NCBI GenBank assembly: GCA_027492205.1
Contig: JAOZFN010000016.1
Coordinates: forward strand, 1 to 64,000
Origin: Thermoproteota archaeon
GTDB taxonomy: Archaea; Korarchaeota; Korarchaeia; Korarchaeales; Korarchaeaceae
Direction: 5' to 3'
DNA: 64,000 bases
A program made the position numbers and the translations under genes. Below, piece by piece: positions 1 through 64,000 of the stretch (position 1 is the stretch's first letter; each line of letters begins with the position of its first letter). A model generated the notes under the pieces. It did not search any database and was not told the DNA's origin. It saw nothing but the letters and a program-made list of their open reading frames with translations.

Positions 1-471
1 GTCGTCAGGTTCTACGAGTTCCTTAAGAGGAGGGTCGAGAGGGGCGACCCGATAGAGGTCTACCTGTTCAACAACACCGGCAGGATCATCGCCAAGTACA
101 GGTGGACCGAGGTGAGGCTGGGGGACAGGGTGATCGAGGCCCCAGAGCCCATCCTCGTGGAGAAGAACGGGATTCCCAAGGCCGTCGGTGGGGAGAGGCC
201 CACCATCGAGGAGACCGAGCTCTTCATCCTGCAGGCGGCCAGGGGGGCCGTGAGGTACAGGCCCCACCCGGTCTGGGGGGGGAAGGTCCTAATCCCGGAG
301 GAGGTCCCCGGGATAAGCGAGGAGCGCCTGAGGCAGCTGGACCCGACGACCTACCTCGACATGGGCGAGTTCAAGAGGCTCCTGCGGGCCCAGATCGAGG
401 TCAGCAAGTACTACCTCGACCGGAACTGCCCCGGCCTGCCCAGGGAGATCTACGAGGCCATGGACTTTTGA
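1..471 (+). CDS. 5'-truncated protein, probably the C-terminus of an archaeal ATP-type PEP carboxykinase-like protein
   Basis: Frame 1 is open from base 1 (VVRFYEFLKRR...IEVYLFNNTGRII...HPVWG...LDPTTY). VYLFN(N)TG resembles the PEPCK(ATP) VYLVNTG motif. Only the C-terminus is visible. Confidence 0.5.
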   Translation, partial: VVRFYEFLKRRVERGDPIEVYLFNNTGRIIAKYRWTEVRLGDRVIEAPEPILVEKNGIPKAVGGERPTIEETELFILQAARGAVRYRPHPVWGGKVLIPEEVPGISEERLRQLDPTTYLDMGEFKRLLRAQIEVSKYYLDRNCPGLPREIYEAMDF

Positions 472-788
472 TGAGGACTTCAACTCGGCAGCCGAGCACT
501 GGGTAGGGGGCAAGAGCTTAGACCTGAAGAGGAAGACAAATGCCCAGCGAGGGGGCTAAGACCTTAGGGAGGACAGGTTGCCTGAGTTAGCCCTCAGGCC
601 GCTCGAGGGGGCAGCGCGGCTGGAAAATCTCCAGCCGATCAGTTGGAGACCGCCATAGAAGAATGCTGTGGGCTGAGAGGGCGTATAAGGCCTGACCTAG
701 GTGAATTAGATCGACTAGGTGGAGACCGCCGGAGGATCTCCGCCCTCGACCTTTTTACGGTACGAGCTGGCCCCCCCTTGGATGAGTC

Positions 789-1547
789 ATGACAGGCAAG
801 ACCCTACGTATGGCTAGGATCTTCCGCGAAGGTAGGGCGGTCGTCATAGCTGCAGATCACGGAGTGGCGTTCGGCCCGATGAGGGGGATAGAGGACCTGG
901 GGAGGGTCGTCGCGGCCTCGGCCGTCGGAGGAGCTGACGCCGTCATGGTGAATCTCGGGGCCGTCAAGCACGTGAGTGGGAAGGCCGCAGGAAGGCTAGC
1001 TGTAATTGCTAGCCTCCCACTAAGGAAGAAGGTTAACTATGAGACCTTGGTCGAGACGGCAGTCAGGGCCGGTGTGGACGCCGTCAAGCTGATGGTCTTC
1101 ACCAACTGTCCTGAGGAGGACCTGTACGTGGACGCGCTTGTAGATGTGGCCAACGCATGCGAGGAGTGGGGCATGCCTCTGATGGCCGAGATGTACCCGC
1201 GAGAGAAGAACTTGGATCCGGAGGTTGTGGCTAGGGCCGCCAGGATAGCCTTTGAGGTAGGCGCCGACATCGTGAAGACCTTCTATACCGGCAGCCCGGA
1301 GACCTTCAGGGCTGTTGTTGAGTCCTGCCCCCTACCAATACTAATCCTGGGCGGGCCCAAGGTTGAGAGCGATGAACAGATGCTGAATATGGTGATGGAC
1401 GCCCTCGATGCGGGCGCCGCCGGAATAGCCTTTGGGAGAAATGTTTGGCAAAGGGATAGGCCTGAAGTTGTGATTAGAGCCCTTAGTGCGGTAGTTCACG
1501 ATAAATTGGGGGTTAAAGACGCCCTAGAACTCCTAAAGGGTCGCTAG
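789..1547 (+). CDS. Class I aldolase, DhnA/LsrF/ADH-synthase family
   Basis: AADHG, GADIVKTFY (Schiff-base Lys), LGGPK and FGRNVWQ motifs. Confidence 0.88.
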   Translation: MTGKTLRMARIFREGRAVVIAADHGVAFGPMRGIEDLGRVVAASAVGGADAVMVNLGAVKHVSGKAAGRLAVIASLPLRKKVNYETLVETAVRAGVDAVKLMVFTNCPEEDLYVDALVDVANACEEWGMPLMAEMYPREKNLDPEVVARAARIAFEVGADIVKTFYTGSPETFRAVVESCPLPILILGGPKVESDEQMLNMVMDALDAGAAGIAFGRNVWQRDRPEVVIRALSAVVHDKLGVKDALELLKGR

Positions 1548-1601
1548 GCACCTTGAGACTCACGGTTAATACTATGCGTGCTAGGGGCCCGAGGGTAGCC
1601 C

Positions 1602-2705
1602 ATGGAACTCGGCGTCGAGGTTGCTGGGCTCAGGCTTCGTAATCCTGTCATAATAGCCTCATGCCCCCTTACAGCCGATCTCCGAACCATCGAGCGAGTG
1701 GCCCAACAAGGTCCTGGCGCGGTGGTAACCAAGACGATAGCCACCCGGCCAGCGAGGCCCCCCAGGCCCAACATGTACAGACTCTCCGGCCTCGGCCTAC
1801 TCAACTGCGAAGACTGGTCGGAGAGATCTCTGAGCTACTGGGTAGAAGAGGGGATACCTGGAGCTAAGAAGATGGGCCTGAAGGTCATTGCAAGCATCGT
1901 CAGCCTCTCCGGATCGGCAGATGAGGTTGGAGAGCTAGCGGAAGCCGTCACGGGGGCCGGCGCAGACGCCATCGAAGTAACGTGTCTCTACGACCCTAGG
2001 GATCTCCCAGATCAGGTGAAGGAAGCGAAGTCTCGATCCGGCCTACCCACCTTCGCGAAGATCTCCATTCCAGTGCTCATGGATGAGTACGTCACGGAGA
2101 TAGCCTCTCGACTAATGCGGGCTGGAGCAGACGCAGTGGTGATAAGTGATACATACGGGCCTGCTCTCCACGTTGATGTCGCAACGGGAGAGCCAGTGTT
2201 AGGAAAGGCAAACGGATCCGGTCGACTCTCGGGCCCGGCAATCAAGCCGTTCACCATGTATTTCACGGCCCTAGTGACTCGAAGGGTGGGGGTTCCCGTC
2301 GTTGCCTGTGGCGGGATTTCGAACGCCAAGGATGTGGTAGAGGCCCTGCTGGTAGGTGCGTGGGCCGTAGAGATATGCACAGCCCCCCTTCTCAGGGGAG
2401 TAGACGTGATAGGGAAGATCATCAGGGAACTCGACTCGTTCTTGGAGTCCAACGGCATTCGTAGCGTGAGCGAGATCAGGGGCGCCGCCCTAGAGAGGAT
2501 AAAGCGGAGGGAGGAGATCGGTCCCCTGAGATATGGCCCTCCCCGTGTGGACGGCGAGAGGTGCACTGGATGCGGGCTCTGCGAGAAAGTATGTCCGAGA
2601 GGAGCCATAACGATAGTCAACGGTAAGGCGGTCGTTGACGTTACTCATTGTGCCGCATGCGGGCTATGCGTCTCGACATGTCCAGTTAGGGCGCTGGGGT
2701 GGTGA
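1602..2705 (+). CDS. Dihydroorotate/dihydropyrimidine dehydrogenase (PreA-like) FMN barrel fused to a 2x[4Fe-4S] ferredoxin domain
   Basis: LRNPVIIAS, GAVVTKT, LSGPAIKP and ACGGI motifs; C-terminal CTGCGLCEKVCP and CAACGLCVSTCP. Confidence 0.85.
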   Translation: MELGVEVAGLRLRNPVIIASCPLTADLRTIERVAQQGPGAVVTKTIATRPARPPRPNMYRLSGLGLLNCEDWSERSLSYWVEEGIPGAKKMGLKVIASIVSLSGSADEVGELAEAVTGAGADAIEVTCLYDPRDLPDQVKEAKSRSGLPTFAKISIPVLMDEYVTEIASRLMRAGADAVVISDTYGPALHVDVATGEPVLGKANGSGRLSGPAIKPFTMYFTALVTRRVGVPVVACGGISNAKDVVEALLVGAWAVEICTAPLLRGVDVIGKIIRELDSFLESNGIRSVSEIRGAALERIKRREEIGPLRYGPPRVDGERCTGCGLCEKVCPRGAITIVNGKAVVDVTHCAACGLCVSTCPVRALGW

Positions 2706-2708
2706 CCT

Positions 2709-4595
2709 ATGTACGGGTACACTGGCAAGATCCTCTGGGTTGACCTCACGAGGGGGAAGGCAGAGGGGAAGGACCTCAATCCTGGCCTGGCCAGGAACTA
2801 CCTTGGCGGAATGGGTCTGTGCATGAGGCTCCTCTACGACCTGACCGACGTAGACACCGATCCGCTAGGACCTGAGAATGTCCTTATATTTGCGGCCGGC
2901 CCGGTCACGGGGACGAGCTGGCCGGGCAGCGGAAGGCTTCAGGTGGCCGCCAAATCTCCCCTCACTGGCCTGGCTGGCTACAGCAACTCCGGAGGGCACT
3001 TTTCCCCGCACATAAAGTACGCCGGCTTCGACGCCATAGTAGTCGTGGGGAGGTCCGAGAAGCCCGTCTACCTCTTTGTAGAGGACGGTAGAGCTGAGAT
3101 TAGGGATGCCTCCGACCTATGGGGGCTCGATACTTGGGAGACCGAGGACGTCCTGAGGGAGAGACATGGGGAAGATGTCAGAGTGGCCGCGATCGGCCAG
3201 GCGGGGGAGAACCTCGTCAAGTTTGCCGCAATTGTCACCGGCAAGGGACGCGTCGCCGCCAGGGCTGGTATCGGGGCCGTGATGGGCTCCAAGAAGCTCA
3301 AAGCCGTGGCGCTGCGTGGAGAGGGCGGAGTCAAGGTTGCCGACCCTCGGGGATTCGAGGAGATGCTCGAGGAGGCCATGAGGAAGATAGATGGAAGCCC
3401 CTTCTCCGAGACCTACAGGGATCTTGGGACCCCCCTGCTGGTGCTGCCCATGAACGTCATAGGGAGGTTCCCGACGAAGAACCACTACATGGGATCCTTC
3501 GAGCGGGCCGAGGAGATAAGCGGTGAGAAGATAGTCTGGGGGTACAGGGTAGCAAAGAGGGCCTGCTTCTCCTGCAGGTTCCACTGCAAGAACATCCTCA
3601 AGCTGGGCGACACGATCGGAGATCACCCCGAGTACGAGACCATATGCTCCTTCGGGTCGAACATCCTGATAGACGACCCCGAGTTCATCATCAGGATGAA
3701 CTGGCTCTCAAACAGGCTCGGGATGGACACGATCTCCCTAGGCGGAACCATCGCCTGGGCCATGGAGTGCTACGAGAGGGGCCTGCTGACGAGGGAGGAC
3801 ACCGGGGGGCTGGAGTTGAAGTGGGGGGACAGGGACCTCGTGGAGAGGCTCGTGCGCATGACAGCGTTCAGGGAGGGGTTCGGCGACGTGCTGGCGGAGG
3901 GCGTCCGCAGAGCGTCTCAGATCATTGGAAGAGGCACCGAGAGGTACGCGATGCACGTCAAGGGGCTGGAGATACCGGCGCAGGACGGGAGGGCCCAGAA
4001 GAGCATGGGCCTCGCCCACGCCACGGCCGCCAGGGGGGCCGATCACCTGACGCACAGCACGTTCTTGGACGAGGTCGGCTTCGAGGAGGCCATCCGGGAG
4101 AGGTACGGAGAGCAGTACCTGCCCGAGATGGCCGACAGGTTCAGCCCGAAGTACAAGGGGATAATGGCGAAGGACTGCGAGGATCTGACCGCCGCCGTTA
4201 GCAGCATGGTCATCTGCGTTACGGCTGGTTGGCTCTTCCCGCCGCTGTTCTACTGGGAGGATCTGGCGAGGCTCTACACTGTAGTCACAGGCATAGAAGT
4301 CTCGGTGTCCGAGATGAAGAGAACAGCGGAGAGAATAGTGAACATCAGGAGGGCCTACCTGATCAAGCATGGGGTGACGAGAGCCAGCGACTCCCTACCT
4401 GAGAGGTTCACCAAGGAGCCAGCCCCCGCCGGAGGGTGTAAGGGACAGATCGTCGAGCTGGATCAGATGCTGGACGAGTACTATGAGGCGAGAGGCTGGA
4501 ATGTGGAGACCGGTCTGATACCACGAGGGAAGCTTATCGAGCTGGGGCTCGAGGACGTAGCCGACGACCTGGCAAGGTTAGGCAGGCTGCCGTAG
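2709..4595 (+). CDS. Aldehyde:ferredoxin oxidoreductase family (W/Mo-pterin) protein
   Basis: KSPLTG, GAVMGSKKLKAV, CFSCRFHC, EYET, GMDTIS, MHVKGLE and RGADH motifs. Confidence 0.95.
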   Translation: MYGYTGKILWVDLTRGKAEGKDLNPGLARNYLGGMGLCMRLLYDLTDVDTDPLGPENVLIFAAGPVTGTSWPGSGRLQVAAKSPLTGLAGYSNSGGHFSPHIKYAGFDAIVVVGRSEKPVYLFVEDGRAEIRDASDLWGLDTWETEDVLRERHGEDVRVAAIGQAGENLVKFAAIVTGKGRVAARAGIGAVMGSKKLKAVALRGEGGVKVADPRGFEEMLEEAMRKIDGSPFSETYRDLGTPLLVLPMNVIGRFPTKNHYMGSFERAEEISGEKIVWGYRVAKRACFSCRFHCKNILKLGDTIGDHPEYETICSFGSNILIDDPEFIIRMNWLSNRLGMDTISLGGTIAWAMECYERGLLTREDTGGLELKWGDRDLVERLVRMTAFREGFGDVLAEGVRRASQIIGRGTERYAMHVKGLEIPAQDGRAQKSMGLAHATAARGADHLTHSTFLDEVGFEEAIRERYGEQYLPEMADRFSPKYKGIMAKDCEDLTAAVSSMVICVTAGWLFPPLFYWEDLARLYTVVTGIEVSVSEMKRTAERIVNIRRAYLIKHGVTRASDSLPERFTKEPAPAGGCKGQIVELDQMLDEYYEARGWNVETGLIPRGKLIELGLEDVADDLARLGRLP

Positions 4596-4611
4596 TGGAG
4601 GTTGGTGTGGA

Positions 4612-5067
4612 ATGGTCCTATCAGTTATCCCAGAACCTTCTAGGTGTGTGTTCTGCTTTGAGTGCACGCTGGCCTGCTCATCCAGCCTTGAGGGGGAGTT
4701 TTCGCCAGCGAAGGCAAGGATAAGGGTTCTTGAGTCCAGGGAGGGGCACGGCCTGCCTATCGTGTGCGTGCAGTGCCCGGAGCACCCTTGCGTGGACGCC
4801 TGCCCGACCGGCGCCCTGCAGGTCGAAGTCGGTATAGTCAAAGTAGACGAGGGATCTTGCATTGCCTGCGGCGCCTGCACCTCTGCCTGTCCCATCGGAG
4901 CCGTGAGGGTGATCGGCGGCAGAGCGGTGAAGTGTCAGGTATGCTCTGAAGAACCCCCCTGCGTGAAGATCTGTCCTACGGGGGCGCTAAAGGTAGTGGA
5001 CGCCCCTGACGAGGAGAGGGAGAAGGCTCTGGGACTGCTGGTTGAGCTGACTGGAGGAGGTGGCTAG
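4612..5067 (+). CDS. 4Fe-4S multicluster electron-transfer subunit (AorA/DmsB-like)
   Basis: Four Cys clusters (CVFCFECTLAC, CVQCPEHPCVDACP, CIACGACTSACP, CQVC...CVKICP); lies directly after the AOR gene. Confidence 0.9.
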   Translation: MVLSVIPEPSRCVFCFECTLACSSSLEGEFSPAKARIRVLESREGHGLPIVCVQCPEHPCVDACPTGALQVEVGIVKVDEGSCIACGACTSACPIGAVRVIGGRAVKCQVCSEEPPCVKICPTGALKVVDAPDEEREKALGLLVELTGGGG

Positions 5068-5429
5068 GCTGCTCCCAGTGACCGAGTGCTCTGTCGAGGA
5101 TCTGTGGAAGTACCTTCAAGAAGACACCGCGCCGACCGTCATTCAGCCATTAAGGTCTACGGAGCCGCGCGGCCCCTTCCCATAGGTATCGACACGATCT
5201 TTGCGTCGGCCGTGGCCAGGGGGGTCGCCTATCCATGGCCCTCTCCAGAGCACGTTGGCCTTGGAGTCGTTTGGATCCCCGATCAGTCAACGGGACCAAG
5301 TTGGTCCTCCTCGGATATAGGATATACTTAAGGCGGTCGCAAAATCAGGTGAGGCGCAGGCGAGGGGCTGAGGTGGTGATCGCGGAACTCTGGCAGCTCG
5401 TCAGGGGTGCGTGGACAGGCGTGACTTAA
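5060..5429 (+). pseudogene. Decayed creatininase-family gene
   Basis: GGAGG then GTG at 5060. Segments in three frames (VIQPLRSTEPRGP / LPIGIDTIFASAVARGVA...SPEH / KLVLL...QVRRRRGAEVVIAELW) align with the intact paralog at 17517-18308 (IVPIGSTEQHGPHLPFGTDAIIAESVS...SAEH...KIVLL...QLRREIDALVVVVDTW). Confidence 0.7.
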
Positions 5430-5440
5430 GGTGGTGAGGC

Positions 5441-6631
5441 GTGAGGTCGGGGAGTCCCGAGGTTGATGTAGAGTATGCTCTCAGGCTGACCAAGGAGCTT
5501 GTTAGAATACCCAGTGTAACGGGCGAAGAAGGGGAGATAGCGAAGTTCCTGGCAGAGGAACTCAGCGGCTTGGGGCTCAAAGTCGAGCTAAGGAGGATTC
5601 AAAGCGACAGGTTCAACGTGATTGGCGTGCTGAAGGGAGAGGAGGAAGGCATAGCGCTGGCGTTCCACGGCCACACAGACACGGTCCCACCTTTCGGCAT
5701 GGAGAACCCCTTCTCGGCCAGGGAAGATGAGGAGTACATTTACGGTAGGGGATCCTGCGATCAGAAGGCAGGCCTGGCAGCCTCAATAGCTGCTCTAAAA
5801 GCCATCGTGGACTCTGAAGTTGAGCTCAGAAAGGGGCTTGCCTTCCTGGGAGTCGTTGACGAGGAGAGGGAGCACAGGGGCAGCTACGCTCTGGTGGAGG
5901 ACGGTTTCAAGGCCGACGCGGCGATCTGCACCGAGCCGACCGGGCTGGAGATCGCGGTGGGCTGCAAAGGTACTCTCCCCCTGAAGATCACCACATTTGG
6001 AAAGGCTGCGCACGGCTCCGCCCCCTGGAGAGGGGTCAACGCGGTCTACAAGATGGCCAAGGTGCTCCTAGCGCTAGAGGAGTTGAAGCCCAGAAGTGTG
6101 ACCGTTCCCGGCGTCGGAGAGGTTAGGGGCTCCATCAACGTGGGTCTAATACGGGGAGGAGAGGCCTACAACGTTGTACCAGACTCCTGCTCGATCTGGA
6201 TAGATAGGAGGCTCGTTCCAGGAGAAACCCAGGAAGATGCCCTTAGGGAGATCAGGGAGATCCTAGATGAGCTCGGTAGGTTGGACCCCAACTTCAGAGC
6301 TGAGCTGAGCGTGGACAGGCCGGATTGGGAGTGGGAGCCCATCAAGAAGAGAGGGCTGAAGCCGTGCCTCGTGAATCCAGAAGAGGACGTAGTCAAGTGG
6401 GTCAGAGAGGCTCACGAGAGCGTGGCTGGGGATCGCGGCAAGCTGAAGTTCTCCAGCGGGTACTTTGAGATGGACTTCCTCGTCAACGACCTAGGAATAC
6501 CGACCGCGGCGTATGGTCCGGGAGATCCCGAGCTGGCGCACACGCCCGAAGAGCGCGTCTCAAAGCGTCAGATAGTGATAGCGTCGAGGGTCTACGCTGC
6601 CGTCGCGATGTCTGCGGCACGGACCGCATGA
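5441..6631 (+). CDS. M20 family metallo-amidohydrolase (ArgE/DapE-like)
   Basis: HGHTDTV, GRGSCDQKAG, DEE, TEP, GKAAHGS and AHTPEE motifs. Confidence 0.92.
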   Translation: MRSGSPEVDVEYALRLTKELVRIPSVTGEEGEIAKFLAEELSGLGLKVELRRIQSDRFNVIGVLKGEEEGIALAFHGHTDTVPPFGMENPFSAREDEEYIYGRGSCDQKAGLAASIAALKAIVDSEVELRKGLAFLGVVDEEREHRGSYALVEDGFKADAAICTEPTGLEIAVGCKGTLPLKITTFGKAAHGSAPWRGVNAVYKMAKVLLALEELKPRSVTVPGVGEVRGSINVGLIRGGEAYNVVPDSCSIWIDRRLVPGETQEDALREIREILDELGRLDPNFRAELSVDRPDWEWEPIKKRGLKPCLVNPEEDVVKWVREAHESVAGDRGKLKFSSGYFEMDFLVNDLGIPTAAYGPGDPELAHTPEERVSKRQIVIASRVYAAVAMSAARTA

Positions 6632-6677
6632 GGAAATTGAGCGTCTTTCCTGTAAGCTCGAGCGTGTCTCTTTTTCC

Positions 6678-8051
6678 CTAAAACTCAATCTCTTTGGCTC
6701 TTTCGACGAGGCTCATTGCAGACTCGGTGGCCTTCTCGACGATCAGACGCTCGTCGACCGTGGTGACCCTCCGGTCCTGTACCACCACTCTGCCGTCTAC
6801 CACAACTGTAGAGACGTCGTTTCCGTTAGCATTGTAGACTAGAGCCGAGACGGGATCGTGAACTGGAGCAATGTGCGGCTTCCTCATGTCGACTACGATG
6901 AGATCGGCCTTCTTCCCCACCTCTATCGTCCCTAAGTCTCTCTCCAGGCCAAGCAACCTGGCGCCGGAAACTGTGGCCATCTCAAGGACCTGCCAGGCGG
7001 TGATCGCCGTTGGGTCGACGTTGCTCACCTTGTGCAGGCAGGCCGCGAACTTGAGGGATGCTATCGTGTCTTGGTTGTTGTTGCTGGCCGGACCATCGGT
7101 ACCCAGCGCCACGTTGACGCCGGATCTCAGCATCTGCGGAATTGGAGCCACTCCCGAGCCTAGGTACATGTTGCTAACGGGGTTGTGGACCACGTGAGTC
7201 CCAGACTCTGCCAGCATCTGGATCTCCCTCTTCGTGACCCAGACCCCGTGCACCACGTGAGTTCGGGGTCCGAGGAGCCTTATGTGGTCAAGGTACTCCA
7301 CGTGCCTCATGCCGACTTCCTTCACGAGGGCCTCGACCTCGGCCTTGGTCTCCGCCGTGTGTATGTGGAGCGGGACTCCGTACCTGTCCGAGAGCTCCTT
7401 AGCCCGGGCCATCGACTCCGCTGAGCAGAACCAGGGCGTCATCGGCGCCACGCCGACCATGAGCCTGCCCTCCTCCCTGCCGTGCCACTCCCTGATGAGC
7501 CTCTCTGACTCCCTGACCACGGTATCGATGTCTTCACGGAAGGGCTCCGGCACCACCCTGTCGTAGTACCCTCTGACGACGCAGCCCCGCACTCCACTCT
7601 GCCTGAGGGCCTCTAGAACCCTGTCGGTGTTGCGCGGGGACGTGTGGATGTAGTGGTTGTCTATCACGGTCGTCGCTCCGCTCTTGAGGTTCTCTATGGC
7701 CCCCAACAGGGCCGCCCAGTACACATCCTCCTCAGTGAGGGCAAGCGAAAGGGGCCATATCACCGACTTGAGCCAGTCTAGCAGCGGGAGGTCGACTCCG
7801 AGACCCCTCATGAGCACTTGGAACATGTGAGTGTGGGCATTCACCAGGCCTGGAAACACGGACATGCCCCGAGCGTCTATCTCTATCTCTCCCCTCTCCC
7901 TCAGCTCGTCGGCCCTCCCAACGTAGGCTATCCTGTCTCCCTCGATCCCGACGGCTCCCTGCTTCAGGATGGGTCTATCTTTGGCTAAGGTCACAACGTA
8001 GTCCGCCCTAATCACCAGGTCCAAGGGACTTCCCCCTCCCCCTTGGGACAA
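6678..8051 (-). CDS. Amidohydrolase, MTA/SAH deaminase / AtzA-TrzA-like (start may be TTG at 8024)
   Basis: PGLVNAHTH, HIHTAET, HGVW, HNPVSN, LGTDG and GKKADL motifs. Confidence 0.92.
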   Translation of the reverse strand: MSQGGGGSPLDLVIRADYVVTLAKDRPILKQGAVGIEGDRIAYVGRADELRERGEIEIDARGMSVFPGLVNAHTHMFQVLMRGLGVDLPLLDWLKSVIWPLSLALTEEDVYWAALLGAIENLKSGATTVIDNHYIHTSPRNTDRVLEALRQSGVRGCVVRGYYDRVVPEPFREDIDTVVRESERLIREWHGREEGRLMVGVAPMTPWFCSAESMARAKELSDRYGVPLHIHTAETKAEVEALVKEVGMRHVEYLDHIRLLGPRTHVVHGVWVTKREIQMLAESGTHVVHNPVSNMYLGSGVAPIPQMLRSGVNVALGTDGPASNNNQDTIASLKFAACLHKVSNVDPTAITAWQVLEMATVSGARLLGLERDLGTIEVGKKADLIVVDMRKPHIAPVHDPVSALVYNANGNDVSTVVVDGRVVVQDRRVTTVDERLIVEKATESAMSLVERAKEIEF

Positions 8052-9381
8052 ACTTCCCGTAGCCAGGCTTTACCTCCAGTGAGCCGTCTCTCGCGACCAC
8101 TCGGCCACGCACCACCGTCATCACGACTCTGCCACTGACCTCGAGCCCGTCGAAGGGGGTGTAGTCGGCCACTGACCTCATGTCGCCGCGCCCAATCCTC
8201 CCCCTGTATGAGGGATCAATCACGGTGAGATCTGCGTCTTTTCTCATCGAGATGCCGCCTTTCCTGTAATCTATGCCCAGTATCTTTGCCGGCATCTCAG
8301 AGGTGGCCTCTACGAACCTGCGGAGGCTGATCCTCCCCTTGACCACACCCTCGCTCCACAGCAAGATTACCGCAGTCTCAAGGCCGGGCAGCCCAGCGGG
8401 CACGTCCCAAGGGCTGTCGATGGACTTTTCCGCCTCCTTGAAGGCGCAGTGGTCTGTGGCGACGGCGTCTATCAGGCCAGAAGACAGGGCCTCCCAGAGG
8501 GAGGCTACATCTCTCTTTGTCCTGACGGGGGGAGTGACTATTATCAGTGGACCCAGCCTCTCGTAGTCGTCTAGCGTCAGCACCAGGTGATGAGGGGTCA
8601 CCTCTGCAGTGGTCAGCCCGTGGATCTCCTTGGCTAGGCTCAGCGCCCTGACGCCAGCCTCTGTTGAAACGTGACACACGTGCAGTCTGCTGCCAGCCTC
8701 GGAGGCAAGCACGGCTGCATCGAGGATGGCCTTTGCCTCGGCGACGGCGGGTCTAGAGAGGCTGAAGTCCTCCATTCGGTTCTTACCGGCAGATTTGGCT
8801 TCCGAGATAGCCCTGCTAATGATCTCCTTATCCTCGGCGTGAACTGAGATCACTGCATTCTCTTCTGCCACTAGACGCATGGCCTTCAGCAGCGTGAGGG
8901 AGTCAGGAATCGGGTCGGGCTCACACATCATCACTTCCCCCAGCCCGACGGCGCCGGCCTTCAGTATCTGGGGTATCTCCCTGAGATCTTCTTCCCGGTG
9001 TATCTCCCCGCAGTAGAGCGCAAAATCCACCATCGCTTCCTTACTTGCAGTCTCCAGCTTCCTTTTGAAGACCTCCATCGTGGCAGTGTGCCACTCCCCT
9101 ACGGAGGCCATGTCGGCTACCGTGGTCACCCCGCCGACGGCGGCCGCCGCGGTGCCCGTCTCGAAAGTCTCTCTGATCCACCCCGGTGAGAAGATGTGCA
9201 CGTGTGGGTCCACAGCTCCAGGAATCACGATTCTCCCAGAGAGATCGATCACGTCGTCAGCGTCTGGCATAACGGGCTCCATTCCAATGGCGGCAATGAC
9301 GCCCCCATCAATCCCTAGACAGAGGTCTCGAAGTTCACCATCGAGGTAGATCTTGCCGCCCTTGAGCAGAAGGTCTATCAA
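8008..9381 (-). CDS. Cyclic amidohydrolase (allantoinase/hydantoinase/dihydroorotase family)
   Basis: PGAVDPHVH, GGVTTVADM, HAED, HVCHVS, EVTPHHL, PPVR and ATDHCA motifs. Confidence 0.9.
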   Translation of the reverse strand: MIDLLLKGGKIYLDGELRDLCLGIDGGVIAAIGMEPVMPDADDVIDLSGRIVIPGAVDPHVHIFSPGWIRETFETGTAAAAVGGVTTVADMASVGEWHTATMEVFKRKLETASKEAMVDFALYCGEIHREEDLREIPQILKAGAVGLGEVMMCEPDPIPDSLTLLKAMRLVAEENAVISVHAEDKEIISRAISEAKSAGKNRMEDFSLSRPAVAEAKAILDAAVLASEAGSRLHVCHVSTEAGVRALSLAKEIHGLTTAEVTPHHLVLTLDDYERLGPLIIVTPPVRTKRDVASLWEALSSGLIDAVATDHCAFKEAEKSIDSPWDVPAGLPGLETAVILLWSEGVVKGRISLRRFVEATSEMPAKILGIDYRKGGISMRKDADLTVIDPSYRGRIGRGDMRSVADYTPFDGLEVSGRVVMTVVRGRVVARDGSLEVKPGYGKFVPRGRGKSLGPGD

Positions 9382-9408
9382 GTTACCCCTCCGCCCCCAC
9401 GGAGAGGA

Positions 9409-9418
9409 ACTTTAAATC
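9409..9418. promoter_or_regulatory. Palindromic TTTAAA TATA box in a 52-bp divergent spacer
   Basis: acTTTAAAtc (TTTAAA at 9411-9416) lies between starts at 9381(-) and 9434(+). Both genes have RBS-like GGAGGGGT or GAGGGTGA. Confidence 0.55.
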
Positions 9419-9433
9419 ACAGAGGGTGATGAG

Positions 9434-11314
9434 ATGCGGGGATTTAGGGGGCGGACTGCCGTTGTCGACCTCCGCAACAGAAGCGTGAAGCTGTTGGACC
9501 TAGAGAGGTCCTTTCTCTCCCAGTACGTGGGCGGGAGGGGTGTCTCTTCAGCTCTTCTCTACTCTCTGCTCCCGTCGGGGGTGGACCCCCTGTCGGCCGA
9601 GAACATCCTGATCTTCGCCACCGGTCCGCTGACTGGGACTATCTGGCCTTCTGCCTGTAGGTACATCGTTTCCGCGAAGTCCCCCCTAACTGGAGCGCTG
9701 GGGTACTCTAACGCTGGAGGATACTTCGGGCCGAGGCTCAGAATGGCTGGAGTGGACTTCATCGTAGTTAAACACGCTTCAGACTCGCCAGTATATCTCT
9801 TGGTTGAAGACGGGCGGGTGGAAATTAGGGACGCTGCCGACCTGTGGGGCCTGACGACCAGGCAGGTAACCGAGGAGCTCCAGGCTGAATTCGGGTCCAA
9901 GGCCAGCGTGACGGCTATAGGACCGGCTGGCGAGAGGCTGGTCAAGATCTCCGCTCTGATAAACGATGAAGGAAGGGCGGCGGCGAGGACGGGCATGGGC
10001 GCTGTGATGGGCTCCAAGAAGCTCAAGGCCGTCGTAGCGGTCGGAGATAAACCCGTTGAAGCCGAGAAGCCAGAGAAGTTTAGACAGATCTCGAAATTCG
10101 CTTTCAAGATGGCAGCAAACCCAGATAAGGTAGGAGAGCTATCAAGATACGGCACTTCATTCTTGGTAGCCCCCAAGAACGAGATTGGTGATCTGCCTAC
10201 TCGAAACCACTACGACGGCACGTTTGAGCAGGGGAAGCAGCTCTACGCCGAGATCGTGCACGAGGAGCTGGGGATCAAGAAGGCGGCCTGCTTCTCCTGC
10301 CCGATAGGGTGCGGTAGACGACTCAAGCTTGCCTTGGGTGGGCTAGAAGTTGAGCTGGAGGGTATGGAATACGAGACAATAGCGGCTCTCGGGTCAAACT
10401 GCGCAAACGCCGATGCCAGAGCGGTTGCGGAGATGAACCTGATGTGCAACGAACTCGGTCTCGACACGATATCGGTGGGCGTGGTCTTGGCCTGGGCCAT
10501 GGAGTGCTACGAGAGGGGCCTGCTGACGAAGGAGGACACCGGGGGGCTGGAGATAAGGTGGGGGGATGTCGAAGTCATGAAAGAGCTCATCCGTATGACC
10601 GCGCACAGAGAGGGCTTCGGCGATCTGCTGGCGGAGGGCGTCCACAGAGCCTCTCAAATCGTAGGTAAAGGTACCGAGAAGTACGCAATGCACGTTAAGG
10701 GGCTGGAGATACCAATGCAGCAGCCTAGAGCAGTCAAGATGTTCGCGCTCGGTCACGCAACCTCAAACAGGGGGGCCGATCACCTCTACGCGCTTCCGAC
10801 GATCTGCTACCCTCACCTGAGAGAGGAGGCGAGGAAGTATCTAGGTCTCTCAGACGAAGAGCTTGACGAACTTACCGATGTAGCGTCGTGGAAGCACAAG
10901 GCCAGGGCCGTAGTGTTCTCCGAGAACCTCTGCGCCGCCGCGGATTCCCTTGGAGTCTGCAAGTTCCCGACGGTTGAGACCTACGCCGTGACCCCCGAGC
11001 TGCTGGCGCAGGGCTACGGGGCCCTCGCTGGAGCCGGGGTCACGACAAAAGATCTGCTGGAGGTCGGAGAGAGAGTTGTCAATCTAGAGAGGATGTTCAA
11101 CTTCAGGGAGGGGTTCTCTAAGAAAGACGACACCCTGCCGGAGAGGTTCACCAAGGAGCCCTTACCTAGCGGGCCCTTCAGGGGGTCAGTCGTAGAGCTC
11201 GAGGAGATGCTGGAAGAGTACTACAGGCTGAGAGGGTGGGAGCCCGAGACAGGCGCTCCAAGGGCGGAAACGTTGGCCATGCTGGGGCTCCCTCCCTCAC
11301 GACAGGCGCTCTGA
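9434..11314 (+). CDS. Aldehyde:ferredoxin oxidoreductase family protein (second paralog)
   Basis: KSPLTG, GAVMGSKKLKAV, CFSCPIGC, EYET, GLDTIS and RGADHL motifs. Confidence 0.95.
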   Translation: MRGFRGRTAVVDLRNRSVKLLDLERSFLSQYVGGRGVSSALLYSLLPSGVDPLSAENILIFATGPLTGTIWPSACRYIVSAKSPLTGALGYSNAGGYFGPRLRMAGVDFIVVKHASDSPVYLLVEDGRVEIRDAADLWGLTTRQVTEELQAEFGSKASVTAIGPAGERLVKISALINDEGRAAARTGMGAVMGSKKLKAVVAVGDKPVEAEKPEKFRQISKFAFKMAANPDKVGELSRYGTSFLVAPKNEIGDLPTRNHYDGTFEQGKQLYAEIVHEELGIKKAACFSCPIGCGRRLKLALGGLEVELEGMEYETIAALGSNCANADARAVAEMNLMCNELGLDTISVGVVLAWAMECYERGLLTKEDTGGLEIRWGDVEVMKELIRMTAHREGFGDLLAEGVHRASQIVGKGTEKYAMHVKGLEIPMQQPRAVKMFALGHATSNRGADHLYALPTICYPHLREEARKYLGLSDEELDELTDVASWKHKARAVVFSENLCAAADSLGVCKFPTVETYAVTPELLAQGYGALAGAGVTTKDLLEVGERVVNLERMFNFREGFSKKDDTLPERFTKEPLPSGPFRGSVVELEEMLEEYYRLRGWEPETGAPRAETLAMLGLPPSRQAL

Positions 11315-11338
11315 GCGCTCTGAGGACGGCAACACACC

Positions 11339-12169
11339 TCACAGCAAGCCCTTCTTGTGCATTATGAGGAAGTACATGGCAATCGTCACGGCTACCAAGG
11401 TGACGACGCAGACTGCGTAGTCCTTCTTAGTCATCTTCAGTTCAACTTGGTATCTCACGGTCGTGGCCCCAAAAGCTCGCAGCTGGGAGCTTATCTCGAG
11501 CCTGTCCACATAGCGTATTATCTCCCTGGCAAGCGGAATCATTAACGGCAGAGCCAGCTTTGCGGCCTTTATCGGATTCTTGGTTCTGATTGCCCACCCC
11601 CTCAACCTCTGCGCGACCTGTATCGACTGGTACATCCGAAAGATGTCGGGCACAAACTTCAGCGCCACCGTCATGACGTATGTAATCTGAGGCGGAACCC
11701 TTAGCTTCCTCATCAGCCTCACGTAGTCGTTCAGGGGCGTCGTGTAGATGAGGGTAAAGGTCAGCAGGACTCCGATCACTATGTGGAGGACCTGGCCTAG
11801 AACCCAGAGGAGGGCGCCCATGATCATCCTAACGTCTCCGATAACAGGGAGATGAACCTCGAATATCACGCGGCTGACTATCTCCCGAGGCCATACCCTA
11901 AAGAGTTCTGGATTGTACTGCCCCATCCCAACTAGGAGGAATTCTCCCAGCCTCCATCCCACCACCGGAATGAGTATCAGGAGCCACTTCTTCGGGACCT
12001 TGGCGGAGTGGTACATCGCAGCGGATATCGCCAGCAAAACCGTGAGATAGCGAGGATCGTAATAGAAACTCACGAGAAACAGCATGGAGAATATGAGCGT
12101 TAGCCTGGAGACGGGGCTCAAGTTATGGAGGAACGTGTCTTCGGGAGAATACTCGTACCACGTGGGCAT
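11339..12169 (-). CDS. ecfT: ECF transporter transmembrane T component
   Basis: DTFLHNLSPVSRL N-terminus, ALKFVP, AQRLRG and QLRAFG (the two conserved X-R-X motifs); start placed at MPTWYEY. Confidence 0.88.
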   Translation of the reverse strand: MPTWYEYSPEDTFLHNLSPVSRLTLIFSMLFLVSFYYDPRYLTVLLAISAAMYHSAKVPKKWLLILIPVVGWRLGEFLLVGMGQYNPELFRVWPREIVSRVIFEVHLPVIGDVRMIMGALLWVLGQVLHIVIGVLLTFTLIYTTPLNDYVRLMRKLRVPPQITYVMTVALKFVPDIFRMYQSIQVAQRLRGWAIRTKNPIKAAKLALPLMIPLAREIIRYVDRLEISSQLRAFGATTVRYQVELKMTKKDYAVCVVTLVAVTIAMYFLIMHKKGLL

Positions 12170-12170
12170 C

Positions 12171-13910
12171 CTACCCCACCACCTCCAGCTGATCGAGGAA
12201 CTCATTAACGGTGAGCGTATCTTCTGCGAAGCCGAAGTCTCTAAGAGCAGCGGCCAGTTGGGTTATCTGAGGTGGCTTAAGAGAGGCTCTTCTCAATACC
12301 TCGTGTCTGCTGAACACCTCTCGGGGCGTTCCGTCCAGCAGAACCTGACCGTTGCTCATTACGATCACCCTGTCGCAGAACTCCGAGACCAGCCTCATGT
12401 CGTGGGTTATTATGACAAACGTGATACCCTCCTTTATTAGCTCCCTTAAATGTCTCATTAGCCTTATTGACTCCTTTCTGTCTAATCCATTTGTAGGCTC
12501 GTCTACGATGAGCATCCTGGGTTTTAGGACCAACACGCTAGCCAAGCCGACCATTGTTCTCAAGTATTTGGGCAGATCGACTATGAGTGTGTGTTTGTGC
12601 TCCTCGATCCCTAAAAATTTGAGCACGTCTTCAACAAGCCTCTTCGTAGTTTCCTCATCATACTCCAGCATTTTGGGGCCGAAAGACACCTCCTCATATA
12701 CGTCCTTGCTGAACAGCATGGCGTCGGGATTTTGGAATATGTAATTCACCTTGCGAATGATCTCGAATGTTGAGCTTTTCGTCACATCAACTCCGTCCAC
12801 AATAACCTCGGCATCGGGGTTGGTGGGCTTGTATATTCCCACGATGCAGAAGGAGAGCGTTGTCTTTCCCGAGCCGTTCTGTCCTATTATACCTACGAGT
12901 TCACCCTCCCTCAAGGTCAAATTAACCCCATTAAGGGCCTTAACTCCACTCGGGTATGTGTAATGGAGATTTGACACCCTCACATAATCACTACCGCCCA
13001 TTCGAGGAGGGTTCCGTGAGGGTTTACCTCCCTTCCCCTCTCTTGGCCTGACCTTGATTGTTCCTTCGTTCAGGTACTCTCTAAGAAGTTCGATGGCCTC
13101 TTCTAATGAAACGGGGACATCTAGATCGGGGAGCTTCTCCCTCAGCTTTAAGAAAAGCTCCGACACTTGGGGCAGTCCTACACCGATCCTCTCCAGAAGT
13201 CTGTCCTCTACCGCAACCTTAGGGTCTCCTTCCACCAGGACCTCCCCCTCGTTCAGGACGACAACCCTGTTCACGATGTTCATGACTTCCTCCAAATCCG
13301 ACCCAGATTCTGCAATTATACATGTTATTCCATACTCTAAGTTCAGCTCATTAATGGCCTTTAGGACGATGCTTTTTCCCACGGGGTCAAGCATTGAGAT
13401 GGGCTCGTCGAGCGCAAGAACCTTCGGCCTCATGGCTAGGACTCCTGCTATCGACAGGGCCTGCTGCTGTCCACCTGATAGCTCCTTGGGGTGCCTTTTC
13501 TCGAGGCCCTTCAGTCTCGTGGCCCTAAGGGCATACTCGACATTCCTCTCTATCTCGTCTTCTGGCATCCCCAGATTCATGGGGCCGAACGCGACATCAT
13601 CCTCAACGGTCAGGTTGAACACCTGGACCGTTGGGTCGTCTATAACTAGCCCGATTGAGGTCACCATCTCGGCCACGGTGTGGTCCAGCGGGTTCTTCCC
13701 GTCCACCACCACCGTTCCCTTCACTCTTGCGGGAATTGTGTGAGGAATTATGCCCACTAGAGTGTAGAGCAGGGTAGTCTTTCCCGCCCCAAGCGGACCT
13801 AGCAGGCCTACAAACTCCCCCTCGTTGATTTTGAAACTAACGTTCTTTAGAGCGGGCTCTTTCTTTCTGAGGTAGGTTACGGTAAGGTCACTAACCTCAA
13901 CTACAGGCAT
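12171..13910 (-). CDS. ECF transporter fused tandem ATPase (A-A')
   Basis: Two Walker A motifs (GPLGAGKTT, GQNGSGKTT), LSGGQ, LDEP and VDEPT, FQNPD, THDM. Confidence 0.93.
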   Translation of the reverse strand: MPVVEVSDLTVTYLRKKEPALKNVSFKINEGEFVGLLGPLGAGKTTLLYTLVGIIPHTIPARVKGTVVVDGKNPLDHTVAEMVTSIGLVIDDPTVQVFNLTVEDDVAFGPMNLGMPEDEIERNVEYALRATRLKGLEKRHPKELSGGQQQALSIAGVLAMRPKVLALDEPISMLDPVGKSIVLKAINELNLEYGITCIIAESGSDLEEVMNIVNRVVVLNEGEVLVEGDPKVAVEDRLLERIGVGLPQVSELFLKLREKLPDLDVPVSLEEAIELLREYLNEGTIKVRPREGKGGKPSRNPPRMGGSDYVRVSNLHYTYPSGVKALNGVNLTLREGELVGIIGQNGSGKTTLSFCIVGIYKPTNPDAEVIVDGVDVTKSSTFEIIRKVNYIFQNPDAMLFSKDVYEEVSFGPKMLEYDEETTKRLVEDVLKFLGIEEHKHTLIVDLPKYLRTMVGLASVLVLKPRMLIVDEPTNGLDRKESIRLMRHLRELIKEGITFVIITHDMRLVSEFCDRVIVMSNGQVLLDGTPREVFSRHEVLRRASLKPPQITQLAAALRDFGFAEDTLTVNEFLDQLEVVG

Positions 13911-13983
13911 CTACTGACCGCACCCCCTGACGAGCCGAATTAGAGACCAAATGGCGTAAAAAAATGGTGGAGGAGGCTGGGCC

Positions 13984-14790
13984 TCACGCTCCCGCTGCCC
14001 TTGAGTCGTAGTAGAAGGCCCCTATCAACCAGCCGATTATCTGCGCGACGATGCTGGATATAACGAAGCCCGTTGGGCCTATGGCCCACATGAGGGACCC
14101 TACTGCTGCTGCGTATGGGTTGTTGGTGAAGTAGTTGAGGATGCACCACCCGAAGAAATGCACGCCCACGCCGACGAAGGCCATTACGAGGGTCATCACG
14201 GTCTTCACGCCGCCCTTTAGCTTCCGTCCCCTGACGACGCTCCAGAACAGGTAGGAGTTTATGGCCCATATCCCTCCATCCATAAGGGCATAAGCCACAA
14301 CTATGTTAGGAGTGGCGACCCATGGGGCCAGGCCCAAGAGATATCTGAGGATGAATGCCACGGAAGTGCCCAAGAAGGCAACGGCTGGCCCAAAGTAGGC
14401 GGCGGCGAACGCCGTCACCATGGCAACGGTGTCTATGTTGATTGGACCGGGTATCCCAGCAACGGTCGCTACGGCTGCGACGATGGCTGAGGCGGCCAGA
14501 GCATAAGGGGAGAAGACCGAGTACTTTGCCCCTTCGACGTATCTGCCGGGAGGTGCAAGCCACTCCGGCCTCTGACCAAAGAGTTTGATGGCCATGGCGC
14601 CCGGAATCACGTAGATTAGGAACACATACAGGTAGTACAGGCCCTGCCTAGCTGGAGAATTGCTGGGTCCCCATCGCTCGGATGGCGGCCACAGGACTAT
14701 GAAGAGCGCTATCCCTATGATGACCGAGGCAATGGCTATAATCGCCGGAGAGAGGGACTTCTTCTGCATGGTCGATCTGACGTGGCTCAT
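13984..14790 (-). CDS. Putative ECF substrate-specific (S) component of unrecognised family
   Basis: About 8 hydrophobic segments, AAAYFGP motif typical of S components, first gene of the S-A-T operon; GGGGGT RBS before ATG 14790. Confidence 0.72.
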   Translation of the reverse strand: MSHVRSTMQKKSLSPAIIAIASVIIGIALFIVLWPPSERWGPSNSPARQGLYYLYVFLIYVIPGAMAIKLFGQRPEWLAPPGRYVEGAKYSVFSPYALAASAIVAAVATVAGIPGPINIDTVAMVTAFAAAYFGPAVAFLGTSVAFILRYLLGLAPWVATPNIVVAYALMDGGIWAINSYLFWSVVRGRKLKGGVKTVMTLVMAFVGVGVHFFGWCILNYFTNNPYAAAVGSLMWAIGPTGFVISSIVAQIIGWLIGAFYYDSRAAGA

Positions 14791-14865
14791 ACCCCCAAAC
14801 CTATAAAGTTGATCTATCGACGCAAGATGGTCAGGCGAATGACGAAGACTGAGGAGGGTGACCTC

Positions 14866-16383
14866 TTGAGCCAAAACATGCCCCCCAGAAGCGATGGGGA
14901 CAGGAGCATCCTCCTGGGGGTGGACGTGGGAACGACCAATGTCAAAGTGCTGGCATTGACCCCAGACGGGGAGGTCGTAGCTCAGGCGAAGGAGCACCTC
15001 TCATCTCCGATAGTAGATGGGCTTAGAGTCGAGTTCGACGCTGAGGAGTGGTGGACGGCCCTAATAAGGGCCCTGCGGAAGCTTGGTGGCACTGTACTCG
15101 ATCGCGCGGAGGCCATTTGCGTGGGGGGACAGGGCCCCTCCCTCGTGCTAGTCGACCGTCAAGGAAAGCCCGTAAGAAGATCCATCATTTGGATGGACAG
15201 GAGAGCAGTCAGAGAGGCGGAGGAGCTAAGCAAGCTTGTTGGAAAATCCGTGGACCCTTACGTCTTGGAGGCCAAGCTGCTGTGGTTGATGAGGAACGAG
15301 CCGGAAGTTTTGGCTAGGGCCTCCATAGTCCTTAACGCTTATGGCTTCATCAGCTATAGGCTGACGGGCAGGGCCACGCTAGGCCTAATTCAAGACGGCT
15401 ATTACCCATGGTGGAGCACGCCGTACCTCAACCCTGCTCATTTGGAAGCAATGGGGTTCCCCCTCAATCTGCTTCCAGACTTCCTGGAGATCGGAAAGGT
15501 CATCGGAAATGTATCGAATGAGGCGTCGAGGGAGACGGGACTCCCGACCGACTGCCTGGTGGTTCAGGGCCTCACTGACTTCTGGCACGACATAATTGGG
15601 GCGGGAGTAGTTAGGAAGGGTAGGGCCCTAGATCACGGTGGAACATCGCAGGGATTCGACCTTTGCTGGGACTCACCGATTGAAGACCCAGAGGGAAGAG
15701 TTATGACTACCAAACACGTGGTCAAGGGATCTTGGAACATCAGCGGGATCATGTCAACTACGGGGGCCATCTTAAGGTGGTTCAGAGACAACTTGGGTGC
15801 CGAGGAGGTTGAGAGGGCGCGTCAGCTGGGGCGGGACCCCTATGATCTACTTTGCGAGTTAGCTTCTGAGGCGCCGCCGGGATCCAATGGCCTCATTGTT
15901 CTCCCATATTTCGCCGGGGAGAGAAGCCCCGTGTGGGACCCCATGGCCAGAGGGGTAATATTCGGCATAACACTCAACCACAGGAAGAGTCATCTCACGA
16001 GGGCGATATTAGAGGCCACCGCCTACGGTTTGTGTCACATCAAAGAAATAATTGAGGAAATCGGAGGTAGAGTGCAGGAACTGAGGAGCGTTGGCGGCCA
16101 GTCCAAAAGCGACCTGTGGTGCCAGATAAAAGCGGATGTCCTCAACGTACCAGTTCTCAGGCTTGCCGTCGAAGCCACGGAGCCGCTCGGCGCGGCCATC
16201 ACGGCCGGTGTTGGTTCTGGCCACTTCCGCAATCTGGAGGAAGCTTCCGATCAGGTGGTAAAAATTGCTAAAACATTCCACCCAGATGAGGAGCATCATC
16301 GCGCATACAGAGGTTATTACGAAGTGTACAAGAGGCTATATCCCGCCTTGAAGGATCTCTTCAGAGCGCCATATTACGCCTAA
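14866..16383 (+). CDS. FGGY-family carbohydrate kinase (xylulokinase-like)
   Basis: GVDVGTTNVK, IIWMDRRA, GGTS, LPYFAGERSP, RAILEA and VGGQSKS motifs; RBS GAGGAGGGTGA before TTG 14866. Confidence 0.92.
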   Translation: MSQNMPPRSDGDRSILLGVDVGTTNVKVLALTPDGEVVAQAKEHLSSPIVDGLRVEFDAEEWWTALIRALRKLGGTVLDRAEAICVGGQGPSLVLVDRQGKPVRRSIIWMDRRAVREAEELSKLVGKSVDPYVLEAKLLWLMRNEPEVLARASIVLNAYGFISYRLTGRATLGLIQDGYYPWWSTPYLNPAHLEAMGFPLNLLPDFLEIGKVIGNVSNEASRETGLPTDCLVVQGLTDFWHDIIGAGVVRKGRALDHGGTSQGFDLCWDSPIEDPEGRVMTTKHVVKGSWNISGIMSTTGAILRWFRDNLGAEEVERARQLGRDPYDLLCELASEAPPGSNGLIVLPYFAGERSPVWDPMARGVIFGITLNHRKSHLTRAILEATAYGLCHIKEIIEEIGGRVQELRSVGGQSKSDLWCQIKADVLNVPVLRLAVEATEPLGAAITAGVGSGHFRNLEEASDQVVKIAKTFHPDEEHHRAYRGYYEVYKRLYPALKDLFRAPYYA

Positions 16384-16484
16384 CGTCGTCCTTCAGAGCT
16401 GTCAGGCAGTGAGGCTGTGAAGTACGTGGGGAGAAAGGGAGAAAAGGGTATTAAGAGGATTCCCTAAATGGCTGAGGGGATCTG

Positions 16485-17504
16485 ATGAAAGCAAAGGCTG
16501 CCGTCCTGCACGCTCCCGGAGATCTGAGAGTTGAAGAGGTAGAACTGTCTGAGCTGGGCGAGAAGGACGTGCTAATTAGGGTAGAAGCCTGTGGGGTCTG
16601 TCCCTTTGACATAAGGCTCTATCTAGGGCTCTCCAAGCTCCCACTACCTAAGGTGCTCGGTCACGAGTTGGCTGGTGTCGTCGTGGAGGTTGGAGAGAAG
16701 GTCTCGAGAGTTCGTCCGGGGGACCGCGTTGTCGCAGATCCCATGGTTAGGGACCTAACCTGCCCCTTCTGCAGGAGGGGAGAGGAGAACCTCTGTATGA
16801 ATGCAAAGTGGCCCGTGGTGGGCTTCACTGAGTACACAGTGGCTCCCGAGGAGAACGTCTACAAGATCAGCAGAGCGTCCTTCTTTGAGGCGGCGCTGGC
16901 AGAGCCCCTGGCTGCCGTGATAAACAGCGTTGAGAGATCCAAGATGCGGCTGGGCGATGACGTGGTCGTCATTGGAGATGGGCCAAACGGTCTCCTCCAC
17001 CTCAAGGTGGCGTACGTAGCCGGCGCCGCAAGGGTGATCGTCACCGGCATGATGGAACACAGGCTTGAGAGAGCGCTGAGATATGGAGCGACGGAAGCGG
17101 TAAACGTGGCCAGAGAAGATCCAGTAAAGGTTGTTAAGGAGGTTTTTGGAGAGCAGGGCGCCGATCGCGTGTTTGTCACCGTGGGAAGCACAGAGGCCCT
17201 GCTTCAGGGGATAAAGATGGTGAGAAAGGGGGGCACGGTGGTTCAGTTCGCCGGAATCTACCCTGAAACCGGCATCCCCATTAGCGCCAGATTCATACAT
17301 TATTCAGAAGCTTTTCTTACCGGGGCAACAAACTCCACCAGAGAGCAATTCAGGCGGGCTGTTAAACTGTTGGACACAAAAAGAGTTGATGTCTCTGATT
17401 ATGTGACTCACAAGTTCCCCTTGGAGAGGGCTGAAGAAGCTTTGCTGACCGCAAAGAGCCTGAAGGGCTTCAAGGTAATGGTTGTACCGACGATGAAGGA
17501 GTAA
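16485..17504 (+). CDS. Zn-dependent MDR dehydrogenase (polyol/sorbitol dehydrogenase-like)
   Basis: CGVCPFD, GHE, structural Zn site D-x2-C-x2-C-x7-C, AEPLA and GDGPNG. Confidence 0.9.
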   Translation: MKAKAAVLHAPGDLRVEEVELSELGEKDVLIRVEACGVCPFDIRLYLGLSKLPLPKVLGHELAGVVVEVGEKVSRVRPGDRVVADPMVRDLTCPFCRRGEENLCMNAKWPVVGFTEYTVAPEENVYKISRASFFEAALAEPLAAVINSVERSKMRLGDDVVVIGDGPNGLLHLKVAYVAGAARVIVTGMMEHRLERALRYGATEAVNVAREDPVKVVKEVFGEQGADRVFVTVGSTEALLQGIKMVRKGGTVVQFAGIYPETGIPISARFIHYSEAFLTGATNSTREQFRRAVKLLDTKRVDVSDYVTHKFPLERAEEALLTAKSLKGFKVMVVPTMKE

Positions 17505-17516
17505 CCGGCTTTAAGA

Positions 17517-18308
17517 CTAGGATTCACCGGCCAAGTTAATCCTCGAGAGTTCTTCCAACATCTCGCAGATAGCGTTAGTCACAAAATCTCGGATGCGGCG
17601 TCCCTTCTCCTCATTTGCTTTTGTAGGATCTCCTATAACTCCGGATCTCGAGATATCTGCTGTACACCACGAAAAGGAGACGTATCTAGGCTTCTCTACT
17701 CGGAAGTACTTATTCTCAGAATCCATCCGAGGGAGTTCTGAGCGAGCTTCAGCCCACTTAACAAGAGACTCGTCCAGCGCCAACATCAAAGAGGTCTCCG
17801 CCTCGCCAGCGTGGACCGCGCCTCCCGTGGGAGACTCCCTAATCTCTGCCAAGACGTCCGACGATATTGACCAAGTGTCTACCACCACAACGAGGGCATC
17901 TATTTCTCTCCTCAGCTGATGGATTATTCCCTTCAGGAGAGACGTGTTTCCTCCGTGGGCATTTAGGAGGACGATCTTCTTTATCCCGTGAGCCGAGAGG
18001 CTGGCGCAAACGTCCTTGATGAGGGAGATCATAGTCTCGAGTCTCAGAGACAGAGTCCCTGGAAAGTCCATGTGCTCTGCCGAGCAGCCGATTCTGATCG
18101 TGGGCACCACCAAGATGTTCAGCTTGTCCTTGAGCCTATCTGCAACCTCTAACGAAACGGACTCTGCTATGATCGCGTCGGTACCGAATGGCAAGTGAGG
18201 ACCGTGCTGCTCGGTGGAGCCTATTGGAACGATAGCTATCACGTTTCCGCTCTCAATCATCCGCCTTACATCCGGCAGATACGCCCTCTCTAGGCGAAGT
18301 GAAGCCAT
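17517..18308 (-). CDS. Creatininase/ArfB/MftE family amidohydrolase
   Basis: PIGSTEQHGPHLPFGTD, SAEHMDFPGT, NAHGGN, HAGEAETS and GVIGDP motifs; start placed at MASLRLE. Confidence 0.92.
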   Translation of the reverse strand: MASLRLERAYLPDVRRMIESGNVIAIVPIGSTEQHGPHLPFGTDAIIAESVSLEVADRLKDKLNILVVPTIRIGCSAEHMDFPGTLSLRLETMISLIKDVCASLSAHGIKKIVLLNAHGGNTSLLKGIIHQLRREIDALVVVVDTWSISSDVLAEIRESPTGGAVHAGEAETSLMLALDESLVKWAEARSELPRMDSENKYFRVEKPRYVSFSWCTADISRSGVIGDPTKANEEKGRRIRDFVTNAICEMLEELSRINLAGES

Positions 18309-18630
18309 TTCACCGTCTACATTCGGAATTTGAATGATAAAAATCATAGTGCCAGATCCCAAGTTAGTCCAACTTATTCTGTATCTTTGTTGTCTCTCGC
18401 ATTTCCCGCCAGAACTCCTTCACCCTATTGTGCGGTCTCCGCCCACCATTAGAATCCCAGAAGCGGTAGGTATAGCCTCAGCTGGTTCAATGCCAGCTAC
18501 CAGTAGACCATTGGGTGCTCTCAAACCCGTGCCCTGCACAGCCCCTCCGTGACTAACATAAAGTGATAGCCCAACCAGTCGTGGTTTGGCGTACCCTGTG
18601 AGCGCGACCGGAGGCGGGTTCCTGAAGATC

Positions 18631-18759
18631 ATGTACAGGGCGATGGTGGATGGGGGAGCCGTCACGGGGGAGTACGCACGGAAGGTTGGATCGGATGGCT
18701 ACGACGAGAACGCTGGAGAGGCTGTTCGAGTCGTCAAGCGGCTGATCGGGAGGGACTAA
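18631..18759 (+). pseudogene. C-terminal remnant of a cobalamin-binding corrinoid protein (MtmC-like)
   Basis: MYRAMVDGGAVTGEYARKVGSDGYDENAGEAVRVVKRLIGRD* matches the B12-binding domain end (VMVGGAPV...A..IGADGY..NA.EAV). In-frame stop at 18559 and no DxHxxG motif. Confidence 0.75.
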
Positions 18760-18777
18760 AGACTGGAGTTCTCCCTG

Positions 18778-20160
18778 TTGGACGTGTTGGACCTGGCGGA
18801 GAGCGGTCCTCGCATGGAGGAGGGGGAATTTGATCTCAGGGTGGCCAAGCTGTCCAAGGAACTCGCTGATGAGTACGATATACGCTACGACCCAGAGCGA
18901 GTCGTGGTCGAGGACGACGGTCTGGCTGACGATGTGTTTGAGGCTGGCCTCAGGCTCGCCTCGGAGATCGGCATTTACTGCTCGAACACCAGTAGAGTCA
19001 TCAGGTTCTCCGAGGATCAGCTCTTAGATGGCCTGCTGAGCGCCCCCAGTTCCATTGCAATCGGCAAGGGAAGAGATGCGCGCGTTCTCTACGCTAGGAG
19101 AGTTGAGGACGTGAGGCGTCCGATAATATTGGGAGGCCAGCCCGGCGCCTCGATTCCTGAGGAGTGGTTCCTGCCCACTGCCCTCTCTTACATGAGGGAG
19201 CCCCTCGTTGACGCCTTGAACCACGGCAGGCTCGATACCGTGGGCGGCAGGAGGGTCAAGGCGCGCAGCCCGCTTGAAGCGATCGCCACTAGGCGAGAGC
19301 TCACTCTGCTCAGGGAGGCCGCCAGACGTGCTGGGAGACCTGGAATCCACCTGCTCGCCGGTGAGAGCAGCGTTACGTGCGTAGGGGCCCTCGCCGTAGC
19401 TTCAGAGAGGTACCTCAGGACCAGCGACGCTCACCTCATAGGAGTGATCTGCGAACTGAAGACAGACTACGACAGGCTGACCAAGGCGGCCTGCTTCGCG
19501 GACTACGGCGCGTTGAGCGTTACCCTCGCGGATCCGCTCATCGGAGGGTTCGCCGGAGGTCCAGAGGGGGCTGCCATCTGCGCAGTCGCGTCCCTCTTGC
19601 TTGGGAGGCTGGCCTACCAGTCTGCATATCACGTGTGCCACCCGAACCACATCAGAGTCGCCGGTACGAGCAACCCCGAGTGCCTCTGGGTCGCCTCCGC
19701 CGTGGGGCAGGCTATGGCCAAGCGAGCCCACACTCCCATCTTGGGGTCCGTCTGGACCGCGTCTGGTGCCGGCACTAAGGATATCTTCTACGAAGTTGCC
19801 GCTGCCACTGTGGCGAACATCGTCTCGGGCTCGCACCCGGCCGGGGTCTCATCTACGAGTGGGACCCTACCAAACGCCAGCGGCCTCGAAGCCAGGTTCA
19901 TGGCGGAGGTAGCGATTGCTGTAGCCAAGAGTGAATTGAGCCGATCCGAGGCCAACGAGATCGTGAGTACCCCGCTGAGGCGATACGTCCCAAGCCTAGG
20001 GGAGCCGAAGCTTGGACGTCCCTTCCCGGAGCTCTATGATCTTCGAACCGTGACTCCGAGGGAGTGGTGGCTCCAGCTATACCAAAAGATGAGGAAGGAG
20101 ATAAAGGAGCTCACGGGGCTCCCTCTGGAACCCATCGACTCTCGTTCGCCTGAGCCCTGA
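18778..20160 (+). CDS. mtmB: Monomethylamine:corrinoid methyltransferase MtmB homolog lacking pyrrolysine
   Basis: GIYCSNTSRVIRFSE, GKGRDA, PIILGGQPG, SPLE, AGRPG, ELKTD, GGFAGGPE, SGLEARFMAEVA and FPELYDLRTVTP all match MtmB; no in-frame TAG. Confidence 0.9.
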   Translation: MDVLDLAESGPRMEEGEFDLRVAKLSKELADEYDIRYDPERVVVEDDGLADDVFEAGLRLASEIGIYCSNTSRVIRFSEDQLLDGLLSAPSSIAIGKGRDARVLYARRVEDVRRPIILGGQPGASIPEEWFLPTALSYMREPLVDALNHGRLDTVGGRRVKARSPLEAIATRRELTLLREAARRAGRPGIHLLAGESSVTCVGALAVASERYLRTSDAHLIGVICELKTDYDRLTKAACFADYGALSVTLADPLIGGFAGGPEGAAICAVASLLLGRLAYQSAYHVCHPNHIRVAGTSNPECLWVASAVGQAMAKRAHTPILGSVWTASGAGTKDIFYEVAAATVANIVSGSHPAGVSSTSGTLPNASGLEARFMAEVAIAVAKSELSRSEANEIVSTPLRRYVPSLGEPKLGRPFPELYDLRTVTPREWWLQLYQKMRKEIKELTGLPLEPIDSRSPEP

Positions 20161-20165
20161 GTTCC

Positions 20166-21497
20166 TCACAGTCCCTTCCACAGTCTCATGGCCTGCTCGC
20201 TAGCCTTCTCGCGAACCTCCTCCTCATCTACCGTTAGGACTCTCCCGCCTCTCACGACCACCTTGCCGTCCACTATGACGTCCCTCACGCGGGATCCGTC
20301 TGCGAATGTCACCAGGTGCGCCAGGACGTTCTCTGGAGTGAGTGGAGTGGGCGGCCTGTAGTCCAGCACCACGATGTCGGCCTTCTTCCCAGGCTCTATG
20401 GAACCTATCTCCCTCTCCATGCCGATGGCCCTGGCGTTGTTGACCGTGGCCATCTCGAACACCACGTCAGCCGGCATCACGGTCGGGTCCTGGAGCCTCC
20501 CCTTGTGGATGAGGAAGGTCGCCCTCATGACCTCGAACTCGTCGGTAACGTAGCCGTCAGTCCCTAGACCGACCGTGAGACCAGCTTCAAGCATCTCGGG
20601 GACCCTCGCTATTCCTCCTCCGACCTCGCAGTTGCTCAGAGGCTCGTGGCTTACCTTAACGTCTCTCCTCCTCATGATCTCTACCTCTTCGGGCCTCGTG
20701 TGTACGCACTGCGCCGCCAAGATGTCGGGACCCAGGAAGCCTATCTCCTCGTAGAGCTGAATGGGGAGCTTCCTGTACTTCACTAGCGCGTGCATGGTCT
20801 CGTAGGCTCCCTCCTCGAGGTGAAGGTGGATCCCGCTGCCCACCTCCGTCGCTATCCTCCTGACCTCCCTCAGGAAGTCTGGCTCGCACGTGAAGGTCGT
20901 GTGAACGCACATCATCCCCCTGATGAGTCCTTCCTGAGCGTTGTGCTTCCTGACGAACTGCTCGTTCTCTTTTACTCCGAGCCAGGCGTTGTCGTCGCTT
21001 ACTCTCTGGGTCGCCTCAAACGACAGGATCGCTCTGAGACCCAGCTTCTCGATCGCCTCTGCTTCTACATCAAGCGCGCCGGGGATTGCGTTTGGAGCCT
21101 CCAGTATGTCGGCCACGCACGTGGTTCCGTTCTTCAGGGCTTCCAGGCCGGACGCTAGGGCCCCCACTCTTATCATCTCCTTGTCCAGCCTGTCCTCGAC
21201 CATGGGCCACCAGAAGTCCTCCAAGAATCCAATGAAGGACTTTGGAGCCTCTTTTATCGGCATTCCCCTCGTGAGGATCCCGTACAGGTGCCTGTGAGAG
21301 TCTATGAGGCCAGGGATCACCACCTTGTCGGTGGCGTCGACCTCGTCATCGAAGCTGAAGGACTCCCTGATCTCACTCGCGGTCCCCACCTTGACGATCC
21401 TGTCTCCCTCGATGTAGATGCCGCCGTCCTCAATCACATTCCTGCCGGGATTCATCGTTACGACCAGCCCGTGAAGCACGGCGAGAGACCTCGGCAA
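20166..21497 (-). CDS. Amidohydrolase (SsnA/MtaD-like deaminase)
   Basis: PGLIDSHRHLY, HLHLEEG, GLGTDG and GKKADI motifs; GGTGA RBS before TTG 21497. Confidence 0.9.
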   Translation of the reverse strand: MPRSLAVLHGLVVTMNPGRNVIEDGGIYIEGDRIVKVGTASEIRESFSFDDEVDATDKVVIPGLIDSHRHLYGILTRGMPIKEAPKSFIGFLEDFWWPMVEDRLDKEMIRVGALASGLEALKNGTTCVADILEAPNAIPGALDVEAEAIEKLGLRAILSFEATQRVSDDNAWLGVKENEQFVRKHNAQEGLIRGMMCVHTTFTCEPDFLREVRRIATEVGSGIHLHLEEGAYETMHALVKYRKLPIQLYEEIGFLGPDILAAQCVHTRPEEVEIMRRRDVKVSHEPLSNCEVGGGIARVPEMLEAGLTVGLGTDGYVTDEFEVMRATFLIHKGRLQDPTVMPADVVFEMATVNNARAIGMEREIGSIEPGKKADIVVLDYRPPTPLTPENVLAHLVTFADGSRVRDVIVDGKVVVRGGRVLTVDEEEVREKASEQAMRLWKGL

Positions 21498-21702
21498 AGT
21501 CTCACCGCGATCGCGATAGATCCCCAAATGATAAACTCCAGCTAAGGCGTTGAAACGTCGGTTCACGGGTCTCACTAAGAGGGGAGCGCGCAGGCGCGGA
21601 GCTGGCGTTGCCAGGCGAATCCACGAGGGGGATCTCGCTCTTCAAGGGAGAACTTAGATCAACTGGAGAGGTTCACGCACCGCTCTCGCGATCCTCGTAG
21701 AG

Positions 21703-21912
21703 CTAGGGAGACGAGAGGTAGGCCCACAGGCCCAGCAGGGCGGTCAGCAGGGCGAGGACTAGGTGCGTCAACCTCAGGTATGGGGCGACTCTGCGGATCA
21801 CCCTGATCTTTGACGCAAGCATCAGAGCCAGCCCGGTGAAGACTACCGCCGCTCCGTACCACAGGGCGACCTTCCCTAGGGTGCAGTGGTCCACGACCAC
21901 AGTCCAGCTCAA
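21703..21912 (-). CDS. Small two-TM membrane protein
   Basis: 69 aa, two hydrophobic helices each with a His nearby; 4-nt overlap with the upstream nitroreductase gene. Confidence 0.65.
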   Translation of the reverse strand: MSWTVVVDHCTLGKVALWYGAAVVFTGLALMLASKIRVIRRVAPYLRLTHLVLALLTALLGLWAYLSSP

Positions 21913-22640
21913 GGCCCGACCCTCCCTACCGGGAATATGTAGAGCGGGCTCAGCTCCACCCGAAGGATCTCCGCAACATCGCCGTCGTGAAACGCGCCGA
22001 CCGCTACCATCCCGAGGTCCATAGCGGTCGCCTGCAGGTAGATGTTCTCCCCCACGTGCCCGGCCTCCATGTGGACGTACCTGACTCCCCTCTCTCCGTA
22101 GACGCGTGTGGTCCTCGAGTAGTCGGCGGCGATCACGAGGCAGACGGGCGCCTCCCTAACCCAGGCCTGGCCGAGGGCGGCCTCAGCAAGCTCCTGGGAG
22201 AAGTCGCCCCTCCTGACCAGCCTGAGCGCGTGGTGCTCTGGGAGGTACTCGTAGATCCCCGGCTCGAGGCCCAAGACCCCGCCCTCACTCACCGCGGCGA
22301 ACACCGTCAGTGGGTAGGTGGCCCCGGCGCTGGGGGCCGACCTGAACCCTCTGGCTGGATCTGTGATGCCCTGGGCCGCCCACAGGAGCTGAGAGAGCTC
22401 CTGCAGCGTGAGGGGGGAGTTCGCGTAGGATCTTATCGACCTCCTAGACGCGATGGCCTCCTCCACGCTTACCTCTCCCTCTAGCCTGGGCGCTGGCAGC
22501 TGGATCGTCCCCTCCACCGCCGCCACGGGCCCGGGGACCCTGACCACCCTCACGGCTCCTGTGAGGAGGAGGGCGCCCGTCGTGAGAATCACGAGGGCCA
22601 GGGTCAGGGGTATCGAATACCTCAGAGGTGGGTGCGCCAC
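21909..22640 (-). CDS. SagB/ThcOx-type nitroreductase-fold FMN protein with N-terminal anchor
   Basis: RRSIRSY, LSQLLWAAQG, RSAPSAGATYP, YGERGVRY and MEAGHVGEN motifs. Confidence 0.9.
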   Translation of the reverse strand: MAHPPLRYSIPLTLALVILTTGALLLTGAVRVVRVPGPVAAVEGTIQLPAPRLEGEVSVEEAIASRRSIRSYANSPLTLQELSQLLWAAQGITDPARGFRSAPSAGATYPLTVFAAVSEGGVLGLEPGIYEYLPEHHALRLVRRGDFSQELAEAALGQAWVREAPVCLVIAADYSRTTRVYGERGVRYVHMEAGHVGENIYLQATAMDLGMVAVGAFHDGDVAEILRVELSPLYIFPVGRVGP

Positions 22641-22763
22641 GCGCCTAGGGTACCGCAGAACAATTGAAGCTAACGCCCAGGTAACTCGGAAGCGTTTGAA
22701 CGGTCCGGTAGCGGGCGCCGCCCCTTGCGAGGGGGGATCGGGAGAAAAAGTTTTAGGGGGAGG

Positions 22764-23864
22764 TCAAGCCTCCCTGAACCTGTCCCTCAGCTTCTCGAGG
22801 ACTTGGGGCAGGGTCGTGTACTCCATCTCCTCCGGCCCCAGCCTGTGGGGCATGAAGGGGCCGTGCCTCCTCATGTAGTCCGCTATCTCGTTCGCGAGCC
22901 TCCTGGCCCTCTCGAACGCCACGTCCGCAAACAGGTCGCTGGGGCCGATCAGCTTCGAGTCCTTGACGTTGAACCCCAGGGCGACGACCCTCGGCGGGCC
23001 GTCGAACCTGCTGGGCCTGGCGTCGGCCTCGCCCACCGGCATGAGCGGCCCGTTGTGGGAGCCCCTCATCCACCCCGCCACCAGGTGCGGGAACGCGAAG
23101 GGCTCCAAGACCTCTCCCAGTGCCGGGAACTTGCTCTGGGCCCTGACTATGGCCACCGGATCGTCCTTGCCCACGTACTTCCCGGCGATCAGGTTCAGCC
23201 TGGTGGTGCTCACCGTCGCGGCCACGTCCCTCGGCTCCTCCCTGGTGTAGACCCTCCTGATCACGTACCTCTCCGGCGAACCTATGAGGGCCAGGAGGTC
23301 GTACATCTCCTCCGGAGTGCTGAGCTCGACGACCTTGCCCTCGTGAACGTCCATGACCTCGAAGGTGAAGCCCCTGTGGAGCTTGGGCGCTATCACGAGG
23401 CCGGCCGTGTTGAAGGGATCGGCGAACATCCTGAACACGGGGAGATTGAAGGCCCCGGGCTCTGTCTTGTCGGCCATGAACACGACCACCGGCTCGGCCG
23501 GCCTCTCCTCGATCTCGATCTCGGCGTAGCCAGGGCCCATCCCCCTGAGGTTGCCCGAGAAGGCGTCGCTGAGGAGGTCCTGCCCGGCCCCGTAGAGGCC
23601 CAGGCCCCTCGCCACGTCCGCAGCCCTCTTGAAGGTCTCCCAGGCGAGGGTGTGGATCTCCTCGCTCTCCTCACCCTTTCTGTGGGTCATTATCAGTTGC
23701 AGGTCGTCCCCCACTCTGGTGACGTAGAAGTCTTCGATGAGCCCCTCCCTCTTGGCCTTCGCCAGCTCCTGCCTGGCCACATCCAGCAGCTGAGGAGGGG
23801 CGACGTGGTGACCCGCCAGGCTCCCTATGTCCGCCTTGATGACGGACAGCGTCGTCCTTACCAT
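22764..23864 (-). CDS. fbp: Bifunctional fructose-1,6-bisphosphate aldolase/phosphatase
   Basis: SVIKADIGS, GDD, LYGAGQDLL, DKTEPGAFN, AGKYVGKDDP, GWMRGSH and EMEYTT motifs. Confidence 0.97.
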   Translation of the reverse strand: MVRTTLSVIKADIGSLAGHHVAPPQLLDVARQELAKAKREGLIEDFYVTRVGDDLQLIMTHRKGEESEEIHTLAWETFKRAADVARGLGLYGAGQDLLSDAFSGNLRGMGPGYAEIEIEERPAEPVVVFMADKTEPGAFNLPVFRMFADPFNTAGLVIAPKLHRGFTFEVMDVHEGKVVELSTPEEMYDLLALIGSPERYVIRRVYTREEPRDVAATVSTTRLNLIAGKYVGKDDPVAIVRAQSKFPALGEVLEPFAFPHLVAGWMRGSHNGPLMPVGEADARPSRFDGPPRVVALGFNVKDSKLIGPSDLFADVAFERARRLANEIADYMRRHGPFMPHRLGPEEMEYTTLPQVLEKLRDRFREA

Positions 23865-24107
23865 GGACATCACCGGGGGCGTCAGGCTGCGGCACGGACT
23901 AAATGTTTTTGACCCCCAGCTGAGGCGACTCGGAGATCGCGGTCGATTGCCCGCGGGGCTCAGCCCGCGGTGGAACAGGCCGAAGTTTCCTGAGGCCCCA
24001 CAGGGCGGGCTGGGGCCTCAAGGGGGCCGATGGGTTCGACAAAAGCTTGCCGTCGGGGAAGAATGTTTAATAGGGCCGGAGGCCAAATGCTTGGGGTGTG
24101 AGGCGTT

Positions 24108-25439
24108 TTGTCTGAAAAGTTTGAACCTTATCCAAGCTTCATAAAGAAAGACTACGTGCCGAACCCCGACGAAGACGTGATCGTCTCGTTCAGGGTGAAG
24201 CCGGCAAAGGGATTCACCGTCGAGGACGCGGCCGGGGCTGTGGCGGCGGAGAGCAGCGTAGGGACATGGACGACGCTCTACAGCTGGTACGACCAGGGCA
24301 GGATCGACAGGCTCATGGGAAAGGCCTACTCCTTCAAGGACCTCGGCGACGGGTCCTACATCGTCAGGGTGGCCTACCCCGTGGAGCTCTTCGAGAGGGG
24401 GAACATGCCGGGCCTGCTCGCGTCGGTCGCGGGCAACGTGCTAGGCATGAAGAGGGTTGACGGGCTGCGCGTGGAGGACATCTACCTCCCGGAGGCGTTC
24501 CTCAGGGACTTCAAGGGACCCGGCAGGGGGATCGGCGGGGTCCGGGAGATATTCGGGGTCTACGACAGGCCGATCGTCGGGACGGTGCCGAAGCCCAAGG
24601 TTGGCTACACCCCGGACGAGGTGGGGAGGCTCGCCTACGAGATACTCAGCGGCGGGATGGACTACATCAAGGACGACGAGAACCTGACGGATCCAAGCTA
24701 CTGCAGGTTCGAGGAGAGGGCGAGGGCGATAATGAAGGTCATAGAGAGGGTGGAGAGTGAGACCGGCGAGAGGAAGGTTTGGTTCGCCAACATAACGTCT
24801 GACGTGAGGGAGATGAAGAAGAGGCTCGAGCTAGTGGCGGACCTCGGGAACCCCTTCGTCATGGTGGACGTGGTGGTGGCGGGCTGGTCATCCGTCACCC
24901 ACTTGAGGGACTTGGCCGAGGAGTACGGGGTCGCGATACACGCCCACCGGGCGATGCACTCCGCGTTCACACGGAACCCCTACCACGGCATCTCCATGTA
25001 CGTCCTCGCGAAGCTCTACCGGATAATAGGCGTGGACCAGATCCACGTCGGCACCCCGGGCGTCGGCAAGCTGGAGGCCGAGGCCAGGGAGGTGATCAGG
25101 TACGCCGCCATACTGCGGGAGGAGCACTTCAGGCCGGACCCGGACGACGACTTCCACCTAGAGCAGAGGATGTACCACATAAAGCCCGCCTTCCCGGTCT
25201 CGTCTGGGGGCCTGCACCCCGGCACCCTGCCGGACGTGGTCGGGGCCCTTGGGAGGGACCTCGTCATACAGGTCGGGGGCGGGGTGATCGGACACCCCGA
25301 CGGCCCCAGGGCCGGGGCGATGGCCGTGAGGCAGGCCCTCGACGCGATATCTGAGGGGGTTCGGCTGGACGAGTACGCGGAGACCCACAGGGAACTCAGG
25401 AGGGCCCTGGAGAAGTGGGGGTTCGTCAGGCCGATCTGA
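24108..25439 (+). CDS. rbcL: RuBisCO form III large subunit
   Basis: AAESSVGTW, AGN, KPKVG, DYIKDDE, HAHRAMH, HVGT..VGKLE, SSGGLH and QVGGG; catalytic residues present. Confidence 0.97.
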   Translation: MSEKFEPYPSFIKKDYVPNPDEDVIVSFRVKPAKGFTVEDAAGAVAAESSVGTWTTLYSWYDQGRIDRLMGKAYSFKDLGDGSYIVRVAYPVELFERGNMPGLLASVAGNVLGMKRVDGLRVEDIYLPEAFLRDFKGPGRGIGGVREIFGVYDRPIVGTVPKPKVGYTPDEVGRLAYEILSGGMDYIKDDENLTDPSYCRFEERARAIMKVIERVESETGERKVWFANITSDVREMKKRLELVADLGNPFVMVDVVVAGWSSVTHLRDLAEEYGVAIHAHRAMHSAFTRNPYHGISMYVLAKLYRIIGVDQIHVGTPGVGKLEAEAREVIRYAAILREEHFRPDPDDDFHLEQRMYHIKPAFPVSSGGLHPGTLPDVVGALGRDLVIQVGGGVIGHPDGPRAGAMAVRQALDAISEGVRLDEYAETHRELRRALEKWGFVRPI

Positions 25440-25906
25440 GGCCCATACTCCCTCCACCTCACCTTTTGGATCGCCCCTTCGCGCTCAGCGAGGCACCGGC
25501 CAGGGGTCGCCGCTCCTCTTGGGAGATCCCGCCAGGGACTGGCTGCGGCCAGGGACGAACGGCTCTCAGCGCTTGGCCCTGGGTTCTGGGGTCCTTCTCC
25601 TATCTACCCCCCACCCCCCAGCCTGCTGAACCTGAAGAAGGCGTCGGAAAAAGGGTTAGCCTCGTGCAGCCGTCTGGAGCCATCCGAACGGCCACACTAA
25701 GGGCTGGAGACACAACGATCCTGGCTGGGGGTCCCAAGGGAGCTGCCCCTATAAGCAGATCAGGGGTCGCCGTCCGATTTGCCCCGGGTGAGATTCGTCT
25801 GTCTGGTAGAAAGACCGAAGAGGCAATATTCTAAAGTCGGCGCTGGGGCAAACTCAGAATGTTAACGTACGAGGCCCTTCGGAAGAGCAGAGAAAAAACA
25901 GGTTCG

Positions 25907-26347
25907 TCAAAGCTCCTCGAGGTTTAAGAAAGGAATCCCCAGCCTTGAGTATATCTCGTCCGCCGAGAGCAGGGGCGTCCTCCTCCTCTTCGCCGCAGCA
26001 GCGTGGATTGAGTCGAAGAAGCCGAGTTCCTCGTGCTCCTGCCTGAGCCGCTCGGCGATCACGATGTCTTCGAGGCTGACCTCTACGCACTCCCTCACCC
26101 CCGCGTCGGCGAGCTCGGCTAAGGCCAGCCCGGCGGCCTCTGCCACCGCCCCTGGCCCTAGCCCGTGCGAGTAGAGCACGACCCTGAACTCCACCACGGC
26201 ACTGGAGAGGAGGGAGAGATTTATCTCCCCGCTCCTGTGGAGCCTGAGCGCCTTGGATACCTTGTCGTGGACCCTGTCGCCCTCCCTCAGGCCGAACAGG
26301 AAGTCGGTCTCGACTAGGAACTTCCTCTCGCCTCCCTCATCAGCCAC
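25907..26347 (-). CDS. vapC: PIN-domain (VapC) toxin
   Basis: LVETDFL, E in SAVVEF, FFDSIHAAAA and LLSAD. Confidence 0.85.
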   Translation of the reverse strand: MADEGGERKFLVETDFLFGLREGDRVHDKVSKALRLHRSGEINLSLLSSAVVEFRVVLYSHGLGPGAVAEAAGLALAELADAGVRECVEVSLEDIVIAERLRQEHEELGFFDSIHAAAAKRRRTPLLSADEIYSRLGIPFLNLEEL

Positions 26348-26571
26348 CTCTCCGCCCTCCTCCTCGCGTCTCTGTTGAACTCTATGCCCCTGAGGAGCTC
26401 TGAGAGCCTCTCCTCCGGGCGCTCAGGGAGCCTCCTTATTATCAACTCGTCTCCCGCCGGAATCACGAGGAGCCTGTCGCCCTTCCTCACGGGAAAGGAC
26501 CTCCTCACCTCGGCCCTCAGGGCGATCCTGTGGCGGTCGTCTACCACTACTACGGACACCTTTTCTCCCAC
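26314..26571 (-). CDS. AbrB/MazE-type antitoxin
   Basis: VDDRHRIALRAEVR...KGDRL AbrB pattern; overlaps the PIN gene. Confidence 0.85.
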   Translation of the reverse strand: MGEKVSVVVVDDRHRIALRAEVRRSFPVRKGDRLLVIPAGDELIIRRLPERPEERLSELLRGIEFNRDARRRAERWLMREARGSS

Positions 26572-27621
26572 GGAATTCGCGGTTCATCCCACAAATAAAA
26601 GCAATTGTGGGTTGAATGAGGGCCCGTTCAGGCGTCGAGGACACGCTTAAGCCGACTCTCAGGCGGAACCCCCAGAGCCCATCGAGGTGATGGGGGGCTG
26701 CCGTTGGGCGCCTCTCGGTCGTGCCCGAGGTAGTCGGAGATCACGACACACCAGGCCCCACGACCGCGATGCGGCGAACGGCGCTCGCGCGATGCTGGGC
26801 ACGCCCCACTCGGGCGCGGCTCACCCCCATCCCGGGGCCCGCGTTGGCGCGACCTCCTCGGCGTCTGAAACGTGGTCCACGAGCCAGACTAGGCGCGTGA
26901 AGGCCATCCTCCCACCAACCTTCGTGGGGAGCCTCTCCCCGAGTCTCCACTCTCGGATCGTGACGCTTATTGATTTCTCGGTGATCCTCTCGCCGAACGC
27001 CAGAACACGGACGCCGTAGAGGTCTATTACATCCTCGACCGCGCCTCTCCTCGGCGCGGCTTGACTCTCCAAGATCTCACCGCCATCTCCCCCGATGCGG
27101 TCTAAAATTCACTCGAGACGCTTCATCACCCGGACGCAGCTTGACCGGTCCGGCGGCCTCAGCGCCCTCCCACCCAGGGGGGTCGCAAACAACCTGAGAG
27201 CGTTCCTAAAGACGGAGAAGAGGAACCCGTCGACCCCCCTCATCAGCCTCCCCTGTTTTCTCAGGCCTGCCCGCGCCGTCAGCCCGTGGCCGGGCGATAG
27301 CCTGACCAGCTGAAAGTTCCTCCGAATGGGGGACTCGGCGTCGCCAGGAGCCATGACCTCTTCTACCGAATCCCACGAAGTGGGGAGCGCGGAGGTACAC
27401 CCTAGCTCCTCGCTCAGGGGCGTATCAGAACTTCCCATATTGGCCGCTCATGACTGCCGGAGATCCTGAGTTCCCACGTCTTGAGTCCCCGTGGTGCCTC
27501 TGAGGAGGTCTGGATCTGGATAGGACGTCACTCGACGAGTGGGCTCGTAGACCGCGGTTCCGACTCCCCGCCCACGGGCTATCCTTTTTATTTACAGTTT
27601 CATAATTTTCTCCTGATATCC

Positions 27622-27942
27622 ATGGGGACGATAACGGTCGTGCTGCCAGACGACCTGATAGAGAGGCTCAGAGCCCACCTGAGGCAGTCAGGCGCCAGGA
27701 AGGGGGACCTGTCTAGGTTCGTGGCTTCGGCCATTGAGAGGGCGCTGAGAGAGGCCCAGAAGGCCGAGCGGACCTTCGTGGCGGTGAAGAACGGGAGAGA
27801 GGTCGCCAGGGCCGGGAGCCTCGCGGAGCTGGCCGAGAGGCTCAGGGCCGTGGGGATCGACCCGGAGAGCGTGAGGATCAGGATGGTCCCCCCACCCTCC
27901 AGGCTCGCCAGGGCGGGGGCGAGGGCCTTTGAGCGTCGCTGA
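27622..27942 (+). CDS. Ribbon-helix-helix protein with C-terminal DUF5678-like domain
   Basis: MGTITVVLPDDL...LSRFVASAIERAL (RHH), then FVAVKNGREVARAGSLAELAERL; AT-rich promoter at ~27585-27610. Confidence 0.7.
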   Translation: MGTITVVLPDDLIERLRAHLRQSGARKGDLSRFVASAIERALREAQKAERTFVAVKNGREVARAGSLAELAERLRAVGIDPESVRIRMVPPPSRLARAGARAFERR

Positions 27943-28303
27943 GGGCGTGCCCACCCTGCCCGTGAGGCTGGCAAACCCCCTCCTCGGGGTCGTCTATCCA
28001 GAGGGCGGCTGGCTGGAGGCCCTAGTGGACACGGGATACGAGGGCTTCGTCTCGGTTCCGAGGAGCGTGTTCGAGGCCCTCAGGTTGCGGGTGGACGAGG
28101 AGCGACGCCTGGTGCTGGCCGACGGCCGTGTGGTCAGGTCGCTCGGGGGATACGGCTCCCTCCTCTCGGGCGACTACGGGGCGGACGGTCTGATCGAGAC
28201 CTACGAGGGGCTCGGGGAGGTCCTCGTGGGAGTGGACGCGCTCAGACTCGCCAGGCTGGAGGTGGACTTCTGCCTCGGTGTAGTGAGGGTAAAGAGGTGC
28301 TGA
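27929..28303 (+). CDS. Clan AA (retropepsin-like) aspartic protease
   Basis: ALVDTGYEG catalytic motif, LADG flap, VLVGVDAL. Confidence 0.85.
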   Translation: MSVAEGVPTLPVRLANPLLGVVYPEGGWLEALVDTGYEGFVSVPRSVFEALRLRVDEERRLVLADGRVVRSLGGYGSLLSGDYGADGLIETYEGLGEVLVGVDALRLARLEVDFCLGVVRVKRC

Positions 28304-28505
28304 CGTGGGGTCGTGGCCTGATGACCTCCTCGCGCCTGCGCCCAAGAGGGCCGGAAGGCGGGAGCCTCCCGCGCGCGAGCCGGTACGAGACCCCGCCTTA
28401 GAGCACCCGGGGCATCCGGCCGTCCCGCCTCACGGGGGGTAACGTTCGGAGCGTCGTGGCGCGCGGCGGAGGGGACAACGTTATGAGCCCCCATGGAGGG
28501 GGCCG

Positions 28506-29783
28506 GTGGTGGGCTGCGAACCGATCGCCATGGCGGCGGGAAGGCCCTGGTCCCCTCCGCCCGAGGAGCTTGCCTCCGCTCGAACGCTGGACTCGTGGGT
28601 CCCCATCGACGGGTTCGTGGGGGCCCTGATCTGGGTGGAGGGAGAGGTTTACCACACGGCATTCTCGTGCCAGGGGGAGGAGGCCGAGCTCACTCCCGGC
28701 TTCGCTTCCGGCATACTCGAGGGATCTCTTCGGGGCTACAGCTTTGAGGTCGTGAGAGAGTCTCCCACGCACCTGTTCTTCGAGGAGGGGCTTGTTGATC
28801 CCTTCGGGCCCGTCCACCTGCTCGCCCACCCCGCGGGCTCGGTAGTGATCAGGGGCTTTCGCCGAGTCGACTGGGCTATGAGGGAGCTCGAGCTCGTTCG
28901 CTGGGTCGATCGGTTGGACTGGCTTCTCAAACCCGTCTCGCTGGCCTGGAGAGGGTCGGCGCCGGCCTTCGCCGTCTACGCGCTCCCGAGGGTGGAGTAC
29001 CTCGGACGGGAGCTGGCGCTGGCCCTCGTCGGAGCCTCGCCGCTTCACTCCGGTAGGCCCGCCGGGCTGGCGGCGGAACTCGGGAGAAGGGCGGCGGAAC
29101 TCCAGGCGGCCGCCTACGGGTACAGGGCGGAGACGGGAGGCGCGACCCTGGCGGAGGAGAGGGTCAGGGAGTTGGCCGAGTCCATCATGAGGAGGTACGG
29201 CGAACTCGCCGCCCTGACCGCCAGGGCCTCGGATCCCCTCCTGGGTAGGCTTGCGGGGCTCGCGGCCGGCCCCGCGAAGAATGCCGCGAGAGTTGTTGCA
29301 GCCATGGCCGGCTCTCCAGGCGGGGCCATAGGGTCCTTCGTCCCCACCCTGACCGCACAGACCTGGGAGGGACCCACTCCACTGAGTCTCCAGGGTGGAG
29401 AGTGGCCCTCATCGCCCTGCGGGCCGGACGGTCACCCTCTGAGCGATCTAGGGGGTGCGTCAGCCGACTTGAGGGTAGCCGCGTTTCTGGAGGCGTCTCA
29501 GGAGCTCGGAGGATGGGCGAAGGCAGCCAGGTCCGCTCTGAGAGGCGAGCTCGGCGACCCGAGGGAGGCCGTCGACTCTGCCGTGGCCGAGATCGCGCGT
29601 GGATACGTGAAGGGTAGGGCAGAGGCCCCCGTTCCGTGGAGAGTCGAGTCTTGGAGAGACTTGAAACCGGCGATCGAGGCGTGGGAGGTTGCCAGGCTCG
29701 TGGACCTGGCCATCCGATCGCTCGAGACCGGGGATGAGGGGACCGCGGGGGCCGCCCTCGTCGCGGCCGCGGGAGGGGTGTGA
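28506..29783 (+). CDS. Hypothetical protein, remote maltokinase/APH-fold homolog with degenerate catalytic motifs
   Basis: RGFRRV...ELELVRW, ELGRRAAELQAA and HPLSDLGG...L..AA resemble maltokinase blocks; HGD and DFEG are absent. Confidence 0.55.
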   Translation: MVGCEPIAMAAGRPWSPPPEELASARTLDSWVPIDGFVGALIWVEGEVYHTAFSCQGEEAELTPGFASGILEGSLRGYSFEVVRESPTHLFFEEGLVDPFGPVHLLAHPAGSVVIRGFRRVDWAMRELELVRWVDRLDWLLKPVSLAWRGSAPAFAVYALPRVEYLGRELALALVGASPLHSGRPAGLAAELGRRAAELQAAAYGYRAETGGATLAEERVRELAESIMRRYGELAALTARASDPLLGRLAGLAAGPAKNAARVVAAMAGSPGGAIGSFVPTLTAQTWEGPTPLSLQGGEWPSSPCGPDGHPLSDLGGASADLRVAAFLEASQELGGWAKAARSALRGELGDPREAVDSAVAEIARGYVKGRAEAPVPWRVESWRDLKPAIEAWEVARLVDLAIRSLETGDEGTAGAALVAAAGGV

Positions 29784-30314
29784 GAGGCGGCCGGTGTCGG
29801 GGTCTCGAGAGCCCCCTGGCTCACTGCCCCCGTAGCTTGGTCTCCTCCGGGCGAAGAGCGCCACGTAGACCGCGAGGGCGAGGAGGAGCATCGCCGCCGC
29901 GTACATCGCCGCCCTGACGATGGACATGCCCCTCGCGACCCTAGCGGTGACGTTGACCTCGCACTCGCCGCCGGGGGTGACGAGGGTTGCCCTGATCTCG
30001 ATCGCCCCGGCCTCCCTGGTCGGCTCGATGGGGATTCCCCTGACCACCTGCTGTCCCGGGACCAGGGTCGCCTCGAAGTACGCGGGCTGCAGGTCCCCCG
30101 TTACCGTCACGGATACCTCCACGGTGTCCGACCCGAGGTTGGTGAGCACGATCGCCGCCTCGTCTCCCGGCCTCACCAGCTGGAGGGAGGAGACCTCCAT
30201 CCTCACGCCGCCGCACTCGGACACGGGCTCAGCCGCGGCGGGGACTGAGGAGAGCAGGACTGCGACCGCCACGATCGCGGCAACCCCGGCGCGCGCGGCT
30301 AGCGCCACTGCCAC
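29460..30314 (-). CDS. Secreted/membrane-anchored Ig-like protein; the true 3' end is probably near 29820
   Basis: Signal peptide, beta-rich domain, TM helix then RRR; the tail overlaps the opposite-strand gene by 324 nt. Confidence 0.6.
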   Translation of the reverse strand: MAVALAARAGVAAIVAVAVLLSSVPAAAEPVSECGGVRMEVSSLQLVRPGDEAAIVLTNLGSDTVEVSVTVTGDLQPAYFEATLVPGQQVVRGIPIEPTREAGAIEIRATLVTPGGECEVNVTARVARGMSIVRAAMYAAAMLLLALAVYVALFARRRPSYGGSEPGGSRDPDTGRLSHPSRGRDEGGPRGPLIPGLERSDGQVHEPGNLPRLDRRFQVSPRLDSPRNGGLCPTLHVSTRDLGHGRVDGLPRVAELASQSGPGCLRPSSELLRRLQKRGYPQVG

Positions 30315-30517
30315 ACCCCTCTCGCGTCCCGGTCCCGAGGGTATAATTGTGAGTTACCCGAAGGGGTCTTAACCCTAGGGGGCTCCCGGGGGCTGGCGGT
30401 CGCTTGACGGACAGAGGGTGCTGCCGTCCGGCATCGGGGTCTCGGGGTCCGATCGCCGCGCCCCCGGGGTTGGCCGCCCGCTGCTTTAATACCTCGACCG
30501 CCTAGGCGGTGTGAGGG

Positions 30518-31391
30518 GTGCCGAGATTTAGGGGGTGTAACCTCCCGGGTTTCTATCGGGGCCGTCTTTCTCGCCGCGCTGGCCGCGGCGGCCGTCACCG
30601 GCTACGCGGAGCATGGGAACGAGGGCCCCCTGGTGGCGGTAATGTTCGACGACGGGTGGCTGGACCAGTACCGGAACGCCCTCCCGATCCTGCTGGAGTA
30701 CGACATACCCGCCACGTTCGCCGTCCAGGTTGAGGCGGTGGGGCTGGATCGAGGGACCAGGGCGGCCCGAATGAACCTGAAAGAGCTCAGAGAACTCAGA
30801 GACTTGGGGATGGAGTTCGCCTCCCACTCCATGACTCACCCAAACCTGACCCGTGCGGATTCCCTCACACTCATCAGGGAGCTGGAGGTCTCTAGGGACA
30901 GGCTCGGGCGAATGGGCCTAGAGCCCCTCATCTTCGTCTACCCGTATGGGGAGTGGAACGAGAGCGTCGCCAAGTACGTGGAGGAGGCCGGGTACGCAGG
31001 CGCCAGGACGCTCGATCCCGTCTACGTGAACCTTAGCGACCTCAACGGGTCCCCCAGGTACTGGATGGGCGGCTGGTCCATAACCAACGAGACCGCCGAG
31101 GACGTAAGGTACATAATCGACTCGGCTGGGCCGGATCAGCTCGTGATCCTCGTGTACCACCACGTGAGCGACGACGGGCCGCTCGAGTCCACGACTGGGG
31201 TCGAGGCCTTCAGGTCCCACATGAGGCTCCTGAGGGAGGGGGGCTACCGGGTGATCCTCCTCTCGGAGGTTCTCCCGCAGAGCGAGGATTACGCCGCCGG
31301 CTGGCTTCCCCTGGCAGCCACGAGTGTCGCGGTCCTGACGGTCGGGGCCATCGCCGTCGACGCGTTTAGGAAGAAGGGGGCGGTGGTCTGA
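30518..31391 (+). CDS. Membrane-anchored polysaccharide deacetylase (NodB/CE4), frameshifted near the 5' end
   Basis: MFDDG, SHSMTHP, YPYG and LVYHHV motifs; C-terminal TM plus RKK. The signal peptide is in frame upstream of 30633 but joins GTG 30518 only if one G is removed from 30531-30535. Confidence 0.82.
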
Positions 31392-32182
31392 TGCCCGGGG
31401 GGCTGGCCGCGGGGCGATCTCCGGGGGAGACCGGCCGAGGCGCGCCCTGGTCTTCTCTCGCCGTCGACCGGTGGCCGGGCCGGGGAGCGGTGTTAAGGGC
31501 GTTGGGACGTAGAGGGAGTGGGGGAGTGACGCTCCACCGGGTTCTCATGCCGTACTCCATCGCCAGGTATCGCGTCGAGGCCAAGTCCGGCAGGGTGGCG
31601 GAGGGCCTCACGGCGATCAACGCCGCCCTCGATCCCTATCCAGAGGACCTGAGCCAGGCGCTCACCCTGTTCAGGCCCAAGCTGTTGAAGATGGAGCGAA
31701 CGCCCGCCGAGAGCCGTGAGGCGCGCGTCATCAGTCCCTCCGGCCGCGACCACAGGCTGCTGATCGAGAAGGTGGCCTGGTGGCTCTCAGAGCTGAGCGA
31801 CGAGATGGAGGAGCTGGAGAGCAAGCTCAGGGCCGCGAGCAGAGAGGTCAAGAGGAGCATCCTGATCCCCGGGTCCCCGTCCCTGGCCAGGGCGGACAGG
31901 GAGCTGAGGGACTACCTGGGGAGCATGAGGGCCAAGAGGGAGGCCTTCAACCTCCTGTTCGGGCTCCCCTGGGGAGAGGAGGTCGAGAAAGTCGAGGTCG
32001 AGCCGGCTGACAGGGTGTACCAGAGGGTGTGGGTGGTCCTCCCCGCCGATGGCCCCCCTCTCGTGGTCGAGGCCGAGGGTAGGGGCGGGGCCAGGCTGGA
32101 CGAGGGTCTTCGCAGGCTCCTGGCGTCCTCGGATGCCGCATCGAGGCACGTCCTCTCCTCCATCAGGAGGGTCAGTAAGTAA
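31391..32182 (+). CDS. Hypothetical protein with central coiled coil (likely start GTG 31526)
   Basis: Host-like codon usage; no recognisable motif. Confidence 0.6.
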   Translation: MPGGLAAGRSPGETGRGAPWSSLAVDRWPGRGAVLRALGRRGSGGVTLHRVLMPYSIARYRVEAKSGRVAEGLTAINAALDPYPEDLSQALTLFRPKLLKMERTPAESREARVISPSGRDHRLLIEKVAWWLSELSDEMEELESKLRAASREVKRSILIPGSPSLARADRELRDYLGSMRAKREAFNLLFGLPWGEEVEKVEVEPADRVYQRVWVVLPADGPPLVVEAEGRGGARLDEGLRRLLASSDAASRHVLSSIRRVSK

Positions 32183-32235
32183 AGTATGGAGATTATGGAT
32201 TATATAGACGAGCCCCGTGGGCCCGGTGAGGAGGT

Positions 32236-34065
32236 ATGGGGGAGGCCCTAGGCCGAAGGAGACTCGTGGTGGCGATCCTCTCCGCGGCCATGCCCATAGG
32301 TGCGGCCACGGGAGTACAGAGGTCGGTCATGACCCTCTACACCGCCAGCCTCGTCGGGGCCGCCTCGTACCTCCTGACGTACATGCCAATCCTCAGCTTC
32401 GGGCTCTTGAAGGGGACCGTTGATCTCGTCGGCGGCTGGTTCTCCGATCGATTCGGACGCAGGCTCGCTCTCACCTTGGGCTCGGCAGTCTACCTCGCCG
32501 GCGCGGCTATGATCTACCTCTGGGGAACCCTGGAGGCGCTCGTCGCGGGCAACCTGCTGGTGGGGGCCGGGGAGGGGCTAACCCTCTCGGCCGCGATGAT
32601 AGCCCTCTCGGACGTCGGGGGGTCCAGGCAGGCCTTCGGGTTCGGGCTGATGGAGAGCTCCGTCTACGGGGGGTACGGCGTTGGCTCCGTCATAGCAGGG
32701 TACGTGGCCGGCATGAGGGGGTACAGGGACGCGTTCGTCGTGTCCGTCGCGTCCGCATCCCTGGCCTTCCTCGTCGCCGTCTCGGCGGTGAGGGAGACGC
32801 GGGGCATGGCGAGAGAGGTCCCGGGGAGGTCCATCGGGAGGGACATGTCCTCGGGGGAGGTCTACAGGAGGTGCCTGCAGAGCTGGACCCTCAGAGTGGT
32901 CTACTTCCTGGGGCACCTGGCGAACTTCTCGGACACCCTCATCTGGGGGGCATTCCCGCTCTACTTGGTGAGCCGGGGCCTCCCTGAGCACGCGGTCGGC
33001 TGGGTCCAGGGGGCCGCGACGCTCACCTGGGCGGCCTCGATGCCCTTCACGGGTAGGATATCCGACAGGCTGGGCCGAAAGCTCCCCTCCGCCGTGGGCC
33101 TCGCCCTGAAGGCCGTCGGGATACTCGGGGTCTACCTCAGCCGAGGGTTCGAGGAGTCCCTGACCTCCGCGGCCGTGATCGGGCTGGGCGTCGGGCTGTA
33201 CTACCCGATAATGCCCGCAATATCCACGGACGTGGTGCCGTCGGCCGTGAGGGGCAGGGCGCTGGGGCTGTACAGGGCGATCAGGGACTTCGGGTACCTG
33301 ACCGGCGCTCTCGCCCTGGGCCTGGTGAGCGCCTTCGGGCAGGTATACGCCTTCGCGCTCACGGCGGCCCTGCTGGCGGTGGGCATAGTGGCCTTCGCCG
33401 TGGGGATCAAGGAGACGAGGCCCTTCTGGCCCGCCTACCCGGAGACGGTCGAGCACTCCAAGAAGGTCTTGGAGATGGTCCGCCTACTGGAGCAGGCCAT
33501 AGCCGCCCACGGCGAGGGCGACCTCGACAGGGTACGGAGCCTGGCCGGCAGGATCAAGGAACTCGAGGACGAGGCGGACGCGCTGAGGGTGGCGATAGAC
33601 CGGACCCTGTGGCTCAGCGCCCTCAGCGGGCAGGACAAGGCCGACTTCGCCAGGCTGACCAACCGGGTTGAGAAGGTCGCAGCCTACGTCCTCGGCTCCT
33701 CGCGGAGGCTCCTCCTCGTGGAGCCGGAGGAGGTGTCGGGGGAGCTGGCCGCCACCCTGGTTCAGTTCTCCAGGGGACTGGAGAGAGAGGTGGAGATGCT
33801 CACCAGGGCCATAGAGGTGCTGGGGCTGGAGATCGAAGCCGCGCTGCCCCTGATCGACGAGGTCGGAGATCTGGAGAGCGAGCTGGACTCGCTCCACCAG
33901 AGGGCCCTGCACGAGCTCGAGGGCATCGCCAGGGGCGTCGACGTTCTGACTCTCTTGAACCTCCGCGAGCTCGTCCAGTTCCTCGAGTACGCGGCGGACG
34001 CGGCCGAGGACGCCGCGGACGTGCTCAGGGTGATCGTGTTCAAGCACAGCGCGTGGGCTATCTGA
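32236..34065 (+). CDS. MFS transporter fused to a C-terminal PhoU-like DUF47 domain
   Basis: GWFSDRFGRR and GRISDRLGRK (MFS motif A), about 12 TM; C-terminus IKELEDEADALR...LESELDSL...ADAAEDAADVL typical of DUF47. Confidence 0.85.
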   Translation: MGEALGRRRLVVAILSAAMPIGAATGVQRSVMTLYTASLVGAASYLLTYMPILSFGLLKGTVDLVGGWFSDRFGRRLALTLGSAVYLAGAAMIYLWGTLEALVAGNLLVGAGEGLTLSAAMIALSDVGGSRQAFGFGLMESSVYGGYGVGSVIAGYVAGMRGYRDAFVVSVASASLAFLVAVSAVRETRGMAREVPGRSIGRDMSSGEVYRRCLQSWTLRVVYFLGHLANFSDTLIWGAFPLYLVSRGLPEHAVGWVQGAATLTWAASMPFTGRISDRLGRKLPSAVGLALKAVGILGVYLSRGFEESLTSAAVIGLGVGLYYPIMPAISTDVVPSAVRGRALGLYRAIRDFGYLTGALALGLVSAFGQVYAFALTAALLAVGIVAFAVGIKETRPFWPAYPETVEHSKKVLEMVRLLEQAIAAHGEGDLDRVRSLAGRIKELEDEADALRVAIDRTLWLSALSGQDKADFARLTNRVEKVAAYVLGSSRRLLLVEPEEVSGELAATLVQFSRGLEREVEMLTRAIEVLGLEIEAALPLIDEVGDLESELDSLHQRALHELEGIARGVDVLTLLNLRELVQFLEYAADAAEDAADVLRVIVFKHSAWAI

Positions 34066-34111
34066 TCCTAGAGTCCAGACTGCCGTTTGGAGGAGCCCAA
34101 GCCCCCGGAGG

Positions 34112-35533
34112 GTGTTTTTAGCCTTCATCGACGTCGCCTCAGCGATGATCCCTCCCGAGGTGGAACTCGCCAGGGGCGGCCTCGCGAGGGGAGGGGACCC
34201 GCTCGGCCTGGGACCTCGGGTGAGGTCCGCCTGGGCAGAGGGCCTCGACCTGCCCTCGCGGGGGGAGCTTCTCTTCTACGCCGGGGACTTCTACCCGGTG
34301 ATGGGATACGCGGAGCTCCTACTCAGGCTCACCAGGTCTCCCCTCAGCACCAGGAGGCTGGCCTCCCTGGGCGGCGCGCTCATGAGGCTCGGCCTCCTCC
34401 CCGCGGCCCTCAGGATCGCGGGCCGGGGGGCCAACTCCAGGTATCAGGCCAGCCTCCGGAAGGCGGTCAACACTCTGATCAGGCTGGGCGTGAGGCCGGC
34501 CATCCTGAGGGAGGAGGAACCCTCCTTCGGCGCAGTACTGCACACCTACGGGCTCCTCGACGAGTTCTCGGAGCACGCCAGGGGGGTGTGGGAGAGGCTC
34601 AGGGAGGCCGGGGTCAGGACGATCGTGACCCCCGACCCTGTGGCCGCCCTCTTCTTCCGCAAGCACTACCCCGAGTTCGTGGACGGCTGGGACGTAGACG
34701 CAGTCACGTGGGTCGAGCTGGTCGCGGAGAGGGTCGCCTCGGAGGGGGTGCGGCTGGGGCCCGTCTCAAGGTGGGCGATGCGGGTCACCTACCACGACCC
34801 GTGCGTTCAGAGCAGGATCATGGGCGTGGTGGAGCAGCCGAGGTTCCTGATATCGGAGATCCCGGGGGTGGAGCTCGTCGAGCCCACCAGGAGGGGAGTC
34901 AACACCGGCTGCTCCGGGGACGGGGGCCTGGAGCTGGTCCAGCCGGAGGTCGCCCGCAGGCTGGCCCGGGCCAGGGGGGAGGAGCTCAAGAACACGGGCG
35001 CCGAGCTGGCCCTGACCACCTGTCCGGCCTGCCTCCTCACCCTGCGCGCTTCCGGGGTGGAGATGTTCTTCGGGGACCTGATCGACATGGTGCACGACGC
35101 CCTGCTGTCGGCAAAGAGGGGAGCGCCGAGGGAGATCGCGTGGGCCGGCGCGAGGAGGCCGCTGAGGCTGACCAAGCCGAGGGGGCTGTCCGTCGAGGGG
35201 CTGACAAGCACCCTGGCCGAGCTCGCCTCCAGGTGCGTGAGGTGCGGCTTCTGCAACCCCACCTGCTCAACCGCCCAGGTCCTGGACGGGCTCGAGAGCC
35301 GGAGCGCCAGGGGGAGGGTCACGCTGATCAGGGCCATGGTCGAGGGCAGGGACCTGAGGCCCGGGGAGGTCCTGGACAGGCTCTACACCTGCGTGCTATG
35401 CGGGGCCTGCGAGCTGGCCTGTCCCGCCGGACTGCCCGTGCCGGACATGATCATCTACGGGAGGGCCCTGGCCATCAAGCTGGGGCTCGTCGAGAGGGAG
35501 GGGTTGGGGGTTGACGGAGGAGATCGGAGGTGA
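34112..35533 (+). CDS. GlcF/HdrD-like Fe-S oxidoreductase with CCG domains first and the 2x[4Fe-4S] domain last
   Basis: YHDPC, GCSGDGG and TTCPAC; C-terminal CVRCGFCNPTC, SARGR and CVLCGACELACP. Confidence 0.82.
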   Translation: MFLAFIDVASAMIPPEVELARGGLARGGDPLGLGPRVRSAWAEGLDLPSRGELLFYAGDFYPVMGYAELLLRLTRSPLSTRRLASLGGALMRLGLLPAALRIAGRGANSRYQASLRKAVNTLIRLGVRPAILREEEPSFGAVLHTYGLLDEFSEHARGVWERLREAGVRTIVTPDPVAALFFRKHYPEFVDGWDVDAVTWVELVAERVASEGVRLGPVSRWAMRVTYHDPCVQSRIMGVVEQPRFLISEIPGVELVEPTRRGVNTGCSGDGGLELVQPEVARRLARARGEELKNTGAELALTTCPACLLTLRASGVEMFFGDLIDMVHDALLSAKRGAPREIAWAGARRPLRLTKPRGLSVEGLTSTLAELASRCVRCGFCNPTCSTAQVLDGLESRSARGRVTLIRAMVEGRDLRPGEVLDRLYTCVLCGACELACPAGLPVPDMIIYGRALAIKLGLVEREGLGVDGGDRR

Positions 35534-35539
35534 GGTGGG

Positions 35540-36946
35540 TTGGTCTTGAGCGAGGACGCGTCTGAGGCCTTTTCCAGGGCCATCAGGGAGATCTCCCGGA
35601 GGATTGGAGGGGAGAAGGTCCTGACGGACCCGGAGGACCTGATCCCCTACTCGATCGACGCCAGCAAGAGGTTCGAGGGGGTCCCCTGGGCCGTCGTGAG
35701 GGTGAACTCCACCGAGGACGTCTCTGCGGTGCTCCAGGTAGCCGACAGGGAGAGGATCCCCGTGATCCCGAGGGGGTCCGCCAGCTGCCTCACGGGCGCC
35801 GTGGTGGCGAAGAGGGGGGGAATAGTGATCGACCTGCTGCCCATGCACCGGGTGGAGGTCTACCCCGAGGACCTGGTCGTGATGGCAGAGGCGGGGGCCA
35901 CGGTCCAGAAGGTGGACGAGGAGTGCAGGAGGCACGGCCTGATGTTCCCGCCGGACCCCGCCAGCTCTAAGGTGGCGACGGTCGGAGGGGCGCTGGCCGA
36001 GAACGCCGGCGGCATAAGGGGGGCCAAGTACGGGGTGATGAAGAACTGGCTCCTCGCCCTGGAGGTCGTCCTGCCGGGAGGTAGGGTGCTCAGGGTCGGT
36101 GAGCCCACCCTGAAGTGGAGGTGGGGCCCGGACCTCACCGGCCTCTTCGTGGGGTCGGAGGGCTGGCTGGGCGTGATAACGAGGGCCTGGTTCAAGGTCA
36201 TCCCCGCCCCCGAGAGGGTGGTCAGGGTGGTGGGCGTGTTCCCCGACATGGAGTCCGCGGGCAGGGCGGCGGCGGACATCAGGGCGAGCGGGATCCTCCC
36301 GCTGGGGCTCGAGATCATGAACGCGGAGACGCTCAGGGCCGTCTCCAGGGCCACGGGCATCGACCTCCCACGGGAGGGGGCCATGCTCATAGCGGACGTG
36401 GACGGGCCCAGGGAGGCCATCTCCAGGCTGGCCGAGGCCGTGGCCGAGTGCATGAGGCGGGCCGGGGGGGAGGTCACGCTGAGCGACGATCCGGAGGAGA
36501 TGGAGCGCCTCTACCTCGCCAGGAAGATGGCCTACGCCTCGCTCACGAGGCTGTACAGGGCCGTCGAGATTGAGGACATCACGGTCCCGCTGTCTAGGTT
36601 CCCGGAGGCCCTCAGGAGGATCGACGAGCTGGCTAAGAGGTACGGCCTCCCGCTGCCCACCTTTGGACACGCGGGGGACGGGAACGTGCATCCCACCATA
36701 TGCTACGACCCGGACGACGAGGATCAGGTCAGGAGGGCCAGGCGGCTGGCGGAGGAGATATGCGACGTTGCCATCGAGCTCGGGGGCGCCGTGAGCGGAG
36801 AGCACGGGATAGGAATCCAGAAGACAGGGGCCCTGAGGAGGGAGCTGAGGGCGAGGGGGGCGGAACACTACCTAGACCTGCTGAGGGAGATCAAGAGGAT
36901 CCTAGACCCCAACAACATCATGAATCCGGGGAACTTCGACCTCTGA
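35540..36946 (+). CDS. FAD-linked oxidase, GlcD/D-lactate dehydrogenase family
   Basis: PRGS, FPPDPAS, ENAGG, KYG, GSEG, GHAGDGNVH, GEHGIG and DPNNIMNPG motifs. Confidence 0.93.
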   Translation: MVLSEDASEAFSRAIREISRRIGGEKVLTDPEDLIPYSIDASKRFEGVPWAVVRVNSTEDVSAVLQVADRERIPVIPRGSASCLTGAVVAKRGGIVIDLLPMHRVEVYPEDLVVMAEAGATVQKVDEECRRHGLMFPPDPASSKVATVGGALAENAGGIRGAKYGVMKNWLLALEVVLPGGRVLRVGEPTLKWRWGPDLTGLFVGSEGWLGVITRAWFKVIPAPERVVRVVGVFPDMESAGRAAADIRASGILPLGLEIMNAETLRAVSRATGIDLPREGAMLIADVDGPREAISRLAEAVAECMRRAGGEVTLSDDPEEMERLYLARKMAYASLTRLYRAVEIEDITVPLSRFPEALRRIDELAKRYGLPLPTFGHAGDGNVHPTICYDPDDEDQVRRARRLAEEICDVAIELGGAVSGEHGIGIQKTGALRRELRARGAEHYLDLLREIKRILDPNNIMNPGNFDL

Positions 36947-37026
36947 GGGCGATTGTGGTCGATGCCGGGATCCCTAACCACGCGAGCTTATATAGTGGGA
37001 CGTGGGAATCCCACATGGGTATCACG

Positions 37027-37284
37027 ATGTCCACGGAGGAGGTAGCGGTGGTGGAGATGGACGACAGGGGGAGGGTCCTCATACCCAGCCCCATCAGGAG
37101 GAGGCTCAAGTCGAGGGTCTTCACGTTGAGGCTCCTCTCCGAGGGAGCCCTCCTGCTCAGGCCGATTGGGGAAGAGGTAGAAGAGATGGGAGGAAAGTAC
37201 AGGGGGGTGATCAAGACCCAGAGCTTCGAGGAGTTGGAGGAGGCTCAGGAGGAGCTCCTCAGGAGGGAGGGCAGGGTCCGATGA
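37027..37284 (+). CDS. AbrB/MazE-type antitoxin
   Basis: MDDRGRVLIPSPIRRRL; TTATATA box near 36988. Confidence 0.85.
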   Translation: MSTEEVAVVEMDDRGRVLIPSPIRRRLKSRVFTLRLLSEGALLLRPIGEEVEEMGGKYRGVIKTQSFEELEEAQEELLRREGRVR

Positions 37285-37715
37285 TCAGGGGCCCCCTCCT
37301 CCTAGACGCCGACTTCTTCATCTCCTACCTTACCGGCGATCTCCTGTTTGAACACAGCAGGCGGGTCATGCGGTTCATCCTCGGCGGAGCCATCAAGCCG
37401 CACGCGTCGAGCGAGGTCTACGACGACATAGCCTCGGCGCTCAGGAGCCAGGGGGTCTCCCTGGAGGAGGTCGAGTCATTCCTGAGGGACGTGGCCGCCA
37501 TCCCGCACAGGACGATCCCAATCACCTCCGAAGTGGCCGCTGAGGCCATCAGAATATATCGAGAGCACGGGGGGCCGAGGAGGCTCCACTACTTCGACTC
37601 CTTCCACGTGGCCCTCGCTAGGCAGAGGGGTCTCCCCATCCTCACGAGCGACAGGTACATCCTGAGGAACGCCGACAGGTTGGGGGTGAGAGCGGTAGAC
37701 CTGCGAGAGATTTAG
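37281..37715 (+). CDS. vapC: PIN-domain (VapC) toxin
   Basis: LLLDADFFI, YFDSFHVALA and ILTSD; ATGA overlap with the antitoxin gene. Confidence 0.88.
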   Translation: MIRGPLLLDADFFISYLTGDLLFEHSRRVMRFILGGAIKPHASSEVYDDIASALRSQGVSLEEVESFLRDVAAIPHRTIPITSEVAAEAIRIYREHGGPRRLHYFDSFHVALARQRGLPILTSDRYILRNADRLGVRAVDLREI

Positions 37716-37841
37716 GCCTTGCCCTCCTAGACCCTCTCCCTTGACCTTCCCCCCTCTCTACACCTCGGGAGGTTCCAGGCTGGGGGCTCGGCGCTGTCCC
37801 CGGGGGGCCAACCGTTTTATGAAGGGGGCTGGTCGGAGCCC

Positions 37842-38603
37842 GTGTCTCCATACAGCATCGAGGGGCTGAGCTCTGGGAGAAAGGGAGATTTGCTAGCCCT
37901 GGCGCTCGGGCTGGGGTCGACCGCGATCGGGCTTGCCCTCGCCAGACTCCACCCAATCCTCTTCCCGGCCGCGACGACCGCCGCAATCTACCCGGTGTAC
38001 CTGGCAGACCTCAGGAGCGGTCGGAACTGGCGCGCCGCCCGGCGCGTCCTCCTCTGGGCGCTCTCCTCCTCGGCGACCATGATAGCGCTCACGGCACTCC
38101 TGGGTGAGCGGATAGGCCCCCTGGTGCTGCACGGCGAGACCTACCGGCGGGAGATGTTCCACTGGATAAGGACGGGCGCCGGTCCCGAGGGGGACCCGAG
38201 GCTCTTCCTCGTCCCAAAGCTCAGGGAGATCGCCGTGTTCTCGGCCCTCTCTCTGTCCAGCGCCGGGATTCTGGGGCTCTTCCTGGGATCGTTCCTGCTG
38301 AACTACATGAACTACTACGTCGGGTGCCTCGTAATACACGCCCAGCCCGGCAGGCTGTGGGTCCCGCTGGTCTTCGGCTGGCCCATCTACGCGATCATCC
38401 GGGTGGTGGGATACGTCAACCTGGGGGTGGTGCTCTCCGTGCCGCTCCTCAGGCTCCTAAGGCAGACCAACCTCAGCCTGAGGGAGGTCAGGGGGCAGCT
38501 GGCCCTGGCGTTGGCGTGCATAGCCCTGGACTTCGCGCTCAAGGCAACCGTGGCGAACGCGGTCTACTGGCCCATCCTGAGCCGGGCGGTGAGGGTTCCC
38601 TAG
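37842..38603 (+). CDS. Multi-pass membrane protein of unknown function
   Basis: About 6-7 TM segments; a decayed copy lies at 50646-51057. Confidence 0.75.
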   Translation: MSPYSIEGLSSGRKGDLLALALGLGSTAIGLALARLHPILFPAATTAAIYPVYLADLRSGRNWRAARRVLLWALSSSATMIALTALLGERIGPLVLHGETYRREMFHWIRTGAGPEGDPRLFLVPKLREIAVFSALSLSSAGILGLFLGSFLLNYMNYYVGCLVIHAQPGRLWVPLVFGWPIYAIIRVVGYVNLGVVLSVPLLRLLRQTNLSLREVRGQLALALACIALDFALKATVANAVYWPILSRAVRVP

Positions 38604-38642
38604 CCCGCGATCCTCCCGCACTCGGCCTCCGCAGGGCCCCCG

Positions 38643-39326
38643 TCAGTCCTCTGGCGCCAGGGCGCCCCTCGCAAGCTCCAGCAACTTCTCCCTTGGCCTG
38701 GGCGCCCTTGCCACCGCCGAGGCGAGGAGGACGGCGTCCACGCCCAGCTCAAACGCCCTCCTGACGTCTTCCCCCGTGGACACGCCGGCACCGCAGATCA
38801 CGGCGACGTCCTCGAACTTCGAGCGTACCGCGTTCACCGTCCTCGTGACCGCCTCGGGTCTGGCCTTTGACACCGACACCCAAGTTCCTATGAGTTCTGG
38901 GGGCTCGAAGGCCACTGCCGTCGGCTTGAGCGCCGCGGCGGCAAGCGACTCCTCGGGGTCCCCGGCGCAGACTATAGAGGCCAGGCCCTCTCCCCTCAGC
39001 ATCTGGACGGCCGCGCGGACATCGGCCAGCCTCATCCTCCTCTCGCTGTGGTTGATGAGCGAGCCCTTAAGGCCGTACTCCCTGAGGAGCCTGGGGCTCA
39101 CGTGCCCGGTCCTGGCTCCCGGCTCCACGGGATCCACGTGCTGGGCGAAGACGGGTATGTCCACCTCTCTCGCCACCGCCCAGGCGTCCATGAGGGACGG
39201 GGCTATGCCAAAGGCCACGCCCGTCTCCCTGCCAACCTCCTCCGCCAGCCTGGCTATCTGAACGGCCCTCTGACCGACCGCCTCCCTGTAGAGCTTCAGG
39301 TTCACGATGATGTCGGGGAGGATCAT
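38643..39326 (-). CDS. tpiA: Triosephosphate isomerase, archaeal type
   Basis: VNLKLY, AQHVD, INHSE, FEPPELIG, GAGVS and LLASA motifs. Confidence 0.96.
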   Translation of the reverse strand: MILPDIIVNLKLYREAVGQRAVQIARLAEEVGRETGVAFGIAPSLMDAWAVAREVDIPVFAQHVDPVEPGARTGHVSPRLLREYGLKGSLINHSERRMRLADVRAAVQMLRGEGLASIVCAGDPEESLAAAALKPTAVAFEPPELIGTWVSVSKARPEAVTRTVNAVRSKFEDVAVICGAGVSTGEDVRRAFELGVDAVLLASAVARAPRPREKLLELARGALAPED

Positions 39327-39444
39327 CGCGTCCCCTGGGATGGGAGACAAATAAACGGCGGTGGTGGGGGTCCCGACGTCTTGAGCCCGGAGGGATGGAG
39401 GAGAGGCCAATGGGGCGTGGCCGGCGTTTAGGGGGTAAGATCCT

Positions 39445-41430
39445 TTACTGGGCGGCTTCGGCCTTGGATCTCGACTCCTCAACCGCCCTCAGCTTCTCAG
39501 CCAGCCTTGCCACCATCCGCTCGTAGGCGCCTCGGAAGCTCCTGTAGAACAGCTTCATGAGGTCGTAGACTATCAGCACGAAGAAGACCAGGAGCACGAG
39601 CAGCACGATCCGCTCCGCCAGCTCTCCGAGGCCCGGCAGGCTAGAGACCCTCGGCGGGGCTATCCACATGAGGACGGTCAGGAAGCTCAGGTAGAGGAGG
39701 TCCACCAAGGCCCTGTTCACCGCGGCCTCCGTGACGGCGCCGAGCTTCCTCACCAGCCAGCCCGAGGTCAGGTCAACGAGATACTTGAGGGCCATCAGGA
39801 TCCTGTACCCGAAGTAGACGACCGCCACCAGCTCGGCGAAGGCCAGCAGGTCGGCGGGCACTATTTGGAAGGGGCCGACCAGAACCGGCCCAAACCCAAC
39901 AATCAGCCTCTCGACGACCCTTATTATGAACAGGGCGAGCGTGAGCTTTATGGCGCTGGACAGGAGGGTTCCCAGGGCCCTCTCAGCCCTCCTCAGCCTT
40001 CGCCTCCTGCCCACCCGCCTGGCCTCCACCCTGGGGACGGGCTCCCTCCTCTCGGGCCTCTCGAAGGCGGGCCTCCCGGGGCCCGGCCCCGCGAGGACCA
40101 ACCACACCAAGGCGGCCGAGAAGGCCGCGGGGACCGTCGCCATGTAGATCAGAAAGAGGTCCAGCCTTCCGGCGATCGCAGCCATCGCGGCCACCAGGAG
40201 CCTGACGTCCCTCCCGGCCGGGCTCCACGCGCGCATCTCGACGACCCGCGGGTCCTCCCCCCAGCCCGCGAGGTGGGACACGTAGCTCGTGACGAACACG
40301 TTGCCAGCCGCGGCGGCCAGCGTCAGGAGGCCGATCGAGTCGAGGGGCCACATCGCAAGGCCAGAGGCCGCCACCACGGCCAGGTCGGCGTACCTGTCGA
40401 GGAGCGCGTCGAACACCTTTCCAAACCCGCTGGCCCTCTGAAAGAGCCTCGCCACCTCGCCGTCCACGCCGTCTAGTATCGAGGAGAGCTGCACTAGTAC
40501 CCCGCCCAGCACTCCCCCGCCCAGCGCCAGCAGGGCGGCGCCGCCGACGCAGGTCAGGAACGAGACCGCGGAGATCAGGTTCGGGCTCACCGAGATGCCG
40601 CGAAGGAACAGCCACACCGAGATCCTGGTTGAGATCGGCCTGTTCATGTATCTCGACACGGGCCCGTCGCCCGGCTTGAGGAGCGACCTCCTGAGCAGCC
40701 TGGGCAGAATCCTCCTAGCCTCCCCCAGCTCCTCTGGGGTGTCCACGTCCATCCAGAGCAGGCCCGTGACGTCGACGTAGTCGACCTCGCCCTCCCTTAT
40801 GGCTCTCCTCAGCGCGTCGGCCACCGTGGCCTTTGGGCCGATCTCGGCTATGGTCTCCTCCACGATCCTCTTGGCCCCGGCGGCGCAGTAGAAGAGGCCG
40901 GTGTCCACCCCGTAGTAGGGGGGAGCCCTCTTCCCGACCTGCTCCACCCTCCCGTCGCGGACGACGACCTTCAGGCCCTCCTCGATCTTGTCCCAGGGCG
41001 GGTTCCTGTCGAGGCAGAGGGTGAACGCGGCGCCCCCTCCCTTCCTGAGGAGCCTCCTGAGGATGTCCGGCTCGAATACGTGGTCCGACATGAGGAGCAG
41101 GAACTCCTCGGAGTCCAGGGCCTCCATGCCAGCCCTCAGCGAGTAGAGGTTCCCAAAGCCCTCCTCGGCGTCCGTGGCGACTATCTCAACCGAGTCTCCG
41201 TACCTCTCGCGGAAGGCTTCCACGAGGCTGGGCCTCGTGACTATCACGACTCTCTGTATGCCCTCCTCCCTGAGCCACCTCAGCGTCAGGTCCATTATCG
41301 CCAGACCCGGGGCTAGCTCGAACAGCGACTTCGGCATCTCCCTCGAGTAGGGCTCCATTCGGGTTGCCCTTCCTGCCGCCAGAATCAGGGCTGGGGGGCG
41401 CCTCACAGGGCCGCCCGGAAGGCCCCGCAT
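39445..41430 (-). CDS. Bifunctional IPCT/DIPPS-like protein (NTP-transferase plus CDP-alcohol phosphotransferase) with an extra C-terminal membrane domain
   Basis: ILAAGRATRM..PK, MSDH, WMDVDT, DGPVSRYMNRPIS and DGVDGEVAR..G...D...DR motifs. Confidence 0.85.
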   Translation of the reverse strand: MRGLPGGPVRRPPALILAAGRATRMEPYSREMPKSLFELAPGLAIMDLTLRWLREEGIQRVVIVTRPSLVEAFRERYGDSVEIVATDAEEGFGNLYSLRAGMEALDSEEFLLLMSDHVFEPDILRRLLRKGGGAAFTLCLDRNPPWDKIEEGLKVVVRDGRVEQVGKRAPPYYGVDTGLFYCAAGAKRIVEETIAEIGPKATVADALRRAIREGEVDYVDVTGLLWMDVDTPEELGEARRILPRLLRRSLLKPGDGPVSRYMNRPISTRISVWLFLRGISVSPNLISAVSFLTCVGGAALLALGGGVLGGVLVQLSSILDGVDGEVARLFQRASGFGKVFDALLDRYADLAVVAASGLAMWPLDSIGLLTLAAAAGNVFVTSYVSHLAGWGEDPRVVEMRAWSPAGRDVRLLVAAMAAIAGRLDLFLIYMATVPAAFSAALVWLVLAGPGPGRPAFERPERREPVPRVEARRVGRRRRLRRAERALGTLLSSAIKLTLALFIIRVVERLIVGFGPVLVGPFQIVPADLLAFAELVAVVYFGYRILMALKYLVDLTSGWLVRKLGAVTEAAVNRALVDLLYLSFLTVLMWIAPPRVSSLPGLGELAERIVLLVLLVFFVLIVYDLMKLFYRSFRGAYERMVARLAEKLRAVEESRSKAEAAQ

Positions 41431-42041
41431 TAAACCCTTTGCTCATTCTCAATTTACGGACATAAAATAAGCTCTGCGGCCACGAGGGATCCGCAGATCG
41501 TGGAACTGGTCGCCCGAGCGCGTCAGCCCCACATTTTCCCGGCGATGTCGTCAGCGAGAAGGGGTTCTCGTCTTGACCGTTTTCAATCGGGTCCAGTTGT
41601 ACCTGTCCCCCCATCCCCTCGGTGACCCCCTCCTTGACCTCGCGCGCGTCGGGGGCAGGGGTACGTCTGGATCCCTCCGGGGTTGAGGGGCGGGCCGAGA
41701 TTCGGGGGGCTTCAGCGGCTTCCGTCGGGAGCTCGAGAGGTCTGGGGACGATTCGGCCAGGATAAACTCTGCGACGTGGCCGGACCCGAGCTGAAACGGG
41801 TCGACGGACTTCAGCCTGCCGCAGAGCCGGCGCCGTCGGACGACGCGAGTCGGATCTGGCCGCCGCCCGAGAGGCGCCGGGCGAGCTTGAGATCGGTGGG
41901 GATCGACTCGAGAGGCGCGAGTCCCTCCTTCAGGAGGGAAGGGAGAGTGGCAGGGGCCGTTCGGCGGTATCGACAGGCGGTGTCCGGAGGTTCAGGCCGA
42001 GAGGGTGAGGGAGAGAAGGGAGGGGGGAGCGGTCGCCCCGA

Positions 42042-43754
42042 TCACGAGGGCGGGGCGAAGATGGAGAACTTCCTCAGCCTGGCCCTCAGCTCCATTAGGG
42101 CGATCACGTTGATGGCCGATATCGAGCCGACGACCCTGGTCCCCTCCTCGACGACGGGCAGGCAGGCGACGCCGTACTCGTACATCTTGTGAACGGCAGC
42201 CTCCACCGGTTCCTCCGGCTCCACGAATGGGTATCCGAGCCTCGCGACGTCCCCAACCCTCGTCTTCTCCCAGAGCTCCGGCGCAAGCCTCTCGACGTCC
42301 TCCACCTCGATGACGCCGATCACCCTGCCGTTCTCGACGACGGGGTAGGTGAGGAACTCCGGGTGCTTGATCAGGACCTCGTCGACGAACTCCTTCAGGG
42401 TCGCCTTAGCGTCGACCGTCGGCGGGGCGGGGCCCATGACCTCCCTCACGGGGATGTCTCCGATGTCCTGGAGGCCGATCCTCTCCATCAGTCTCTGGTT
42501 CTTGGGCAGGGAGGTCGGACCCGAGATGAGGTAGGCCGCGGCCGAGGCGACGATGCTCGGGATCAGGTAGAACTCTGAGCCGGTGGTCTCGGCCACGAAG
42601 GCCACGGAGGTCAGCGGGGTCTTGAAGCCGGCCGACAGCATGGCCGACATGCCCAGGGCCACGAAGAGGTCCTCGTTCCTCCCAAGCGTCTGCCCCCAGA
42701 CTGCCCCGAGGGCGGAGCCCATCACGATCGTGGGGATGAAGACGCCCCCCACCCCGGCGCCTCCGAGGGTCAGGGCCGTGGTGAGCGCCTTGAGGAGGAG
42801 CATTGTCGCGAAGAACTCGGCGCCCCAGCGGGAAGCCAGGGCGCCCCTCACGAGGTCGTAGCTGGTGCCCAGGGGGTGGGGCCCTCCGAAGAGGGTCACC
42901 GAGGTGAGGCCGATCAGGCCAACCCCGAGCCCGCTGAGGAACCCCCTAAGGGTGTACGGCGTGTCCTCTCCCCAGGCCGACTCCACGGCGTTGATGAGTT
43001 TCACGAAGCCGACCGAGGCCGCCCCGGCGACCAGACCCTCGGCTACTGCGAAGAACACTATGAAGAGGTCAACCGAGGCGTATACCGAGGGGTAGCGGAA
43101 TATGGGCTTCGTGCCGAGTATCGAACCCAGGGTCAGGTAGGAGGCCACAGAGGCGACCAGGGCGGGCACGACCGCCTTGTGCTCCAGACCCTCCTTGTAC
43201 GGGACTTCCAAGGCGAAGATCAGGCCGGTCAGCGGGGCCTTGAAGACGGCGCCTATGCCGGCGGCCGCGCCGGTCATCAGGAGGATCCTCCTGTCGGCGC
43301 GAACGCCGAGCCCCCTGATCAGCCGCTCGAGGGCCACCCCAACCCCGCCGCCTATGTGAATGCTCGGCCCCTCCAGGCCGGCGCTCCCCCCCCCCAGCCC
43401 TATCGTTGTCGCGGACGCGACGGCCTTGGGCGGGAGGTCCCTCATCTCCAGCCTTCCATTCCTCTCGTGGTAGGCCTCGAGGACCTCCTCAGTGCCGTGC
43501 ATGTCGGGATCAATCGTCAGCCTGTCCCTGATCACTCCGGTAATGGTCAGTCCCGCCACCGGAGCCATGAGCGCAAGGAGGGGGTACCTGACCATCAGCT
43601 CCTGCAGCGCCTCCCAGGGTCTGGCGACGGCGAAGTCGAGGCCTGCGACGGCGACCCCAGTGGCCACCCCTATCAGGGCGGCCGTTACGAACCACTTGGC
43701 GAGGTTGGCCCCCAGGATCTTGGGACCCCCGGGGAAGGAGCGGAGCGGTATCAT
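42042..43754 (-). CDS. CLC chloride channel/antiporter with tandem CBS domains
   Basis: GSAGLEGP, GAAAGIGAVFKAPL, GGVFIP and FKTPLTS motifs; C-terminal CBS pair. Confidence 0.93.
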   Translation of the reverse strand: MIPLRSFPGGPKILGANLAKWFVTAALIGVATGVAVAGLDFAVARPWEALQELMVRYPLLALMAPVAGLTITGVIRDRLTIDPDMHGTEEVLEAYHERNGRLEMRDLPPKAVASATTIGLGGGSAGLEGPSIHIGGGVGVALERLIRGLGVRADRRILLMTGAAAGIGAVFKAPLTGLIFALEVPYKEGLEHKAVVPALVASVASYLTLGSILGTKPIFRYPSVYASVDLFIVFFAVAEGLVAGAASVGFVKLINAVESAWGEDTPYTLRGFLSGLGVGLIGLTSVTLFGGPHPLGTSYDLVRGALASRWGAEFFATMLLLKALTTALTLGGAGVGGVFIPTIVMGSALGAVWGQTLGRNEDLFVALGMSAMLSAGFKTPLTSVAFVAETTGSEFYLIPSIVASAAAYLISGPTSLPKNQRLMERIGLQDIGDIPVREVMGPAPPTVDAKATLKEFVDEVLIKHPEFLTYPVVENGRVIGVIEVEDVERLAPELWEKTRVGDVARLGYPFVEPEEPVEAAVHKMYEYGVACLPVVEEGTRVVGSISAINVIALMELRARLRKFSIFAPPS

Positions 43755-44668
43755 TGAGCATCACCTCCGTAGGCGCCGGTCGAGTCCCTGGCTCTCTCGG
43801 GCCCCTGGCTCGCCGAGAGTGGGATCGACGTGAGTATAAGGGCTGCCCCTGCCGCCTGCGCGGGGGTTAGCCCCTCTCCGAGCAGGGCCCAGGAGAAGGC
43901 CGCGGCGAAGACCGGCTCGGCGAGCAGCCCCAGCGCGGCCGACTCCGGAGGAATCCTGGCCTGAGCCCACGCCTGTAGGAAGAACGCTAGCGCCGTGGCC
44001 AGGAGACCCGTGTAGGCCGCCGAGGCCGCCGCCGGCCATGTGGTCGGGAGCGACCTCTCGCCAAGCAGGGGAGAGAGGAGGGCCGCGAGGACGGGTGTCG
44101 GGAGGAACTGGCTCAGCGCCAGGCTGGCGGGGTCCGTGGACCTCGCCATGCGGTCCACGGCGACGACCTGCGCGGCCCATATGAACGCGCAGACCAGAGT
44201 AAGAGCGTCGCCCCTCGACAGGGGGATACCCCAGATGGCCCCGGTCAGCAGTCCGAGTCCGATTACGCCGAGGGAGACTGCCAGAATCGACCTGAAGGGG
44301 GGCCTCCTCCGGAACGCGAGGAACTCTACAGCCGGTACCAGCGGGGCGTTGAGGCCGGTTATGAAGGCAGACTTGGTGGCCGAGGTGCCGGCCAGCCCCT
44401 CCAGCTGAAAGGCGAACCCCAGGAACACCAGCACTCCGGTGGCCACGCCCCACTGCGTCACCTGGGGCCTCCTGCCGGTCAGCCTCATCCCACCCCAGAG
44501 GGCCACCGACGCGAGGGCGAACCTGGCGGCGAGAAAGGGCATCGGATCGGAGGTCTGGAAGGCGTGCTTCATCGCCGGGAATGTGCCCCCCCAGAGGGCC
44601 GCCACCCCGAGTATCCCGGCGACCCCCTGAAGCCTCTGACGGCGAAGGCCGCGGAGATCTGTCCTCAA
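43751..44668 (-). CDS. EamA/DMT family transporter
   Basis: LWGGTFPAMK, ARFALA, SATKSAFITGL, GDALTL and AEPVFAA motifs; start placed at TTG 44668. Confidence 0.88.
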   Translation of the reverse strand: MRTDLRGLRRQRLQGVAGILGVAALWGGTFPAMKHAFQTSDPMPFLAARFALASVALWGGMRLTGRRPQVTQWGVATGVLVFLGFAFQLEGLAGTSATKSAFITGLNAPLVPAVEFLAFRRRPPFRSILAVSLGVIGLGLLTGAIWGIPLSRGDALTLVCAFIWAAQVVAVDRMARSTDPASLALSQFLPTPVLAALLSPLLGERSLPTTWPAAASAAYTGLLATALAFFLQAWAQARIPPESAALGLLAEPVFAAAFSWALLGEGLTPAQAAGAALILTSIPLSASQGPERARDSTGAYGGDAQ

Positions 44669-44820
44669 CCCGACTCTCGCCGGGGAACCCCCGGCACGAT
44701 TAATTCTTTCCCAATGGCTGTCCTCGGGACGGAAGCGGACGTCTCCAGAGCGCCCAGGTTTGACTACAGGGCCAGCTCTCCCCTGATGACGGTGACGGCC
44801 TCTCCTCCTATCCAGGCCTG
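44440..44820. repeat. Left copy of a diverged direct repeat (eamA 5' end, spacer, phzF 3' end)
   Basis: agggccagctctcccctgatgacggtgacggcctctcc at 44768 recurs at 46401; gcgaacctggcggcgaga and ggaaggcgtgctt.atcgccgg recur at ~46160-46220. Confidence 0.8.
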
Positions 44821-45028
44821 CACGATCTCCCCCGAGGGGCCCCCGGGTGAGGGGGTCAGTGATGCAAAACTTTTCACAGGCCACCCAAGTACGGCGAACC
44901 CATTTCTGACAGCTACCGGCGACCATCGCCGGGAGGCGGAGGGTCGGGGGTCTCCGGGGGAATACGATCAATGTTTTTACGTCCTGAGTGAATGATATGA
45001 TGGCGATCCGCCGGGGGAATCGGGCAGA

Positions 45029-45418
45029 ATGACCAGGAGAGACCTCACACGGGTTAAGGAGGCTTTAATTCGGAGGGAGGAGATCCTATTCGCCTACATC
45101 TTCGGCTCAACCGCCGAGCAGAGGGACTCGGAACTCAGCGATGTGGACATTGCAGTCTACCTGGACCCCTCCCTGCCGCGCACTAGGATGCTGGAGATAT
45201 TGGCGGAGATCGCGAGCGAGCTCGAGCCTGGGCTCAAGGTGGATCTCGCTCTCCTCAACACGGCGTCGCCGAGCCTGGCCTTCGAGGCGATAAGGGGGAA
45301 GCCGGTCGTCGTCAGGGACGAGGACGCGCTGAAGGAGTTCGTCTACAGAACCCTCAAGGTGTATCACGACAGGAGGTACTACGACTTGAGATGGGCGAGG
45401 GCGGTCCTGGCGAGGTGA
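45029..45418 (+). CDS. Minimal nucleotidyltransferase antitoxin (MNT/MntA)
   Basis: FGS...SDVDIAV and KVDLALLN motifs. Confidence 0.92.
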   Translation: MTRRDLTRVKEALIRREEILFAYIFGSTAEQRDSELSDVDIAVYLDPSLPRTRMLEILAEIASELEPGLKVDLALLNTASPSLAFEAIRGKPVVVRDEDALKEFVYRTLKVYHDRRYYDLRWARAVLAR

Positions 45419-45862
45419 GTGAGGGTGTACTTTGCTGAGAAAGTGTCTAGGAAGATAGCCGTCCTTGAGAGAGCGTTGGGCTACCTCAGATCCAGGGCCG
45501 ACGTGACTCCTGAGCAGATCGAGGGAAACTATGAGCTGAGGAGCGCCTTGGAGAGGAACTTCCAGGTCGCGATAGAGGCGGCGCTGGACATAGGAGAGAT
45601 GATAATCGCTGAGGAGGGACTCCCCAGGCCAGAGGAGTACAGGGGGGTATTCCTAGAGCTCGGGAGGGCGGGCATACTCCCGAGGGATTTTGCAGAGAGG
45701 ATAGCGCCTATGGCTGGCTTCAGGAACGTGCTGGTACACCAGTACGATGTGGTGGAGCCAGAGCGTCTGTGCGAGTTTCTGAGAGATAGGCTCGCCGACC
45801 TGGAGGACTTCCTCAAGTGTGTGAGGGCCTACATGAGGAGGAAGGGCGTCGCCCAGCCCTGA
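45419..45862 (+). CDS. HEPN (DUF86/HepT) RNase toxin
   Basis: ALERNFQVAIEAALD and GFRNVLVHQY (R-x4-H-x-Y). Confidence 0.92.
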   Translation: MRVYFAEKVSRKIAVLERALGYLRSRADVTPEQIEGNYELRSALERNFQVAIEAALDIGEMIIAEEGLPRPEEYRGVFLELGRAGILPRDFAERIAPMAGFRNVLVHQYDVVEPERLCEFLRDRLADLEDFLKCVRAYMRRKGVAQP

Positions 45863-46079
45863 TCGCTTTCGGAGACGGTGTTGGAGATGCACTCCTATTG
45901 ACAGGTCCTGGCTTAAGCGGCTCCGAGGTGAGCCGATGCCTCCCGTGCGAGGTCGGGCCAGGGGGATGTAGGTCGAGAGCAGCACAGCGCCAAGCCCGAT
46001 ACCCTACCTCGAGATTTTCCCTGGGCCCCTCCCACCCCCTGGCGCGGCGCTTCAATTCGGGATGATGACAAGGAGACGC

Positions 46080-46330
46080 GCGTGGCGACCCCCCTGACGT
46101 GCTACCCCGGGCCTCCTGCCTGCCAGCCTGGCCCTGCCCAGATGGCCGCCGACGCGAACGCGAACCTGGCGGCGAGAGGGCGCTGGGTCGGACATCCGGA
46201 AGGCGTGCTTTATCGCCGGAAAAGTCCCGGTCCTGAGCGCGGCGGCGGTAAGTGTTCCCGCGATCCCGGAGGCCGCCCCGGCAGATCGCCCGCCGCCCCT
46301 CTGGTTCAACTCCAGGCCGCGGTCGGCGGG
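46080..46330 (-). pseudogene. Decayed copy of the eamA 5' end (part of the right repeat copy)
   Basis: GIAGTLTAAALRTGTFPAIKHAFRMSDP vs intact GVAGILGVAALWGGTFPAMKHAFQTSDP; frameshifted afterwards. Confidence 0.8.
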
Positions 46331-46369
46331 CCGATTAATGCTTTCTCCTCCTCGAGCCCCCCACAGGGG

Positions 46370-47242
46370 TCAGGCAACCCTCCTGGCCTGACCGGGTTCG
46401 AGGGCCAGCTCTCCCCTGATGACGGTGACGGCCTCTCCCCCTATCCAGGCCCGCCCTCCCTCGTCAACCCACGCCCTGACGACGCCGACCCTGCCGAAGG
46501 CGTGCCCCTGCCTGACCTCCACGGCCTCCAGCCTCATGTATGAGCTGGCGTACGCGGCGAGGCAGGCGGCGCCGGTGCCCGTGACCGGATCTTCCTCCAC
46601 GCCTATGGCCGGGGCGAAGGCCCTCGCCACGAACTCGCCCGAGCCAGAGAAGGTGTAGATCCCCACGGCGCCTAGATCCACGCTTAGCGCCCTTATGGAC
46701 TCGAATTTCGGCCTAGCGGAGAGGACGGCCTCCACAGACTTCAGGGGAACCATCAGCCAAGGGAGGCCGACCGACACCCGGGCGACCGGGATGGCGTGAT
46801 CCACGTTCGCTGGGTCGACCCCGAGCGCCTCAGCAACCCGGGCCCTCTCCACCTCGAGCGGCCTTACTCTGGTCTCGGCCATCCGTATAGCATACGTGGG
46901 ATCTCCTCCCACGCTGGCCACCAGCTCGCCAGCATTCGTGGTTATCCTCATCAGCCCCTCTCTGACGAGCCCCACCTCGTGGAGCGCGTGGAGAGCGGCT
47001 ACGGTGCCGTGCCCACAGGCGTCCACCTCCACCCCCGTGGGCGTGACGAACCTGAACCGCGGGACCCCTCCTACCGGCCTGTACACAAACACGGTCTCTG
47101 AGCTGGCTATCTCGCCGGGGAGTCTCCTGACAACGCCGTCAGGTAGGGCGTCGGCCCAGTAGACGACGCCCGCCCGGTTCCCACCGAAGGGGTCTCGGGT
47201 GAAGGCGTCGATGACGCAGACCCTGATCAAGGGCCCACCCAC
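46370..47242 (-). CDS. PhzF family isomerase/epimerase
   Basis: [27 protein letters not shown] and EEDPVTGTG motifs. Confidence 0.93.
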
Positions 47243-47293
47243 CCGCCGCGCCGCCCCATATCTAATAACTGCGGGCGCGCCGAAAGGGGGCCT

Positions 47294-48034
47294 TTGGTCG
47301 CCGGGACTGATCTGCGCAGGGCCGCCGAGATCCTAGCGTCTTCCTCTCGAGCAGTTGCGTTCACGGGAGCTGGGATCTCCGCCGAGGCCGGTATACCAAC
47401 CTTTCGGGGTAGGGGAGGCCTCTGGGAGACGTTCAGGCCGGAAGAGCTAGCGACCCCTGAGGCCTTCAGTAGGGACCCAAGGAGGGTCTGGGAGTGGTAC
47501 GCCTGGAGGATAAGGAAGGTGCTCTCCGCGGAGCCCACGCCAGCCCACAGAGTGCTCGCCGAGTGGGAGGCGGAGGGGCGGCTCGCCGGGGTCATCACGC
47601 AGAATGTGGACGGGTTGCATCAGAGGGCGGGGAGCAGGAGAGTCGTGGAACTCCACGGGAGAATAACTCAAGCCAGGTGCACCGGGTGTTATAAGACGCT
47701 GGAGTTCGAGGCCCCGCCCGAGGAGGTTCCTCCCAGGTGCAGAGACTGCGGGTCATTGTTACGGCCGGACGTGGTGTGGTTTGGAGAGAGCCTGCCAGAG
47801 GTCGACTGGAGAAAGGCCGCCGAGCTGTCGAGATCCTGCGACGTTATGATCGTGATAGGAACCAGCGCGGTTGTTTACCCCGCCGCTCAGCTCCCACTGA
47901 TTGCCAAAGCTTCTGGGGCCGATCTTATTGAGGTAAACCCCGAAAGGACGGCCCTCTCGAAGACTGCAGATGTGTCGCTGAGGATGAGGGCCAGCGCGGC
48001 CCTTACCGCTCTCGACAAGCTCCTGAGGAGGTAG
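47294..48034 (+). CDS. cobB: NAD-dependent protein deacylase (Sir2)
   Basis: [28 protein letters not shown], two CxxC pairs, RPDVVWFGE and [10 protein letters not shown]. Confidence 0.96.
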
Positions 48035-48309
48035 TTCGTGTGGCTGTGGAGTCCAGTCCCTCGCTGTGAGGGGCTAATCGACCTCTCGGAAGGGGAAGCG
48101 AGACAACGTGAACGCTACCGTCGACCCGTTGAGGTCGGCGTCAAGCTCCACGTCGAGCTGAGGAGATGAGGTAAACCGGGCTCTCCGTCGCGACTACTGG
48201 CGCCGTGCGTCAATGGCATGGGGCACTTAGCGTGATCATCTCACCCTGCGGCAGGGGCCAAGGGACCATTTGAGGAACTGTAAGAGTTAGCCGAGGGGTT
48301 TACCGAGGT

Positions 48310-50307
48310 TCACGGAGGAAAGAGGCTCTCTATCGTCTCTCTGTCCTCCTCGGGGATGTAGATATTGGGCTCTCCACCGTAGTCCGTCAGCCACGTCTGG
48401 GCTATCTCGGGGAGCGTAGCCCACCTGATCACGCCCATCTCCTCGTATATCTGGAGGGGCCTCAGCACGTCCTCCTCAAACCATGCGATGAAGTCGTCGC
48501 TCAGCAAGCCCTGAGGGACGAATATCGAGACTGTGTACATCTTGCCCGGCTCGAGCTTCCCCTCCTCGGCGAGCCTGACGAGCTCGGGGAGCCCCCCGAG
48601 GATCTGGCCGGACCTCTTGTAGGACCCCACGTATATCAGAGCCCCTCTGGGGTTGTGGGTGATGAAGTGGTACCTGTCTTTCGGCCTCCAGACGCCGGAG
48701 GCAAAGAGGTCGGGCCCCTTGTGACCGGCGGTGGCGGCGCCCCAGAGTATGTCCCCCTTCCACTCTGCGTCTGGGAAGACGTTGCCCCTCATTGGAGACC
48801 TGAACTTCTCCCAGCCCTGCCTGTTGTCCGGAGGGTAGTAGAGGAAGCCTCCCACGACGTTTGACGGCTGGACGCCCAGTAGAGTGAGCAGATGGGCCAC
48901 GTCCGCATAGTTGTAAGTCCTCTCGTGAGAGTGCGGGTCTATGGAGAAGCCCAGGGAGCTCAGGAACTGAACTACGTTCATCCCATTCGTGTTGGTCCTG
49001 ACCTCCCCAACGTCGTACCGCCTAGTGGCCTCCAAGAAGTTCCACTCGGACTGCCAGTCGAAAGCCGCGCCGTACATGGATAGGAGCTTCGCGAACTTGA
49101 CGAGCTGGTTCCGCCACCGGAAGTATGTGTCTGGGTCGGCCACGAAGTCTGGGTTGGTTGGGGGATCCTCATTGTGCATGACGACTGTGACGTAGATGGG
49201 GTAGGGCTTGGGGCTTCCGTAGAAGAAGTCGTAGGCCATGTCCACAGCCCTCGCTACAGACTCAACCTCCTTCTCGGTCGGGTAGAGGTAGAGGGTGATG
49301 TTTCGCCTGTCGTAGGTCACGTTCTCCGGCCCGTAGTTCAGCCTGACCCTGAACCCCAGCCGGGCCACGGTGTTCACCATCAGGATGCTGTGGTCGTAGT
49401 TGGGCTGTACGTGATCCCTGTCGCTCTGGAGCCTAACGTAGAGGCCCACCTCAGCTGGGTTGACCCTCTCGATCAGCCGGGCTGCCTCCCTCTCCTCCCA
49501 GTAGGCGTTGTCGTAGCAGCTCCCCGGCTCACCAGAGTACCCGCTCTGGACCCTCCGCCAGATCTCCTCCTTGACCCTGTCTAGCTCCTCGTCGGGGACG
49601 TTCCTTACCCGCTCCCTGGGGATCTCGCCGCAGTAGACCTGAGCGTAGACCCTGTCGGAGGGGCCCTCCCAGTCCACCCAAAGCTCGATGGGCATGTCGT
49701 AGTACGCCAGGGCCCCAGAGACCATGGCCACGCCGAAGGAGAAGCTCAGCACTCCGACCCTGCCGTCCCCCCTCCGCTTGGCCAACAGGTAGAGCTGGTA
49801 GAGCGCAGCCTGATCCAGCCTGCCGTAGTCGTTGGGCTCGCCTTCGCTCTCTCCCCTGCCCAGCGGGTCGAAGGTCACGACCAGAAAACCCTTGGAGGCG
49901 GCGTACAGGGCTACATCGCCCTTCTCGAAGATCTCAGAGTCACCACACCTCCCCGGGACCATTATCAGGGCTGGCCGAGACCCCTCCATGTAGTACAGCC
50001 TGGCCCTCTGCTCGTCTCCGGTCAGGGGATTGACCACGAAGAACTCCTCGACGCGGATGACCTTCCCCTCGTAGGTTGCCTCCTTCACGCCAGACCTCAC
50101 GATCCCCGCTGATGGGGTGTGAGTTAGCTCACCGGGCTTCGCTGGTGGGCTCGCCGTTCTGGGCGGGGTCGACCCCGTCGCGGCGGGGGGACCAGCCTGG
50201 GGCGCGCCCTCGTTGGATGGCCAAATGTTTGAGATCAGGAAAGCCGCCCCAGCCCCGGCCAGTATGAGGAGACCTAGAAGCGCCAATGCGTCTCCTCTGG
50301 ACAACAC
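48310..50307 (-). CDS. Membrane-anchored extracellular protein: alpha/beta-hydrolase domain plus deacetylase-like metal barrel
   Basis: N-terminal TM and Pro-rich linker; FDPLGRGES and SFSFG elbow; second domain with MHNED and DPHSHE. Confidence 0.7.
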   Translation of the reverse strand: MLSRGDALALLGLLILAGAGAAFLISNIWPSNEGAPQAGPPAATGSTPPRTASPPAKPGELTHTPSAGIVRSGVKEATYEGKVIRVEEFFVVNPLTGDEQRARLYYMEGSRPALIMVPGRCGDSEIFEKGDVALYAASKGFLVVTFDPLGRGESEGEPNDYGRLDQAALYQLYLLAKRRGDGRVGVLSFSFGVAMVSGALAYYDMPIELWVDWEGPSDRVYAQVYCGEIPRERVRNVPDEELDRVKEEIWRRVQSGYSGEPGSCYDNAYWEEREAARLIERVNPAEVGLYVRLQSDRDHVQPNYDHSILMVNTVARLGFRVRLNYGPENVTYDRRNITLYLYPTEKEVESVARAVDMAYDFFYGSPKPYPIYVTVVMHNEDPPTNPDFVADPDTYFRWRNQLVKFAKLLSMYGAAFDWQSEWNFLEATRRYDVGEVRTNTNGMNVVQFLSSLGFSIDPHSHERTYNYADVAHLLTLLGVQPSNVVGGFLYYPPDNRQGWEKFRSPMRGNVFPDAEWKGDILWGAATAGHKGPDLFASGVWRPKDRYHFITHNPRGALIYVGSYKRSGQILGGLPELVRLAEEGKLEPGKMYTVSIFVPQGLLSDDFIAWFEEDVLRPLQIYEEMGVIRWATLPEIAQTWLTDYGGEPNIYIPEEDRETIESLFPP

Positions 50308-50534
50308 CTACACCTTGCCCGTGGAGTCTCTTACAATTATAGATCCACTAGGAACGCAACGTATAGACAAATGGTCTTGTAGAGGCGACGCCCGGGGGCG
50401 AGTGCGTTCAAATCTCCAGCCGATAGCCGCGCTTGGCCGGAGTTCAAGTGTGCGTAAACGCGTGAATGCCTGGCATCACGCACGTTGAGACCAGCTTTCG
50501 TGTGGGCGGACGTTGATACCCTGAGTCGGCCTGT

Positions 50535-51057
50535 AAACTGGCCCTCATAGACGAGCCCAACCTGGTGACGATGGACGAGCCGACCTCTCCGCTAGACTTG
50601 TCGGCGCAGGCTCAGACACTCAGGCTTATCTAGAGGCTGAAGGGAGAAGGCGATCCCCGCCTGTTCGTAGTCCCTAAGATCAGGGAGATCGTCTTGTTCA
50701 CCGCCCCATCCCTCGTGAGAGGGGGCGCCCTTGGCTTGCTTCTGGGCCCCCCCTGCTGAACTAAGTGAACTACTACGCCGCGTGCCTCGTGATACAAGCT
50801 CAGCCAGGCAAGCTGCGGGGCGAGCCCCCGATCTTCGGCTGGCCCATCTACGCCACAATCAGGGTGGTGGGGACGTCAACATCGGGGCGCGCTCTCCATA
50901 CCGCCCTTCAGGCTCCTCAAGCTAACTGGGCTGAGCATGTGTGAAGAAGCAGCTCGCTCTGGCGCTCGTGTGCGTAGCCACGGACTTCGCGCCCAAGGCG
51001 ACGGTTGCCAACTCGATCTACTGGCCGATGCTAAGCCACGCAGTGAGGGTACCCTGG
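50535..51057 (+). pseudogene. Chimeric remnant: ABC ATPase fragment joined to a decayed copy of the 3' half of gene 37842-38603
   Basis: LALIDEPNLVTMDEPTSPLDLSAQAQTLRLI* then EGDPRLFVVPKIREI...FGWPIYA.IRVVG...KATVANSIYWPMLSHAVRVP, with frameshifts. Confidence 0.8.
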
Positions 51058-51243
51058 CCTCGTGAGCATCCTTCGCGTCGTGGCGAGATAGCCCATCGGC
51101 GGCTGGCGGCTCGCTAACTCTTAGCTCTGAGGCCCCCTCACCTGAGGCGACGGCGCCCGCGTCCATGACGCATGGGGCTGACGCGGCCCCTGGCGGGCTG
51201 ATGCCTGGGCATATTCTGAACCACCATCCCTCCGCGCGGCGGA

Positions 51244-54200
51244 TCACGACCGCCGACTGCGTGCCCGCCCCCTGATGCTCAGGAGCGCCGAGACCGCCAG
51301 CAGCACGCCCGAGAGAGCCACGGGTATTGTCGACGCCCACCACCCAACCACCCTACCTCCCACGGGCAGGCATGACAACACCAGGGTTGCCTCTGCGGTG
51401 GCCGGATCTGAGCAGGCCGGCCCACATCCCCAGTAGGCCGCGACCGTTTCGGTGATGTTCGAGCGCGAACACCTGACGAGCCTGGCCCTCAAATCGACTG
51501 TGAAGTCCTCTCCAGGCTCTAGGGACACGTTAGTCCACGTCAGGTCGGTGTAGCCCCCCACCACCCCCTCCCTCCTGCTGGGCGGCGGATTTGCTTCAAC
51601 GTACTCGAGCTTAGAGTTCAGGTGGTCCGCCAGGGTTACGTTCGGGGCAGTGGCATTCCCCACGTTGGTCACCCTGATCGTCCAGGATACGACCTGGTTG
51701 ATATCGGCGTACTGGCTCTCGGGCTCCTTGGTCACCCGGAGCATCGGAACGAGCACCTCGCCCGTCCTGGACCTAGCCCTGTCCCTGTCCTTGTCGCAGG
51801 AGTTCTCGATCCCGTCGGTCTGTATCCCGTGGTCGGCCCTCTCGGGGGTGCAGTCGGGGGAGGTGACGTTGTACATAACCTCGAAGTAATCTCCGGGGTC
51901 GAGCCTCCAGGAGGTGTCGTTGACGATGTACCACCGGATGCCCCCTACCGAGGGCTCCTCAACCCACACGTACGTTGTGACGCCCGGTGGGGGGGCCTCC
52001 ATGTAGGGGTATACCGGAAGGTAGGCGTCTGTGCCCTCAGACCTGTCATGAAACAGGACAACCGTGTTCTCCTCCGGCGGGGCGGCCGCTCGCACGCCCG
52101 TGGCGAGCGTCTCGTTGACCACCAGCCACCCGTTCGGGACGTAGAGGGGTAGGCACGGATCGCGGTTCCTGAGCCTGAACCTCCAGGTGACCTGATCACA
52201 TGCCTCAATCGTGTCGTCTAGTATTAGAACGCCGACGCGGCTCGGGTTGCTGTGGAGATGCGATGTGCGATTGTGCCACTCCTCCTCGTACACGCAGCCC
52301 TCGCACCCGTCCCTGATCCCAACGTGGAGGTAGGCCCTGCTTGCGCAGCTCACAACCTCTGCCGTGATGGAGATGTTCAGGGAGCCGCCCGGAGGGACGT
52401 CGTCGAGAGAGCCTCCCTCTGAGGTTGGAAGCCACTCCAGCACCCTCCCAGCAACGGAATCGGGGGTCGGCGTTGCCGAGATGTAGGATGCGGCTGGGGG
52501 AAGTTCTACCGTGACGCCCACGTTTCTGGCGTCGGAGTCCCCAGAGTTGACCACACTCACGTTCCAGACTACCTGGTCTCCCTTCTCCCCGCAAACCCTG
52601 GAGGCGGCCTGCACCCTGAGGTCCGGCCTCCTGAGCGCGTAGTCGGCGGAGCCGGACGTCAGGATCTCCGCGGCCTGCTCCGCGCAGGGCCTGTCGTAGG
52701 TGACCCTCATGGTCGAGCGCCCTCCCCCGTCGCTGCACGGGCAGCTCGCGATCGCGCCGAACGTGATGTTGACCTCCTCCTCCCTCTGGAGTGTGGAGAA
52801 CGCCGTATCGGAGAGGTCCCAGACCACCCACCTCAGTGCCGGGTCCACCTGTGCGGGCGATATGGGGGTCGAGTGGGTGGAGTTGAACGCCCTCGCCGGG
52901 GCCGAGGAGTTGTAGTAGAAGCAGGGGGGGAGGGTGTAGTTCACCGTGACGTTGTAGATGTCGATCAGGCCGACGTTCTTCGCCACGGCGGTCACGTTGG
53001 CGCCGCCGCAGAGGTCCACGGGGTTCGGCTCCAGATCGTCGGTCACGTACAGCTCGCCTCTCGGGACGACTACGTCGGAGTCGTCCCACACGACCTGGCA
53101 AGGCTGAGAGCAGCAGCCCCACGATGCATTCGCGACGTCGGTCAGGCCCGAGCAGGCCACCATCTTGGCTCGGAGGGTGACGTTCACGATGTCTCCGGGG
53201 TCGAGGGTCCCGTTCGTGAAGGTGACGGCCCTCCCATCGGCCGAGACCCCCGTGAGCCAGCCTGCCGGGGTGCCGCTGGCGCTGTACCTGAGCCCGCTCC
53301 CGAGGTAGTCGACCACCGTGACGTTTCTCGCGGTTCCATTACCCGAGTTGTAGAGCCAGATCCTCCACTCGACTGTCTGGGAGACCGCATAGATCCTCTC
53401 GGGTTCCTTGTAGATCACCAGGTATGGCCTGAGCGTGGGTTGGCCGTCGCTTGTGTAGACCTCGTGCCAGACGCACTGACACCGCGGCTCACACCCCCCC
53501 ACGGCCTGACACTTGTCCGAGTAGTCGAGCGTGGACCTGTAAACGTATCCAGACCTTACCGGGCAGCACGGGGTCACGTTGTAGTAGATCGTGAATCCCG
53601 TGTCGACCGCTGAGAGCTGGGGGACGTTTGTGACGTTCCAGATCAGCAGGTCCCCTTGAAGGAGGGGGTCAACCCCTGTTAGGACCGTCCCGTTGTCGAA
53701 CTCCACTACGGAGGGGCCCAGGAACTCGAGACCCGAGGGAACCTCGCTCGTGACGGTCAGGTTGTACCCGGGCGAGGACGCGGTGGCCCCAGAGACCCTG
53801 ACCCTCCTCTCCTCAAGCCCGCACACGTCCGTGTAAGGTGGGTGGGACTCCGATATCCCCAGGTGAGGCCTCCCGACCTCCACGTATGCGGCCCACCTCT
53901 CCTCCCCCCCGCAACCCAGGTTCGTCCCGTCCGAGGCCGTGGCGTTGAGGGAGAGCCCCATCCTGTCGTGGAGGTACCCGCCAGCCGAGCACCTCACCCT
54001 CACCGGGTAGGATATCTCCAGCGTGTCCCCGGGGCTAGTCACGAAGTTCAGCTCGCTCAGGTTCCAGTAGATGCACGCGCTCGTCTGGAGGTAGGGCTCC
54101 AGCGTGACCTGCGTCCCGTTGGGGAGGGTGATCCCGGTGGGTCCCACGTAGGTCTCCTGGAGGTCGCCCGTCTCCGCGGCGCAGTGGGAGAACGTGACGT

Positions 54201-55950
54201 TGGAGAGAGTGGAGTTCATTCCGTCAACGTTGAACTTCACGCGGGTCGCGTACTCCAGAGGGCTGCACGCCTCCACGGAGGAAGAGTTGGCCTCGCTCCT
54301 CACGAGGAAGCAGTCTGTCTCGTTCGAGCAGGTGAGCCTTATCGAGTGGGAGTCGGAGGACGAGAGAGAGCAGCTGGCGCAGCAGGTGAGCTCCACATCC
54401 GCGGAGTTCACGCCCCAGTCGCCGCACGACGAGCCCTCTGACCTCTGGACGGTGAGGTTGATCGTGATGTTCTGAGCCCTCAGGTCCCACGAGATCTCTC
54501 CACCCGCCGTCGAGTTGGGCTGGGGCTCCGCAGACACGAGTCTCAGGTGGTCGGGCAGTCCGTCAGTGACGCTCACCCTCGGGGACTGGCACGAGTCCGT
54601 CCCGTGGACCCGGACGGTCAGGGTGTAGTTGGACGCCGAGGAGTTGAGGGCCTCGTGGGGGCCGTCCTTCTCGACGGATACTGACGGGGAGGAGGTGGGA
54701 ATCTGGAAGGAGTCCACGCCCGCCCTCCAGGGCTTGTCGCACTGATCCTCGTAGGCGGGAAGGAACACCACCGTGCCAGACCCGCTCGCGCCGCAGTCGG
54801 CCGTGACGTTGAACGAAATGCTCCTGACGCCGCCGGCGGGAAGGTCTCCCAGGTGAAAGGTCAGCCCGTCACCGTGAACATCCGGTTGAGGGGACCCGGT
54901 CCCCGAGACGTAGTTCAGGCCGCTCGGAAGCATCAGCGTCACGTTGAGGGACCTGGCCGACCCATCCCCCGAGTTCTCAACGGCGACCACCACCTCGGAC
55001 TCCTCGCAGGGTGTGACCGGCGACGGGGCCACCGACTGACCGGCCATCACGATCCTCGGAGTCTTGGGTTCGAGTATTATTGAGCCCACAGCCCAGTCGC
55101 CGTGGCACTGGCCAGAGCAGGTGACGTAGGCGCTTGCGTTGTCGACCAGGCCCTCGCACCCGTCCACGGACGCCGTCAGGGTGACCTCGAAGACCTCTCC
55201 AACCGCGAGGGAGATGTTGGTCCAGTACATCCTGCCGTCCGGAGTGAACCCGTCAGGGTCCGGGTCCGCCCCAATGTATCTCAGGGAGCTGCCGAGCCGG
55301 TCCACGAGCGTGACGTTGACCGCCCGGACGAAGCCAGTGTTCTTCACGCGGAGCTTCCACTGGACCTCGTCGCCTACCTCCGCCTCCTGACTGGTGGGCG
55401 CCTTCTCTACGGTGAGCGCGGGTCTGAGGACCTGGAAGGGGTTGGACTCTCCGGAAGAGGCGTACGTGTTACCCTCCTCGTCCTCGTAGGTGGCCGTTGC
55501 ACTCAAGTAAGCGCTATCCGGGGAGGAGCAGCTGGTCGAGAGGTTAAATCCAACTTTGAGACGAGCCCCGGGCTCCAGTGGATTAAACCCAACGTCCGAC
55601 ACGTTCCAGATCAGCTCGCTCCCGGAGACCGTCGGATCGGCCGGCGTGCCGTTGACGTACCCCGTTCCCCTCACGTAGGCGGCGCCGGCCGGCAGGGTCA
55701 GGGTGACCACGACGTTCGTGGCGTTTTCATCGCCCGAGTTTGCGAGGCGCACCGTAAAGTTGGCTGGGATACACTCTCCCACCTTGTCAGGGGCAAGGAC
55801 AACGATCCCCACATCGGGTCTGGATCCCTGGGAAAGGGCCGCTGACAGGGGAGGTATCTGGATCAAGATCAGGATCAATGCCGCCAGGGCCCTGAGGCGG
55901 GAACCTTGGGGGTGGACCCCCCAACGAAGGTACATGATCAAAACTCTCAA
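51244..55950 (-). CDS. Large Cys-rich surface glycoprotein with DUF11/Ig-like repeats and C-terminal TM anchor
   Basis: Signal peptide, repeated W.I.V.N.G...A.NVTV.D.L...L.Y units, many N-x-S/T sequons, PVGG plus TM plus basic tail. Confidence 0.88.
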   Translation of the reverse strand: MRVLIMYLRWGVHPQGSRLRALAALILILIQIPPLSAALSQGSRPDVGIVVLAPDKVGECIPANFTVRLANSGDENATNVVVTLTLPAGAAYVRGTGYVNGTPADPTVSGSELIWNVSDVGFNPLEPGARLKVGFNLSTSCSSPDSAYLSATATYEDEEGNTYASSGESNPFQVLRPALTVEKAPTSQEAEVGDEVQWKLRVKNTGFVRAVNVTLVDRLGSSLRYIGADPDPDGFTPDGRMYWTNISLAVGEVFEVTLTASVDGCEGLVDNASAYVTCSGQCHGDWAVGSIILEPKTPRIVMAGQSVAPSPVTPCEESEVVVAVENSGDGSARSLNVTLMLPSGLNYVSGTGSPQPDVHGDGLTFHLGDLPAGGVRSISFNVTADCGASGSGTVVFLPAYEDQCDKPWRAGVDSFQIPTSSPSVSVEKDGPHEALNSSASNYTLTVRVHGTDSCQSPRVSVTDGLPDHLRLVSAEPQPNSTAGGEISWDLRAQNITINLTVQRSEGSSCGDWGVNSADVELTCCASCSLSSSDSHSIRLTCSNETDCFLVRSEANSSSVEACSPLEYATRVKFNVDGMNSTLSNVTFSHCAAETGDLQETYVGPTGITLPNGTQVTLEPYLQTSACIYWNLSELNFVTSPGDTLEISYPVRVRCSAGGYLHDRMGLSLNATASDGTNLGCGGEERWAAYVEVGRPHLGISESHPPYTDVCGLEERRVRVSGATASSPGYNLTVTSEVPSGLEFLGPSVVEFDNGTVLTGVDPLLQGDLLIWNVTNVPQLSAVDTGFTIYYNVTPCCPVRSGYVYRSTLDYSDKCQAVGGCEPRCQCVWHEVYTSDGQPTLRPYLVIYKEPERIYAVSQTVEWRIWLYNSGNGTARNVTVVDYLGSGLRYSASGTPAGWLTGVSADGRAVTFTNGTLDPGDIVNVTLRAKMVACSGLTDVANASWGCCSQPCQVVWDDSDVVVPRGELYVTDDLEPNPVDLCGGANVTAVAKNVGLIDIYNVTVNYTLPPCFYYNSSAPARAFNSTHSTPISPAQVDPALRWVVWDLSDTAFSTLQREEEVNITFGAIASCPCSDGGGRSTMRVTYDRPCAEQAAEILTSGSADYALRRPDLRVQAASRVCGEKGDQVVWNVSVVNSGDSDARNVGVTVELPPAASYISATPTPDSVAGRVLEWLPTSEGGSLDDVPPGGSLNISITAEVVSCASRAYLHVGIRDGCEGCVYEEEWHNRTSHLHSNPSRVGVLILDDTIEACDQVTWRFRLRNRDPCLPLYVPNGWLVVNETLATGVRAAAPPEENTVVLFHDRSEGTDAYLPVYPYMEAPPPGVTTYVWVEEPSVGGIRWYIVNDTSWRLDPGDYFEVMYNVTSPDCTPERADHGIQTDGIENSCDKDRDRARSRTGEVLVPMLRVTKEPESQYADINQVVSWTIRVTNVGNATAPNVTLADHLNSKLEYVEANPPPSRREGVVGGYTDLTWTNVSLEPGEDFTVDLRARLVRCSRSNITETVAAYWGCGPACSDPATAEATLVLSCLPVGGRVVGWWASTIPVALSGVLLAVSALLSIRGRARSRRS

Positions 55951-56738
55951 CTCCCTGAGGGGGTTCAGGTCGGGGCCGCAGACGTGACCCTCGTTGGGGG
56001 CCCGGCTGAAGCTCCCCGGTCTGGACGCCTGGCCACGACCTCTTCTAAAGCAGCGCAGAGTTCAGAGCCGGTCTCGCGAGCGCTCGAGGCCTCCTCAGAT
56101 CCATCGCGGTTGTCTTCAGATCCCCGCTCCGTCTGTGGATCTACAGCCAGAGAGGGAAGCCCCTCGCCGGCCAGGGCCGACCCCCAACCTTGGCCACCAC
56201 GTAGGGCGCCTCCGGGCCCCGAGCCCCTCGGTACGGTGGGTGGCGAATCCCCCCGCCGCGACCGGATTGGCCCGCCAAAGAAAAGAGACGTCGCCTCGCG
56301 ATCACCTGAAACGCCTCGGACCTCCCTTGGGAGGTTCCTCCCGCGCTCCACCCGATGGAGCGGGGTCTCCTGCCTAGCTGGAGTTGTTAGAACCACCTCT
56401 ACACCTGAGGGGTCTAGGCTCTTTACTAAATAAGCAGCGCCCCACCTGAGGTTTGCTTGAGCCGCCGGGGCGCCGGGCTAGCAGGCCGCGCGGGTTGTTG
56501 GCAGATCTGTCCACTCTGGCCGCCTGAGGTGGCTCGTGGATCCCCTCGCGAGATCTGGGACGGCGCCTAGCCCATTGAGGTGGCGCCCCACGCCGCGGTC
56601 GACCTTCCAGCGCACCGCCTCCTTGCTCGCTAGGTCCCGTGCTCCCCGGGCCCATGGCCTGGAGATCGCGTCGAAGGGAGCCGACCCCGGGGCCCCCCAG
56701 TTTATTAATAGGAGGCGAGGGGGCCAGATGGAACCGAC

Positions 56739-57713
56739 ATGCCCTTGAGGTTATGGCTTACCGTGGCGCTGATCTCGCTCCTACCCTTGTCGGTCTTAGG
56801 CGCCGTACCCTCTGCTGCCCAGCCTCCGGCGCTCAGGGTGGCGATAGTCGCCAACAGCGTGGATCGGCCCGCTGGAGAGGAGCTCCTCAACGCCCTCAGG
56901 GCCGGGGGGGCGAACCCAGAGCTTCTGAGACCGGATGAGCTCAACGTCAGCGAGTTTGACGTGATAGTCGTATTGGGGGGTCCCGACGCGTACGAGGGCG
57001 TGGGTAACCTCACATCCACGATAATCGATCAAGACGCCGCCCACTTTGTGAGGCACATCGTTAACTCGTCGATAATCTACAACGGGCTGCTCAACGGGAC
57101 CGACGCGGTCGTCGTGGCCGGGATAACTAGAAGGGAGACGGCGCTCGCCGCCAAGGTGTTCATAGCCGAGGGGTTCGCCAACACTAAGCTCTACGTCTAC
57201 GGGACCTTCGAGGCCACAGGCTACAGGCCCGGGCAGTTCGCCGTCTACAACGTCACGGTGGAGTTGGTGAACGGAACGGTCATAAACGGAACCATTACGT
57301 CGAGGGTCCTGGAGGGGGAGATCGGCGGAGTTCGGGGGATGATGAGGGAGGATAGCATGCTGTTTCCCAGCCTGGGGGAGAGGGGGAACTTGACGTTCAG
57401 GTGGCTTCAGCTGGAGAATGGGAGCATCTGCACCCAGGCGCTGCTCCCAAACTCGATGGGAGGACCGAGGGACTTCAACTGCACCCCCCTGTGGGCTGGG
57501 AGGGAGAGACCCCCGACCTACGGCCTCCTCTACAAGATGGTCGCAGAGGTCAGGTCCGTCCCGGCAGGGGAATTCCTCGCCCTCAGGATCCTCACGGCGA
57601 CCACGATGAAGTGGGTCGCTCCGGAGGTCCCCCTCGGAGGGGTGATTGAGCTGAGCCAGATTCTCAGCGACGGTTCCATGCAGACGTTGACGCTCCTCTC
57701 CTACGGGGGCTGA
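56739..57713 (+). CDS. Secreted protein with an S-layer/cell-wall-binding-like N-terminal domain
   Basis: Signal peptide; VANSVD...VVLGGPDAYEGVG...AG..R.ET pattern of archaeal surface proteins. Confidence 0.7.
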   Translation: MPLRLWLTVALISLLPLSVLGAVPSAAQPPALRVAIVANSVDRPAGEELLNALRAGGANPELLRPDELNVSEFDVIVVLGGPDAYEGVGNLTSTIIDQDAAHFVRHIVNSSIIYNGLLNGTDAVVVAGITRRETALAAKVFIAEGFANTKLYVYGTFEATGYRPGQFAVYNVTVELVNGTVINGTITSRVLEGEIGGVRGMMREDSMLFPSLGERGNLTFRWLQLENGSICTQALLPNSMGGPRDFNCTPLWAGRERPPTYGLLYKMVAEVRSVPAGEFLALRILTATTMKWVAPEVPLGGVIELSQILSDGSMQTLTLLSYGG

Positions 57714-58081
57714 ATGGGGGGCGCAGTCGACCGTGAGCCCCGCGCCAGCCCACGCCGATCCCTCTGAGGCCTCCTGGGCCTTCCCCGTCCGAGAGATTCA
57801 CGCTGAAGGACTTCCTTGCGAGATCTGCGTTCGACTCGATCGGCCTTGAACGTTCCTCTGCGCTTGAGCCGAGACGGTCCTAGCGCCGTCGCCGACGGAC
57901 GGAGTAGGGGTAGCCTTGCCCCCTGGCTTCGGGCTCTCTTAAGCCCTCTGCGCGAGCCAGACATCCATCCCGACGAGCTCACTCAGCCCCCGGATTTAGG
58001 CCCGCGGGGCCGACCCTGGGGGTGACTGCGCAAGCGAACTGGGCGCGGCCCTTTAATTGAGATTCGACCCCAGGGTCCCTC

Positions 58082-58291
58082 GTGGACCCGGCGATCCTCC
58101 ACGACGTGCTGTCCATGCTCATCATCGTGCTGGGACTCGTGATAGTGATCCTCATCCTAAAGGCCATCCTCATGCTCCTCATACCGGGAGCGGTGGGCTT
58201 GGCTGTCTACTGGCTGACGGGGAACCTCAGGTGGGCGGCCCTGGCGTTCTTGGCAGTGATACTCATCGAGGTGGTGAGGGGGAAGAAGTAG
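58082..58291 (+). CDS. Small hydrophobic membrane protein
   Basis: 69 aa, nearly all TM; TTTAATT box about 25 nt upstream. Confidence 0.7.
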   Translation: MDPAILHDVLSMLIIVLGLVIVILILKAILMLLIPGAVGLAVYWLTGNLRWAALAFLAVILIEVVRGKK

Positions 58292-58691
58292 GCCCAGGGC
58301 CTAAAGATGGGAGTTCGGAGGGGTTGGCTTCACAGGGACCCCCTCAGGGCCGAGCCCTACTCCCTCTCAGACAGCGTGCCCCCAGGGAGCATCCCATTCA
58401 GGAACTTCCTGGGGTCTTCGCGTCGAGGGACACCTCTGCGCCCGCCTGCCTGGGGGCCGTTAGAGGTTTCAACGCCTCTGCGTTCATCCCCCATCGCCAG
58501 GGTCAGGGACTTGGCCTCGTCCCAATCCGGTCAGAGCTGCCCGGTCAGCCTTGAAGCGAACCTCCCCACCTTCACATCCGCAGCAGGGACCTGAACCTTC
58601 AGGATTCCGGCGGAGAGGAGGCGCTCGATGGCGTTGAGTGGGTGCGCGACCACTAATTATCTCACCTCGCCCGGTGGTCACGGTGGTTGAG

Positions 58692-59648
58692 TTGGGGAGC
58701 AAGAGAGGCCTGGCTATCTTCCTCATCGTGATAGCCCTGGGGGTGGCCGTAAGCTACGCCCTGCCAAGGTTCGTCCCGAGAATCTCCCTAGTGAAAAGGG
58801 TCGCCCTCCTAGAGCTGTCCGGCGTGATCACCTACAGTGACACCGCATCCCTCCTGGGAGGCGGCGAGATCACCCCAAGCTCTGTGAGAGAGATGGTTGA
58901 CGAGGTGAAGGGGGATCCATCATACGCCGCGGTCGTGCTCGTGATAAATAGCCCAGGAGGCAGCGCCGCGGCCTCTGAGGAGATCTACGGAATCCTGAGG
59001 GGGCTCTCACAGGACCTGCCGGTCGTGGCCTACATATCCGAGTACGGGGCCTCGGGCGGGTACTACGTGGCCCTGGCGGCGGACGAGATAGTGGCCTCCC
59101 CCGCCGCCCTGACAGGATCCGTGGGGGCCGCCTCGATACTGCTCAACTACGCCGGCCTGGCGGAGAAGCTCGGCGTCAAGGGTGAGACATTCAAGAGCGG
59201 GGAGTTCAAGGACGTGGGCAACCCCTGGAGGGAGATGACCGAGGAGGAGAGAGAGCTCATGCAGTCCCTCATAGACTCCTCGGCCGAGATCTTCAGGCAG
59301 AGGGTTTGGGAGGTCAGGGGGAGCAAGATCAGAGACTGGGAGGGGGTGATCACGGCCAGACCGTACACTGGAACCCAGGCGCTCGAGGTTGGGCTGGTGG
59401 ACAGGGTCGGAGCGCTCGACGACGCAATCGACCTGGCGAGGCAGATGGCGGGCCTGCCAGAGGACGCCCCGGCCGAGTGGATCAGGCCGCCTACCCCTGG
59501 GCTGCTCGACCTCCTGCTGGGCGGGGCCGGCTCGCGGACGGGAGGGGCGAGACTCAGCTACGAGCTGCTCTGGATGTGGCCGCTGCCGTCCGGGCTGGAG
59601 GGGCTGGCTGCTGGCCCGTCGCGCCTCGCGGCCCTCGTAGGCGGGTAG
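58692..59648 (+). CDS. sppA: Signal peptide peptidase SppA (S49)
   Basis: INSPGGS, GASGGYYVA, TGSVG, KSGEFKD and ALEVGLVD motifs; ORF is open from 58638. Confidence 0.93.
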   Translation: MGSKRGLAIFLIVIALGVAVSYALPRFVPRISLVKRVALLELSGVITYSDTASLLGGGEITPSSVREMVDEVKGDPSYAAVVLVINSPGGSAAASEEIYGILRGLSQDLPVVAYISEYGASGGYYVALAADEIVASPAALTGSVGAASILLNYAGLAEKLGVKGETFKSGEFKDVGNPWREMTEEERELMQSLIDSSAEIFRQRVWEVRGSKIRDWEGVITARPYTGTQALEVGLVDRVGALDDAIDLARQMAGLPEDAPAEWIRPPTPGLLDLLLGGAGSRTGGARLSYELLWMWPLPSGLEGLAAGPSRLAALVGG

Positions 59649-59688
59649 CGGGGGCAGGGTTTAATTCTCCCCTCCCGCCCACCCGCGC

Positions 59689-60306
59689 GTGCGGCTTGAC
59701 GACCTACCGAGGGAGTTCGTAGAGGCCCTTTTCTGGGCCAGACGTCGCCTCGTGGAGGGGGCGGCGCGGGGGAGGTTCGACCCCGCCGAGCTTCTCCGGC
59801 TCGCCCCCCGGATGGCGCCCATGGTCGCGACCCACGGGCCGGCCGGTTTGAACGTCGCGCCCTTCATGGTCGGGTTCTCCGTCAGGGAGGAGCTGCTGGA
59901 CGAGACCATTTCTGAGCTGAGGAAGTTCCTCGAGACGGGAGGTGAGGCCTCAGACGCGGCCCGACTCCTGCTCAGGCTCGTCTACGACCCCGAGAGGGTG
60001 GACCCCCTCACGCTGGTGACTCACCTCATGTCCAAGGGGAGGACGTGGGAGAACGTGAGGGCGACCGGAGAGGCCTCGCTGGGCTTCCTGATCCCGCCTG
60101 ACGAGGGGGCCTACGAGGTGAAGGCGTCGGCGGAGATCCACGAGTCGGGTCCTTGGTACGAGTACGCGAACCTGCTGCACGACGTCATGCACGCAAGGCC
60201 GGGCGAGGAGAGGACCCACCCGTGGTGCCCCGCCCTCGTCTTCAGGGTGAGGGAGATCTACGACAAGGGGTACAGGGCCCTCGGCAGGAGGATATTTCCG
60301 CCCTAG
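59689..60306 (+). CDS. Pyridoxamine-5'-phosphate-oxidase-like split-barrel protein
   Basis: RTWENVRATGEASLGF...YEVK...LVFRVREIYDK pattern. Confidence 0.6.
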   Translation: MRLDDLPREFVEALFWARRRLVEGAARGRFDPAELLRLAPRMAPMVATHGPAGLNVAPFMVGFSVREELLDETISELRKFLETGGEASDAARLLLRLVYDPERVDPLTLVTHLMSKGRTWENVRATGEASLGFLIPPDEGAYEVKASAEIHESGPWYEYANLLHDVMHARPGEERTHPWCPALVFRVREIYDKGYRALGRRIFPP

Positions 60307-60327
60307 AGCGAGGTGGTCGAGGCCAGG

Positions 60328-60817
60328 TCATATCTCCAGCTCAGGCTCGCGCTCAGGCCCCGGCTGCCTCCCGGCCCGCCTCCCTAGAAGAGCCCCACCA
60401 GCCACGCCGACGACGGACAGGGTGAGCCCCAGCGCCGACGCCGAGGCAAGCAGCAGCACCCTCAGGATGGGGGGGACCCGCCTGAGCCCCACGTACGCCT
60501 CCGTGAAGTTCCCCCCTCACCTCCAGCTCGTGGAACCCGGCCGGGACCTCCACGGTGACCCTCCTCCCGGAGCCGGCGGGCCTGCCGTCCAGGTAGACCT
60601 GCACCTCGCCGTCAGCCTCGATCCAGGCCATCATGCCCCGCGGGGACTCCAGGGTCAGGCCCGCCGCCCCTCCCTCCGGGTAGATCCTCTCCCCGCCCCC
60701 GTAGTGAGGCACCATCTGGGGGTAGAGGAACACGTAGTAGATGACCCCCAGCCCTCCCAGCACGAACAGCGCGCCGCCCAAGACCGCCAGGGCGGCCCTC
60801 GCTGACCTGGATGCCAT
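60328..60817 (-). CDS. Membrane protein with two terminal TM helices, interrupted by a +1 frameshift
   Basis: Removing one G from the G6 run (60511-60516) gives ...VRGNFTEAYVGLRRVPPILRVLLLASASALGLTLSVVGVAGGALLGRR...LEI*. Confidence 0.65.
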
Positions 60818-60909
60818 CCCCGGGGGCAGGCGCCGGCCGAAAATAAGTGGGCCCCACCCGGCCGGATCGCAGTCGGCCCTTTATTGAAGACCCCGGGCAG
60901 AGCCGGGGG

Positions 60910-62691
60910 ATGGCCCTGACTCTCCCTGGGTACGGAGAGATCGTCACGGTGAACCTCTCGACCCGAGAGGTCTCAGTGAGTCCCACTCCAGAGTCCCTGG
61001 CCCTCAGGTACGTTGGTGGAAAGGGGATCGGACTCAGGATGCTGTACGACATGACGTCGCCGTCGACCGACCCCTTGGGACCGGAGAACCCCCTGATCCT
61101 GGCAATCGGTCCCCTGACGGGAACTGCTGTTCCATTCTCCGGAAAGGCGGCGTTATCGTTCAAGTCCCCACAGACCGGCGTGCTGGGGGAGTCGATCGTC
61201 GGGGGGACGCTGGGGGCGGCGCTCAGGTGGGTGGGCGTGACCTCCTTGGTCGTCAAGGGAGCCTCACGGGACCCGGTCTACCTTCTCCTGACGCCCGAGG
61301 GGGTCGAGGTTAGGGACGCTCGGAAGCTGTGGGGCCTCGGAATATACGAGACCACCGACCTCCTCAAGGAGGAGCACGGGAGGATCGCCAGCGTCGCCGC
61401 GATAGGGCCGGCGGGAGAGAGCCTGGTCAGCTTCGCCTGCGTGGGGAACGAGTACTGGAGGCAGGCCGGCAGGACTGGGGCGGGAGCGGTCATGGGCTCC
61501 AAGAGGCTGAAGGCCATAGTCGTGGCGCACGATGGCCCAGACTGGGACGCCCACGATCCCGACGGCTTACGCCAGCTCGCGGCCTCGATGATGCCAAGGG
61601 TGAGGGAGGGCCTGAAGTCCTACTTCGAGCGCGGGACCCCGGGCATTGTGGAGCTGGCCAACCGCATGGGTTTCTTTCCCAGCCTGTACTGGTCCCAGGG
61701 GTCCATCGAGGGGTGGGAGGGCCTCAGCTGGGACGCCCTCCGGGAGATATTCCTGGGCCCCCGGGGGTGCGCCGGGTGCCCGACGCCCTGCGGCAGGCTG
61801 GCCGAGGTCGACGGGGGCAGGCACGCCGGAGCGAGGGCGGAGGTGGAGTACGAGACCCTCTTCGCGCTGGGCGGCCTCGTCGGCGTGACGGACGTCAGGG
61901 AGGTGACCTGGCTCAACGGCCTGGCCGACGACCTCGGCCTAGACACCATATCGCTGGGAAACGTGCTGGGGTTCGCGATCGAGGCCCATCGCAGGGGAAG
62001 GCTGGACCCGGGGTTTGGGCTGGATTACGGGGACTCCGAGGCCCTCGGCAGGCTCACGGAGATGATAGCCAGGAGGGAGGGCGTGGGAGACCTGCTGGCC
62101 GGTGGAGTCAAGAGGGCGGCCGAGTCCCTCGGGCTTCAGGATCTGGCTGTCCACGTGAAGGGGCTTGAGCCCTCCGGCTACGACCCCCGGACGCTGAGGG
62201 GGATGATCGTCTCCTTCGGGGTCAGCTCCCGCGGAGCGTGCCACCTCCGCCTCATGGGCTACTACGCCGACATCAGGGGGATGGGCGGAGGTCCGGACGA
62301 GGTGACGGAGGAGAAGATGAGGGCGATAGCCGACCTGGAGGAGAGGGGGGTCTTGATGGACTCTCTCCTGCTCTGCAAGTTCTCCAGGACCGTGATGCTC
62401 TGGGGGGAGATGGGCGAGTTCTACAGGCTGGTAACGGGGGTCGACCTGGGCGAGGAGGGCCTGAGGGAGGCGGCGAGGAGGATCATAGACCTGGCGAGGT
62501 GGTACAACCTGAGGGAGGGTCTAAGAAGGGAGGACGACAGGCTGCCAAGGAGGCTGGTCGAGGAGCCCCTGCGGTGCGGGGGAGAGGAGAGGGGGATAGG
62601 TTGGGGCGATGTCGAGGGGTCCCTGGACCTCTACTACCGGATAAGGGGGTGGGACGAGGGGGGAGTCCCCTCCAGCCCGCCGGAGGGCTGA
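60910..62691 (+). CDS. Aldehyde:ferredoxin oxidoreductase family protein (third paralog)
   Basis: KSPQTG, GAVMGSKRLKAI, CAGCPTPC, EYET, GLDTIS, YDPR and RGACH motifs. Confidence 0.95.
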   Translation: MALTLPGYGEIVTVNLSTREVSVSPTPESLALRYVGGKGIGLRMLYDMTSPSTDPLGPENPLILAIGPLTGTAVPFSGKAALSFKSPQTGVLGESIVGGTLGAALRWVGVTSLVVKGASRDPVYLLLTPEGVEVRDARKLWGLGIYETTDLLKEEHGRIASVAAIGPAGESLVSFACVGNEYWRQAGRTGAGAVMGSKRLKAIVVAHDGPDWDAHDPDGLRQLAASMMPRVREGLKSYFERGTPGIVELANRMGFFPSLYWSQGSIEGWEGLSWDALREIFLGPRGCAGCPTPCGRLAEVDGGRHAGARAEVEYETLFALGGLVGVTDVREVTWLNGLADDLGLDTISLGNVLGFAIEAHRRGRLDPGFGLDYGDSEALGRLTEMIARREGVGDLLAGGVKRAAESLGLQDLAVHVKGLEPSGYDPRTLRGMIVSFGVSSRGACHLRLMGYYADIRGMGGGPDEVTEEKMRAIADLEERGVLMDSLLLCKFSRTVMLWGEMGEFYRLVTGVDLGEEGLREAARRIIDLARWYNLREGLRREDDRLPRRLVEEPLRCGGEERGIGWGDVEGSLDLYYRIRGWDEGGVPSSPPEG

Positions 62692-62734
62692 CGTCGCCGA
62701 GGATTTAATTTCGGCGGCCAACCCTCCCGGCGGG

Positions 62735-63106
62735 GTGACCGGCGTGGGCGAGGAGGAGGAGCGCGCGGGGCTGGTGTTCGTGGCGCTCATGTTCATAGGC
62801 GCGGGGGTCGGCCTCCTGTTCGGCAGGCCTGACGTAGGAGGGGCGATAGGTATGGGTCTTGGCTTCCTAGCCATGGCCGTCCTCAGGTCGAGGTACGCGG
62901 AGGTGAGAGCCGAGGCGACCGTCGTGATAGGAAGGCGGGAGGGATCCGCCCTGCTCGCGGTCGTAGGGCTAGTCTTCATCGGCGGAGGCTTGAGCATGCT
63001 GCTCGGCCTGAAGGTGCCGTGGGAGGTGCTGGGCGGCCTGCTGGCGGTGACCGTGGGGCTGGCCTTCCTGTCGGCGGCTTTCAGGCTAGTGAGGCTCGAG
63101 AGGTGA
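62735..63106 (+). CDS. Small four-TM membrane protein
   Basis: FIGAGVGLLFGRPDVGGAIGMGLGFL; TTTAATT upstream. Confidence 0.75.
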   Translation: MTGVGEEEERAGLVFVALMFIGAGVGLLFGRPDVGGAIGMGLGFLAMAVLRSRYAEVRAEATVVIGRREGSALLAVVGLVFIGGGLSMLLGLKVPWEVLGGLLAVTVGLAFLSAAFRLVRLER

Positions 63107-64000
63107 CTGAGGATCGACCGAACACCTCCCCCTCGCCCTCACCACAGGCTCCGCAGATGCAGTGGACAGCCTGCCTGCCCTGGTCCCAGCGGACTCCTGC
63201 GGGCGCTCCACTGTGACACTAGACCCGTGGCTCCCGGGCCCAGCGGCCTGACCGGCCTGATGAGGCAGTGCAGCCTCAGGACACAGCCGGGCTCGAGGGC
63301 GCGGACCTCCGCGACCCCTCCCGGCCCGACGAGCCTCACCCCCCGCGCTGAAGTTCAGGCGTATCTTCACGGTACCCCTCTGCCTCTGCGCGCACTTCCA
63401 TGGGGTGGACCGGTAGACGGTTCCGTTGACCTCCAAGAACGCGGACGCGTGATCCACGTACCTTACGTATCCCTGGGGCAGGTGGTGAGTGACGTTGACC
63501 CACGTGACGTTCAAGGTCCCGGAGTTCACCAGCGTCACGTTCGCCAGGGCAGGCATCCTCGGCCTCACCTCTCCAGGCAGGAAGCTCAGGGTGGCGTTGA
63601 GGTCTGCGGTCGAGAACTCGTAGGTTATGGTCTCTCCCTCGGTCACGTTGCCAGTCTCCAAGACGTAGTCGGTAACGATCCCGCCGACGGATTCCACCGC
63701 GAGGAGGGTGTAATTCCCGCTCCCTCTGGCGACGAGCTCTACCCCGTACTCTCCGTCCACCGCCCAGTCGATCATCTCGTGCGAGACGTTCCCCGCGACC
63801 TCGTAGGTGGCGTTCGGGATCTGGAGGTCCAGCTCGCCGGTCGTGTAGTTGAGGCCGACGTGCCTGTGGTGCGGATGAGTTTCCAGGCCCCGGTGGTGCG
63901 GGGCGTTATCGTACCTCAGCGGTATGTCTTCACCCCTGATCAGCGAGTAGCTGCACTTCACCACACTGCCGCCGACTAGCCTCTCATAGACGTCCAACCT
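63086..64000 (-). pseudogene. Chimeric ORF: DUF6516-like fragment fused to a surface-protein fragment with frameshifts
   Basis: LRYDNAPHHRGLETHPHHRH switches abruptly to Asn/Thr-rich Ig-like sequence; frame break at the C6 run 63339-63344. Confidence 0.55.

Follow-up and report, generated by a model that had tools for sequence, protein, structure and literature searches.

Gene content of the locus

The 64,000-nucleotide stretch analyzed here (hereafter, the window) belongs to an uncultured archaeon of the Korarchaeaceae and carries a swappable DNA block of approximately 20 kb. Gene families were assigned with Pfam and NCBIfam profiles, and equivalog cut-offs are quoted per model. All genes named in the original prediction were present (16/16). 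The block opens with an operon-like run on the plus strand, with gaps of 54, 3 and 16 nt. A class I aldolase of the DeoC/LacD type (789..1547; PF01791, 145.5 bits), assigned to the archaeal FbaB/ADH-synthase subfamily (NF005556, 248.2 bits; cut-off 241) and 51% identical to its counterpart in a genome of another genus (G039), is followed by a PreA-like FMN reductase of the PydAc/UacX type (g02, 1602..2705; PF01180 (DHO_dh) + Fer4). The latter carries 2x[4Fe-4S] at its C-terminus, lacks any FAD/NAD(P)H domain, contains 8 invariant cysteines (alignment A1) and scores below the PreA cut-off (153.9 vs 335 bits). Its stop lies 4 nt upstream of the start of a tungsten-type aldehyde:ferredoxin oxidoreductase (AOR; g03, 2709..4595; AFOR_N 265.8 and AFOR_C 421.1 bits), which matches PDB entries 9MQX and 1AOR over the full length (430-441 bits) and is 71% identical to its G039 orthologue. 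The run ends with a polyferredoxin (g04, 4612..5067; Fer4 families), a candidate electron-transfer partner whose 16 invariant cysteines (alignment A2) fit four [4Fe-4S] clusters, and which shares 31% identity with E. coli YgfS and 33% with the N-terminus of YgfT, two proteins of the E. coli uric-acid supercluster.

Several hydrolases and a second AOR come next. A YgeY-like M20 amidase of the DapE/ArgE subfamily (g05, 5441..6631, plus strand; PF01546 + PF07687), a candidate decarbamoylase, exceeds the cut-off of TIGR01910 (250.8 bits vs 217.6), falls below that of the YgeY model (221.7 vs 321) and shares 31% identity with E. coli YgeY. Two genes on the minus strand encode a TRZ/ATZ-type deaminase of the 5'-deoxyadenosine/MTA/8-oxoguanine deaminase group (g06, 6678..8051; NF005557, 433 bits, cut-off 522), which in our tree groups beside a deaminase-like paralogue on contig C7 of the host and not within the SsnA clade, and a cyclic amidohydrolase of the hydantoinase type, similar to HyuA and dihydropyrimidinase (g07, 8008..9381; TIGR02033, 309 bits, cut-off 393), with 34% identity to E. 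coli HyuA and 64% to its G039 orthologue. The second AOR (g08, 9434..11314, plus strand; AFOR_N + AFOR_C; PDB 1AOR, 441.5 bits) is 63% identical to its G039 orthologue, which abuts an SsnA-like gene, an arrangement also present in metagenome contig L031. The block's own SsnA-like amidohydrolase, a candidate ring-opening enzyme, is encoded at its right end (g16, 20166..21575, minus strand; SsnA model 341.7 bits, cut-off 444); its true start is probably near 21497. It is 70% identical to the G039 orthologue and belongs to a clade (support 100/100) that is sister (100/99) to E. coli SsnA and an SsnA from host contig C11. Members of the g16 clade adjoin PreA-like genes in two further loci, one an XDH/PALP/Bmp cluster (L038) and the other a minimal pair with an MFS transporter (L033).

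The middle of the block holds an ECF transporter on the minus strand, composed of EcfT (11339..12205; PF02361, 62.2 bits), fused A-A' ATPases (12171..13910; TIGR04520, 410 bits, cut-off 315; TIGR04521, 404 bits, cut-off 330) and a membrane protein (13984..14790), a candidate S component by its predicted fold. This protein has no Pfam match; its AF2 model (pLDDT 86) is closest to ThiT and RibU (probabilities 1.00 and 0.97; TM by target 0.56-0.60), with E values of only 0.04-0.4. The G039 homologue, 35-38% identical, matches PF12822 (E 1e-3), and all 17 homologues found are unnamed or labelled 'hypothetical', suggesting a candidate S component of an unannotated family. Dedicated, operon-encoded ECF importers exist for biotin and riboflavin, likewise with EcfA-A', EcfT and a small S-type membrane protein encoded together. 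The candidate S component here is longer (268 aa vs ~180), has no Pfam family and stands in a catabolic setting rather than one of vitamin salvage.

Between the transporter and the right end lie a xylulokinase-like FGGY sugar kinase (14866..16383, plus strand; FGGY_N + FGGY_C), below the cut-off of the XylB model (279.6 vs 380 bits), whose frame is open from 14782 and whose start was deduced from the length of the listed protein P0138 (505 aa); a Zn-dependent (MDR) polyol or secondary-alcohol dehydrogenase (16485..17504, plus strand; ADH_N + ADH_zinc_N), with Tdh (182 bits) and IolM (165 bits) as top models, both well under their cut-offs; a creatininase-family amidohydrolase (17517..18362, minus strand; PF02633, 240 bits), under the cut-offs of MftE (144 bits), creatininase (130), IolN (76) and ArfB (43); and an MtmB-family protein (18778..20160, plus strand; PF05369, 323 bits). 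The last occupies a single frame of 460 aa, uninterrupted by any in-frame stop, in agreement with its earlier designation as free of pyrrolysine (Pyl).

A variable block with a resident neighbor

The genes form a real block, compositionally atypical and variably present. In 2-kb windows, GC content ranged from 0.517 to 0.614 over 1-22 kb of the window vs 0.63-0.70 over 22-47 kb. The ORFs of the island had a GC3 of 0.60-0.81 vs a genome median of 0.82 (n = 1492 ORFs of at least 150 aa), 14 of the 15 scored fell at or below the 32nd percentile of the genome, and flanking genes reached 0.84-0.94. The anticipated lower GC content was thus confirmed by both measures, although as a sign of foreign origin low GC3 might instead reflect low expression. 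The minimum coincides with the ECF/kinase/dehydrogenase/creatininase segment (0.51-0.58), while the ring-degradation part lies at 0.58-0.61. In a close relative, L001, whose flanks are 86-96% identical, blastn showed 430 nt in place of window positions 482..18731 (the main variable block, 18.25 kb) and ~80 nt in place of 20259-21699, a second indel holding the SsnA-like gene. The left flank (142-481) aligned with L001 1-339 at 92%, and the segment between the indels (18732-20258) with L001 770-2298 at 86%. Among same-genus genomes other than the host, 2 of 4 contain island DNA (G006 and G008), and none was detected in G005 or G007, both 96-97% complete. No tRNA gene or flanking direct repeats were found at the island, and no integrase among the genes scanned with Pfam and NCBIfam. 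The block, described in the original prediction as contiguous, consists of two indels with the MtmB gene between them.

This arrangement bears directly on MtmB, which had been counted as part of the unit and as the basis for an N-methylated substrate. The gene is kept at the island-free site of L001, and the family was found in 6 of 43 genomes, G039 not being among them. In another relative, L002, an 89% identical MtmB lies beside its own RACo/URO-D/MtrH methyl-transfer genes, none of which were found in the host genome by tblastn. Four matches to B12-binding domains in the host sit in frames of 516-581 aa, which do not fit the size usual for corrinoid proteins. Given its retention in L001 and its absence from the G039 cluster, we rejected MtmB as a pathway member and regard it as a resident neighbor, and with it falls the case for an N-methylated substrate. 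MtqB, a non-Pyl MtmB homologue, demethylates tetramethylammonium and choline, the sole function shown for a non-Pyl MtmB (PMC13044021). The protein described here resembles MtqB as an MtmB-family member without pyrrolysine, but searches of the host genome found neither a cognate corrinoid protein nor an activase, and comparative evidence does not tie the protein to the island.

Conservation of the cluster and the reductase-AOR operon

The search for neighborhood conservation suggested by the original prediction gave a positive answer. In G039 (43% GC), 13 of the 16 genes are contiguous in a single 17-kb cluster in another genus, and therefore their co-location is not due to chance. Their order is PreA-like reductase, AOR, Fe-S protein, hydantoinase, AOR and SsnA-like enzyme, then an additional PfkB kinase, followed by aldolase, Zn-dependent dehydrogenase, FGGY kinase, creatininase-family protein, EcfT, EcfAA' and S component. 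In four settings, whose S components differ, a ring module has an ECF system as its neighbor: the window, G039, G036/G035 and G004. Sister clusters carry ribokinase-like PfkB kinases, and one of them MazG/dUTPase-like genes (weak Pfam matches). A paralogous cluster on contig C11 of the host genome encodes a Bmp/PnrA-type ABC system, a class-III aminotransferase and a 3-hydroxyisobutyrate-dehydrogenase-like protein, and contig C4 encodes two XDH-family enzymes with FAD subunits beside an allantoinase-like gene and a carbamoyltransferase.

Of the 18 other PreA-like loci in the class, 15 have an AOR adjacent to the PreA-like gene, which covers 11 of the 12 genomes with such a gene; these counts overstate independence since they come from kin genomes. 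Spacing at these loci is tight (gaps of 0-16 nt or small overlaps). The island and C11:111-128 kb represent two paralogous lineages, with identities of no more than 41%, and both preserve the adjacency, as does a second family (G004); in G038, no AOR was found within ~8 kb of two PreA-like genes. Cluster-linked AORs form one clade (support 91/89) apart from five other AOR paralogues of the host genome, and the ring modules each hold two or three of them even where the sugar module is missing (C11, G009 and G004). Among the 150 best representatives of the reductase family, 3 carry FrhB/FdhB F420-type fusions, 2 carry PreT-type FAD/NAD(P)H fusions and none is fused to an AOR; by its domain architectures, the electron-input module of this family appears to be interchangeable. 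In our literature searches, no publication connected AOR with dihydropyrimidine dehydrogenase in archaea. Judged from gene order, the novel element appears to be the conserved operon in which PreA-like reductase, AOR and polyferredoxin are encoded together, linked time and again to dedicated ECF importers, and tungsten AORs are probably the power source for the first ring-reducing step. Both island AORs are nearest to ordinary, broad-spectrum, canonical aldehyde-oxidizing AORs (~440-bit full-length PDB matches). AorAB(C) of Aromatoleum and WOR5 of Pyrococcus are multi-subunit tungsten AORs with a polyferredoxin subunit; PDB entries 8C0Z and 6X1O for such enzymes were also among the structure matches of the island AORs. 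There too a small multi-[4Fe-4S] protein comes after the AOR catalytic subunit. In the island, a DPD-like heterocycle reductase would, as third partner, take the place of an FAD/NAD+ subunit or a free ferredoxin.

The aldolase, Zn-dependent dehydrogenase and FGGY kinase constitute a pentitol/ketose module that the related G036 and G004 clusters lack. For the S component, identity is 69% with a protein labelled Candidatus Caldarchaeum sp. vs 35-38% with the G039 copy; for the FGGY kinase, it is 53% with a Bathyarchaeia-labelled protein vs 37% with the G039 copy. These comparisons indicate that the pentitol/ketose module is an optional accessory with a history of its own. In G039 the ring, sugar and ECF modules do occur together, as the proposal of a heterocycle-polyol compound would have it. 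A single compound bearing both moieties is nevertheless possible but not required, because the polyol module is optional and its nearest relatives are unlike those of the ring module.

A candidate pathway and its alternatives

The combination of families had been put forward as matching no described pathway. For the core this no longer holds, since its PreA-type, ferredoxin-dependent reductase with SsnA, HyuA and YgeY follows the logic of reductive uric-acid degradation (bioRxiv 10.1101/2025.05.19.654654) and of PydAc (PMC7332683). According to the former, UacX, a ferredoxin-type PydA homologue, or YgfK reduces the ring only if coupled to SsnA, with HyuA and then YgeY acting after it; reductive uric-acid or 2,8-dioxopurine clusters are described there and in a second preprint (bioRxiv 10.1101/2025.04.24.650524) for E. 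coli (ygeW-ygfT region), C. difficile and C. sporogenes. By sequence homology, the island would be an archaeal twist on this pathway, described in 2025. It shares with E. coli and C. difficile a flavin/Fe-S reductase alongside SsnA-, HyuA- and YgeY-type (M20) hydrolases; with the C. difficile variant a PydA-like reductase without FAD domain that is presumed to be ferredoxin-dependent; and with the E. coli supercluster a YgfS/YgfT-like polyferredoxin encoded nearby. Yet the host is archaeal, identities are only 29-34%, XdhD/YgfM, YgeW/YqeA, UacY and YgeX are missing from the island, and two AORs, the ECF importer, the creatininase-family enzyme and the kinase/dehydrogenase/aldolase module are added. 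No XdhD-type Mo enzyme or nucleoside-cleaving enzyme was found in the island, and searches of the whole genome with E. coli YgeX and YgfK as queries gave no homologue. As the SsnA, HyuA, YgeY and PreA models all miss their equivalog cut-offs, the chemistry may differ from that of the bacterial pathway. PydAc of Clostridium chromiireducens is a ferredoxin-dependent dihydropyrimidine dehydrogenase without FAD domain (PMC7332683). It likewise combines FMN (DHO_dh) and [4Fe-4S] domains, without an FAD/NAD(P)H domain, and uses a low-potential electron donor. In the island the donor appears hard-wired, with AOR and polyferredoxin encoded directly downstream, and the partner hydrolases point to a substrate beyond or other than uracil.

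Most likely, the island serves the uptake and degradation of ring compounds resembling purines or pyrimidines. We give a probability of about one half to the reading that the block is a mosaic, exchangeable catabolic island whose conserved core degrades N-heterocycles reductively, in an archaeal version that works at low potential, with the sugar module as an accessory and MtmB as a bystander. In this scheme the ECF importer with its new S component would take up a nucleobase- or nucleoside-like compound, and the TRZ/ATZ deaminase may strip an exocyclic amino group. The reductase, of PydAc/UacX family and architecture, would then dearomatize the ring of this presumed substrate, drawing electrons from the downstream AOR and polyferredoxin while an aldehyde is oxidized at very low potential, as the conserved operon suggests. 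By homology with the E. coli and C. difficile pathway, the SsnA-like enzyme may open the reduced ring, the HyuA-like enzyme a hydantoin- or dihydropyrimidine-type product, and the YgeY-like enzyme may remove a carbamoyl group. Finally, and this is the weakest step, the Zn-dependent dehydrogenase, FGGY kinase and aldolase could act on a sugar or polyol moiety and supply the AORs with their aldehyde.

Alternatively, the core could degrade uracil, thymine or cytosine by the reductive pyrimidine (Pyd) route, in which g02 is the reductase, g07 the dihydropyrimidinase, g05 an M20-type beta-ureidopropionase and g06 a cytosine-type deaminase, and the AORs oxidize (methyl)malonate semialdehyde. The top NCBIfam model of g07 is indeed dihydropyrimidinase/D-hydantoinase, the architecture of g02 is that of PydAc (PMC7332683), and the aminotransferase and 3-hydroxyisobutyrate-dehydrogenase-like genes on C11 fit a conversion of beta-alanine or beta-aminoisobutyrate to a semialdehyde, a plausible AOR substrate. 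We nonetheless consider this unlikely: it leaves no role for the SsnA-like enzyme, the best-conserved partner, which also adjoins PreA-like genes in L033 and L038; the island has no aminotransferase; and g02 has Asp at the position of the Asn in the DHOD B 'NT' motif, with Asp or Asn across the group (A1). We take this Asn to be the pyrimidine-binding residue. More doubtful still is that the AORs act on the heterocycle itself, as tungsten hydroxylases or dehydroxylases replacing XdhD/XdhA, in which case the polyferredoxin would keep hydroxylation, dehydroxylation and ring reduction in electron balance. The constant presence of 2-3 AORs per ring module even without the sugar genes, their separate clade and the lack of a Mo hydroxylase gene in the island would agree with such a role, but g03 and g08 match canonical aldehyde-oxidizing AORs over their full length (~440 bits), the two XDH-family enzymes with FAD subunits on C4 make a replacement for XdhD/XdhA unneeded, and we know of no AOR-family heterocycle hydroxylase.

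Least probable, in our estimate, is the undescribed pathway originally proposed for an N-methylated heterocycle-polyol, with demethylation by MtmB and all 16 genes acting on one substrate class. Beyond the union of ring, sugar and ECF modules in G039, it could draw on L002, where genes for a deaminase-like amidohydrolase, a PfkB kinase, a Zn-dependent dehydrogenase and an FGGY kinase are found only a short distance (a few genes) from MtmB, and on a close metagenome relative (L034) that keeps MtmB beside an SsnA-like gene. Against it stand the behavior of MtmB in L001 and G039, the failure to find RACo, URO-D and MtrH in the host, the clusters of G036 and G004 without the sugar module, and the demethylation of tetramethylammonium and choline, the only function shown for a non-Pyl MtmB (PMC13044021). 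There may also be no common substrate at all, if unrelated cassettes (ring, sugar kinase, importer) gathered at a recombination hot spot upstream of MtmB. That site does hold three different contents, namely no more than a decayed AOR fragment in L001, the corrinoid methyl-transfer set with kinases in L002 and the island in the host, and the two halves of the island differ in GC and in nearest relatives. We find such an assembly improbable and favor the archaeal reductive pathway with its accessory module, as G039 holds this set of families in one contiguous cluster although its sugar and ECF genes have low identity to those of the island, the ring module and an ECF system are joined in four settings, and the aldolase lies within the operon-like run of reductase, AOR and polyferredoxin.

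Composition and boundaries of the variable block

The window covers the opening 64 kb of contig C5, part of an archaeal MAG of 1.94 Mb (17 contigs, 96% complete). ORF listing and Pfam/NCBIfam scans recovered all 16 genes named in the original prediction at essentially the coordinates proposed, and the less GC-rich block described there was also evident, with a GC content of 0.52–0.61 over 1–22 kb against 0.63–0.70 beyond. Along the window the 16 genes encode a class I aldolase of DeoC/LacD type, the PreA-like FMN/[4Fe-4S] reductase, a first aldehyde ferredoxin oxidoreductase, the polyferredoxin, an M20 amidase, a TRZ/ATZ-type deaminase, a hydantoinase-type cyclic amidohydrolase, a second aldehyde ferredoxin oxidoreductase, EcfT, a fused EcfA-A', a small membrane protein, the FGGY kinase, the Zn-ADH, the creatininase-family enzyme, the MtmB homologue and the SsnA-like amidohydrolase. 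GC3 of the island ORFs ranged from 0.60 to 0.81 against a genome median of 0.82 (computed over 1492 ORFs with a minimum length of 150 aa). Of the 15 island ORFs scored, 14 fell at or under the 32nd percentile of the genome; the neighbouring genes g00, g17, g18 and g19 have values of 0.84–0.94. Contig L001, from a close relative without the island (labelled Thermoproteota archaeon MAG), aligns at 86–96% on both island flanks and carries 430 nt in place of window 482–18731 and approximately 80 nt in place of 20259–21699. The predicted single block stands as a real and conserved unit, with its boundaries corrected to those of two indels. Since the flanks are syntenic on both sides in L001, the block is not a chimeric contig end. 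Among four other genomes of the same genus, a DNA search detected island segments in G006 (87–93%) and G008 (73–92%, on several small contigs), and flank sequence only, with no island DNA, in G005 and G007 (96–97% complete). L001 was not counted as an additional genome because it could be one of these four. By its atypical composition and its presence or absence among close relatives, the block is a genomic island.

The 430-nt filler (L001:340–769) contains a frameshifted relic of an aldehyde ferredoxin oxidoreductase (AOR) N-terminus, 45–52% identical to the island AORs, so the site in the L001 lineage may once have carried an AOR cluster. This suggests past loss and not simple absence. No tRNA gene was found in 1–30 kb and no flanking direct repeat pair at the island junctions; the genes covered by the Pfam/NCBIfam scans include no integrase or transposase family, and no Rfam family reached its gathering score in 1–26 kb. 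Directly 3' of the island, Pfam/NCBIfam identified a SagB-type nitroreductase, followed by an archaeal FBP aldolase/phosphatase and a form III RuBisCO lying side by side (22764–25439). Form III RuBisCO in archaea is tied to carbon salvage from nucleosides and AMP, and the island may thus have inserted into a functionally related neighbourhood. At the corresponding position L001 has an extra 325-aa ORF without a Pfam match (L001:3434–4411), located between the nitroreductase and the FBP aldolase/phosphatase and absent from the window (an indel of about 1.3 kb). The remainder of the window holds unrelated genes, among them a minus-strand ORF of 1568 aa (51244–55950) with DUF11, CARDB and DUF7507 repeats that probably encodes a large surface protein.

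A recurrent ring module and its likeness to reductive purine degradation

The PreA-like protein is present in 12 of 40 genomes of the class. The search for neighbourhood conservation proposed with the original prediction turned out in its favour, with 13 of the 16 genes gathered in one 17-kb stretch (locus GC 0.43) of G039, a genome from another genus; the M20 enzyme, the TRZ deaminase and MtmB are lacking there. The G039 cluster runs, with identities to the window proteins in brackets, from the PreA-like reductase (58%), AOR1 (71%) and polyferredoxin (54%) through the hydantoinase (64%), AOR2 (63%) and SsnA-like protein (70%) to a ribokinase-like PfkB kinase, then aldolase (51%), Zn-ADH (42%), FGGY kinase (37%), creatininase-family enzyme (40%), EcfT (42%), EcfAA' (49%) and S-type protein (35%). 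A second genome, G036, repeats the ring module; after it come two small ORFs whose Pfam matches to MazG/dUTPase-like families are weak (E 2.5e-4 to 5e-3, below gathering), then an M19 dipeptidase fragment, a different ECF system, an SsnA-like gene and PfkB. In G004, which belongs to a second family, the order is SsnA-like, FeS, AOR, PreA-like, FeS, AOR and hydantoinase; these genes adjoin a complete ECF system (S component passing PF07155, 31.5 vs 26.7) and then an arginase-family enzyme, and the sugar module is missing. Comparison of the three genomes defines a recurrent core made up of the ring module, AORs with polyferredoxin and an ECF importer, to which the kinase, ADH, aldolase and creatininase set is an optional extension. 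The arginase-family ureohydrolase beside the ECF genes of G004 (L062:1017–1982) is a possible ureido- or guanidino-cleaving step absent from the island.

The closest described chemistry is that of anaerobic urate degradation. In the available text of Li et al. (bioRxiv 10.1101/2025.05.19.654654), XdhD of E. coli yields isoxanthine, YgfK performs a reductive dearomatisation seen only when it is coupled to SsnA, and HyuA, YgeW/UacY, YgeY and YgeX complete the route. The same text has YgfK replaced in C. difficile by UacX, a PydA homologue without the FAD domain that is presumed to use reduced ferredoxin like PydAc (PMC7332683, in the part available). The route also appears, under the name 2,8-dioxopurine pathway, in the accessible text of Liu et al. 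(bioRxiv 10.1101/2025.04.24.650524).

The island reductase (g02, 1602–2705, 367 aa) matches PF01180 over residues 3–281 and carries two Fer4 domains at 313–365, with eight Cys invariant in the alignment and no FAD/NAD(P)H domain. This is exactly the FMN (DHO_dh) plus [4Fe-4S] architecture of PydAc and UacX. As the dearomatising reductase of the reductive uric-acid cluster is clustered with SsnA, so the FAD-less PF01180+Fer4 protein is accompanied in the island by an SsnA-like gene (g16, 20166–21575), which would make the two pairs putative counterparts. All four equivalog cut-offs (SsnA, HyuA, YgeY and PreA) were missed by the island proteins: g02 scored 153.9 bits against the PreA model (cut-off 335), g16 341.7 against the SsnA model NF005540 (cut-off 444; 29% identical to E. 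coli SsnA), the hydantoinase-type g07 (8008–9381) 309 against TIGR02033 (cut-off 393; 34% identical to E. coli HyuA) and the M20 enzyme g05 (5441–6631) 221.7 against the YgeY model (cut-off 321; 31% identical to E. coli YgeY). The island polyferredoxin (g04, 4612–5067) is 31–33% identical to YgfS and to the N-terminal part of YgfT, both encoded in the cluster of E. coli K-12. A maximum-likelihood tree of 18 amidohydrolases placed g16 in a clade (100/100) that is sister (100/99) to E. coli SsnA together with an SsnA from contig C11 of the same genome. This clade includes genes that lie directly 5' of PreA-like genes, in L038 as part of an XDH/PALP/Bmp cluster and in L033 together with an MFS transporter. 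The deaminase-type g06 (6678–8051) falls outside it and groups with a paralogue on contig C7.

Other parts of the bacterial route are missing from the island. It has no PF02738 gene for an XdhD-type Mo enzyme, both genome copies being on contig C4, and Pfam/NCBIfam found no YgeW/YqeA, UacY or YgeX in it. By tblastn with E. coli queries, YgeX and YgfK were not found in the whole genome, and YgeW-like and YqeA-like genes were located on contigs C11 and C3. Given these absences, we regard the ring module as resembling the reductive purine pathway in its working and do not file it as a member. Archaea, tungsten and aldehydes go unmentioned in the available portion of the Li et al. preprint (bioRxiv 10.1101/2025.05.19.654654).

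A paralogous system of genome-typical, native composition (GC3 0.77–0.91) occupies C11:101–128 kb (L004, L005). It begins with a class-III aminotransferase, a cysteine-synthase-like PALP enzyme, a beta-hydroxyacid dehydrogenase and a Zn-ADH, continues with a carbamate kinase (434 bits vs cut-off 358), a YgeY-like M20 enzyme and an amino-acid permease, and proceeds through a tightly packed run (AOR, hydantoinase/allantoinase-like, AOR, FeS, PreA-like, AOR, FeS) to a Bmp/PnrA-type ABC system and a bona fide SsnA (554.8 bits vs cut-off 444), for a total of three AORs and two polyferredoxins. Just 3' of it lie a CODH/prismane-family gene, an FlpD (MvhD)-like gene and an Fe-S flavoprotein. On C4:53800–63900 (L043) we found two XDH-family Mo enzymes, each with a FAD subunit, an allantoinase-like enzyme passing TIGR03178 and an aspartate-carbamoyltransferase-like protein whose N-terminus is extended by about 195 aa. 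Evidently this organism has invested in breaking down nucleobases; the island has the look of a second, accessory system that arrived later.

Taken as a single undescribed pathway for an N-methylated compound, the original prediction is supported in part: the unit is real and conserved, the N-methylated compound finds no place in it, and the ring module mirrors a described purine route. The unit is best interpreted as an archaeal variant of reductive nucleobase degradation that is wired through AORs and ferredoxin, has an ECF importer of its own and may or may not carry a sugar branch.

Electron input to the PreA-like reductase

Both island AORs (AOR1, g03, 2709–4595; AOR2, g08, 9434–11314) match AFOR_N and AFOR_C over their full length and score 430–441 bits to 1AOR and 9MQX. 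In the window, only 3 nt separate the reductase from AOR1 and 16 nt separate AOR1 from the polyferredoxin. Of the 18 other loci returned for the class, 15 have an AOR flanking the PreA-like gene; the remaining three are one contig that ends inside the PreA-like gene and two G038 loci with no AOR within about 8 kb. The cluster-linked AORs form one clade (91/89) uniting both island copies, the three on C11, the G039 and G036 copies and one at the start of contig C9; in the same tree the five other AORs of the genome lie outside it. All cluster-linked copies are closest to canonical aldehyde-oxidising AORs. A third AOR-family gene of the window (60847–62691) is distant from this clade (34–38% identical; long branch).

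The g02 family is small, with 179 representatives at E <=1e-30 among 1.84 billion proteins. Five of the best 150 of these 179 are fusion proteins, of which three carry an FrhB/FdhB F420-type domain and two a PreT-type FAD/NAD(P)H domain; no fusion of a PreA-like protein to an AOR (Rosetta-stone) was found in this set. The two kinds of fusion show that the electron-input module of this reductase is interchangeable. The three FrhB/FdhB fusions (P0313, P0331, P0342) look like F420-dependent versions, and the available text of Li et al. (bioRxiv 10.1101/2025.05.19.654654) describes a putative F420-dependent reductase in Chloroflexota uricolytic clusters.

From the synteny of reductase, AOR and polyferredoxin we preferentially infer that AOR plus polyferredoxin is another such module, which would feed the ring reduction by g02 with low-potential electrons. 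Electrons from aldehyde-oxidising AORs have a potential much lower than that of NAD(P)H. Li et al., in the text available, suspect that ring reduction with NAD(P)H is thermodynamically unfavourable (bioRxiv 10.1101/2025.05.19.654654). The rival reading, in which the AORs would act on the ring itself by hydroxylating or dehydroxylating it, is weakened by the similarity of both island AORs to canonical AORs and by the XDH genes on C4. A literature search returned nothing linking aldehyde ferredoxin oxidoreductase with dihydropyrimidine dehydrogenase in archaea, and for aldehyde ferredoxin oxidoreductase and purine degradation in archaea only matches judged unrelated from the listing.

In its fullest form, the proposal is that a dedicated tungsten-AOR clade, the polyferredoxin and the DPD-like FMN reductase work as one machine, or that the AORs (de)hydroxylate the ring, and that with a new ECF S family and an optional pentitol/ketose branch this would amount to a redox-neutral nucleoside fermentation in thermophilic archaea. 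We give this tentative proposal roughly one chance in four. Such a machine would give this reductase family a fourth kind of electron input, after NAD(P)H-FAD, F420 and free ferredoxin. In it, the very low potential of aldehyde oxidation would drive the unfavourable reductive dearomatisation of purine- or pyrimidine-type rings; the optional branch would supply the aldehyde, and (modified) nucleosides would be fermented redox-neutrally.

Elucidation of the anaerobic reductive purine-ring route came only in 2025 and was confined to gut bacteria, and the island and its C11 paralogue suggest that archaea possess related chemistry with different wiring. If true, the proposal would give a concrete physiological role to AOR paralogues, of which archaeal genomes hold many, mostly without an assignment, define a new electron-donor module for DPD-like reductases, tie an uncharacterised ECF substrate-binding family to nucleobase/nucleoside scavenging and offer a handle on the recycling of nucleic-acid debris by deep-sediment and vent archaea. 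Should the AORs be only general aldehyde detoxifiers, the finding would shrink to a divergent, ordinary nucleobase catabolic cluster.

Importer, sugar branch and MtmB

The ECF ATPases score 410 bits to TIGR04520 (cut-off 315) and 404 to TIGR04521 (cut-off 330), and EcfT scores 62 to PF02361 (cut-off 25). The protein encoded at 13984–14790 has no Pfam match at E <=0.01. Its detectable relatives number only 17 and are either unnamed or "hypothetical"; the best with an organism name (69% identical) is labelled Candidatus Caldarchaeum sp., and the family occurs in 3 of 43 genomes of the phylum. The nearest folds to its AF2 model (pLDDT 86) are ThiT and RibU (probability 1.00 and 0.97; TM by target 0.56–0.60), at weak Foldseek E values of 0.04–0.4. 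Its language-model neighbours are ECF S components at 0.88, under the 0.9 threshold, and the G039 homologue matches PF12822 at E 1e-3, below the gathering score. Together with EcfAA'T next door, the fold and language-model neighbours point to a probable S component of a new family.

Among named proteins, those closest to the xylulokinase-like FGGY kinase are labelled Bathyarchaeia (53%) and Caldarchaeum (45%), as against 37% for the G039 copy. These relatives and the lower GC indicate that the history of the ECF/sugar half differs from that of the ring half; on such affinities the island is a mosaic. An S-component homologue (P0007) and an FGGY homologue (P0161) are both listed with a longest contig of 54,887 nt, which hints at one shared contig. 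A Zn-ADH with an FGGY kinase follows the usual pentitol-to-pentulose-phosphate logic, and the class I aldolase would then release triose phosphate and an aldehyde, an attractive candidate feed for the AORs. No nucleoside-cleaving enzyme is encoded in the island, which leaves a gap in any nucleoside model. Other assignments of these genes scored poorly: IolM/IolN-type cyclitol cleavage by the Zn-ADH and creatininase pair was far under cut-off (165 vs 450 and 76 vs 245), as were, by a wide margin, the AI-2 (LsrK/LsrF) and 5-deoxyribose readings of the kinase and aldolase pair. The creatininase-family enzyme has 2074 homologues at E <=1e-30, the named ones solely "creatinine amidohydrolase" or "creatininase family"; outside close relatives none exceeds 51% identity, and they give no functional clue.

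MtmB (18778–20160) matches PF05369 with 323 bits over positions 5–448 of 450 in one uninterrupted frame without pyrrolysine, as foreseen by the original prediction of a Pyl-free enzyme. The gene lies between the two indels and is kept in the island-free L001. Its family was detected in 6 of 43 phylum genomes as sampled and was not found in G039, the genome with the best-conserved cluster. In L002, from another relative, a copy 89% identical follows genes for RACo, a URO-D-family methyltransferase and an MtrH homologue; tblastn with these three L002 proteins as queries gave no match in the genome, and the four matches to the B12-binding domain PF02310 are all inside open frames of 516–581 aa. 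For MtmB homologues of the non-Pyl type, the one activity demonstrated is that of removing methyl groups from tetramethylammonium and choline (PMC13044021). The evidence of L001, G039 and the absent partners places MtmB outside the unit and leaves the N-methylated element of the prediction unsupported, with the caveat that in a close metagenome contig (L034) MtmB and the SsnA-like gene stay side by side. The L002 region (L002:5241–10993) joins MtmB and its three partner genes to a deaminase-like amidohydrolase, a PfkB kinase, a Zn-ADH and an FGGY kinase, the last four about 40% identical to those of the island, and thus presents a different cassette upstream of the same MtmB gene.
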